A stretch of 64,000 nt of DNA, taken from contig OZ024757.1 of the NCBI GenBank assembly GCA_964016885.1, positions 36,332,001-36,396,000 of the forward strand, given 5' to 3'. The translations under genes were made by a program, and so were the position numbers. Positions within the stretch are counted from its first letter, which is position 1. Every line of letters begins with the position of its first letter. Below the pieces are notes generated by a model. That model saw only the letters and a list, made by a program, of their open reading frames with translations. It was not told the DNA's origin and did not search any database. The stretch is from Eledone cirrhosa (Eukaryota). This document shows, one piece after another, positions 1 through 64,000 of the stretch.

Positions 1-1370
1 ACTGTTGTAAATTCATGCTTCTAACAAATACTTTTCAACTGATGGTGTAAGGGATGCACTGAAAGAATCAGTTCAATTTATGGAGCCAGTTCTTGTGGAT
101 GGCCATCTCTGTTGAAATTGAGTTGGGAGGTGGTGTGGGGACTTAGGACACCAGATGGTTCCACCACTACAGTCAACACTGTCCTGACAGTAGGGAGGTT
201 GTCTGGGATCCCAACACCAGATGGTTCCATCACTGTACCCAACACTGTCCTCAGAGTAGTAAATAGGGAGCTGGACTGGGGAACCAGGACACCAGATGTT
301 TTCACTGCTATAGGTTTGGCAGTAGCCCTTTTGGAAGTGGCCAGTGCTTTGGCAGGTTGGGATTTTCAGTTTGTCAGGCAATTAAATCTGGAGAGAATGT
401 TGCTGAGGGTCTTACAGTGCAGGACAGGAACATTGTGGTGCCCCCAGGCTTTTAACTTTCCCATTTGTCTAATCCTCTAATCCTGCTTGTTCCAGGAAAA
501 TTGTGGAGCTATCAGGCTTTTAACTTTCCCCCTAGTCTAATCTTGCTGGTTCCAGTTGTCTTCAGAGTTGCTAAAAAGAAATATTTTTACTTTTTTTTAA
601 AGCCTTTCACTATAGTCAAAAGAAAGCATTATTTTGGTTTTAGGTTTTTTTACTACAAATGAAACAAATTATTTTTTGTTAAATTATATTTTTATATTTG
701 ATGCAGGTCTTTTCTTTTTGTTACTTAGCCAGGAGGAAGGGCAGTACCCATCAGCCTGCTGAAGGGTCTCTGTTTGATAAGAGCAAGGAGGAATGTATCC
801 TCAAACTGGAGACTTGCAAGTGATTGGAGTCTGCTAAAGGGCATCTATGAGCCAAGTGTTGGTGTTGAACTGGACACCAGATTAAGTTTACCATCTTTGC
901 TCACTCATCTTTAGAAGTAATATTTGTGGTCATCCATATGCCATAGTTAATATCTGGATTATATATTAGGATAGTACATACAGTGTTGGTTGCCCTTGTT
1001 TAAACTAAATTTTACAGTCCATTTTACATTCTTAGCCTTCTCAAAACTATTTTGGAAGGTTTTAAATAGGGCCTGTTTAAAATGGTTGGCTTTGTTTCAT
1101 CCAGCCGTAGAAACCCTGCCAAAATGGAACATGAGCAAGGCATAGTCACCTGACCTGTCAAATCCCAGAATATGACAACCCATCCATGCCAGCATGGAAG
1201 ATGATGATGATGATGATGCTGGTAAGTTGATATGAAAAGGGTTGATTTATGTCTCATAGGAGATCCAAACAATCTGTTAAAGATTGTCGTAGCTTAAGAG
1301 TTCCACTAACTTATTTTATTTTCGAGCAGTGATGTTTGTCTGTCTGTTTGTCAGGTAAGACTGATTGACA

Positions 1371-1510
1371 ATGTATTCCGCACACCACCACAAAATGAAG
1401 AAACATCACAAGAAAGGCAGCAGCAGTAGTAGCAGCAGCAGTAGCAGCTCTGATGAAGAATTCAAGCACCTGCCAAAACATGAGCGCAAAATGCGGAAGA
1501 AAGCGAAAAA
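1371..1510 (+). CDS. First coding exon: MYSAHHHKMKKHHKKG-S11-DEEFKHLPKHERKMRKKAK (His/Lys-rich, poly-Ser/acidic, basic); ends in phase 2
   Basis: Acceptor tgtttgtcag ends at 1354; in-frame TGA at 1362-1364 precedes ATG 1371; Ser run uses mixed agc/agt/tct codons; donor gtaatt at 1511; phase 2 matches the exon at 14189. Too short for the ORF track. Confidence 0.75.
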
Positions 1511-1703
1511 AGTAATTATCAAATAGACTTAGTACTGAGAATTCCGAATTAATCATAAAACCATAACAATGACTATCATACTATCATACTAATTCCATAT
1601 AAGGAGAAAGAGACACAGAGAGAGAGAGTGAGAGACACTCACTTTGCTGAATCGATTTGTTGTCGTGTGGTAACGCTACCAGTGTTTTGGCTTCAGTATT
1701 GGA

Positions 1704-3886
1704 GGCTCTGGCACCCCCGTGTGGTATGTCAATCTGTGACACACTATAAGGCAGGCTCTGGCACCCCGTGTGGTATGTCAATCTGTGACACACTATAAGG
1801 CAGGCTCTGGCACCCCATGTATGTCAATCTGTGACACACTATAAGGCAGGCTCTGGCACCCCATGTGGTATGTCAATCTGTGACACACTATAAGGCAGGC
1901 TCTGGCACCCCCGTGTGGTATGTCAATCTGTGACACACTATAAGGCAGGCTCTGGCACCCCATGTGGTATGTCAATCTGTGACACACTATAAGGCAGGCT
2001 CTGGCACCCCATGTGGTATGTCAATCTGTGACACACTATAAGGCAGGCTCTGGCACCCCATGTGGTATGTCAATCTGTGACACTATCAGGCAGGCTCTGG
2101 CACCCCATGTGGTATGTCAATCTGTGACACACTATAAGGCAGGCTCTGGCACCCCATGTGATATGTCAATCTGTGGCACCCCATGTATGTCAATCTGTGA
2201 CACACTATAAGGCAGGCTCTGGCACCCCATGTGGTATGTCAATCTGTGACACACTATAAGGCAGGCTCTGGCACCCCATGTATGTCAATTTGTGACACTA
2301 TAAGGCAGGCTCTGGCACCCCATGTGATATGTCAATCTGTGACACACTATAAGGCAGGCTCTGGCATCCCATGTGGTATGTCAATCTGTGACACACTATA
2401 AGGCAGGCTCTGGCACCCCGTGTGGTATGTCAATCTGTGACACTATCAGGCAGGCTCTGGCACCCCATGTGGTATGTCAATCTGTGACACTATCAGGCAG
2501 GCTCTGGCACCCCATGTGGTATGTCAATCTGTGACACACTATAAGGCAGGCTCTGGCACCCCGTGTGGTATGTCAATCTGTGACGCACTATAAGGCAGGC
2601 TCTGGCACCCCATGTGGTATGTCAATCTGTGACACTATCAGGCAGGCTCTGGCACCCCATGTGGTATGTCAATCTGTGACACACTATAAGGCAGGCTCTG
2701 GCACCCCGTGTGGTATGTCAATCTGTGACGCACTATAAGGCAGGCTCTGGCACCCCATGTGGTATGTCAATCTGTGACACACTATAAGGCAGGCTCTGGC
2801 ACCCCGTGTGGTATGTCAATCTGTGACGCACTATAAGGCAGGCTCTGGCATCCCATGTGGTATGTCAATCTGTGACACACTATAAGGCAGGCTCTGGCAC
2901 CCCGTGTGGTATGTCAATCTGTGACGCACTATAAGGCAGGCTCTGGCACCCCATGTGGTATGTCAATCTGTGACGCACTATAAGGCAGGCTCTGGCACCC
3001 CATGTGGTATGTCAATCTGTGACGCACTATAAGGCAGGCTCTGGCACCCCATGTGGTATGTCAATCTGTGACACACTATAAGGCAGACTCTGGCACCCCG
3101 TGTGGTATGTCAATCTATGACACTATAAGGCATGCTCTGGCACCCCATGTGGTATGTCAATCTGTGACTATCAGGCAGGCTCTGGCACCCCATGTGGTAT
3201 GTCAATCTGTGACACACTATAAGGCAGGCTCTGGCACCCCGTGTGGTATGTCAATCTGTGACGCACTATAAGGCAGGCTCTGGCACCCCATGTGGTATGT
3301 CAATCTGTGACGCACTATAAGGCAGGCTCTGGCACCCCATGTGGTATGTCAATCTGTGACGCACTATAAGGCAGGCTCTGGCACCCCATGTGGTATGTCA
3401 ATCTGTGACACACTATAAGGCAGACTCTGGCACCCCGTGTGGTATGTCAATCTATGACACTATAAGGCATGCTCTGGCACCCCATGTGGTATGTCAATCT
3501 GTGACTATCAGGCAGGCTCTGGCACCCCATGTGGTATGTCAATCTGTGACGCACTATAAGGCAGGCTCTGGCACCCCATGTGATATGTCAATCTGTGGCA
3601 CCCCATGTATGTCAATCTGTGACACACTATAAGGCAGGCTCTGGCACCCCATGTGGTATGTCAATCTGTGACACACTATAAGGCAGGCTCTGGCACCCCA
3701 TGTATGTCAATTTGTGACACTATAAGGCAGGCTCTGGCACCCCATGTGGTATGTCAATCTGTGACACACTATAAGGCAGGCTCTGGCATCCCATGTGGTA
3801 TGTCAATCTGTGACACACTATAAGGCAGGCTCTGGCACCCCATGTATGTCAATTTGTGACACTATAAGGCAGGCTCTGGCACCCCT
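1704..3886. repeat. 49-bp tandem satellite, roughly 45 units (ggcaggctctggcaccccatgtggtatgtcaatctgtgacacactataa)
   Basis: Period of 49 read directly (aaggcagg at 1991 and 2040); small indel variants; higher-order block repeated at 3053 and 3390. Confidence 0.97.
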
Positions 3887-4032
3887 CATGGTGTGTCACA
3901 GATTGACCAACTCAACGTTTTATCACCACTGATACAATGGATAGATACAATTGCTGTCATGGAGTGCTGACATTGGTTTATCGAGATGTCACAACATAAC
4001 TCTTATGAATGAAACACTCTAATTAGCAACTA

Positions 4033-5646
4033 CAGTGGCGGACATGGAAGTAAGAACACTTTTTATTTTGCATGTAACTTTTTATTTTGCATGTAACTTT
4101 TTAGTTATTTTGTTTCTGTAACTTTGCAATATGCCAAAAGAAGGAGAAATAATTTCTCTATTGCTATCTCTGTTATTAAGCCAATTAGTAAAGCGAACCA
4201 GTTTTTATGGCTCATTAACGCAATTATAGCAAGATTTTGGCGGACGTGGAAGTAAGAACACTTTGCATTTCCTATGTTTACTTTCTTCATAGCTACTCTA
4301 GCAAATTTTAGATTTGTATAATAAAATATGATGTTATATATGACATTTTTCTTTTTTCCAGCATTTTATTATTATGGGGAGAAAAAGAGATTTGAGTCCT
4401 ACTAAACGGGCACGGATCGTCGAGTTGAGAAAGTTGAATTTTTCCTTCCGCGTGATTTCTAAGATGACAACATGCAGCTCCACTGCTTGTATTCAAGCCT
4501 GGCGCACTTGGGAACGTACAGGATCATACAAATCGAAGCCAAAACCAGGACCAAGTCGAAAAACGGATGATCGCCAGGATAGAGCGATTGGCCGGTTATC
4601 AGAAAATGACCGAAAAAAGACTGCTGTCGAGATCTGCTCCGAAGTGAACACTTCCCACAACTCGGATATCTCAGTCAGAACTGTCCGTCGTCGTCTGCGC
4701 GAAATCCGACTCAATGGTCGCATCGCCAGACGTGTTCCGCTCATCTCACTCGCCAACCGTCGCAAACGACTTGCATTCGCATACAAATATCTCGCATGGA
4801 CACCCGCTGATTGGCGCAAAGTCCTATTTTCAGATGAAAGTCTATTCACCATGGTCGGATCAGATGGCAAGACTTATGTCAGAAGGAGAACACACGAGGA
4901 ATTCGATGATCGGTGTTCTCAAAAAACGGTGAAACATGGTGGAAAATCGATCATGTTCTGGGGTGCATTTTCGGCTATGGGCACCGGTCTCCTTGTTCCC
5001 ATTTCCGGCAGTATGAACCAGAACACTTATGTCAAGATCCTGGAAGACCATTTGGAGCCCTATGTTGATGAAAATATGCCTTTAAATTGGCAATTTGTGC
5101 AAGACAATGCCCCGTGTCATTCTGCAAAGTCGGTTAAGCAATTTTTTCATGAGAAAAAATGGAAGGTCATCGATTGGCCTCCTCAATCGCCAGACTTAAA
5201 TTGTATAGTAAACCTGTGGCATTTAATAAAGCGCGAAATTCGACATCAAAACCCAAAAAACTTTCACGATCTGATGGCCACCATCAACCTGACATGGAAC
5301 AACTTCAGTTTGGACCAATGCATGAAATTAGTGGAAAGTATGCCTAGAAGATGTACTGCCGTGATCAAACAGAAAGGATATGCCACCAAATATTGATTTC
5401 GACCATAATTCGAGCATTAAATGAAATAAAATAAAAGTGTTCTTACTTCCATGTCCGCCAAAATGTGGCTATAATTGCGTTAACGAGTCATAAGAACTGG
5501 CCTATTTGACTAATTGGCTTAATAACAGAGATAGCGATAGAGAAATTATTTCTCTTTCTTTAGGTATATTGCAAAGTTGCAGAAACGAAATATCAAAAAA
5601 GTTACATGCAAAATAAAAAGTGTTCTTACTTCCATGTCCGCCACTG
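4033..5646 (+). mobile_element. Full-length Tc1-family DNA transposon with long IR/DR-type TIRs (4033-4264 and 5434-5646) and TA target duplication
   Basis: TA-cagtggcggacatggaagtaagaacacttt ... aaagtgttcttacttccatgtccgccactg-TA; each TIR carries an outer and an inner copy of the ~26-bp motif. Confidence 0.97.
4374..5396 (+). CDS. Tc1 transposase, 340 aa, uninterrupted ORF; catalytic triad reads D-D34-V rather than DD34E
   Basis: Paired-like HTH N-terminus, VLFSDES, TVKHGG, QDNAPCH, WPPQSPDLNCIVNLW, GYATKY end. Confidence 0.93.
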   Translation: MGRKRDLSPTKRARIVELRKLNFSFRVISKMTTCSSTACIQAWRTWERTGSYKSKPKPGPSRKTDDRQDRAIGRLSENDRKKTAVEICSEVNTSHNSDISVRTVRRRLREIRLNGRIARRVPLISLANRRKRLAFAYKYLAWTPADWRKVLFSDESLFTMVGSDGKTYVRRRTHEEFDDRCSQKTVKHGGKSIMFWGAFSAMGTGLLVPISGSMNQNTYVKILEDHLEPYVDENMPLNWQFVQDNAPCHSAKSVKQFFHEKKWKVIDWPPQSPDLNCIVNLWHLIKREIRHQNPKNFHDLMATINLTWNNFSLDQCMKLVESMPRRCTAVIKQKGYATKY

Positions 5647-5789
5647 TATATATATATAGTGAAATTCCGTTATAACAAAATTCACGGGGTATAAAAAAAA
5701 ATTTGTTGTAACAAAAAATTCTTTATAATGAGATTGACCTAACACATTCAGCGTGTGGCTGGGGATTGATTTTGTAAGATTTCTTATCT

Positions 5790-6760
5790 AAAAATGTGTG
5801 TTATACTTTGGGAGGGTCATGTTGCCAATAAAAATACACGCACCTATTGGTTTTCACTTCAATTTATCAATTTCCGGTTGCATGGTTGGTTTCATAAACG
5901 GAAGGTTGTTTATATATTGTCAAAGCTCTTTCGTCACACATTCTGTGACCTCCTCAGTGACTAGGTTTTTTATTTTGTGTCTCTCCTTTGTTCTGTCCTA
6001 CACTATCTTGTTCAAATAGAAGCCAACAAAATTGGACAAAGAGAAATCTGGAGGTGATGATCAAAGGATGGATTGCCGCCAACCAAAATAATTGCAGAGC
6101 CCTTGAAGAGCCATGGCTTTCTGAGGACTTGGGTGCAAATAGAGAGGAAAAGGAGAGAAATTGAGAGGGCCTATGTCCTCATAGTGCCACACATGTCCTT
6201 GCTAAACCGTGTTCTCAAGATGGAAGAAGACAGAAAAAAAAAGGAAGAAAATAAAAATATAAACACTAACCACAAAGGGTCTACGGAGACCAATAAGGAC
6301 TTGGAGATATCCACCACCACAGTCAAAGAATGCAGGCTGTGCAAACGACAGGTAAGCAGTAAAGGTGAGATGAGATATCAATATCCAAAGGAAAGTATCC
6401 AGGAAGAAAGGGACCAGTGGACAACTGTCCAAAGGATGAACAGAAAGTGCCGAGATACTGGGAGAAAGAAAACCCAGGTAACATGCAAGTTCAAGAATGG
6501 GACCTGGTGGCATGGAGAAACGGGGACAGGTTGTAGGTTCACTCACCCCTGGCCCCAAGTGAGCTACGCCCTGCCTACTCAGAAAAAATGCCCTAGCACA
6601 AACCAGAACTGATGCAAGCGGCCACAGAAGTATGCTGGTGCCACTCCAACAAAGAGAAGGCATGGATACATAGATGTAATACAGACGGCGGCAGCAGAGC
6701 AAAATAATTTTTTAGAAAAGGCAGAGAAAATTATGGGACAACTGACCAACCAGCACAGCA
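5790..6760 (+). mobile_element. 5' region and degenerate ORF1 (CCCH zinc-finger-like) of a probable non-LTR retrotransposon
   Basis: TCKF...G.GCRFTHP motif in ORF 6073..6612; segment 5790-6015 recurs inverted at ~28918-29138. Confidence 0.5.
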
Positions 6761-6761
6761 T

Positions 6762-7178
6762 CTCTCTACTGTGTCTTTCTTCTACTGGGATTTCTTCTTT
6801 ACCCAGCGGTCATCCTCCATGCGCATCACATGTCCATACCATCTCAGTCTTCTCACCTGCACACCACAACTTATACCCCTTATACCCAGTTTCTTTCTCA
6901 ACTCACCTATGCTTGGTCATTCACGCACATTGACATTGCACATCCAAAGGAGCATGCTTGCTTCATTTCTCTCCAGCCGTCACATATCCTCTGCAGTTGC
7001 TGCCCATATCTCACTACCATGCAACATCGCGCATCTCACATAGGCATCATATAACCATCCTTTCGTACGCAGGGAGAAACCCTTCTTAGTCAACAATGGA
7101 AGTAGCTCCCTAAACGTCTTACAACCGTCCTGTTTCTAGATACTTTGGCCTCGGAACCCCCACCACCTCCCACGCAAA
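6762..7178 (-). mobile_element. RTE-clade LINE ORF2 3' fragment
   Basis: Reverse complement matches the 16930-17340 part of the longer RTE copy (RLRWYGHVMRMEDDRWVK). Confidence 0.9.
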
Positions 7179-7214
7179 TATGTGTATGTATATATATATG
7201 TATATGTGTATATA

Positions 7215-7546
7215 TCATCATCATTTTACGTCTGCTTTTCCCTGCTTGCAAGGGTGGGACGAGAACTGATTCTGGCTTGATTTCTACAGCTGGATGCCCT
7301 TCCTAACACCAACTTCATTTACAATGAGTGCTGGGTGCTTTTTTGCCGTGGCACCTCCACGACCACTTTGCAGTGGAATGATATGGACCCCTGTCCCTAT
7401 CATCTCATTTCTACAGCTGAGTAAACTGGAGCAATGTGAAATAAAGTGTCTTGCTCAAGGAAACAACACATCACCCGGTCTGAGAATTGAACTCGCAACC
7501 TTTCGATTGCAAAGCCAATGCTCTAACCACTAAGCCATGTGCCTCC
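7215..7546 (-). mobile_element. tRNA-derived SINE (CORE-like body, (GAT)n tail)
   Basis: Head ggaggcacatggcttagtggttagagc...gagttcaattc with A/B boxes, cttgagcaagacactttatttcacattgctccag body; near-identical to 13211 and 24047 copies. Confidence 0.88.
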
Positions 7547-11346
<3,800 letters not shown>

Positions 11347-11495
11347 ATTATTTCTGAAGACGGCGTATATATGTGTTAGGTATGTATATTTAATCTTGAT
11401 AATTTGTATAATTTTGTATAATTTTGTACATAGATCTGTTGAATATGCATACCAATTATAACACATATATACCCTAGAAACGATCGTTAAATAGT
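11347..11495 (+). ncRNA. Type I hammerhead ribozyme motif with very long stem II
   Basis: Stem I attattt/aaatagt; CUGAAGA at 11354; stem II gtatatatgtgtta/taacacatatatac plus ggtatgtatatt/aatatgcatacc; GAAA-CGAUCG-UU with palindromic stem III; base of stem II has mismatches. Confidence 0.72.
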
Positions 11496-11682
11496 GAACT
11501 TTTTTTGCTTAATATAAGGAATTGTTTGTTCATTATTTGTTTAATATTTTATCTTGACTCTGTATACCGTTTATCTTTCACCGAAAGTGGATTTTCATTA
11601 CATCTCTTCTTTCCATGATATCCGGAATACATTGAGTTCTTCATACGGATTGGACACTACCGTAAACTCTTGGTAGATTTAT

Positions 11683-11705
11683 CTATATATGTATATATAT
11701 ATATG

Positions 11706-11752
<47 letters not shown>

Positions 11753-11813
11753 GTATATATATATGTATATATATATATATGTATATATATGTATATATAT
11801 ATATATGTATATG

Positions 11814-11844
<31 letters not shown>

Positions 11845-11847
11845 GTG

Positions 11848-11878
<31 letters not shown>

Positions 11879-11995
11879 GTATATATATGTATGTATATGT
11901 ATATATATGTATATATATATATGTATATATATGTATATATATATATATGTATGTATATGTATATATATGTATATATGTATATATGTATATATATG

Positions 11996-12026
<31 letters not shown>

Positions 12027-12165
12027 GTATATATGTATATATATATATATGTATATATATGTATATATATATATATGTATATATATGTATATATATATAT
12101 ATGTATATATATGTATATATATATATATGTATATATATGTATATATATATATATGTATATATATG

Positions 12166-12200
<35 letters not shown>

Positions 12201-12267
12201 GTATATATGTATATATATATATATATGTATATATGTATATATATATATATGTATGTATATATATATG

Positions 12268-12298
<31 letters not shown>

Positions 12299-12489
12299 GT
12301 GTATATATATGTATATGTATGTATATGTATATATATATATATGTATATATATGTATATATGTATATATATGTATATATGTATATATATGTATATATATGT
12401 ATATATATATATATATGTATATATATGTATATATATATATATGTATATATATGTATATATATATATATGTATATATATGTATGTATATG

Positions 12490-12524
<35 letters not shown>

Positions 12525-12555
12525 GTATATATGTATATATATATATGTATATATG

Positions 12556-12587
<32 letters not shown>

Positions 12588-12631
12588 TGTATATGTATAT
12601 ATGTATATATATATATGTATATATATATATG

Positions 12632-12727
<96 letters not shown>

Positions 12728-12760
12728 TATGTATATATATGTATGTATATATATATATGT

Positions 12761-12801
<41 letters not shown>

Positions 12802-12893
12802 TATGTATATATATATATGTATATATATATATGTATGTATATATATATATGTATATATATGTATATATATATATATGTATGTATATATATATG
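11683..12893. repeat. (AT)n/(ATATGT)n microsatellite, ~1.2 kb
   Basis: Read directly. Confidence 0.98.
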
Positions 12894-12988
12894 TGTTTTC
12901 TCTTTCTCTTAATTTCGAGTATATTTTTTTGACCGGCCACCCTCCTGGTGGCAAGGTTGTAAAAGAAAAGAAATTGTCATCCCTTGAA

Positions 12989-13188
12989 NNNNNNNNNNNN
13001 NNNNNNNNNNNNNNNNNNNNNNNNNNNNNNNNNNNNNNNNNNNNNNNNNNNNNNNNNNNNNNNNNNNNNNNNNNNNNNNNNNNNNNNNNNNNNNNNNNNN
13101 NNNNNNNNNNNNNNNNNNNNNNNNNNNNNNNNNNNNNNNNNNNNNNNNNNNNNNNNNNNNNNNNNNNNNNNNNNNNNNNNNNNNNNNN
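12989..13188. other. Assembly gap, 200 N
   Basis: Run of N; the round length suggests a placeholder of unknown true size. Confidence 1.
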
Positions 13189-13210
13189 TTCGTATATATA
13201 TATATATATA

Positions 13211-13600
13211 TGGAGGCACATGGCTTATTGGTTAGAGCATTGGCCTTGCAATCGAAAGGTTGTGAGTTCAATTCTTAGACCGGGCGATGTGTTGTTTCCT
13301 TGAGCAAGACACTTTATTTCACATTGCTCCAGTTTACTCAGCTGTAGAAATGAGATGATAGGGACTGGGGTCCCTATCATTCCACTGCAAAGTGGCCGTG
13401 GAGGTGCCATGGCAAAAAAAGTACCCAGCCCACACTGTAAAGTGGACGTGTAGGCGCCACAGAAAAACAAAGCACCCAGCACTCACTGTAAATGAGGTTG
13501 GTGTTAGGAAGGGCATCCAGCTGTAGGTATCAAGCCAGAATCAGTTCCCGTCCCACCCTTGCAAGCAGGGAAAAGCGGACATAAAATGATGATGATGATG
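13211..13600 (+). mobile_element. tRNA-derived SINE, same family as 7215-7546
   Basis: A/B-box head, CORE-like body, ggttggtgttaggaagggcatccagc segment, (GAT)n tail. Confidence 0.88.
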
Positions 13601-13974
13601 ATATATATAAATAATCTACATGATAAATGCACTCGGTACATGCTGTAAAGTGGTTGGTAATAGGAAGGACATCCAGCTATAGAAAGCTTGTCAAATGAAG
13701 GACATGACAACCTCTCCTGTGCATTCAGAACATGAGACCATACATCAGTGGGTCTGTTTCAGTACTGTCTTAATAGCAGAGAAAGCCCACTTTGAGATAA
13801 TGACGAGGAAAGTTTACTTTATGATTCCTGTTCAGGCTTTACCAAGGATTTTGCTTCATTTTCTCTCACTCACACTCCACCCAGTCACACTTAACATATC
13901 TAGAATTAAAGTTTTACTTTCACTCAAAGAACACTCACACTCAACATAGTTAGAATCAATAAAGTTTTACTTTC

Positions 13975-14160
13975 ACTCTCGTAGCTGCTCTCACTCTTGT
14001 AACCGCTCTCATTCTCATAACCGCTCTCACTCTCATAACCGCTCTCACTCTTGTAACCACTCTCACAACTGCTCTCACTCTCATAACTGCTCTCACTCTT
14101 GTAACTGCTCTCACTCTTGTAACCACTCTCATTCTCATAACTGCTCTCACCTCACAACTC
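13975..14160. repeat. 18-bp minisatellite (ctctcactcttgtaaccg-like), ~10 units, just upstream of the 14189 acceptor
   Basis: Read directly. Confidence 0.85.
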
Positions 14161-14188
14161 ATCCTGTTTCCTCTGTCTCTATTTCTAG

Positions 14189-14232
14189 CTGGAAGCTACG
14201 CCCTGGTCAACCAGCTTATGGAGCTAGTCAAG
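14189..14232 (+). CDS. 44-nt coding exon (N)WKLRPGQPAYGASQ(G), phase 2 to 1
   Basis: Polypyrimidine tract plus tttctag acceptor and ag/gtaatg donor; bridges the phase-2 end of the first exon to the phase-1 start of the GYPPQQ exon with no stop. Confidence 0.75.
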
Positions 14233-14990
14233 GTAATGAAAAACACTTATTATTTCCAAATCAAGAATTTAGAGGGATTTAGTAATATAACTTTCCCATT
14301 ATTTACTGTATGTACTTGAATATAAGCTAAGGAATATGTAACCCCCAAAAATCGATGGTGAAAGGAGGGGGGGGGGGTGACTTATATTCGGTCAATATTT
14401 TGATGATTTTCACCAACTACAAATTCTATGTAAACAAGGTTTGGATATTTGACCATTTCTCAGACATGAGATAGTGAGGTCAGCTTATATTTGAATATAT
14501 ATGGTAAGCTGGTTGGAACATAATTTAACAAAGGTTCTTACATAAAATTATGGTATGTATTTAGATAAAGTATACACACTTAAACCCTTTTATTACCATA
14601 TTTCTAATGAAAGAAACTTCCCATGATTTTCAAATCATTTTGAAAATAATCTTGAATTTTGATAACCTTTGATCTGAAGTGTTATTGCAATTACCCTCCA
14701 GCTTGTACCAGCTTCGATTGTGGCATTGTTCGACATAGGTTAGATGAGATTTTCTGATGCAGGTGTTTAATTGCCTGACATACTTTATTCTAAATCTCTT
14801 GTATTCTGCTGACATAAACAAATGTCACATGTTTTATAAATAGTGTTGATGTGAAGTATCACATTACATGTCGATACCAGTGCATCCTTCTCTCCTACAT
14901 GCCAATACCAGTGCATCCTTCTCTCTTACATGCCACATATAGCCAATTTAATCTTTCAGTTCATTCATACTTTGTTGTTGTATTTTGCAG

Positions 14991-15167
14991 GTTACCCACC
15001 CCAACAACAGCAACCAGGCTACCATCCCCAACAACCTGGTTACCCACCCCAACAACAAGCTGGCTACCCACCACAACAGTCATCTATGTATCCCTCACAA
15101 CAACAACCAGGTTATCCACCCCAACAACCTGGTTACCCACCGCAACAACCAGGCTACCCACCCTCTG
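14991..15167 (+). CDS. 177-nt exon of GYPPQQ(Q)P repeats (annexin A7/A11-like low-complexity region), phase 1-1
   Basis: ttttgcag acceptor, g/gtaagt donor, length divisible by 3, synonymous variation among repeats; lies inside ORF 14930..15193. Confidence 0.9.
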
Positions 15168-15759
15168 GTAAGTACATATTGAGATTCTCATAACAGTCTA
15201 TTGCTATTTCAAATCTAGTTTTCCATTTGTGTTGCATAAAAGCTCTGTAAATTTGTAGTGCTGGTACCACAACTAAATGCACCCAGTCCACTCTTGTAAG
15301 CTTGTAGCACCACTACCATGACAAAATTGACCCAGCCAGCCATGTAAGGTGGTAGTGTTGGTACCGTGAAAAAATCCGTCCTGCCCACACTGTAAAATGG
15401 TAGTGCTGGTACTATGACAAAAAGAATCCAGTCCATTCTGTAAGGTGGTAATGTTAGTGCCATCACAAAATGCACCCATTCCACTCTGTAACATGGAAAA
15501 TAGACGTTGAACGGTGATGATAACTTCACAGTATATTGCTAAATGTAATGATAGTGAGTGGCGTTCCATCTAAGGTGCATGACATTGCAGTTGCTGCATT
15601 AGTGTTGCACACATCAAAATGTTGCCATTCGTTAGCTCTGGAATGTTGCAATGTAGGAGTTTTGAATCTAAAATATTTTTGTTCCACTCAGTTACAAAAC
15701 AAAGTAATGTTTTACCCAGTATATTTCAAGGCTAATACCCTCTTTTCAAATATATATAA

Positions 15760-17497
15760 AAAGGAGGCCCGGAAATGTCATTATGAGAGACTGATGAATG
15801 TGGAGAACGAATGGGAGAGAGAGAAATTACCCCAGTAGACCCGACAGAGGAACCAGCTATTGAGATTGACGAATATAGGGTACAGGAGTCAATTAAGGAA
15901 ATGGGGAATGGTAAGGCTGCTGGACCGTCGGGGATAGTTGCTGAGACTCTGAAGGCATCAGGGGAAGTAGGAACTAAGCTAGTTGCATGCATCATCAATC
16001 AGGCTATATATGGTGGTGTCATACCCAAAGGCTGGTGCAGCAGTATTCTCATAAATTGCTACAAAGGTAAAGGGGATGCTCTGGAGAGGAGCAATTATAG
16101 GGGCATAAAGCTGATGTATCAGGTTATGACAGTGCAGAGAGAATATTAGCGCCACTGATTAGAGAAAGGGGTCAAATTAGATGAGATGCAGTTTGGTTTT
16201 CTGCCTGAGAAAAGTACAACAGATGCCCTCTTCTTAGTGAGACAACTACAGGAGAGGTTCTTAGAGAAGAATAAGCCACTATACTTAGCTTTTGTTGACC
16301 TAGAGAAGGCCTTTGATAGAGTACCTCAATCTGTCATCTGGTGGTCCCTAAGGAAACTAGGTGTAGAGGAATGGCTTGTGAGGACAGTGCAAGCTATGTA
16401 CAGAGGTGCTGTTAGTAAAGTGGGAGTATGAATGGAGTTTAGTGAGGAATTCCAGATACAAGTAGGTGTACATCAGGGTTAGGTCCTCAGCCCGCTCTTG
16501 TTCATTATAGTCCTCCAAGCCATAACAGAGGAGTTTAAGAGTGGATGCCCATGGGAACTTCTCTATGCTGCTGATCTGGTTCTTATAGCAGAATCAGTAG
16601 AGGAGCTAGAGAATAAATTCTGGCTATGGAAACAGCAGTTGGAATCTAGAGGACTGAGAGTGAACATAGCTAAGACAAAAGTGTTAAGTAGAAGAGAGGA
16701 CAATATTCTGATTCCATCGGGGAAATGGCCATGTTCGATATGTAGAAAAGGAACTGGCATAAATTCTATAAAATGTACGTAATGCAGATCTTGAGTACAC
16801 AAGAGATGTAGTGGGATAGCAGGCAAAAGTGGGCAGTAGTAATCGCAGTGATACACATTTTTCCAATGCAGGTGGGTTCTATAGAAGTGGTTGATAGCTT
16901 CCGGTACCTAGGTGATCAGATTAGCATGGGGGGGGGGGGGGGGGGGGTCCGAGGCCATAGTATCTAGAATAAGGACGGGTTGGAAGAAGTTTTGGGAGCT
17001 GCTTCCTCTGTTGACAAAGAAGGGTTTCTCCTTGCGTACGAAAGGATGGTTATATGATGCCTGTGTGAGATGCGTGATGCTGCATGGTAGTGAGACATGG
17101 CAGCAACTGCAAAGAATATGTGACGGCTGGAGAGAAATGAAGCAAGCATGCTCCTTTGGATGTGAAATGTCAATGTGCGTGAAAGACCAAGCATAGATGA
17201 GTATAGAAAGAAACTGGGTATAAGAGGGATAAGTTGTGGTGTGCAGGAGAGAAGACTGAGATGGTATGGACTTGTGATGCGCATGGAGGATGACTGCTGG
17301 GTAAAGAAGTGCCAAGAAATCCCAGTAGAAGGAAGACCACGAAAAACATGGGCGGAGCTGGTGAGAGCAGACCTCAGATCGCTGATACTCACGGAGGAGA
17401 TGACGAAGGACCGTGAGAAGTGGAGAGATGCTGTGTTGAATAGGACCCATCCCACCCTTGCAAGCAGGGAAAAGCGGACGTAAAATGATGATGATGA
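15760..17497 (+). mobile_element. 5'-truncated decayed RTE LINE (RT domain to 3' end with (GAT)n tail)
   Basis: NYRGIKL, QFGF, AFVDLEKAFDRVP, LYA(D/A)DLVL, RLRWYG motifs with stops and frameshifts. Confidence 0.95.
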
Positions 17498-18088
17498 TAT
17501 ATATATATAAAGTCAAAAGTAGAAGATATATGTATATATATATAGAGAGAGAGAGAAAGAACCATATATACAGAGAAAACACGGTATATTGTACATATGC
17601 TAAATACAAATTACAGAGAACACCATGTACTCAAGATGTAATCAAAAGTGACTTTATGGCACCATTCGTTAACTGTTGACTGTAATTTAAAATCGATCTA
17701 TGTGAAAGGTTATCAATCACAAACTATCAATTATTATTAAACCACAGCAAACTCGGAAAACTCATCAAGGGTGTTGTCTTTAGTATTCTAATGGAAATAT
17801 AGAACTGAAATAAATAGTATATAGAGGAATATACAGCAGATATCTGGAGAAAAGTTTGAGAGGCCACACCATATGGAAAACCCATGTGTGTGTGTGTATA
17901 TGTATGTATACGTATATATGTTTGCATATATATATGTATGTATATATAATAATAATAATATTATTTACAGTTATATGTACACTATATACAACTACAAACA
18001 GGAAAGGTCAGTAATTTATTACTACCGTATTACCAGTAAGAAAAATAGCTCAATGTAAATACATCAGATGTTTTACAGAGCAGGAATA

Positions 18089-19080
18089 TAAATTACACAA
18101 TAATCAAAGTTATGTTCAAATCATTTTATTGCTGACAATCGTTTCTTCCAAACTATCATTTGGAATCATCGGAGCAGTAGCAAAGTTTGGACATATAATT
18201 AACTTCCTATTCAACTGAACAATCATATAGATACATGGATATTAGTGTTGTCATCAACAGTTTCTTATTTACAGAGTGGAATGGATGTGACAGATTACAA
18301 GAGAATTGTATAATAATTAAAGAGGCGTTAAGGCAGAAAGGACACTAGCAGTACATATGCAAGCGTATAGAGACACAGTCCACGCTGTAATGTGACCGTG
18401 TAGGCAACACGGTAAAAACCTCCCAGTCCCACACTGTAAATGTGGTTGGTGTTAGGAAGGGCATCCAGCTGTAGAAAACCTGCCAGACAGTCCATGCTGC
18501 AATGTGGCTGTGTAGGCAACACGGTAAAAACCTCCCAGCCCCACACTGTAAATGTGGTTGGTGTTAGGAAGGGCATCCAACTGTAGAAAACCCGCCAGAC
18601 AGTCCTATGCGAGCAAGACAACCACTCTTGCCTCAAGTGGGAAAACTCCCGTCCAAACCCATGCAAGCATGGAACACGGACGTTAAACGATGATGATGAT
18701 GATGATAGAGAGTGCAAATGCATTAGGCATATACAGGACAGTTAGGTAGCAAACAAGCAATGGTACTAGGCATATATAATTACTGTATGGCAAAGGTATC
18801 ACATAAAATAACATAGATTTACAAGCATATCTGGCAAAGCTGTTTTTGTATTAAAACTATGAGTTTATCCACCATTCTGCCTCATGCCTCTTTAATTATT
18901 ATACAATTCTCTTGTAATCTGTCACATCCATTCCACTCTGTAAATAAGAAACTGTTGTTGACAACATTAATGTCCATGTATCTATATGATTTTTCAGTTG
19001 AATAGGAGGTTAATTATATGTCCAAACTTTGCTAGTGCTCCGATGATTTGAACATAGCTTTGATTATTGTGTAATTTATA
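18089..19080. repeat. Inverted repeat pair (18089-18326 and 18886-19080) of a hammerhead-bearing element, with an RTE/SINE tail inserted between
   Basis: Arms are reverse complements; the right arm lacks the segment between two atgatt microhomologies. Confidence 0.88.
18127..18179 (-). ncRNA. Minimal type I hammerhead motif with CCGAUGA core variant
   Basis: Minus strand: tactgct-CCGATGA-ttccaaa tgatag tttggaa-GAAAC gatt GTC-agcaata. Confidence 0.68.
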
Positions 19081-19214
19081 TGTATATATGTATATTTATT
19101 TATGTATGTATGTATATATATATGTAGGTATATGTATGTATGTGTATATACGTATGTATGTATATATACGTATGTATGTATATATATATATGTGGGGGGG
19201 GGGGCAATAGTTCA

Positions 19215-20020
19215 GGCGGCTTAGAACAAATGTCCTCCATAGTGTCAACATGGTCTCTTGTCTGGAAAGTCCTCAAGATCCAGCCAGCGAGTCGTCTGCA
19301 CATTGTCGCCACTTTCATGATGTGTGAGGAAAAAGATGCATTGTCGCCCAGGTCTCGTATCGATTCCGACCCGGGAATATCGGTCCCTCCTTGTACTTTA
19401 TTTGTGTTTGCAGGTTTATATTGTAGGGATTGGAATTTGCCAGCATTAAACTGCATGTTGCTGTCTTCCGCCCATTTGTATATGGCATCCAGATCTTGTT
19501 GTAAGCCGGGTTTTTGATTGCCAATGATACCTTAGTGTCATCAGCATAGCTAGTGAGGGATGTTGTATGTACTACAGAGCACATATCTGAAAGAGCCGCC
19601 AAAAACAGTACTGGTCCCAGGACTGTGCCTTGAGCCAACCCACTTGTTATTGATGTTTCCTTTGAGAGGGCGCCGTTTGCTGCGACTGTCTGGCTTCTGT
19701 CCTTTAAGAAGTCATGCAGCCACTCACCTACTTTTCCAGTTATGCCGAGTCCCTGTAGTTTGTGACATGTCATTCCATGGTCAACCTTGTCAAAGGCCTT
19801 CGCAAAGTCAAGATATATCATGTCCACATGTGCGCTGTCTAGCAGTTGTTTCAGTACCCAGTTGTAGTGATGTAGCAGCTGTGTAACGCAGCTTCTTCCT
19901 GGGCGAAAGCTATGCTGCGTGATAGTCAGGCGATCATTTTCCTCGAGGAAAGTGATCAGTTTCTTTCTGATGATTTGCTCCATGACCTTACTGATATGTA
20001 ATGTCAGGGAGACTGATCTA
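19215..20020 (-). mobile_element. CR1/L2-group LINE reverse transcriptase fragment, decayed
   Basis: [54 protein letters not shown]. Confidence 0.9.
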
Positions 20021-20038
20021 TATTTCTTTTTTTTTTAT

Positions 20039-20334
20039 GTATATATATATGTATATATGTATTTATGTATTATGATAATTTGTATATATGTATGTATATA
20101 TGTATATTTGTATATATGTATGCATATATATATAAATGTATGTATATATATATATTTGTATATATGTATGCATATATATATGTGTATATGTATGTATATA
20201 TATATATATGTATATATGTATGTATATCTATGTATATATATATATATGTGTATATATATATGTATGTATATATATATATATATATGTATGTATATATATA
20301 TATATATGTATGTATATATATATATATATGTATG

Positions 20335-20369
<35 letters not shown>

Positions 20370-20370
20370 G

Positions 20371-20413
<43 letters not shown>

Positions 20414-20452
20414 GTGTATATGTATATATATATGTATATGTATATATGTATG

Positions 20453-20485
<33 letters not shown>

Positions 20486-20634
20486 ATGTATATATATGTA
20501 TGTATATGTATATATATGTATGTATATGTATATATATATATATATGTATGTATATGTATATATATATATATATGTATATGTATGTATATATATATATATA
20601 TGTATGTATATGTATATATATATGTATATGTATG

Positions 20635-20665
<31 letters not shown>

Positions 20666-20736
20666 ATATATATATATATATATGTATGTATATATATATA
20701 TATATATATGTATGTATATATATATATATATATATG

Positions 20737-20777
<41 letters not shown>

Positions 20778-20984
20778 ATATATACTGTAAATGTGGTTGG
20801 TGTTAGGAAGGGCATCCAACTGTAGAAAACCTGCCAGACAGTCCTATGCGAGCAAGACAATCACTCTTGCCTCAAGTGGGACTACCCCCGTCCAAACCCA
20901 TGCAAGCGTGGAACACGGACGTTAAACGTTGATGATGATGATGATATGTATATATATATGTATGTATATATGTATGTATATATG

Positions 20985-21066
<82 letters not shown>

Positions 21067-21098
21067 TATGTATGTATGAATATATATATATATGTATG

Positions 21099-21132
<34 letters not shown>

Positions 21133-21232
21133 TGTATGTATGTATGTATATGTATGTATGTATATATATGTATGTATGAATATATATGTATGTATGAATA
21201 TATATGTATGTATGAATATATATGTATGTATG

Positions 21233-21265
<33 letters not shown>

Positions 21266-21280
21266 GAATATATATGTATG

Positions 21281-21341
<61 letters not shown>

Positions 21342-21444
21342 ATATATATGTATGTATGTATATGTATATGAATGTATATATATGTATATATGTATGTATG
21401 TGTATATATGTATATATATATATATGTATGTATGTGTATATATG

Positions 21445-21475
<31 letters not shown>

Positions 21476-21484
21476 GTATATATG

Positions 21485-21515
<31 letters not shown>

Positions 21516-21606
21516 ATATATATGTATGTATATATGTATGTATATGTATGTATATATATGTATGTATGTATATATATATATATATGTATGTATATATATA
21601 TGTATG

Positions 21607-21639
<33 letters not shown>

Positions 21640-21903
21640 ATATGTATGTATATATATGTGTGTATATGTATGTATATATATATATATATGTGTGTGTATA
21701 TGTATGTATATATATATATATATGTGTGTGTATATATATGTATGTATATATATATATGTGTATATGTATATATGTATGTATATGTATATATGTATGTATA
21801 TATATATATAAATATGTGTATATGTATATATGTATGTATATATATATATATGTGTGTGTATGTATATATATATATATATAAATATGTGTATATGTATATA
21901 TGT

Positions 21904-21941
<38 letters not shown>

Positions 21942-22654
21942 ATGTATATATATGTGTGTATATGTATATATGTATGTATATATATATGTGTGTGTATGTA
22001 TATATGTGTGTATATATATATATATGTATATATATATGTATGTATATATATATGTATGTGTATATATATGTGTATATATATATATGTATGTGTATATATA
22101 TATATGTATGTATATATATATGTATGTATATATATATGTGTGTATATATATGTATGTATATATATATGTGTATATATATATGTATGTATATATATATATA
22201 TATATGTGTGTATATATATATATATGTGTGTATATATATATGTGTGTATATATATATGTGTGTATATATATATGTGTGTATATATATATATGTGTGTATA
22301 TATATATATGTGTGTATATATATATGTGTGTATATATATATATGTGTGTGTATATATATATGTGTGTATATATATATGTGTGTATATATATGTATGTATA
22401 TATATATGTGCGTGTATATATATGTATATATATATATATATGTGTATATATATATATGTATGTATATATATATGTATGTATATATATATATATATGTGTG
22501 TATATATATGTATATATATATATATATATGTGTATATATGTATATGTATGTGTATGTATATATATATGTATGTATATATGTATGTATGTATATATATATA
22601 TATGTATGTATATATATATGTATGCATATATATATATATATGTGTGTATATATA

Positions 22655-22693
<39 letters not shown>

Positions 22694-24740
22694 ATATATA
22701 TGTATGTAAATATATGTGTATGTATATATTGTATGTATATATATGTGTATGTATATATATATGTGTATGTATATATATATGTATATATGTGTATGTATAT
22801 ATATATATGTATGTGTATATATATGTATGTGTATATATTATGTATATGTGTATATATATGTATGTGTATATATTATGTATATATGTATGTGTATATATAT
22901 GTATGTGTATATATTATGTATATGTGTATATATATGTGTGTATATATTATGTATATATGTATAGATATATATATGTATATATGTATAGATATATATATGT
23001 ATATATATATATGTATAGATATATATATGTATAGATATGTATATATGTATAGATATGTATATATGTATAGATATGTATATATGTATAGATATGTATATAT
23101 GTATAGATATGTATATGTATAGATATATATATATGTATAGATATATATATGTATATGTATATATGTATAGATATATATATGTATACGTATAGATATATAT
23201 ATGTATATGTATATATGTATAGATATGTATATGTATATATGTATAGATATGTATATATGTATAGATATGTATATATGTATAGATATGTATATATGTATAG
23301 ATATATATATATGTATAGATATATATATGTATAGATATGTATAGATATATATATGTATATATATATGTATAGATATATATGTATAGATATATATATGTAT
23401 AGATATATATGTATAGATATATATATGTATATATATGTATATGTATATATATGTATATATATATATATATGTATATATATGTATAGATATATATATATGT
23501 ATATATATGTATAGATATATATATATGTATATATATGTATAGATATATATATATGTATATATATGTATAGATATATATATATGTATATATATGTATAGAT
23601 ATATGTATATATATGTATAGATATATATATGTATATATATATGTATAGATATATATATGTATATATATATATGTATATATATATGTATAAATATATATAT
23701 GTATAGATATATATATGTATATATATATGTATAGATATATATATGTATATATATATATATGTATAGATATATATATGTATAGATATATATATGTATATAT
23801 GTATAGATATGTATATATGTATAGATATGTATATGTATAGATATGTATAGATATGTATATGTATAGATATGTATAGATATATATATGTATAGATATATAT
23901 ATGTATATATATATATGTATATATATATATGTATATATGTATAGATATATATATGTATAGATATATATATGTATATATATATATGTATATATATATATAT
24001 GTATATATGTATAGATATATATATGTATATGTATAGATATATATATCATCATCATCATCATCATTTCATTTTACGTCCACTTTTCCCTGCTTGCAAGGGT
24101 GGGACGGGAACTGATGCTGGCTTGATTTCTACAGCTGGATGCCCTTCCTAACACCAACCTCATTTACAGTGAGTGCTGGGTGCTTTTTTACCATGGCACC
24201 TCCACGTCCACTTTGCAGTGGAATGATAGGGACTGGGGTCCCTATCTCATTTCTACAGCTGAGTAAACTGGAGCAATGTGAAATAAAGTGTCTTGCTCAA
24301 GGAAACAACACATCACCCGGTCTGAGAATTGAACTCACAACCTTTCGATTGCAAGGCCAATGCTCTAACCACTAAGCCATGTATATATGTATAGATATGT
24401 ATATGTATATATGTATAGATATATATATGTATAGATATGTATAGATATATATATGTATATATATATGTATAGATATATATGTATAGATATATATATGTAT
24501 ATATATGTATATGTATGTATATGTATAGATATATATGTATAGATATATATATATGTATATATATGTATAGGTATATATATGTATATATATATGTATAGGT
24601 ATATATATGTATAGATATATATATTTATATATATATGTATAGATATATATATGTATATATATATGTATAGATATATATATGTATATATACATACATATAT
24701 ATACATGATGATGATGTATATATATATATGTATATATATG
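20039..24740. repeat. Compound AT-rich microsatellite field ((AT)n, (ATGT)n, (ATATGTATAG)n) interrupted by SINE pieces at 20785-20945 and 24047-24380
   Basis: Read directly. Confidence 0.96.
24047..24380 (-). mobile_element. tRNA-derived SINE, same family as 7215-7546
   Basis: Near-identical sequence. Confidence 0.88.
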
Positions 24741-25436
24741 TCTCTCCATCTTACTGGTCCATTCATATATCCGTATCATCGCCCAGAATCCCATCTTTGC
24801 TCTTTCTCAATGCTATTCTATAATTCTATCTGGTTGTTCTAAATAATCTTCTTGTATTTTAAAATCCCATTATTATGTTATATGCTTGTCCAATTATGCC
24901 CAAAATTCGACGATTTTATTTAAACCTTCTCACTAGCTACGTCTGATGTTTTATAACCTTCTCGTTTGTTTTTCTAAAATAACCGTCTCGTTTGTTTAAT
25001 TTTGGCCGAAAATTCTAGGATTTCTAAAATGGCGTTCCTTGCCCCTCCTAATCTTTATCCCCCCCCCCCCCCCCCCCGCGTATACGCGCCTACTGGTTCC
25101 CTCTCTCAATCACTTCCTTCTCTCACCAAATATAAAATAAACCTGTTACGAGGTACGAATCTCAGAATTTGTCAACTCTTATTAATTGTCAGACTACTCG
25201 CTCTCCTGTGAAATGTAATGTAAAATGCCATTTTTTTCTTGTCTCTCCATCTTCCCGGTCCATTCATATATCCGTATCATCGCCCAGAATCCAATCTTTG
25301 CTCTTTCTCAATGCTATTCTATAATTCTATCTGGTTGTTCTAAATAATCTTCTTGTATTTTAAAATCCCATTATTCGCTTATTACTGTTATATGCTTGTC
25401 CAATTATACCCAAAATTCGAGGATTTTATTTAAACC
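24740..25436. repeat. ~190-bp direct repeat (24740-24926 and 25241-25436)
   Basis: tctctccatctt...gattttatttaaacct present twice. Confidence 0.88.
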
Positions 25437-25506
25437 TCGCTATCTACCCCATACCCCTCCCACCCGCCCCACTCGCCACCATTATTATTTGGACCAATCA
25501 TAAGTC

Positions 25507-27270
25507 AGCGGCCTATGCTATCACTTCTTCTGGTTGCCTTTCGATATGGCTGGACTAAGGAATTCTGGAGAGTCTGAAAAATCTGGACACTCAGTGACAA
25601 TGCCAAAGATAAAGACAAATTCACCTCAAGCTGCCGGACGAAAAGGCAAGGACTCCTCCTCTTTATTTCGGCCAACATAACCCAAACCCCCTCCCCCCTC
25701 CCCGCGCCCCACCGTTCCCACCCACCAAACGCAGCCCAAAACTTCAGAGTTGGTACCATGAATGTAGGCACCTTAAAAGGTCACTCTAACGAGGTTGTAG
25801 AAATGTTGTTTACTCGAGAGAAGACTACGTTGGTACGGTCACGTGATGCGCATGAAAGATGACAGCTGTATAAAAAGTGCAGGGCGATAAAAATAGATGG
25901 TAGCCACGGAGTAGGTAGACCCAGAAAAATCTGGGACGACTTGATAAATTCCGACCTCACACACTTACACCTCTGAAAGACAATGTCACTGGACCGAGAT
26001 CTTTGGGGCTACACAGTAATACAGAAGACCCGCCTTGCCTAAGTACAAAGCGAGACCTACAATCAGTAGGCACCTCTAACAAAAATACACCCCCGTCCCA
26101 CTACCCCCACACCACCACCCCCACACCACCCCTTTCAATGTAAAGTTATGTTGGTACCACAACATCCAGTCCGAAACAAATGAGGTCGTGTAGGTGTCAC
26201 GACAAAAAAACACACAGTCCATGCTGTAATGTGGCCGTGTGGGTAACACGGTAAAAACCTCCCAGTCCACACTGGAAACGTGGTTGGTGTTAGGAAGGGC
26301 ATCCAGCCGTAGAAAACCCGCCGGACAGTTCTATGCGAGCAAGAGTTACCTACACAGCCACATTACAACGTGGACTGTGTGTTTTTTCTTGTCGTGACAC
26401 CTACACAACCTCATTTGTTTCGGGCTGGATGTTGTGGTACCAACATAACTTTACATTGAAAGGGGTGGTGTGGATGGGGTGGGGGTAGTGGGACGGGGGT
26501 GTATTTTGTTAGAGGTGCCTACTGACTGTAGTAGGTTTCACTTTGTACTTAGGTAAGGCGGGTCTTCTCTATTACTGTGTAGCGCCAAAGATCTCGGTCC
26601 AGTGACATTGTCTTGGAGAGGTGTAGGTGTGTGAGGTCGGAATTTATCAAGTCTTCCCAGGTTTTTCTGGGTCTGCCTACTCCGTGGCTACCGTCTATTT
26701 TTATTGCCCTGCACTTTTTTTTACAGCTGTCGTCTTTCATGCGCATCATGTGACCATACCAACGTAGTCTTCTCTCAAGTAAACAACATCTGATCCCTCT
26801 TATTTCTAATTTTTCCCTTAGTTCGTTTATGCTTTGCCGTTCACGTATATTACTATTACACATCCAGCGGAGCATGCAAGCTTCGTTCCTCTCCAGTCTG
26901 CGTAAATCCTCTGCACACAATGCCCAGGTCTCACTGTCATGTAACATTGCTGTTCGTATGCAGGCATCATACAGCCTGCCTTTCATTTTTAGGGAGAACC
27001 CTTTAGCGGCTAATAGTGGTATAAGCTCTCTGAACTTTTTCCATCCAGTTCTGACTCTAGCTACTGTACTTTCAGAGCACCCTCCCCCACTGCTGATTTT
27101 GTCACCCAGGTAACGGAAGCTGTCCACTATTTCTATAGAACCATCTGTGCAATGGAATGAGCTAGTATTCTGTGGGCACTTGCTGCTACTTATTGCACCT
27201 GAGCACCGGCCACATAAAATCTATGTTCTTAGTTAGCTTACCTGTGATCCCACTACATCTTTTATGCACC
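25507..27270. mobile_element. Two RTE LINE copies tail-to-tail: an internally deleted + copy (25507-26345) and a 3' fragment on - (26345-27270)
   Basis: RVGTMNVGTL endonuclease start jumps to RLRWYGH; minus ORF 26549..27127 is an RTE C-terminus; the 3' UTRs are reverse complements. Confidence 0.88.
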
Positions 27271-27389
27271 CATACTTATATATATGCACACACATATATA
27301 TATATACATACATCTATATATATACACATATATATTTATATACATACATACATACATATATCTATATATATACACATATATATATATAC

Positions 27390-28680
27390 ATATATATATA
27401 CATAAAGACTTAAGATCAGTTTATCCTGGGTTCAATCGGGGGGTAACCACAGTAAGTAAGGTACTCAATACAAAGCAGAGTATAAATCTGTAATATAGAA
27501 ATGGCTTCTACAAGACTAGAACTGTTTCATTCGGGAGAAATCATCAGGAAGCCGACTGTCCAAGTAATATGATGGTATGAAAAGTCATATACATATATAT
27601 CCACACATAGATATATATTTACAGATACGTGCAGTGTTCCGTATTGCAAGGCAGTGTGTCAGTGTAAATCAGGATGTTGTTGGAGATAAGTGTGTCCGAA
27701 ATGATGCTGGTGTACTTTGTGTCACTAATGATCAGAAAAAGTAGCCCTGGAAATGTCATTATGAGAGACTGATGAATGTTGAGAACGAATGGGAGAGAGA
27801 GAAACTACCCTCAGTAGACCCGACAGAGGGACCAGCTATTGAGATTGACGAATATAGGATCCAAGAGGTAATTAAGGAAATGAAAAATGGTAAGGCCGCT
27901 GGACCGCCAGGGATAGTTGCTGAGATGCTAAAGGCATGAGAAGTAGGAACTAAGCTGGTTGCATGCATAGTCAATCAAGTTATATATGGTGGAGTCATAC
28001 CTAAAGACTGGTGCAGCAGTATTCTTATAAATTGTTACAAAGATAAAGGGGATGCTCTGGAGAGGAGCAATTATAGGGGCATAAAACTGATGGATCAGGT
28101 TATGAAAGTGACAGAGAGAATATTAGCACAACTGATTAGAGAAAGGGTCAACTTAGATGAGATGCAGTTTGGTTTTGTACCTGGGAAAAGTACAACAGAT
28201 GCCCTCTTCTTATTGAGATAACTACAGGAGAGGTTCTTAGAGAAGAATAAGCCACTATACTTAGCTTTTGTTGACCTAGAGAAGGCCTTTGATAGAGTAC
28301 CCCGATCTGTCATCTGATGGTCTCTAAGGAAACTAGGTGTAGAGGAATGGCTTGTGAGTACAATGCAAGTTGTGTACAGAAGAGCTGTCAGTAAAGTGAG
28401 AGTAGGAATGGAGTTTAGTGAGGAATTCCAGATACAAGTAGGGGTTCATCAGGGTTCATTCCTCAGCCCACTCTTATTCATTATAGTTTTTCCAAGACAT
28501 AACAGTGGAGTTAAAAACTGACCTCTCTAAGACAATGTCACTGGATAGAGATCCTTGGTGCTATGCAGTTGTATTGAAGACATGTCTTCCCTTGCATACA
28601 AACCTACAGTCAGTAGGCACTCTTAACCCAATATACACCCTAGCCCACACACCCTACCCTATCCTCCCATTACCGTTTAC
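27390..28680 (+). mobile_element. Chimeric element: hammerhead-bearing segment (antisense) fused to a decayed RTE ORF2 fragment
   Basis: Junction acagatac/gtgcagtgttccg at ~27629; the same junction recurs at ~40140 on the minus strand. Confidence 0.85.
27503..27553 (-). ncRNA. Type I hammerhead motif with canonical core
   Basis: Minus strand: ggcttc-CTGATGA-tttc tccc gaat-GAAA cag ttctagtc ttg TA-gaagcc; 6-bp stem I, GUA cleavage triplet, weak stem II. Confidence 0.78.
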
Positions 28681-29155
28681 TGTGTCGGTGATACAACAAA
28701 AAGCACCCAGTCCACACTGTAAAGTGGTCGTATAGGAGACATGTGAAAAGGGCTCACAAAACAAATTAGACCCATTCAGATAGAACAAACAACCAACTAG
28801 TGACAAATAAATAAACACAAATAAATAAATAAATAAACATATAAATAAATAAATAAATAAAAACACACACACACACACCCGGATGTAACGCATGCACATA
28901 CTAAGCACACAACACACAAAAACAAGATGGTGTAGCACAGAAGAAAGGAGAGACACACAAAATAGAACCTTAGTCTCAGGAGGTTACAGCACGTGTGACG
29001 AAAGAGCTTTGGCAATATATAAACAACCTTCCGATTATCGAACCAATCAACCAACCGGAAATTTATAATAAATTGAAGTGAAAACCAACAGGTGTGTGTG
29101 TGCTTTTATTGGCAGCATGACCCTCCCAAAATATAACCGTGTGTGTGTATATATA

Positions 29156-29702
29156 TCTATATACATAAATGGCAATTTCTGTCTGTTTGTGTGTGTGTTT
29201 GTTGGTAGATTTGTTTGTGAACCTAAAACTCAAAAACTACCAAACCGATCTTGAAGAAACTTGACACATGTGTGGGGCTCATGCCCATTTGATTTCTTAA
29301 GTACTTTGATGTTTTAAAAAATCGATAATTTCCAGTCTGCATCAATTTTTTTTTTTTTTTTTTAAATGAATAGGAAATTTGTATGCAAATGCTCATGAAT
29401 GTTATTTTCTGCCATAACTTTTAAAGCTCTCCACAGATTTCCTTCAAACTTGAAACACAGACAGATTATGTGCTAAGGATGGCTTTTTTGCTAAAGAAAA
29501 TTATCCATACCACTCGAGCAAAGCCTAAGCTGATTTTTGATTAACTGATGAGCGAAATTTGGCTTCAGCTGTTGTGGACTTAAAATGTTCTCCATAAATC
29601 AACTTAATATTCTCTGCTTGCTGTAACATTTATTTTGGGTGTGAGCGGCATTGGGAACTGGGAATACCTCCACTCTCGGGTATTACCGGGTACCTCAGCT
29701 AG
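29156..29702 (+). mobile_element. Non-autonomous Helitron
   Basis: 5' TC, subterminal gtctgtttgt microsatellite, 3' hairpin ctcgggtattaccggg then CTAG, inserted between A and T. Confidence 0.75.
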
Positions 29703-30104
29703 TATCATATATAAGTGTGTGTATATATACTATACATATACTAAGTTTTACTATATTCATTTTACACACTATAGTATAGTATATATGTACTATAGTATAG
29801 TATATATGTACTATAGATATATAGTAAAGGTTCTACTATAGACATCTTCTTATCCCGTTATAATCCAATGTTATATGAGAGTGTATAAGTAGGTGACATA
29901 CTGATATAGTGATCCTTCACTTTTCTAGTGTACTCCGCCCAACCTGGGCTTCAATACTACAATCTCGGTAAGTCGTTAAACAATAGTTCTACTTCTAAGC
30001 ACTGTTGCCATGCTGCATGTTGGAGTTTACATCATCCTTACCATTTAATTAGTGTTTATTTTTAACCAGTTTGTGTTTGGTTTGTTGTTTTTGTTATGAT
30101 ATGG

Positions 30105-30545
30105 GCAGTAAGTTGGCAGAGGCATTAGTGTGTCAGACAAATGTGTAGCAGTATTTGTTCGGGCTCTTTACCTTTTGAGTCCAAAGCCTGCTAAGGTTAG
30201 CTTTGCCTTTCATCCTTTCAGGGTCGATAAAATAAAGTACCAGTACTGCACTGGGGTCAATTCAATCGACTTTCCTTTTCCCAAAATTGTTGGCTTTGTG
30301 CTTTAATCCAAAATCATTATTCCTTTCTTATAATGTGGTGGATTGTCAGAATTGGTAGAGCATCAGCCTACTGTTCTCTTTATCATCTGTGTTCAAAACC
30401 AGCCGAGGCCAACTTTGCCATTTGTTGTTTCAGTATTGATAAAATAAAGTACCAGTCAAATACTGGGGTTGATTTAACCCCCCACTCCCCATTGCCCGAC
30501 TGAAAAGATTGCTGGCCTTGTGCTTAAATTAGAAATGATTATTAT
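30105..30545 (+). mobile_element. Two decayed copies of a second tRNA-derived SINE family (further copies ~47030-47170 -, 47520-47665 -, 48085-48275 +, 49325-49512 -, 56590-56780 +)
   Basis: Shared gagttcaaatcccgccgaggttaactttgcctttcatcc...gataaaataaagtaccagt body. Confidence 0.8.
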
Positions 30546-30689
30546 TACAACTATTGTCGTTATTAATGATACTATTAATACTACCACCACCACTACTACT
30601 ACCACCACTACTAACACTACTAACATTAATCTTAGTTTGTTGTTAGATGTCTTGTTTTGTTACATGCTTTTACTATGACTGCAGGGCTC

Positions 30690-31030
30690 CATGTGTCTTG
30701 GGTCGTGTATTGTGGCACTCTGTCAGTTACGCTGATGAGTATTCCTGTTGATACGATCAACAGAACAGCCTGCTCATGAAATTAACCTGCAAGTGGCTGA
30801 GCATTCCACAAACACACATACCTTTAATGCAGTTCTCAGGGAGATTCAGTGTGACAATGTGATAAGGCTGGCCTTTTGAATTACAGATGCAACTCATTTT
30901 TGCGAGCTGAGTGGACTGAAGCAATGTGAAATAAAGTGTCTTGCTCAAGGACAGAGTGCGCTGCCAGGAATCAAACTCACGATCTTATGATTGTGAGCCA
31001 AATACCCTAACCACAAAACCACACACCTTT
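30690..31030 (-). mobile_element. tRNA-derived SINE with CORE-like segment and a different 3' body
   Basis: Shares cttgagcaagacactttatttcacattgc with the 7215 family but has a distinct tail. Confidence 0.75.
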
Positions 31031-31416
31031 GTGTGTGTGTTTATGTATGTATATATATATATATATCTAGTGATGCCTCCAGCCCACACTGTAAAGTGGT
31101 CATGATGGTGACATGGCAAAAAGCACCCTAATGAGGTGGGCATTAGGAAGGGCATCCAGCTGTAGAAACCAGGCCAGAATCAGTTCTTTATGAGCAAGAC
31201 TTGGTCACCTGACCTGGCATTGCTCACAACAGGATAACTTACCTAACCCATGCTACCGTGGAATAATGGACGAGAATGATATATATATATATATATATAC
31301 GAGGTTGAGTATGGTTTGGTGTGGAAGAAATCAGCTGGAGTCCAGGCTGGCATTCAGTTTAGGTTGTTTGCTGAATGTTTAGGGACAGATTGGAGCAATA
31401 ATGGTCTTATTTACTT

Positions 31417-31450
<34 letters not shown>

Positions 31451-31453
31451 AGA

Positions 31454-31574
31454 AATAGGAAAAAGTATGACCCCGAAGGCAGAGCTCAAGCCGTTTCGAT
31501 GGCTATTTCTGGACTCCAGAAATAGCCGTCGAAATGGCTTGAGCTCTGCCGTCGGGGTCAAGCATTTTCCTATT
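31454..31574. repeat. Near-perfect palindrome (~60-bp arms, axis 31514) of a hammerhead 3' half
   Basis: Right arm reads stem II strand-GAAA tggc...gccg TC-ggggtca; left arm is its reverse complement; no CUGANGA present. Confidence 0.85.
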
Positions 31575-31650
31575 ACCCACTCTACTACCCTAAGTATTGA
31601 TTACTCTGGTGCGTTATGGTCCATCTGGTTTCTTACCACAACTCCTTCGT

Positions 31651-31681
<31 letters not shown>

Positions 31682-32168
31682 CCACACACACAAATTATGA
31701 ATCAAAACATAACAGATAGGTTTAGAATTTTTTGTTTCTCAATAAGTAAGCTCAATAGACTTTATCTAGAACCATAACCACATTAAAAGATATATGTTGA
31801 TGATCGATTACATAGATCGATTTTTATCCATACCCTCCAGGTATGAAATAGCACTATAAGGTTTCACTTAAGATTCCACCTGTGTACATATTCTTCTATA
31901 GAATATGTATTTGGTATATATACAATATACTGTGTTTCATTTACATTTTCTCTCTCTATATAAACATATATCTTTTAATTTGGTTTTATATATATAAATT
32001 TTGAGTATATGTTGGTTGTTTACTGACACCTCAGTATGCAGATTGGAGCACTTGATGAATCCAGTTCCTCAGAGAAATAACAATAAACCAGCAGCTGGAC
32101 ATATTGATGTATTGACAGAGTAAAACACTTCAACAACATGTGTACCTGTCTTTCCCACACCAATTCGG

Positions 32169-32223
32169 ACTGCCTGAAGAGGTCACAGCCAATGATGGCT
32201 GTCACCGAAATATATATAGCAGT
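32169..32223 (+). ncRNA. Minimal type I hammerhead ribozyme motif, intact core
   Basis: actgc-CTGAAGA-ggtcacagcc aatgat ggctgtcacc-GAAA tatata TA-gcagt; 5-bp stem I, 9 of 10 bp stem II with G-C at the base, palindromic stem III. Confidence 0.82.
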
Positions 32224-32261
32224 ATAATAAACAAAGCCAAATTTTACATATTTGACTTAAT

Positions 32262-32314
<53 letters not shown>

Positions 32315-32941
32315 TCATCAGTGTTTAACATCAATTTTTCCACACTAGCATGGGTTAGAAATTTTCTGTTGTGTAACAAGATCAGATAGCCATGTCTTGC
32401 TCACACAGAACTGTTTGTGGCTTGGTTTCTATGGCTGGATACCCTTCCAAACATCAGCCCCATTTACAGTGTGGACTGGGTTGCAAGAATTCAGGTGTGT
32501 GTGTATATAACAACACAGGTGCCAAGTTAAAGTGGACTTTGTGATGAACAGCATCAGCGTTATGGACATGAAAACCTCTGGACCAGGTTTGTCTCATGAC
32601 CACACCTATGTTCAGTGAATGGTAGGAGTATATATAACCATTGGTCAGTTGTGAGAGAAGAGGGGTCCCTTATCTTTTCCTTATTACAGCCACTCACACC
32701 TGTGGTCAGTTTTCTGTTGCATTTTAGTTTTCAGTGAATGAATTTTCTCATATTTTCTGTACTGCTCCTAAAACTGGTGGGTTGTGGTGTGATGTTGTGT
32801 GGTGTGGTGTAGTGCTGTGACATTGTGGTGTGGTGCTGTAACATTTTGATGTTGAGTGGTGTGGTGGTATGGTGGAGTGGGTTGTGGGGTTATATCTACT
32901 ATTACAATATCTTGGCAAAGATGAAACTTGAACATTTTTCT

Positions 32942-33210
32942 TTAACCCTTTCGTTACCATATTTGTTTGCTTTAACTTTTAACATCCTGCAATGATTTAG
33001 TAGAAAATATCTAAAAATAGATTTATCAAGTCAAATGTTTATTGTATCTTTACTAGTCGACAGATTGTTGTAAAAACTAGTAGTATTAGGGTAAACACTT
33101 TAATTTTTGATATGAACCTTCTGATTAGTACTTGCTAATGCTGTCTGATGTGGTACAGGATGTTAATAGTTAATGAAGAATTGATCAGGTTTGTATCAAA
33201 AAGGGCTAAT
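32942..33210. mobile_element. Decayed TTAA-CCC MITE, piggyBac-like ends (related pieces ~14581, 54795-55340, 62390-62621)
   Basis: ttaaccctttcgttaccatatt ... aaagggttaa/ctaa termini recurring across the window. Confidence 0.55.
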
Positions 33211-34163
33211 GATATTAAAAATCTTTTGTTACTATACACTTGACCCACTTCTTAAGCAGTTATTGTATTTGCTGGCCTTTTGGATGCACTTAGAAAAACA
33301 AAACAAAACAAAAAACATAAAAGTTTTTCCCTACATCCAGTATGCCCGTATCAGTGGCGGGAGTTCGAAGAGAAAGTGAGGACAATCATGGTTTTAAAAA
33401 ATTGTAGTTTGTATTAATATTAGTATTACTATACAATAGTATACAAAAGTACCAGTCATGTACTGAATAATTGCTGGCCTTGTGCCAAAAGTAGAAACAA
33501 GTATTACTATACAATAGTACAATACAATTTATATACGCAAAATGATGTAGAACTTATATAAGTTAGAGAAGACAATGAAATAATTTTTAATAAATTAATG
33601 AAGAAATTTACTAAAATTCTTTTATTCTCAAAATGTTGTTGTAAATCCAGGGGGTGTCTTATACAAAGAAATATCCAAAAGGCCAGCAAATATGGTTCCC
33701 AAACCTGTGTGTTAAACAAAATTCATATATATTCAACACTTAGTAAATGATAGTGCCTATGTATATCAATGTTTTGAAGGAGGTGGTTTCATAAATCCCT
33801 AAAATAGTGGAGTTGGTTTATATTTGAATATATATGTTATTTAAACATATTTTTGATGATGTCTGAAACACAGGTTAACAAAAAGTCCTTAAATGAATCT
33901 GATAAAATTTGTTTGTGTGAAAAATGACAGTAAAATGAAAATTGATTTAAATTTGGTTTAATCAGTTGAAATAAAAGTATTATCAGGTAAAATAACAGAA
34001 TTGATTGTAATACAAAAGGGGCATCAAAGAACTGTGTAAATTGATGCATTTTCTTTTATTCCAGTGTATAACTGGTACTTCATAATAGTAAATAGCATGA
34101 AGTGAAGCAATATCAATACTCTCTCTCTCTTTCTCTGCCTGTGTGTATGTGTCAGTGTGTATT

Positions 34164-34197
<34 letters not shown>

Positions 34198-36040
34198 AGA
34201 AGTTACATATTTATTAATTATACGTATTTCTGTGTCACCATCATGCAGCGATCTGCACCAGTGGGATGTCATCAGATATTAACACAATTATATAGGTGGT
34301 TGATATGTTTTTGGCTCATGCAACCATATTTGTGAAAGCCTTGAGACCATATGTGTGTGTGTATATATATATGTATATATATATATAATGCGATGAAATA
34401 CCAATGATGGTTGGCAAAATCACTGATGAGGGACTAATTTTATAATATGTAATCCATGTGCAACCATGCAGTATTCTTCTTCCCCTTGTTTTTCATATAT
34501 ATATATTCATTTATTGTTATTCTGTAGTTTCTCCTGGTCATCAGACAAGAACGTTCTAGAAACTCCAGAGTAACAAGACTTTAATAATAATGAACATTAA
34601 AACTCTACTTCAGTATTGAGTACTCCTCTCTCTCAGCCATCAACCACATGCATATGCACACTCACCCTCAACAAACTCCCTAAACCGAATACTAACCTCT
34701 CATGACTCCTGCCAAACCAAACTGTACTCACTCTCCAAATTTGGCAAGTCAAATGCGGCCAAGCCCTCCTCCTCCTAATCTCAGCATATATAACCTGACT
34801 GCAACAGTCACTTAATGGGGAAGACAGTCATTATCAAGCTGTGGCTGTCATATTACCTAGTTTCTATACAATAATCAGCTCTACTTCACCTCCTCCCATT
34901 GTCTCTCAATTTTAAACCCCAAGCTATCTACTTAGGTGACGTGATGCTGCGCATCAGGAAGTCTAGTTCTTACAACATAACATAAAAATCAAAAATAATA
35001 ATAAAGAAAATATCGAAGCCATTAAAGAAATAAGTGAAATGAATCCAAGATGAAAATCACAAATATGGCATCAGAAAATAAGATAACAAAAGGTGACATA
35101 AAGGCATAAACCTCAATATAAATAAAGTACCAGTAATGTACTGGGTAATTGCTGGCCTTGTGCCAAAAGTAGAAACAATTATTTATATACAAGTAAATAT
35201 AATATACACTCACGAATGCAAAACATAATTAAGATTAAATCATATATACACAAACCTACATGTACAAATAAGATCAAGCACGCTACATACATCGGTTCAT
35301 GAATGCCTCTCATCATGAACGGTGTCTCGAGTAATGAACACACAAGCCAACAACAAGTTTGGAGTATCGACAGGAAAGTGTCACTTGTGTAGTTTGTTAC
35401 TATGGTGATATCTATCTGTCTTTCACACACAATCTCTTTCTCAACATTTCTTATAGCAAAAATAGTTTTGGTGAACCAAGGTTCCACTGAAGTAGACTTA
35501 TAGTTAACAGTAACCTCTGAAAACATATTTGTGTGTCATGATAGTGATTATAGATGTAAACTAGGCAAAGTGTTTGATTTAATAAAGTTAATTAGAGAAG
35601 TTGTAGATTTCTTTTAATGACAAGGTGGTGATGAAAATGTTTTCATCACCACCTTATGGATTCTGATAATACACATTCAGGATTTTAAAAGATTCCAGCC
35701 TCTGATTATCTAATGCCAATGGTTGTCAAATAATTTTGAAAAGAATCTAGAATTTGGAGAGATTTAGTAATATAACTTATTAACCTGGTGTTTGGAACAT
35801 AACTTAACAAAGGTTCTTATATAAAATTATGTGGGTTGATATTAAAAGGTTAACTGATCACTTACCTGTCAGGTGTGCTCTATCAATACTATACAGGTGC
35901 TAAACAACCTCCATTAAATTTCTTTTTTTTTTTTCAGTATTTTTCTTTTTTGGTTTTATTCCTTTTCTTCTTCTTCTTCTTCTTCTTCCCTTCCTCTAGA
36001 GCTCGTTCACTTCAACTTCTCCAATTTCTCTCCCCTACAG

Positions 36041-36054
36041 GTTACCCACATTAA
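36041..36054 (+). CDS. Putative terminal coding exon (G)YPH-stop followed by an AT-rich 3' UTR
   Basis: Long pyrimidine tract (~35920-36040) ending ccctacag; phase-1 start reads gt tac cca cat taa, continuing the GYP motif; AATAAA at 36307 and 36991. Confidence 0.65.
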
Positions 36055-36737
36055 AACCAATATGAAGACCATGTGCTCCCAACTGAAATATTTTTAAGGG
36101 GGTCTCAGCAGTTATACTAAGACCTTTTTAAAAGAATGTCGTTCAGCTAAGACAAAAGAAAAAAAAAACATTTAAAAAAAATGGAAAAAAAGGCCCTGGC
36201 GTTATATTCAGACACTTTTTGGTTTCCTTCAACAATACAGACCTTTAAATTATTTGATTGGTTCTTAAACATATGTTCAAGTCTGAAGCACCTCTTTTCA
36301 ACCCTAAATAAAACATTAAAAAATGTGGTGGCATTAATTTTAACAGCAATGACAGTACTTGTAATAGTAGCATTAATTTTAATGATGATGATAGTACTTG
36401 TAATAATAGCATTAATATTGACAAGAGATAGCTGTACTTATAGGATTAATTTTAACAGTGACAGTATTTGTGGTAGTAGCATTAATTTTAACAGTGACAG
36501 TACTTGTGGTAGTAGGATTAATTTTAACAATAGTGACAGTATTTGTAGTAGTAGCATTGTTTTTAACAAGTGACAGAATAATAATAATAATAACAGCCAT
36601 TGATCTATATTTTGGCAGGCTTTCTTTTAAAACTCTAAAAACTTTCCTTTGAAATAGTAATAATTAAGGTTTAATATAATATAACACCAATATTGAAATA
36701 GTAATAATTAAGGTTTCATGTAATATAACAACAATAT

Positions 36738-37172
36738 GGCTTCGCCATAACATTTGACTAATTAAAATAATCTTAATAGCAGGGTGTATAAACCCACTGA
36801 ACAGAAAAAGGTCGGTTTCAGCAGACATGTGATATCCATCTTTTCCTGTTCAGTGAGTCTATGTACCCTGTTGTTAGAACTATATTATTTAGTCTTATGT
36901 TACAGCGAAGCCTTCTATTTCAATTTTCAATTCCGCTTTTTTAACATACTTCCTTTGTTTATATATCGCTATTAATTTATAGCTTTTAAAAATAAAGCTA
37001 GAAGTGTGGGTTCGACTACCATGTGTACTGATACCCATCTTTTTATGTTCAGTGGGTTTAGAAGCCCCGTTATTAGACTGTTTTATTTAGTCAATGTTGT
37101 GGCGAAGCTTCTATTTCAATTTTCAAACTTCACCATTTTCTAAACCTATTTCCTTTGTTTACATATTGCTAT
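36738..37172. repeat. Imperfect long hairpin (36738-36912) plus a second copy of its right arm and flank (~37020-37172)
   Basis: ggcttcgc...gcgaagcc closing stem; cagggtgtataaacccactgaacag pairs with ctgttcagtgagtctatgtaccctg. Confidence 0.78.
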
Positions 37173-38799
37173 TAAAGTTTAATATAACAACAATATTGAA
37201 TTAGTAATACTTAAGGTTTAATATAATATAGCAGCAATAATAACATAGTAATATCTATGATAAATTCATTATTTCTTTATTTTTATTTTTTTTTTTACAT
37301 TTATTTTTCTATATCTATTCTTTAAATTTAAACCCTTCTACCTACTGGCAGTGATTTGGTAGTGTGTTAGGGTGTGGTATTAAATGCCTCAGTATTTGTT
37401 TGTTCAACTCTGTGCTTTGAGGAATTCAAAACCTGCTGAGGTCAACTTTGCCTTTTTGTCCCAATTTGTAGGATTGATAATTAAAATACTGGATTAATGA
37501 AAGATGGTGATGAGTGAGACAGGCTGCTTTGCAGGAGATCTGATTTGGCTCTGTTGAAAAAGCCTGTCTTCTTCCACCAGTTGTTGTGTCCAGGAGAGAT
37601 AGCAATGGAAACATAGTTTCCTTGGTTCTGTCTAATGGCTGGCGTGCTCCTTCCCTCCTTTCTTTCTTACATAATGAATACATATAAAGAATGTTAAAAA
37701 AAAAAAATATCTGGAGAATATTGGAGTATTACTATAACTCCTCTATCACCGAGCAATTCCCCTCTGACAATTGCCAACATAGGACAACTGTTCTTGGATA
37801 ATTAGGTCCCCTCCACACACACACACACACACTGACAACAATTTACAATTTTAGTTCTATAATTATAGTGGTATAATAATAATAATCATGTAAATCTCAT
37901 TTAATTATTTTTGTAATTGGATAACATAAAATGTGTGAAGGCACTTAACGTAGTGGTGAGGGTGTTGGATTCACAATAGTAAGGTTGTGGGTTTGATTCC
38001 TGGATCAGAAGGTGCATTGAGTTCTTTTGCTTGTTTTATTTCATGTTGCTGTTCATGATAGAACTGGGGCTAGCTAGCCCCTATTGTTGAGAAACCTCCT
38101 ATGAGATACACTCTTGTAGGAAGCCAGCTAAACCTACATAGGTGTGAGCTGTAGTATGATAGGACTGAGACCCCTATCATTAAAACACCTGAGAAACCTC
38201 CAATGAGATACAGCTTTTTAGGAGGCCAGCTAAACCTACATAGGTGTGAGCTGTAAATATATACAATATATTTTTTCCATTTCAAATAAAACATGAAAAT
38301 AAAATCCTAATTAGTGTATATTTGTTTTTAGTATGAAAGGTTGTGGATTTGATTCCTAGACTGGCAGATTCATTATGTCCTTGAGCAAGGTATTTCTTTT
38401 CACATTGCTCCAGTCTACTCAGCTGAAACTATCACCAGCAGTAGCTGGAGGGTTTTGTGTCTAGTGGAAGGGAACATGTCCTGTATTCTCAGTATACTTA
38501 ATGCCCATAAATCTGGGATGGGCTCCAAGCTTCAACTCAAGTAAGCATGAAAAAAAAAAACCGGATTAAAAGTAACTCTGGCATATTTGTTATCCTTGTA
38601 GTTATACTTTCTTTTAATTGGGGAACTTATCACCATTTAACATCCATTTTTCCACTCTAACATAGCCAGGTAACAATTGACCAGAGGTCAGTTATCTTAT
38701 GGGTACAAATGTCCGGAGGACAGTTACAGTATGTTTTGGTTTATGAGACTATTTTTTACTTCAAATTTAATGTCAAAATCAGGCTGCATATGTGTATGT

Positions 38800-40367
38800 A
38801 TCATCATCATTTCCCTGCTTGCAACGGTGGGATGCATCCTATTCAACACAGCATCTCTCAACTTGTCATGGTCCTTCGTCATCTCCTCCATGAGCTTCAG
38901 CGATCTGAGGTCTGCTCTCACCACCCCCACCCATGTTTTTCGTGGTCTTCCTCTACTGTGTCTTCCTTCTACTGGGATTTCTTGGCACTCCTTTACCCAG
39001 CGGTCATCCTTCATGCGCATCACATGTTCATACCATCGCAGTCTTCACTCCCGCACCACAACTTATCCCTCTTATACACAGTTTTTCTCTCAACTCATCT
39101 ATGCTTGGTTGTTCACGCACATTGACATGACACTCTCAGTCCTCTTGCTTCCAACTGCTGTTTCCATAACCAGAATTTATTCTCTAGCTCCTCTACTGAT
39201 TCTGCTATAAGAACCAGATCGTCAGCATAGAGAAGTTCCCATGGGCATCCAGTCTTAAACTCCTCTGTTATGGCTTGGAGGACTATAATGAACAAGAGTG
39301 GGCTGAGGACCGAACCCTGATGTACACCGACTTGTACTTGGAATTCCTCACTAAACTCCATTCCTACCCTCACTTTGACAGCACCTCTGTACACAACTTG
39401 CATTGTCCTAACAAGCCATGCCTCTACACCTAGTTTCTTTAGGGACCACCAGATGACAGATTGGGGTATCCTATCAAAGGCCTTCTCTACATCAACAAAA
39501 GCTAAGTATAGTGGCTTATTCTTCTCTAAGAACCTCTCTTGTAATTGTCTCACGAAGAAGAGGGCATCTGTTGTACTTTTCCCAGACAAAAAACCAAACT
39601 GCATTTCATCTAAGTTGACCCTTTCTCTAATTAGTCGCACTAATATTCTTTCTATCACTTTCATAACCTGATCCATCAGTTTTAGGCCGCTATAATTGCT
39701 CCTCTCCAGAACATACCCTTTAGCTGTGTAACAATTTGAGAATACTGCTGCACCAGTCTTTGTTTAGGACACCACCATATATAGCCTGATTGATGATGTG
39801 TGCAATCAGTTTTGTACCTACTTCTCCTGATGCCTTCAGCATCTCAATCTCAGCAACTATCCCCGATGGTCCAGTGGCCTTACCATTCTTCATTTCCTTA
39901 ATTGCCTTTTGGACCCTATATTCGTCAATCTCAATAGCTGGTACCTCTGTCGGATCTACTGAAGGTAATTTCTCTCCCATTTGTTCTCCACACTCATCAG
40001 TCTCTCATGATGACACTTCTAGGCCTACTTTTTCTGATCATTAGTTACACAAAGTACAACAGCATCATTTCGGACACACTTATCTCCAACAACATCCTGA
40101 TTTACACTGACACACTGCCTTGCAATACGGAACACTGCACGTATCTGTAAATATATATCTATGTGTGGATATATATGTATATATCTTTTCATACCATCAT
40201 ATTACTTGGACAGTCGGCTTCTTGATGATTTCTCCCGAATTAAACAGTTCTAGTCTTGTAGAAGCCATTTCTATATTACAGATTTATACTCTGCTTGGTA
40301 TTGAGTACCTTACTTACTGTGGTTACCCCTGATTGAACCCAGGATAAACTTATCTTAAGTGTTTATG
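38800..40367 (-). mobile_element. Second copy of the hammerhead/RTE chimera, extending to the RTE 3' end with an internal deletion
   Basis: RT motifs in ORF 39113..39676; same junction and same aag-TAG stop as the 27390 copy; hammerhead at 40216-40266 has a mutated core (TTGATGA, TAAA). Confidence 0.88.
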
Positions 40368-40381
40368 TATGTATATATATA

Positions 40382-40412
<31 letters not shown>

Positions 40413-40429
40413 GTGTGTGTGTATATATA

Positions 40430-41283
40430 CGAGGTGTGTCAGAAAAGTTCCAGGACTGATGTCACAAAAGATTTATTTCAAACCCAAACTCCACACTAAG
40501 AGTTTTCTCCTTCAAAGTAATCCTCCTGGAGTCTAATGCACTTTTCCATCCTTTTCTGCCACGCTTGCATGCACTCCTGGAAGGATTCTTCCGGGATCCT
40601 CCACAGTTCCGTCGTCGCGGCCTTTTTGATGTCGTCCATGTCTTCAAAACAGGTCCCCACCAGGTCGTACTCGGTGATCCATGACTCATCACCTAGCAAG
40701 TCTGGTTTGGTTTCAAGACGCTCGAGGATGTCTTGGCACACTTGCATGCGTCGACTCTTCTGGTCATCATCGTTCAGCAGTTTTGGCACCATCTTCGCGC
40801 AGACTTTCCGCATGTCCAAATCTTCAGTGAGAATCTTCCAGACGCTGTCCCAATTCATGCCCAGCTCATTTGCCATCAGTCGAACAGTGATGCGCTCAGC
40901 GTTGACCTTAGTCCTGGTTGTTGCGGGCCTTCCGCTCCTGAGGTCATCTTCCACGTCATCGTGTCCTTCTTTAAACCTCTTGCACCACTCAAAAACACGT
41001 GAGCGTGACATCGTCTCATCTCCATACACTTGCTGCAGCAATCCCAGTGCTTCTGACGGAGTTTTCAAGTTTGTTCGTTGCTCTGTGCTCATTGTTTGAC
41101 GACCTGAAACAGAGGGCATGTATATAAAATTATGAAGAAAAAAGTTTGATCGCCTGAGAGAGCTAAGATTACAGTTACATACTCCAGGGGGATTACTTTG
41201 AAGGAGAAAACTCTTAGTGTGAAGTTTGGGTTTGAAATAAATCTTTTGTGACATCAGTCCTGGAACTTTTCTGACCCACCTCG
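40430..41283 (-). mobile_element. Internally deleted mariner element with ~100-bp TIRs and TA duplication; residual ORF 41092-40496
   Basis: TA-cgaggtgtgtcagaaaagttcc ... ggaactttttctgacccacctcg-TA; MSRSRVFEWCKRFKEG, RSGRP, KMVPKLL, GDESW, DYFEG motifs. Confidence 0.93.
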
Positions 41284-41761
41284 TATTTGTGTATATATAT
41301 ATGTGTATCTCTCTAGATGTATATACATGCACCTTTGATGAGTTGTAGTGCACCTGAGCACTGTACACAATAATTTCATTATTATTATTATATATATAAA
41401 TGTATATATATAGATGTATATATATGTGTATATATATAGATGTATATATAGATGTAAATATATATATGTGTATATATATATAGATGTAAATATATATATG
41501 TGTATATATGTATAGAGATGTAAACATATGCATGTATATATATATATGTATAGATGTATATATATGTATAGATGTATAATTATCTATAGATGTATATATA
41601 TATGTATATAGATGTATATGTATAGATGTGTGTATATATATGTGTAATAATGTATAGATGTATATATATATATATATATGTGTGTATATGTATAGATGTG
41701 TATATATATATATGTATACACATGCATATGTATGTATATACATGTATATATATGTATATAT

Positions 41762-42050
41762 CTTCATCATTTTACGTCCGCTTTTCCATGCTTGCAAGGG
41801 TGGGTTGGGTCTTATTCAGCACAGCATCTCTCCACTTGTCACGGTCCTTCGTCATCTCCACCGTGAGCTTCAGCGATCTGAGGTCTGTTCTCACCACCTC
41901 CGCCCATGTTTTTCGTGGTCTTCCTTCAACTGGCATTTCCTGGCACTTCTTCACCCATCGGTCATCCTCCATGCGCATCACATGTCCATACCACCTCAGT
42001 CTCCTCTCCCGTACACTACATTCTATCCCTCTTAGACACAGTTTCTCTTT
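41762..42050 (-). mobile_element. RTE LINE 3' end
   Basis: RERRLRWYGHVMRMEDDRWVKKC and (GAT)n tail. Confidence 0.9.
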
Positions 42051-42199
42051 GGACATCCTGCAGGACGAAAAACAAAACCTGTCAAAGGGCAAAGGAGCTC
42101 TTAAGAGTCAATGGCCATCCAAAATCTCCGGGAGAGATGACCCCTTAGCCTTTGTCAAGGCAGAATTCTAGAAGGAACGTAAAACAGTGATGATGATGA

Positions 42200-42216
42200 T
42201 ATATATATATAGATTG

Positions 42217-42247
<31 letters not shown>

Positions 42248-42636
42248 ATATATATATATGTGTGTATATATATATATATATGTATATATATATGTGTTTA
42301 TATATATATATATATATATATGTGTTTATATATATATATATATATGTGTTTATATATATATATATATGTGTATATATATATGTGTATATATATATATATG
42401 TGTATATATATATATATATATGTGTATATATGTATATATATATATGTGTGTATATATATATATATATATGTGTGTATATATATATATGTGTATATATATA
42501 TATATATATGTGTGTATATATATATATGTGTATATATATATATATATATGTGTGTATATATATATATATGTGTATATATATATATATATATATGTGTATA
42601 TATATATATATATATATGTGTATATATATATATATA

Positions 42637-42687
<51 letters not shown>

Positions 42688-43111
42688 ATATATATATATA
42701 TGTGTGTATATATATATATGTGTATATATATATGTGTATATATATATATGTGTATATATATATGTGTATATATATGTATATATATATATATATGTGTATA
42801 TATATGTATATATATATATATATGTGTATATATATGTATATATGTGTATATATATGTATATATATATGTATATATATATATATATGTGTATATATATGTA
42901 TATATATATGTGTATATATATATATATGTATATATATATATGTGTATATATATATATGTATATATATGTGTGTATATATATATGTGTGTATATATATATG
43001 TATATATATATGTGTGTATATATATATATATATATGTGTGTATATATATGTGTGTATATATATATATATATATGTGTATATATATGTATATATATATATG
43101 TGTATATATAT

Positions 43112-43145
<34 letters not shown>

Positions 43146-43162
43146 ATGTGTATATATATGTG

Positions 43163-43199
<37 letters not shown>

Positions 43200-43251
43200 G
43201 TATATATATATATGTATATATATATATATGTGTGTGTATGTATATATATAC
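42200..43251. repeat. (AT)n/(ATATGTGT)n microsatellite
   Basis: Read directly. Confidence 0.97.
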
Positions 43252-43680
43252 TTTTGAGCTGACTTTTGGGAGGCTCCTGTACAGCCCTGAGTTCTTCATC
43301 CTCATTGTATACTGATTAATGTTCAGCGCCATCCTCAACATTCTCGTGTATCCACCATCTGAGTGAGTTTCTTGGTCAGTGTCCAAGCCTCAGACCCGTA
43401 CAGCAGCACAGATTCCCCTACAGCAACGAAGAGACAGATATTCAGGTCTTTACGAAGGTCCGACTTCCCCACCGATCTCAAACTATGGTACGCCGCCCAG
43501 GCTTTGTTCTTCCTCGCGATAACATCTGTATTCCCAATCTTCTCTCCCAGATACAGGAAGTCCTCAACCAATTCTAGCGGCTTCCTTCCAGAAGTCAGCT
43601 CGAGAGTAGCACAGAGGAGACTGAGGTTAGCTGGACATGCTCACCGACATCCAGAGTTGACACTGCACTCAGTGCTATTT
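43252..43680. mobile_element. RTE-group LINE C-terminal fragment with an internal inversion
   Basis: Minus strand encodes DFLYLG...[13 protein letters not shown]...[10 protein letters not shown]; the adjacent plus strand encodes the downstream RRLRLAGHAHRHPEL. Confidence 0.7.
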
Positions 43681-43683
43681 GAG

Positions 43684-44595
43684 GTATTTGAGGACAGATT
43701 TATGGTTTTAAAAAATCACTTATTTAATAACAGAAAAAAACTGTATTCTTATAAAAATAACATAAACATAAAGCTAAAGCATCAATAACTACCTCTACAT
43801 GGGGTCAAAATCGCTTACAAGCTCGGATTAAGTGGTCCTTGTTCATATCGCACATGACTCGAACTATGGCGGCTTTCAAAGAATCTTTGGTGCTATGGGT
43901 GTGTTCATTGACATTTTTCTCAATGATGCTCGATACATAGTAGTCCAGTGGATTGAGATCTGGAAATTTTGTGTGCATTACTCTTGGAACTTCAGAAGGG
44001 TCTGCCACCTGTCATTTCTTTTGTTAGCTTTGTGGTTCTGGTCAAAGTTTTCTCATCTGAGAAAAACCAAATCACACCATCTTCTGATGGATTTTTAAGC
44101 TTGTTTAAAAGTCGTTTGGATCTGATTAAGCGCTTTTCTTTTCTTTTTTCTGATATGAATCGACCTCTCCTCATCACATAAGATTTGTATCTGTCTTCAT
44201 ACACAACATTTCTGATTGTTTTTTCTGACACACCAACATTTTTTGCAATAGACCTCATTGATTTTCCTGGATTGTCATCAATGTTTTGCTTAACTTTTTG
44301 AATAAATTCAGGTGTCCTGATAGAATCAGAGTGTTTGGAATATTTTTTACGTTTTGATACAGATAATATGCTTCCATCTACTTTCTCTAACTCACACCGA
44401 ATCTTGTGGACAGAAAACGAGAAATTTCTAAATCCCCATGCTTAGCCTTCAAAGCCACAATTACAGCATGCCTTTTCATTTCATTACTAAGCATAGTTAT
44501 TTTCATTGTTATTTTCTGAAATGGAAGTTCAATAAAAATTAGTCAAATAAAATAATGGCTAAAAATACATGTCCTCAAATACTGCCTGCACCCTG
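43684..44595 (-). mobile_element. Decayed, internally deleted Tc1/mariner element, probably DD37D (maT) type
   Basis: MRSIAKNVGVSEKTIR...RLLNKLK...WFFSDEK and PDLNPLDYYV motifs; TIR gtatttgaggaca at both ends; right end ccctg-TA. Confidence 0.8.
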
Positions 44596-44839
44596 TATAT
44601 ATATAGATATACACACACACACATATATATATATATATAAATATATATATACATACATATATATATATTATTCGAAATATTAACAAATGAAAAATATTCT
44701 TATCAAAATATATACTTTATTATATATATTTCAAAGGTACTGTGTTGTTTTTCAGAATGTCCTCATCAGACAAAATATATGATTTGATATATGACATACC
44801 GTTACGGTCTTGATTATTCAATTCCAGTCGATAAACAGC

Positions 44840-45808
44840 CACTACGAGAGAAGCTAGACGTCAGGTGTACTTAGCACGCAGGGAGGCTGAGAGTAGGATG
44901 TTTGCCAATGTCCTGCGACAGGAAGATCAGAGATGTGCAGTGTTCCGCATTGCAAGGCAGTGTGTCAGTGCAGATCAGGATGTTGTTGGAGATAAATGTG
45001 CCCGGAATGATGCTGGTGTACTTAGTGTAACGAATGATCAGAAAAAGGAGGCCTGGAAATCTCATTATGAGAGGCTGATGAATGTGGAGAACGAATGGGA
45101 GAGAGAAACTACCCCAGTAGACCCGACAGAGCGACCAGTTATTGAGATTTACGAATATAGGGTACAAGAGGCAATTAAGGCAATGAAGAATGGTAAGGCC
45201 GCTGGATCGTCGGGGATAGTTGCTGAGATGCTGAAGGCATCAGGAGAAGTAGGTACTGAACTGGTTGCACGCATCATCAATCAAGCTCTATATGGTGGTG
45301 TCATACCCAAAGACTGGTGCAGCAGTATTCTTATAAATTGCTACAAAAGTAAAGGGGATGCTCTGGAGAGAAGCAATTATAGGGGCATAACACTGATGGA
45401 TCAGGTTATGAAAGTGGCAGAAAGGATATTAGAGCAACTAATTAGAGAAAGGGTCAAACTAGATGAGATGCAGTTTGGTTTTGTGCCTCGGAAAAGTACA
45501 ACAGATGCCCTCTTAGTGAGACAACTACAGGAGAGGTTCTTAGAGAAGAATAAGCCACTATACTTAGCTTTTGTTGACCTAGAGAAGGCCTTTGATAGGG
45601 TACCCCGATCTGTCATCTGGTGGTCCCTAAGGAAACTAGGTGTTGAGGAATGGCTTGTTGAGGACAATGCAAACTTTGTACAGAGGTACTGTCAGTAAAG
45701 TCAGGGAAGGAATGGAGTTTAGTGAGGAATTCCAGATACAAGTAGGAGTACATCGGGGTTCGGTCTTCAGCCCGCTCTTGTTCATTATAGTCCTCCAAGC
45801 CATAACAG
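44840..45808 (+). mobile_element. RTE LINE ORF2 internal fragment
   Basis: ORF 44865..45698 with RT motifs, then a frameshift. Confidence 0.93.
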
Positions 45809-46395
45809 TAGTAGTAATAGCAGAGTTTGTTGGGGCTGCTAAGGGCTAGAAGAACAGTAGTAGTAGTAGTAGTAATGGCAGTTTGTTGGGGCTGGTAATG
45901 GGTGGGGACATGTTGCTAAGGTTGGATTGGTTGAATAGCTATGGTGGTGTGAGGGGGTAGGCGGGAGGGTAATTGTGAGATACGTAGCCATCATGTATAA
46001 CATCACAGGAGATTTGGGTGACATAAGCCAGTACAAGTAGGCATATTAGACAAGACAAATATGCGAGGATTTCAAAGATGTCTCATCTAGCTTCGTAAAC
46101 CTCGAAATGAAATATTTAGGAATCCATTTAGCATTTCAGAAATCAAAAATGAGGTAATGGGTGAGGGATAGGGGATAGGCACAATGTCCAACGTGGTTTC
46201 CTTCGAAAGGTTGAAGTATATACATTGTGAAAGCAAGTGAAATGATAATAGCAGCAATAATAAAGTGAACAGGACATTTGAAATTAGGTAAGAGAAATAA
46301 TGTATGGATGCCTGAAATATAGGTTGGAAATATTTAGTAATCCAGTTAGCCTTTCAGAAATCAGAATTCTGCGTCTGGTTTCGTAAACCTTGAAA

Positions 46396-46437
<42 letters not shown>

Positions 46438-46456
46438 ATATATACACGTGTGTGTG

Positions 46457-46506
<50 letters not shown>

Positions 46507-46597
46507 CTATATATATATATATACACTTGTGTGTATATATATACACTTGTGTGTATATATATACACGTGTGTGTGTATATATATACACGTGTGTGTG

Positions 46598-46666
<69 letters not shown>

Positions 46667-46807
46667 CACTTGTGTGTATATATATACACTTGTGTGTATA
46701 TATATACACTTGTGTGTATATATATACACGTGTGTGTGTATATATATACACGTGTGTGTGTGTATATATATATATACACGTGTGTGTGTGTATATATATA
46801 TTTACAC

Positions 46808-46839
<32 letters not shown>

Positions 46840-49263
46840 CACTCAGTCAAAACGACCAAATTTCAACTCTACAACAACAAGAACAACAACATCACCGGAA
46901 CATCAACATCAAGAGGAACAACAACAACATCAACGACGGCATCAAACGATTAAAAAAACAAAACAAAGCCAAACATCAACTACCATCACCATCACCACTT
47001 GGTCAACGTTCGGGCCTTAAGAAAACAACTATCATAATTGTTTCTACTTTTAGCACAAGGCCAGCAATTACCCCAGTGCATTACTGGTACTTTGTTTTAT
47101 TGACCCCGTAAGGATGACGGGTGGAGTTGGCCTCGGCAGGATTTGAACTCAGAGCGTGAAAGGCCATCTCTATGCTCTAAAGCAACTATAATAATTGTTT
47201 CTACTTTTGGCACAAGGCCAGCAATTACCCAGTACATGTAAAGTTATGTTGGTGCCACAACATCCAGGCCGAAACAAATGAGGTCGTGTAGGTGTCACGA
47301 CAAAAAAACACAGTCCACGCTGTAATGTGGCCGTGTAGGTAACACAGTAAAAACCTCCCAGTCCCACACTGTAAATGTGGTTGGTGTTAGGAAGGGCATC
47401 CAGCTGTAGAAAACCCGCCAGACAGTCCTATGCGAGCAAGACAACCACTCTTGCCTCAAGTGGGAAAACTCCCGTCCAAACCCATGCAAGCGTGGAACAG
47501 GGACGTTAAACGATGATGATGATTACTGGTACTTTATTTTATCGACCCCGTAAGGATGAAAGGCAAAGTTAACCTCGACGGGATTCGAACTCAGACCATA
47601 AAGGGACGTAACTATGCTGGAAAGCATGGTGTCCGACCCTTTACCGATACTGCCAATTCACCTGAACATTAACACACGAACAGCTTCAATTATATGAACT
47701 CTTTCGAAAGTCAACAATTACCACATCTAGTATTAGTAATGACGGTAATATATATATATGTGTGTGTGTAAGTGAGTGCCGTGTGTGTGTTTGTTTGTAT
47801 GCATGAAATAATCGGGCTGGATACCCGATCACGCAGTTAAACCACTGAGAGTGAAGGACCCCTAGCCCTTGTCGGGGCATTCTACTAGAAGAAGGCATCT
47901 CAGGAAACTGGTTTAACTCCGCCATAAAACTTGCGGCTCAGTTACCGATGGTGTTGATCTTTTCTTCTTTTCGAGTTATAGCTACTGTCGCTCAGAGAGT
48001 GGGATTGGCTCAGTGCACAGTCATTTCCTCACTTTAAAAATATTCTTCACGTACAGGCATTGCATGATTGCATTAATTAATAATTATTGGCAGTATTGGT
48101 AGAGGATCGGACTCAATGCTTTGCAGCAAAGAGTTACGACCCTTTATGGTCTGAGTTCAAATCCCGCCGAGGTTAACTTTGCCTTTCATCCTTATGGGGC
48201 CGATAAAATAAAGTACCAGTAATACACTGGGATAATTGCTGGCCTTGTGCTAAAAGTAGATACAATTATTATTATTACTTTTTTTTTGGAACAAAAGAGA
48301 TAATTGGCAATAAGGGCAGGGGCCCCAGGGTATCACAGCCTGGGCCTGCTCGTCATCGTCCCACTGTAACAGAGCCAAACAGGGCATTTAATATTGGCTG
48401 CTGGAACACTATTTCTTACCCAGTTCATCATATAAACACATACTTTTTACCGATATATACATTTTTTCTCCCTCATGTTTATCTACTTATTTCATTTGAT
48501 TTATACTACCCCCGCCCCCTTTCTACCATACTTTTAACACATACACACCCACCACCTTCATCCTGTACTCTTACCTTTACCCAGATCACTTTATAACCAT
48601 ATACTCTTATCCAGATCTCTTCACAAACACTTACTTTCCACCACTTTTCTCCCTCACCTGTTCATCTTAATTTATTATATTACCTGATTTCAGTTATACT
48701 CCCCCATGTCCTTACTTACCCACAGTGGTTTTAAGTGTACTCACATATGGTCGTATGTGGGCACATCTGCAGGGAGGCATATGTGCCCACATACACATAT
48801 ATGTATATATATATATACATGTATGTGTGTATATCTTATATATGTATGTATTTATTTATATATATATATATATATGCGTGTGTGTATATGTATGTATGTA
48901 TATATATATATGTGTGTGTGTATATGTATATATATATATATATGTGTGTGTGTATGTGTATATATGTATGTATATATATGTGTGTATATGTATGTATGTA
49001 TGTATGTATGTATATATATGTGTGTATATGTATATATATATAATTATAATATTAATTGTTTATCTATAATTATAATTTTTTTGCGCGTGGATCTGTGAGT
49101 ATATCTTTTCAATTCTTGCTAGCCCCGTTTGTATATATATGCTTACCCTTTATATACACCTACCTGCGAGTGTGTGTGTATATAGTTTGTCTGCCTATAT
49201 GTACATACATACACACACGCATGTGTACATGTGTGTTTACACATGTGTATATATGTGTATGTG

Positions 49264-49323
<60 letters not shown>

Positions 49324-49569
49324 TAATTGTTTCTACTTTAGGCACAAGGCCAGCAATTAATCAGTACATTACTGGTACTTTATTTTATCGACCCCGTAAG
49401 GATGAAAGGCAAAGTTAACCTCGGCGAGATTTGAACTCAGGTCGTAAAGAGACGTAACTCTATGCCTCAAAGCATGGTGTCTGACTCTCTACCGATACTG
49501 CCAATCCACCACCTATATATATATATATTAATAATATTTCTGAATCAGCGAGCAAGTTTGAAATTATTA

Positions 49570-49785
49570 TAAATATAAGCTATCGCTGTATTTTGACTAA
49601 AGAAATTAAAGAAATAATTTAGCCTGATAGTGGGGTTAAGAACCCTCGGAGAAATGGAAGAAAGATGAGTATGTATGTCAATACTCATCTTTTTTCCATT
49701 TCTCTGAGGGTTCTTAACCCCACTATCAGGCTAAATTATTTCTTTAATTTCTTTAGTCAAAATACGGTGATAGCTTACATTTACA
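49570..49785. repeat. Near-perfect palindrome with ~100-bp arms
   Basis: taagctatc...agatgagtat gtatgtca atactcatct...gatagctta. Confidence 0.93.
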
Positions 49786-49919
49786 CACATATATATATAT
49801 ATATGTTATGTAATAAACAACATAAGATAATTATTTCATTTACCAGTGGTTTCTTGAATGCAGATGTGGATTAAATATGGATTTCAAATCCATGTTTAAT
49901 AAAAACACCATGTTATTTA

Positions 49920-49980
49920 TTCATTCTGACGACTGAAGACAGACATAACATCTGCCTTCAAGAATCCACTGGTAAATGAA
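49920..49980 (+). ncRNA. Type I hammerhead motif (GAAU variant), with an inverted copy of its 3' half at 49805-49867
   Basis: ttcatt-CTGACGA-ctgaagacaga cataaca tctgccttcaa-GAAT cc act gg TA-aatgaa; the inverted arm retains GAAA. Confidence 0.7.
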
Positions 49981-50086
49981 ATAATTATTTTATGTTGTTT
50001 ATTACATAACTAATAAGCTCTGTAGTCTACATAGAGCACTCTTTTTTCCTGTACTTTTCCAACGGAAATACTTCATTCACACACAC

Positions 50087-50119
<33 letters not shown>

Positions 50120-50142
50120 CACATACACTATATATATATATA

Positions 50143-51990
50143 TCATCATCATCATCATCATTTTACGTCCGCTCTTCCTTGCTTGCAAGGGTGGGACGGG
50201 TCTTATTCAGCACAGCATCTCTCCACTTGTCACGGTCCTTCGTAATCTCCACCATGAGCTTCAACGATCTAAGGTCTGTTCTCACCACCTCCACCCATGT
50301 TTTTTGTGGTCTACCTCTACCATGTCTTCCTTCAACTGGCATTTCCTGGCACTTCTTCACCCATCGGTCATCCTCCATGTGCATCACATGTCCATACCAC
50401 CTCAGTTTCCTCTCCTGTACACTACATTCTATCCCTCTCAGACACAGTTTCTCGCTCAACACATTCATGCTGGGTCGTTCACGCACATTGACATTGCACA
50501 TCCAATGGAGCAGGCTTACCTCATTTCTCTCCAGCCGTCGCATATCCTCTGCAGTTGCTGCCCATGTCTCACTACCATGCAGCATCGCGCTCCTCACAGA
50601 GGCATCATATAACCGTCCTTTCGTTCACAGGGAGAAACCCTTCTTCATCAGCAGAGGAAGCAGCTCCCTAAAATTCTTCCAACCCATCCTTATTCTAGAT
50701 ACTATGGCCTCGGAACACCCCCCTCCCATGCTAATCTGATCTCCTAGGTACCGGAAGCTATCCACCACTTCTACAGCACCCTCCTGCATTTGAAAAATGT
50801 GTCTATCAATGCGACTTCTACTGTCTAATTTCCCTGTACATCTACTAAATACATATTTGTTCCTACCTGTTAGTTTGTCTGCTATCCCGCTACATCTCTT
50901 GTGTACCCAGGATCTGCATTGTGTGCATTTTATAGAATTTATGCCAGTTCCTTTTCTGCATATCGAACATTGCCATTTCCCTGACGGAATCAGAGTTTTG
51001 TCTTCTTTTCTACTCAACACTTTTGTGTTAGCTAGGTTCACTCTCAGTCCTCTTGCTTCCAACTGCTGTTTTTCATAGTCAGAATTTATTCTCTAGCTCC
51101 TCTACTGATTCTGCTATAAAAACCAGATTGTCAGTATAGAGAAGTTCCCATGGGCAGCTAGTCTTAAACTCCTCTGTTATGGCTTAGAGGACTATAATGA
51201 ACAAGAGCAGGCTGAGGACTGAACCTTGATGTACTCCTACTTGTATCTGGAATTCCTCACTAAACTCCATTCCTACCCTGACTTTACTGAGAGTACCTCT
51301 GTGCATAGCTTGCACTGTCCTCACAAGCCATTCCTCAACACCTAGTTTCCTTAGGGACCACCAGATGACAGATCGGGGTACCCTATCAAAGGCCTTCTCT
51401 AGGTCAACAAAGGCTAAGTATAGTGGTTTATTTTTCTCTAAGAACCTCTCTTGCAATTGTCTCACCAAGAAGAGGGCATCTGTTGTACTCTTCCCAGGCA
51501 CAAAACCAAACTGCATCTCATCTAGTTTGACCCTTTCTCTAATTAGTTGTGCTAATATCCTTTCTGCCACTTTCATAACCTGATCCATTAGTTTTATACC
51601 CCTATAATTGCTCCTCTCCAGAGCATCCCCATTACCTTTATAGCAATTTATGAAAATACTGCTGCACCAGTCTTTGGGTATGACACCACCATATATAGCC
51701 TGATTGATGATGCGTGCAACCAGTTTAGTGCCTACGTCCGCTGATGCCTTCAGCATCTCAGCAACTATCCCCGACGGTCCAGCAGCCTTACCATTTTTCA
51801 TTTCCTTAATCGCCTCTTGGACCCTATATTCGTCAATCTCAATAGCTGGACCCTCAGTCGGATCTACTAAGGGTAATTTCTCTCTCTCCCTTCGTTCTCT
51901 ACATACATTAGTCTCTCATAATGACATTTCCAGGCCTCCTTTTTCTGATCATTCGTGACACTAAGTACACCGGCATCATTCCGGACACAT
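50143..51990 (-). mobile_element. 5'-truncated RTE LINE, RT domain to 3' tail
   Basis: ORFs 51184..51801, 50625..51062 and 50163..50597 are consecutive RTE ORF2 segments. Confidence 0.95.
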
Positions 51991-51993
51991 ATA

Positions 51994-52026
<33 letters not shown>

Positions 52027-52108
52027 TTATATATATGTATAGGCTTGTGTGGGTATGTCTGCATGTATGTATATATATATATGTATAGGGTTGTGTGGGT
52101 ACGTCTGC

Positions 52109-52146
<38 letters not shown>

Positions 52147-52638
52147 GTATAGGCTTGTGTGGGTATGTCTGCATGTATATATATATATATATATGTATAG
52201 GCTTGTGTGGCTATGTCTGCGTGTATATGTATGTATGTATGTATGTATACATTTATTTATATATGTGTGTGTGTTTGTATATATATACATATTGTGTGTA
52301 TGTGTCTGTTTTTATACGTTGTTTGTATTTATATTTTATTATCCCCCCCTCCCCACCTTTCGTTATCAACACGTCCCTTTATGGCTTTATTTTTATTTTC
52401 TTATATATTTTTTGATTTTTTTGATCTTATTTATTTTTATCTGTCTCCGAAAGTGTAACAACATTGTCAGAATGTATACGTTTACGTACTATTATGTATA
52501 AGCATGTGTTTGAGAGTGTGTATGTTTATGTTCTGGATATTTATTTATATATTTTTTTGCCCATTATTTTATTTCAGCCTCACTTTCATTTATCCTAAAC
52601 TTTGTTTTCAAATCAATATTTAATAAGCATTCCATATT

Positions 52639-52700
52639 ATTCTTTCTGACGACTGAAGACAGATATAAATATGTCTTCAAGAAACCACTGGTAAATGAAT
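52639..52700 (+). ncRNA. Type I hammerhead motif, same family as 49920, intact core
   Basis: attcttt-CTGACGA-ctgaagaca gatataaata tgtcttcaa-GAAA cc act gg TA-aatgaat; one stem I mismatch. Confidence 0.75.
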
Positions 52701-52725
52701 TAATTATCTTATGTTGTTTATTACA

Positions 52726-52774
<49 letters not shown>

Positions 52775-52789
52775 ACATATGTGTATATA

Positions 52790-53834
52790 TCAGTATATAT
52801 ATATAAAATTCTTTGTCTCTCTGTCTATCTGTCTGTTCCTATGTATTCTCAAAAGGCTGGACCAAAACCAAATTTTACAAGGTTAGACTCTGGGAGTGTC
52901 AATGTAATTTTATTTTCATTTGGATTAAAATAATGACATTTTATCTAAAATAATCATTCTATAGTGAACTATAGTAAACCACCATCACAGTGACATCACA
53001 TTTTGTATATGAGTGTGTATGTGTCTGTGAGTGTGTGTGTGTTTATGAGTTCCTTACGTACATTAGCCCTCAGAGAATTAAACACACACACACATCTACA
53101 CATACATATACACATTATCTTCACACACCTACATAAGTAATGGGTGCGCATGAATGTATGTCTGTGTGTGTCATAGTATATGTATGAGTGTATGTGTGAT
53201 AATTTTTATTTTAACATTAGGCCTCAGAATTAAACACACACACATCTACATATACAGATACATATGTGATGACAGGCTGGTGTGTTTGAATGTATGTCTG
53301 TGTGTGTCTGTCTTAGTATATGTATGAGTGTATGTGAGAATGTATGCGTGTGTGAGTGTATGTGTGATCATTTTTATTTTCATTTGGATTAAAGCACGTC
53401 ACATTTTATATATGAATATGTCTGTGTATGTGTGTGTGTGCGTGTTCATTAGGTACGTTATTAAATACACACACACATCTACACACATAGCAACTGACCA
53501 AAAATGAGGTGAAAAGCTATGCCTGTGTCTGCATGAATGTATGTCTGTGTGTCTGTCTTAGTATATGTATATGAGAGTGTGTGAGTGTGTAGCAACAATT
53601 TATTCATTTGGACACCAACAAAAAATTACACAATGAATATTGTTTACCCTAAGGTGCTTAAAGATTGACAGATTTTTATTTCTAAATTCTATTATTACAA
53701 TTTTGATATTTCTAAAATAAAATATAGATATTTTGAAATAATTATGAGAAAAATAAAACATATCTTCATATTTATAGTTTACTAATCTGAATAAGAACAG
53801 TAGTAACTCGGGCAACACCAGGTAATTCAGCTAG
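52790..53834 (+). mobile_element. Non-autonomous Helitron with internal tandem repeats
   Basis: 5' TC...atataaaa, tgtct microsatellite, 3' ctcgggcaacaccagg hairpin then CTAG-T; ends resemble 29156-29702. Confidence 0.68.
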
Positions 53835-56800
53835 TATGTATATATATATATGTCTGTGTATATATTGGAATCTAGCAACTTGTGTTTCTCTAATTATTAG
53901 GTATGGTGTCGCAAGAGCTTGTAGTATAACACTAAACTACGACTGTTATGTTTAATCTGGTTGTTGCTTCAATGTCCCACTAGAATGGTGGCTGCAGTTG
54001 ATAATGTTGAAAAAATACCACACAGTATTGTTGAAATAACAACTGCTGTATTCTTATGCTTAACTACTTGAAACCCGTTCTATGGTATTAAAGTGTTTGT
54101 ATTTATCTAAAAAGGTGGCAAATTTTCAGACTTGTTTGAACGTCAGATAGAATGCTATGTTGTATTCGTTTCGGCTCTCTGACTTCAAATCCCACTGATG
54201 TCAAATTTGCTTTTCCTCCATCCGAGGTTCAAACCGGCCAGAATTCTCTACCTCTTTCTGTTGAAACTGGCTGTAACTGGTCGTTCAAATTGATGTTAAG
54301 GTATTGTTCTCAAAATAAATACTTTCAAAATATCATAGATTCGATATTATATGAGGTAAAGTCTTTACCATGAAAATACAATAGCATATATAGAGTAATG
54401 TGAATGCTAAAGGGTTAATATAAATGTACCAATCTAGTACTGGGGTTGATTCTTCCTCTATATCTCTTTCTCACTTCCATTCTCCCACTCTTTATCCTTC
54501 TCTGGAAGAAATCTGCTGTATTTCACCTGAAGAGGAGATGGACTCCACTAGGTTTAGAAATGTCAAGATGCCGCTCCTATGACACCCTCAGGAATTACAG
54601 GACAATGCATGCATTTATGTAAAAGCCTCCCATCATAATTTTATATAAGAAGCTTTATTATGTTCCAAACATTTATCACTTGAAACCTTTTTATGTTACA
54701 AAACTGTTTGTTTTAAATTGTTTGTATTTATCTAATAACCTTCCACCATCATTTTATTAAGGAACTTTTGTTAAGTTATGTTCGGAACACTAACTTAACC
54801 CTTTTAACATCAAACTACTTGAAACATGTTCTTTGGTACAAAACTATGTTTTAAAGTGTTTATATTTATCTAAAAACCTTCCATCATAATTTCATTCAGC
54901 TTAATAATGAGAAAGTTAAACTACTGAGTCCGCCCAAATTTTTTATTATTTTCTAACTCATTTGACAATCATCTCTTCTTCGTGTCTTGAGTTATCCCTC
55001 CATTGAAGCTGAAGCATTCATTTTGCATTTTCTAATGGCTAGAATATATGTGGCTTGCCACACCTGCATACTTATAGATTTTTTCAATAACTTGAGCAAT
55101 TGTGCCAACCCATTGTCAAATTAATAGTTGATCATCTGAGAAGCTAATAGGGTTTACAACGTCAAAGTCATCTAATTAAACTGATGGTCACTGCATGAAC
55201 TACTGCTTACTATGAGACAAGCAGGGTTTTATCAAAGCTTGCTCCTTTGGATACATATAGAGGCACCTTGTGTAGGATGTAAATCTTCACAATCATAAGC
55301 ATTATTTTTCATTAGAAATATGGTAAACGAAAGGGCTAAAGTGTTTTTATATTTATCTAAAAACCTTCCAGCATAATTTTATGTGAAAAACTTTAAGTTA
55401 TGCCCCTCACCACAACATGATAATGGTTCCTGATTTAGAAAATTATATTACTAAACACCTCCAAAATTATATTACTAAACACCTCCAAAATTATGATTAT
55501 TTTCAAAATTAATTGAAAATAATATGAAATGGTTTAGAGCGATGAATATTTTGTAAAATTGTAGAAATCTCAAACATGGAAATAGCTGTAAAACAGCCAG
55601 CTGCTATGATGATCATAGCAAAGGGTTGGGTTAAACAAAACCTCTTATGAATGGAAGAGTGGTCAAAGAAGGAGGAGAAAGAGGAAGAGAAAACTAAATG
55701 AATAGAGCATATAGCATATGTTGAGAGATGGGTGAGAGAGAGAAGGAAAGAAGGAATGAGTGATGGAGCATATATGTTGACATGGAAAATTAAGAATGGG
55801 ATAACAGTGGAGAAAGTAAAGTTGAACTCTAGTGTCGGAACCTCATCAGCTTCCTTCTAGCCTCATGATTTCGGATGGAAGTTGAAAATAATATGTGAGT
55901 GTGTTTAGTTAGAAAATACAGTAAGGAAAGGTTACCTTAGAGTATTGTAATTTTGCAGTGTTAAACACAAAACTTTCTATGGATTGTGCATGTATCTTAA
56001 ACAGTGTTAATTCCTAGTTGGTCAGAATTCTCGTCAAACTATTCAAATTTTCTCTTTCTACAGGCCTCTGCCCCACTCTATGGAAACATGCTACAGTGTT
56101 TCCCTATTCCACAGAAGACTAACCTCCTCTCTGATCTTGTCAACTACTCACCTATTGCTCTTGTCTCCAACATCTCAAAGGTAATCAAAGCACCACCACT
56201 ACTTCCACCAGAACCTTTCACTCTCTCTCTTCAGTGACTACCAGGATGCTTTCAGTAGAGCCAGATCTACCCGCCTCACAGGACTTACGCACCTCTGTCA
56301 TACATATGCTAATGGTATCTTGCCTTTACACAAGAACCTCTTAAATAAGATGTCTGTCTTTAGCTTTAGCATCCATTGATCTCTTGGGATTAAAAGCTTT
56401 TTTGTTACTTTTTGCCAACATTGCAGCAGCTGCAACTCTTCTTCTGTATAAATCAAGAATGTCTGTTTAGCACCTCTGGCTCTTCTACATTATCAATTCC
56501 ATATATATATATGTACTTCGATTTTGTATTTGTTTTGCAAGATTTATTATCTGAAAATGTATGTTGAAACAGATATTGTTATATTTTGGGCAGTGGATTG
56601 GCAGTATCAATAGAGGGTCTGACGCCATGCTTTGCAGCATAGAGTTACGGCCTTTTATGATCTGAGTTCAAATCCCGCTGAGGTTAACTTTGCCTTTCAT
56701 CCTTACGGGGTCGATAAAATAAAGTACCAGTAATGCACTGGGTAATTGCTGGCTTTGTGCCTAAAGTAGAAACAATTATTACTATATGTATGTATGTGTG

Positions 56801-57594
56801 TGTGTGTACACATATACATTATATATATATATATATATATTAGTTTTGCGAGGTTTTTGATATGAAATTGTGTGTCGAAACAAATATTGTTATACTTGGG
56901 GTGGGTCATATTTGTGTAATAATATTGCCAGAATTAATAACAGAACACACTCAAATAAATAAATAAATAAACGGGAGGAAACATAATAGCACCACTGACG
57001 ATGTTGCAGATGTGCAACGAAAGAACTTTGATAGACTATATATATGTGATTGTGTCTATATTGTATCTGTATTTTTGACCGTTGGTCAGTCAATGGTAAA
57101 CATTGAGGACTGAATAAATTAAATTAACCGATATAAAAGACACAGAAGCGAAAACCAACCAAACAGTGAGTGTGTTCTGTTATTAATTCTGGCAATATTA
57201 TTACACAAATATGACCCTCCCCATATATATATATATATATGCTACAGAGTATATTATAGAGATGATTTTGAAGTAAATTTAATGTAGATATAACTGTTTT
57301 TGAATTTGAAGCCTTAGCTGTGAAAAGAATGAAATGTGAAGTATAAACCCATTTAACCATATACAGAGAAATGAGATTATCCTGATGCATTTTTCACAAC
57401 TACTTCTATGATTTTAGTCCACATTTGTGATGCTGTTACAGCTGCATACAAACATCTTGGACTTTGTTGAAATGAAAAATATGTGGTTCTTCGACCAGAG
57501 CTTATCCCAATACATGACAATTCTTGGCTCAGTGCTTTCTACCTTTTGACTCTTTTTATCATTGCTATGTTGGCCTTTTTCTCTTCTGGAGCAT

Positions 57595-57742
57595 ACACAG
57601 AGTAACCAAACACACCTCTCTGACTTCTGAACTTGCTGCATACTGCCACTACCCAGAGTAACCAAACACACCTGTCTCTCTTCTGAACTTGCTGCATACT
57701 GCCACTACCCAGGGTAACCAAACACGCCAACCTGTCTCTCTT
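57595..57742. repeat. ~56-bp tandem repeat, about 2.5 copies
   Basis: cagagtaaccaaacacacc...ttctgaacttgctgcatactgccactacc repeated. Confidence 0.8.
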
Positions 57743-58421
57743 TTGCCAACTCTTCTTTATTCCATCTCCCAGATACTAAGCTAAATATTTTTCCTGACCA
57801 ACTCTCTGGAACTTTCTTTTTTGTCCTACAGATGCACCAATTGAACTATAAGTTATGTGGGCACAGGCTAATTGATAGCTAATTAATATTGATTTGATAC
57901 AAATTATATTCCAATTTAGTTAAGATTATTTTGGGAAAGCTGGTACAATTCTTGTCATCAACATCATACTCTATTTCCTTCCTATAAAAAAGGTGTTCTA
58001 ACCTTGAAATATAAAAGTGAAATCTGTTGTTTTGTTTTCCTTATTTAACTTTACTCTAGTTTTCAATCCTATATGTCTTGCATTGAACTAGCTTTCCCAA
58101 ATTAATCATAACTGCATATTTTACACTATTTCATATTCATAAACAAGGCACATTGCCTAATGGTTAGGCTTTTGGACTCATAGTCATATGGTTGTGGGTT
58201 TTGATTCCTGCACTGGACTGCATGCTGTATTTTTAAGAAAAAATACTTTATTTCCTGTGGAGCCTTCTACCAAGAGTTGTAACTGACAGACAGTATCAGC
58301 AATGGAAAGACCAATGGAAATATTGTTTCCTTGGTCTGATCTGATGATTAGCTTGTTTTGACATATAAACTATATAATTTCGTATTTCAATTTCGTTTTT
58401 TTTTTAAATTTCTCTGTTTAG

Positions 58422-58802
58422 GACCTTCCGGAAATGAAAGTTCTCCTTTCCCAGCTGGGTTTGTCATGCCAACAGGTGGTCAACCAGGCTACCCACCACA
58501 ACCAACAGGTGGCCAGCCAGGCTACCCTCCACAACCAACAGGCGGCCAGCCAGGCTACCCTCCACAACCAACAGGCGGACAGCCAGGCTACCCACCACAA
58601 CCAACAGGTGGACAGCCAGGCTACCCTCCACAACCAACAGGCAGCCAGCCAGGCTACCCTCCACAACCAACAGGCGGTCAACCAAATTACCCATCACAGC
58701 CAGGTTATCCACCATCTCAGTCAGTTGGTGGTGGCCAGCCAAGTTACGCACCTCAACCAGGCTACCCATCACAGCCATCTCAACCACACTATCCTTCAGC
58801 AA
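58422..58802 (+). CDS. ANXA7-like: 381-nt exon, annexin N-terminal low-complexity domain with 6 PTG(G/S)QPGYPPQ repeats plus degenerate copies, phase 1-1
   Basis: tctctgtttag acceptor, a/gtaaga donor; 33-nt repeat units differ mainly at third codon positions; inside ORF 58358..58849. Confidence 0.9.
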
Positions 58803-59049
58803 GTAAGATTTCTATAATGTTCATCTATGTCTTTTTCACCAGTGACTGATACACACACATAGGGAAGATTCAAGTCAATCCCCAGGATATTACTGGTATT
58901 TTATTGTCTTTAATATGGGAACCAATCGGGGGCAAAACTAAATACAGTGAAGGACCTACTGCAGCACCCAGTTTATAATGATTGACTAACCACTATATTT
59001 CTCTCTATATAAACATTGTCTTAAGCACAAGGCTATTTATGCTAAGGCT

Positions 59050-59320
59050 GGGATCTTCTTCTTTTCGTATCTTCGAAGCATGTGGTTATATGACAGTTTC
59101 CCATTTCTTTACACAGTCCTTTGCATTATTATTAAATTCTGCGAGATCTTTTAAGCAGCACTGGTTGGGTAGTAGAGGGCAAACAAGGCAGTGCTGCATC
59201 GTGTGGTCTTCCTCTCTGCATTCACAGATGTATTGAATATACTGGGATGTATTGTATATACTGGGATGTATTGTATATACTGGGATGTATTGTATATACT
59301 GGGATGTATTGTATATACTC
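59050..59320 (-). mobile_element. LINE 3' end with C-terminal zinc knuckle, preceded by a 19-bp tandem repeat
   Basis: CECREEDHTMQHCLVCP motif then stop and (GAA)-like tail. Confidence 0.6.
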
Positions 59321-59481
59321 GAAGCCGAGGAATATGTGACCAAATAAATTGATGGTAAAATGGAGAGGGGGATGGTCAGCTTATACACGCCGGTTAAACA
59401 TAATGTCTTCATTAGCTGCCTTATAAATTTAGATTTTTTGTCCATTTCTCAGATATAAAATAGGTGGGGGAGGGGCGTATC

Positions 59482-59917
59482 GGTATATAACAGAATTATA
59501 TCACTGGGGTATATAACAGAATTATATCACTGGAGTATATAACAGAATTATATCACTGGGGGTATATAACAGAATTATATCACTGGGGTATATAACAGAA
59601 TTATATCACTGGGGTATATAACAGAATTATATCACTGGGGTATATAACAGAATTATATCACTGGGGTATATAACAGAATTATATCACTGGAGTATATAAC
59701 AGAATTATATCACTGGGGGTATATAACAGAATTATATCACTGGGGTATATAACAGAATTATATCACTGGAGTATATAACAGAATTATATCACTGGGGGTA
59801 TATAACAGAATTATATCACTGGGGTATATAACAGAATTATATCACTGGGGTATATAACAGAATTATATCACGGGTATATAACAATTATATCACCGGGGTA
59901 TATAACAGAATTATAAC
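59482..59917. repeat. 26-bp minisatellite (ggggtatataacagaattatatcact), ~16-17 units
   Basis: Period read directly (59482, 59508). Confidence 0.95.
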
Positions 59918-60209
59918 ATTTTATGTATGTCTGCCAAAGAAAGAAATATTAGAGAAGGCTGGTATTGACGATGTAGAGGGAGAGGGAGGTCAGGTAAGTT
60001 GAGGGAGGGGTGGAGGTAAAAGGAGAGGCAAATAGTCAGGTACAGGAAGAGGGGGTGGGTGGTAAGAAGAGAGGTAGGATGAGAAGAGAGAGAGAGATGT
60101 GACTAATTTTACTTTAATAATAATTAAAAATATTGAAATATTAATGCAATATAAATATAACTTATTTTTAGTATCATTATTTTTTTCATTATATTTTTTG
60201 GTATTTCAG

Positions 60210-60232
60210 GCCCCTGCTCACAAATTAATAAA
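60210..60232 (+). CDS. ANXA7-like: 23-nt microexon (S)PCSQINK, phase 1 to 0
   Basis: T-rich tract plus tttcag acceptor, aa/gtaagt donor; supplies exactly the phase change needed between 58802 (phase 1) and 62214 (phase 0). Confidence 0.75.
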
Positions 60233-60301
60233 GTAAGTTGCACCAAGTTTTCTCTGTAATGATTTTTTTTCTGTTTGATATATGATGACGATGATGATAA
60301 A

Positions 60302-61503
60302 AGAGTACCCCGATCTGTCATCTGGTGGGCCCTAAAGAAACTAGGTGTAGAGGAATGGCTTTTGAGGACAGTGCAAGCTATGTACAGCAGAGCTGTCAGT
60401 TAAGTGAGAGTAGGAATGGAGTTTAGTGAGGAATTCCAGATACAAGTAGGAGTTCATCAGGGTTCGGTCCTCAACCCACTTTCATTCATTATAGTTCTCC
60501 AAGCCATAACAGAGGAGTTTAAGACTGGCTGCCCATGGGAACTTCTCTATGCTGAGGATCTGGTTCTTATAGCAGAATCAGTAGAGGAGCTAGAGAATAA
60601 ATTCTGGCTATGGAAACAGCTGTTGGAATCAAGAGGACTGAGAGTGAACCTAGCAAAGGCTAAAGTATTGAAAAGTAGGAAAGAGGACAAGACTCTGATT
60701 CCATCAGGGAAATGGCTATGTTCGATATGTAGGAATTGTATTGTGTACATACTATAGAATGTACACAATGCAGATCTTGGGTACACAAGAGATGTAGCGG
60801 GATAGCAGGCAAACTAACAGGAAAAGAAAACTTCAAATGTAGTAGATGTTCGGGGAAATTTGACAGTAGAAGTCACATTCATAGACACAATTTTCAAATG
60901 CAGGTAGGATCTATAGAGGTGGTTGATAGCTTCCGATATCTAGGTGATAAAATTAGCATGGGAGGGGGGTGTTCCGAGGCCATGGTATCTAGAATAAGGA
61001 CAGGATGGAAGAAGTTTAGGGAGCTGCTTCTTCTGCTGACAGCGAAGGGTTTCCCCCTACGAATGAAAGGTCAGTTGTATGATGCCTGTGTGAGATGCGC
61101 AATACTGCATGGTAGTGAGACATGGGCAGCAATTGCAGAGGATATGTGATGGCTGGAGAGAAATGAAACAAACATGCTCCAATGGATGTGCAATGTCATT
61201 GTGCGTGAACGACCAAGCATAGACGAGTTGAGAAAGAAACTGGGTATAAGAGGGAGAGAATACTATGTTGGTATGGACATGTGATGCACATGGAAGATGA
61301 CTGCTGGGTAAAGAAGTGCCAAGTAATCCCTATGGAAGGAAGACGCAGTAGAGGAAGACCACAAAAAACATGGGCAGAGTTGATCTCAGATCACTGAAGC
61401 TCACGGAGGAGATGACGAAGGACCGTGACAAGTCGAGAGATGCTCTGTTGAAGAGGACCCATCTAACCTTTGCAAGCAGGGAAAAGCAGACATAAAATGA
61501 TGA
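60302..61503 (+). mobile_element. 5'-truncated decayed RTE LINE
   Basis: ORFs 60404..60757 and 60736..61149; (GAT)n tail. Confidence 0.93.
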
Positions 61504-61506
61504 TAG

Positions 61507-61574
61507 AAATGACTTCTACATGACTAAAACTGTTTCATTCATATGAAACAGTTCTAGTCCTGTAGAAGTCATTT
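61507..61574. repeat. Palindrome of a hammerhead 3' half (27503 family)
   Basis: aaatgacttctacatgactaaaactgtttc attcatat gaaacagttctagtcctgtagaagtcattt. Confidence 0.85.
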
Positions 61575-61669
61575 TTGTATAAAATAAAAAATGCCTATAC
61601 TCTACCACTGTATTGAGTACCTGTTTTAACTGTGGCTACTCACCAACACAACTCGGGAATCTACATATT

Positions 61670-61920
61670 ATACATATATCTCTGAGAGGTGCAATTGGGC
61701 AATGTCGGCTTTTATCACTTCATCCCAGGTCTCCCTGGGTCTCCCCACTCCAAGGCTTCCAATGACTTTGAGTGCTCTACACTTTTTTATGCAGCTGTCA
61801 TCCTTCATACGCAATCTTCTCTCCTGCACACAGCATTTGATTCCTTTTATGCCTAATTTCTCTCTCATTTATGCTTCGCCGTTGTCGCATATTATTATTA
61901 CACATCCATTGGAGCGTGCA
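61670..61920 (-). mobile_element. RTE LINE 3' fragment
   Basis: REKLGIKGIKCCVQERRLR...GRPRETW. Confidence 0.8.
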
Positions 61921-62213
61921 CTATATGTTTAGTATAAATAAAGTACATTACATATAACTGTGTTGATTATCATTACATAACGTTATATGGATTTAATAAG
62001 CAACTGTAACTGTCTTCTCAATCCTGTTGGTGAAGAGCAAGAGGTGGATGACATATGAGAGAACATGATTGATACCATTAACTTTTCAAACCCATTTGAA
62101 AATTGATGCTATAATTTAAAGTTAAAGTTAAAATGTACTTTTTCTAACTGAAGGAAATTTTGAAACTTGTCTTATAAACACTAATGAAATTGTTTCATTT
62201 ATTTATTTTGTAG

Positions 62214-62352
62214 CCAAAGGCCCTGACTGATGACATGAGGAAAATGGCCATGTATGGTGGACACGAAAAATTCTGTCCTACTGTGGTACCTGCCAACCCT
62301 TTTTCTGCCGAGGAAGATGCTAAAGTGTTGCGAAAGGCTATGAAAGGATTCG
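62214..62352 (+). CDS. ANXA7-like: Annexin exon entering core repeat 1: PKALTDDMRKMAMYGGHEKFCPTVVPANPFSAEEDAKVLRKAMKGF(G); gene continues beyond the window
   Basis: ttttgtag acceptor, g/gtgggt donor; PTV.PA.PF.A..DA.VLRKAMKGFG is the diagnostic start of annexin repeat 1 in the A7/A11 type. Confidence 0.93.
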
Positions 62353-62699
62353 GTGGGTAGAATGTTAACAGAACCCTTTTGATATTAAACTGACTGACAA
62401 CGCCCTTGTTTCTACAATACCAAACTATTTCTTTTAAAGTGTTTATATTTATCTAAAACATTCCATTATAATTATGTTTAAGAACCTTTGTTAAGTTATG
62501 TTCCAAGCACTGACTTAATAAGAAAGTTACTTTCAAATTCTTTATTATTTTATTATTTTCAAGATTATTTGAAACACAGAAGCAGTGTCTTTCATTAGAA
62601 ATATGGTAATGAAAGGGTTAATGATATAGACAGTGTCTTTCATTAGAAATACTAGCAGATATGATATGTAAATTGAAAATTAAATTGACAATAGCTTCT

Positions 62700-63050
62700 T
62701 CTTCGCCCATTTATTTCTGAGAGGGTCATGGGGGCAGAGTCCTTCTCAAACACTCTTTACAGCAAATCTGTCTGAAACAAACATCTCTAACTAATCCAGC
62801 TGGATCCCAAAGCGTGACCAGCCAAGCTCATGGATGTTATCCAACCATCTTGCTCAGGGTTTACCTCCAGGTCCCTTGCCGGTTGGTTTTGCCTGTAAAA
62901 TCTGTCCAGCGATTCTTTCCAGAGACATTCTAACCACATGCCCATAATATCGGAGCTGTGATCTCGCAATCTGGAAAAGTAGCGACTCTACCTGGAGTGA
63001 CTCTCTGGTCTCTGAGCTATGCACTCTATCAAGTAACGTTACTCCAAAAA
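62700..63050 (-). mobile_element. 3' end of a further RTE family
   Basis: RSQLRYYGHVVRMSLERIAGQILQAKPTG and gaagaagaag tail. Confidence 0.75.
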
Positions 63051-64000
63051 TCACAAAATGTGTGGGTGGGTGTGTGTTTGTTTGAATGCATGTATAAAAG
63101 GTAGGAAGGGGATACACGCATATATATGTCTCTAACTTAAAAACAGTGACACACATGTCTCTAATTCAACAACGCCAACAAATTCATGAGTGTGCACATA
63201 CACACACTGTACTATTACCACTTATGAGTTTTGGCCCGGGCAAACATCCCCTCAATTTTAGAACTGTCTGGGTTCTCCAGAATTGATGGACCTGACAGTC
63301 TTACCTGTGCCCCTGGTCAAGAGGCAGGTGCCTTATCGGGGACGTTACAGTTAGTGACTCTTTTGCTTCTTCCCACACCCTGTATGCAGCAGTAAGGGCG
63401 AGAGCTACAGCATCCGCAGCTAAACGGAACAAAATCCTGAAATACTGTGTTCTCTCGGCTAACTACATTTTCCAGCCTGTGGTATTCAAGACGTTTGGGG
63501 GGAGTCGGGCTACTGACAGCAAGGTTCTTATCTTCACTGGCGGCTTGCGAAACAGAGGTAACTGGTGAAGCTTGTGAGGGTGCTTGGCTGTTCCAGCACC
63601 TCAGCCTCGCCATAGAAAGGTTTCCCAGTGCTCCTCACTATATTGTTATCTGGTAGCTGTTCATTTGTCCACTCCTTTCGCCTGCCTTTTGTTGTATGTA
63701 GTCCTAGATGTGTATATTACTTGCTTGTGTGTTTTTTCTCTTCCTTTTTTTCCTTTCTCTTTCCTTTGTATATATTATATTTGTGTGTGTTTTTGTTCTG
63801 TAAGCATTATATTATTATACTTTACCCTCCCATTTCCCCATTTATCGAACGCTATCATGTTGTGTGTGTTCATGTAAATGTATGTGAATGTATACTTTTG
63901 TAAGTTTGTTTGTGTGATATAAATGTATGTATATGCACATACGCACACACATACACATCAGCGTGTTGGAAAACATCCTAATCTTTTCATCTTTCTCTTT

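Follow-up and report, generated by a model that had tools for sequence, protein, structure and literature searches.

In Eledone cirrhosa, a single annexin A7-like gene probably ends in two ways: the donor at position 15167 is likely joined to a last exon at 36041, a form that would encode at least 125 aa and no core, and its further joining to an exon at 58422, which would give an annexin of at least 603 aa, is predicted. The window analysed is the stretch of 64,000 nucleotides of contig OZ024757.1 from 36,332,001 to 36,396,000, and positions are counted from its first letter. All exons lie on the + strand, and the gene is called annexin A7-like by comparison with molluscs.

The first coding exon (1371-1511, 47 aa, phase-0 donor) encodes a His/Lys-rich start, a poly-Ser and acidic patch, an HLPKHERK motif and a basic helix. 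It is followed by a second visible coding exon rich in Gly/Tyr/Pro/Gln (14189-14232) and by the shared exon of GYPPQQ repeats with four PGYPP units (14991-15167), whose donor GTAAG is the supposed branch point. Further on lie the alternative last exon with its 3' UTR (36041-36996, the 3' end being approximate), an exon at 56064-56180, a second low-complexity exon with TGGQPGYPPQP repeats and seven PGYPP units (58422-58802), a 23-nt exon (60210-60232) and the first annexin-core exon (62214-62352), placed by PF00191 and exon-frame analysis, which is the last exon in the window. Eight more core exons were located beyond it, up to position 36413192 of the contig (C18). The 11 exons with AG/GT ends form a single open frame of 467 aa from the ATG at 58466, and PF00191 matches on four core exons, so that the frame holds the four repeats of an annexin. 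The sequence confirmed the phases given in the initial annotation, namely phase 1 for the donor at 15167, for the exon at 36041, which reads Gly-Tyr-Pro-His-stop (stop at 36052-36054), and for the exon at 58422, which completes a Gly codon.

Analysis of exon 1 linked the N-terminus to mollusc annexins. This exon has one match in the genome, and its motif (poly-Ser/acidic patch plus basic helix) has no Pfam family. A profile search with exon 1, covering proteins of 145 aa and longer, scored 7969 proteins, of which 10 reached E<=10; nine of these are named annexins of molluscs, with E values from 1.3e-9 to 2.1e-5. In these nine clam and abalone proteins, 512-649 aa in length, the motif stands at the N-terminus or close to it; six are bivalve proteins with a Gly/Tyr/Pro-rich tail and three are abalone proteins with a Glu-rich tail. 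The motif belongs to annexin orthologs in six mollusc genera, and our work defines it as a conserved, uncatalogued N-terminal motif of mollusc annexins; the locus shares the poly-Ser/HLPKH motif of their long-tail A7-like subfamily. In a predicted model of a clam ortholog the basic helix occupies residues 34-48 (pLDDT ~74). With at least 603 aa, to which a missing exon has to be added, the long form as predicted fits the 613-652 aa of the motif-bearing bivalve proteins. Three further relatives appear to be single-exon calls that continue past K-V at about the equal position, and the bivalve record P0018 starts at an internal Met and lacks the motif. When exon 1 or exon 62214 was used as a single-sequence query, the homolog search gave no match, the homolog searches returned no cephalopod ortholog, atlas searches gave no usable match, and none of the 596 pattern matches of a metagenome scan was confirmed.

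Comparison of the core exons showed that, of the six annexin loci of the genome, all six queries are most identical in the core to this one (54-65%, with 46-51% at the runner-up locus) and five of the six also give it the highest summed score, in a comparison made without a tree. A 14-aa linker insertion is common to this locus and the mollusc queries and is lacking at loci C6, C14 and C21. The single locus proposed in the initial annotation is therefore supported both by the orthologs, which hold the exon 1 motif and an annexin core in one protein, and by the best core match being found here.

The RNA-like evidence comes from a single run of a single study. None of the four runs (X1-X4) is recorded as RNA; X4 was classed as RNA because it contains GT..AG joints, and X1-X3 are without such joints. 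X4 is available as Logan contigs, a simplified and lossy graph of distinct 31-mers in which minor paths are dropped, and these contigs show presence, not absence. They contain the joints 14232-14991, 56180-58422 and, at the loose end of a contig, 58802-60210-62214.

An X4 contig of depth 460 carries one inserted base in the exon 14189-14232, which runs from phase 1 to phase 1 once one base longer; the DNA runs X1-X3 are without cover over 14150-14233, and the extra base represents an assembly error or an allele. Exon 1 ends in phase 0 and exon 2 starts in phase 1, so one more exon, from phase 0 to phase 1, is needed; joined directly as assembled, the two exons meet a stop after 59 aa. No convincing exon of this kind was found in 1512-14188, in the rest of the window, in 20 kb upstream or in the genome assembly, and it may lie in the gap of 200 N at 12989-13188. 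The length of 124 aa first given to the short protein is therefore wrong, since it omits both this exon and the additional base, and the protein would have at least 125 aa. An A-run at 1506-1511 that is off by one base is a less likely cure for the phase clash, since three relatives also seem to break at phase 0. A direct join of exons 1 and 2 in an alternative open frame was rejected because the repeats, judged by eye, differ at third codon positions when read in the Gly-Tyr-Pro frame.

One X4 contig, 1284 nt long, spans the exon 14991-15167 with no mismatch and agrees with the genome up to 15169, so that the next exon begins with GT; the exon at 36041 begins with GT and that at 58422 with GA, and the contig fits the former and not the latter. 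The contig goes 719 nt beyond the 15167 side, which projects to an end at 36759 if it passes via 36041. This end would sit 20-25 nt inside a dispersed palindromic (MITE-like) repeat of the distal 3' UTR (36734-36995), where a contig break is plausible; the repeat has 83 matches of ~70-83% identity, most of them starting at query position 175-200 and often on both strands. In addition, X4 holds 0.93 of the 94 sampled words of 36041-37000. These three indirect signs (words, GT start and projected length) indicate that donor 15167 is likely spliced to the exon at 36041 and lend support to the core-less transcript of the initial annotation, the letters of the junction itself being our reconstruction. 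The start of this exon exceeds what chance would give: only two of the 2180 AG sites in 15168-58421 are followed by Gly-Tyr-Pro in phase 1, one being 36041 and the other lying inside LINE-like sequence, and the 60-nt pyrimidine tract 5' of 36041 ranks 2 among 1160 YAG sites. AATAAA occurs at 36307 and 36991. A Gly-Tyr-Pro match at 32437 was also considered as an exon and shows no exon features.

The stop of the short product precedes all core exons, and by domain content this product is not an annexin. The low-complexity exons contain ALG-2 ligand motifs of the type 1-like PxYP kind only, four in exon 14991 and ten in exon 58422, with no PxPGF and without the exact PPYP core in either exon; judged by these motifs, the putative tail would qualify as a type 1-like ligand of ALG-2 or other penta-EF-hand proteins.

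The initial annotation had found no separate annexin start between 36054 and 58422, which the analysis did not confirm: the 405-nt X4 contig that crosses the 58422 acceptor comes unbroken from 56180, with 169 more upstream bases of unplaced origin, and exon 58422 has an in-frame ATG of its own at 58466. The 3' end of this upstream exon is given by the contig, and its probable 5' end, 56064, by a strong acceptor (rank 5 of 2180). The exon has eight weak dispersed matches (E 0.004-0.36, four with stops) and no Pfam hit; we take it to be LINE-like, and it is likely an exonised piece of a decayed transposon. Such an entry would suit a gene fission, in which the ancestral long annexin has split in this lineage: the upstream promoter would yield nothing but the tail protein that ends at 36041, and the 467-aa annexin would be made from ATG 58466 by way of a new internal start near 55900-56180. 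We regard this explanation as rather unlikely. Both X4 contigs are unbroken at 15167 and 58422 in a 31-mer graph, so that after simplification the two transcripts are unconnected there; if unspliced, the annexin contig would start at 55895, a short way past a dispersed repeat whose end lies near 55877, and along the annexin transcript the depth climbs from 27 through 81 to 151, weakly suggesting a nearby 5' end. The exon 56064-56180, which a stop closes in the annexin frame, would however make a poor leader, with two ATGs that are out of frame and a third at 58434 ahead of ATG 58466. Moreover, the 14 codons that precede 58466 contain no stop and include a GFV-x-P landmark that recurs in six of the nine bivalve proteins scanned, a weak sign that exon 58422 may be internal coding sequence. 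The initial annotation had counted a missing 15167-58422 junction, combined with an independent first exon, as evidence for two genes. Part of that pattern is present, as the junction was not observed in the X4 contigs and 56180-58422 was seen instead, but the contigs are lossy and drop minor paths, so this does not exclude the junction. We predict the 15167-58422 junction by orthology; the phases fit and the long form would have the length of its orthologs. A second entry into exon 58422 may have been pruned from the contigs, as weakly hinted by depths of ~10-17 left for the 56180 path against ~80 inside the exon, a pattern that a 5'-end ramp fits equally. The broader view that the ancestral long mollusc annexin is expressed here as separable modules, an abundant, genetically encoded free tail closed by a dedicated last exon plus a core annexin begun at an internal start of its own, in a gene caught in fission, seems to us doubtful to a similar degree.

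If, as we favour, the gene is single and both junctions are used, the short transcript could still be a premature polyadenylation product without protein function that only lowers the output of the long annexin. The distal part of its 3' UTR falls within a dispersed repeat, its exon adds only four residues, and no short ortholog was found by homolog and profile searches, the latter covering proteins of at least 145 aa. We nevertheless consider this improbable: the exon has a proper acceptor and opens with Gly-Tyr-Pro in the reading frame of the repeats, the path via a 36041-like exon is the one kept in the X4 contig, and the stop lies in the terminal exon, so the transcript would escape nonsense-mediated decay. 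Two unrelated or partly duplicated tandem genes sharing GYPPQ repeats, the alternative raised in the initial annotation, would account for the separate X4 contigs, yet this has been largely refuted and appears very improbable. The exon 1 motif is part of the annexin orthologs, the core match is best here, and the score of 52 with which exons 14991 and 58422 resemble each other as DNA was reached by 65/500 and 413/500 synonymous-codon controls, which leaves no trace of duplication beyond composition.

In a single gene with two ends, the proximal acceptor and poly(A) site would compete with an acceptor 22 kb further on, and this competition, the most likely mechanism, would set the balance between a free tail and a tail attached to the Ca2+/phospholipid-binding core. 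Made on its own, the tail would still contain four PGYPP units as well as the basic helix, and might bind the same putative partners (ALG-2-type penta-EF-hand proteins, condensates) without membrane anchoring, so that the short form may act as a decoy or regulator, as first suggested. The 56180 path would then be a minor cryptic or internal-start form, poorly translated. Alternative last exons are common, and in annexins of the ANXA7/ANXA11 type partner binding falls to the disordered tail and membrane binding to the core. Switches between alternative last exons or by intronic polyadenylation produce secreted versus membrane IgM and soluble receptor decoys, in which, as would be the case here, a proximal terminal exon drops the membrane-attaching part and frees an interaction domain. 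Unlike in those systems, the part removed here would be a Ca2+-dependent peripheral membrane-binding core and the freed part a disordered domain.

The bivalve and abalone annexin A7-like and annexin-B12-like proteins (for example XP_060553939.1, XP_053385340.1, XP_052790402.1, XP_046350177.2) have the same N-terminal motif, a long low-complexity tail, a four-repeat core with the equal 14-aa linker insertion and a similar total length. Their records all contain the core, with no core-less isoform among proteins of at least 145 aa, whereas a stop-containing last exon and a second core entry are present here. Vertebrate ANXA7 and ANXA11 also carry a long Gly/Tyr/Pro/Gln-rich N-terminus with PGYPP units on an annexin core, but the mollusc tail starts with the poly-Ser/basic-helix motif, and the A7 names are database labels. 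The PGYPP units of ANXA7 and ANXA11 are described as ALG-2 type 1-like motifs (PMC5037681). The literature searched, which consisted mostly of listings and the beginnings of abstracts with most subscription journals outside it, contained no description of this isoform, of a tail-only annexin form made through an alternative last exon or of the exon 1 motif, and the part of PMC11431876 that was covered has nothing on isoforms.

A core-less low-complexity domain is found free in human disease as the ~22 kDa N-terminal fragment of ANXA11 in FTLD-TDP type C, which according to PMC11485244 is pathological and of open origin, whereas here a dedicated last exon would encode the core-less form, in an animal that is presumably healthy. 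Should the long junction be absent, this would be a clean case of gene fission, and if the view of separable modules is true, the free tail would be a physiological counterpart of the ANXA11 fragment. A tail-only product would provide a natural test of a free annexin tail in healthy cells, the question that the ANXA11 fragment raises (PMC11485244).

Inspection of the exon boundaries corroborated the initial annotation in three respects: the exon carrying the GYPPQQ repeats (14991–15167) ends in phase 1, the candidate alternative last exon (36041–36996) reads Gly-Tyr-Pro-His-stop, and the second low-complexity exon (58422–58802) completes a Gly codon. AATAAA occurs at 36307 and 36991. Among the 2180 AG sites of a 43-kb interval, two are followed by Gly-Tyr-Pro in phase 1, one of them being 36041, and the pyrimidine tract (60 nt) of this acceptor ranks second of 1160 YAG sites. 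Because of these two features, the 36041 acceptor stands above chance and, judged on sequence, is no chance site. A small weight matrix, trained on 12 further acceptors of this gene region, placed 36041 and 58422 nearly equally (ranks 69 and 62 of 2180).

The segment 36041–37000 is represented in four sequencing runs (X1–X4), all of one study and none on record as RNA. The run X4, available as Logan contigs, joins 14232 to 14991 across GT..AG; since this joint is absent from the DNA runs X1–X3, X4 behaves as RNA. An X4 contig of 1284 nt spans the exon 14991–15167, agrees with the genome for two bases past its end and then diverges; the next exon therefore begins with GT, which is true of the exon at 36041 but not of that at 58422. 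Beyond this point the contig continues for 719 nt, projecting to 36759, 20–25 nt within a dispersed palindromic repeat, and a contig break inside this repeat is plausible. X4 contains a fraction of 0.93 of 94 sampled words up to 37000. Splicing from 15167 to 36041 is thus supported by X4, though only indirectly.

The short protein had been given as 124 aa, which proved wrong, as one more exon is needed and the X4 contig has an additional base in exon 2 (14189–14232) compared with the assembly. Exon 1 (1371–1511) ends in phase 0 and the longer exon 2 then requires a phase-1 donor; a direct join of the exons as assembled meets a stop after 59 aa. The extra exon demanded by these phases was not found in the window, the 20 kb upstream or the genome, and its likely place is the N gap at 12989–13188. 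The predicted products have at least 125 aa (short, core-less) and at least 603 aa (long, full annexin). The one-base deficit of the assembly breaks the frame and may be an assembly error or an allele. Ahead of the start codon (1336–1361), a candidate acceptor CAG directly abuts the donor GTAAG, a combination that we take to be of the recursive-splicing type.

Single-sequence searches with exon 1 and with the first annexin-core exon (62214–62352) found no relatives. A full scan of cluster representatives returned three unnamed relatives of exon 1 (E from 5e-5 to 8e-4), and a profile made from them matched 10 proteins at E<=10, nine of them named annexins of Ruditapes, Mercenaria, Sinanodonta, Mya, Dreissena and Haliotis. 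The relatives place the gene among molluscs in general, the narrower cephalopod label being that of the initial annotation. The nine annexins have a poly-Ser/HLPKH motif at or near the N-terminus, then a tail, which is Gly/Tyr/Pro-rich in six bivalve proteins and Glu-rich in three abalone ones, and then the core. The abalone orthologs (P0012, P0014 and P0021) keep motif and core, with a Glu/Lys-rich tail replacing the Gly/Tyr/Pro repeats. Clam protein isoforms X1/X2 (P0006/P0016, P0007/P0017, P0010/P0020) differ by an insert of 14–21 aa beginning at a GF[VL]-P landmark, so that this part of the tail appears to be alternatively spliced in three bivalve genera.

Entry into exon 58422 was less simple than annotated. 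The initial annotation had found no separate ATG-bearing annexin start exon between 36054 and 58422, but it overlooked an in-frame ATG at 58466, and the X4 contig crossing the 58422 acceptor comes from another exon, ending at 56180, and not from 15167. This contig has 284 bases upstream of the acceptor, the final 30 mapping to 56149–56178; its 5'-most 169 nt precede that exon. In the exon ending at 56180, a stop closes the annexin frame and two ATGs lie out of frame; the exon is weakly similar to eight dispersed, partly broken places. Downstream, X4 joins 58802–60210–62214. Graph simplification can drop a lower-coverage connection next to a high-coverage path. Logan contigs are non-branching paths left after SPAdes-like simplification, every 31-mer being distinct (10.1101/2024.07.30.605881), and the two transcripts are therefore unconnected in X4 after simplification. 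Depth arithmetic leaves about 10–17 for the 56180 path versus about 80 within exon 58422, which agrees with a pruned 15167–58422 junction and just as well with coverage that ramps up from a 5' end close by; it is a hint only, since contig depths cannot rank gene parts. The long 15167–58422 junction is unproven, and the 56180 path is an unexpected third entry.

The reading as one locus was favored by the fusion of motif and core in mollusc annexins, but its 15167–58422 junction was unseen in X4. Among the six annexin loci of the genome, this one had the highest core identity for all six queries and the top score for five, and shares with them a 14-aa linker insertion that the loci on contigs C6, C14 and C21 lack; the exon-1 motif has one match in the whole genome. 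Tandem genes arising by partial duplication, proposed earlier as the alternative, gained no support, as the low-complexity exons are no closer in DNA than synonymous-codon controls (65 and 413 of 500 reached their score). The fused proteins, the core match, the unique motif and the lack of a duplication signal suggest that the ancestral state was most likely one gene; unrelated tandem genes, a reading that the separate X4 contigs would also suit, seem very improbable. The main rival, although unlikely, is a split of the locus into one gene for the tail and an annexin with an internal start: ATG 58466 by itself would give a 467-aa annexin of 11 exons, eight of them past the window end. A functionless short transcript that merely ends prematurely is doubtful, the acceptor being as distinctive as described. 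P0018, a Sinanodonta record sharing the locus tag, begins at an internal Met without the motif and may parallel the 467-aa form.

The feature itself is real, and the locus is probably one gene with an indirectly supported core-less transcript. On balance, we favor a choice at donor 15167 between a near terminal exon and a far acceptor, by which the donor would splice either to 36041 or to the distant 58422. The Gly/Tyr/Pro/Gln-rich tails of ANXA7 and ANXA11 bind penta-EF-hand proteins such as sorcin, and ANXA11 acts as a granule tether. The short product would consist of a basic-helix motif and PGYPP repeats, and as a free tail may compete for ALG-2-type partners with no tethering to membranes. 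PxYP-type units, which in ANXA7 and ANXA11 are classed as ALG-2 type 1-like (PMC5037681), number four in exon 14991 and 10 in exon 58422. An AlphaFold2 model of a clam ortholog (13-row alignment, mean pLDDT 59) predicts the motif as the sole confident tail element (helix 34–48, pLDDT ~74), residues 61–303 being below 50.

Databases already contain the long-tailed, annexin A7-like group of molluscs to which the gene belongs, and switching between alternative last exons is widespread. An annexin isoform encoding the low-complexity tail alone, or any mention of the poly-Ser/HLPKH motif, was not found in listings (titles and opening lines of abstracts) of largely open-access papers. The nearest case is the core-less 22-kDa ANXA11 fragment of FTLD-TDP type C, whose origin its authors leave open (PMC11485244).

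Annexin loci also occur on C14 and C21, with two more on C27, and C6 holds two annexin genes apparently in tandem (31376000–31391500). At the 213-nt core exon (~1640–1800 of the stretch L002), the donor region recurs in tandem at least three times, reaching into the intron and giving duplicate donor sites. The first intron of the gene contains a Tc1-like transposon (4031–5649) with inverted repeats of ~230 bp and an open 340-aa transposase (4374–5396; PF01498, PF13358), and a mariner-like element with terminal inverted repeats was recognized by eye at 40430–41280. Intronic minisatellites occupy 1700–3900 and 59480–59900 (units of ~45 nt and 29 nt), and long TA arrays are located at ~7500–12900, 20000–24000 and 41400–43250.
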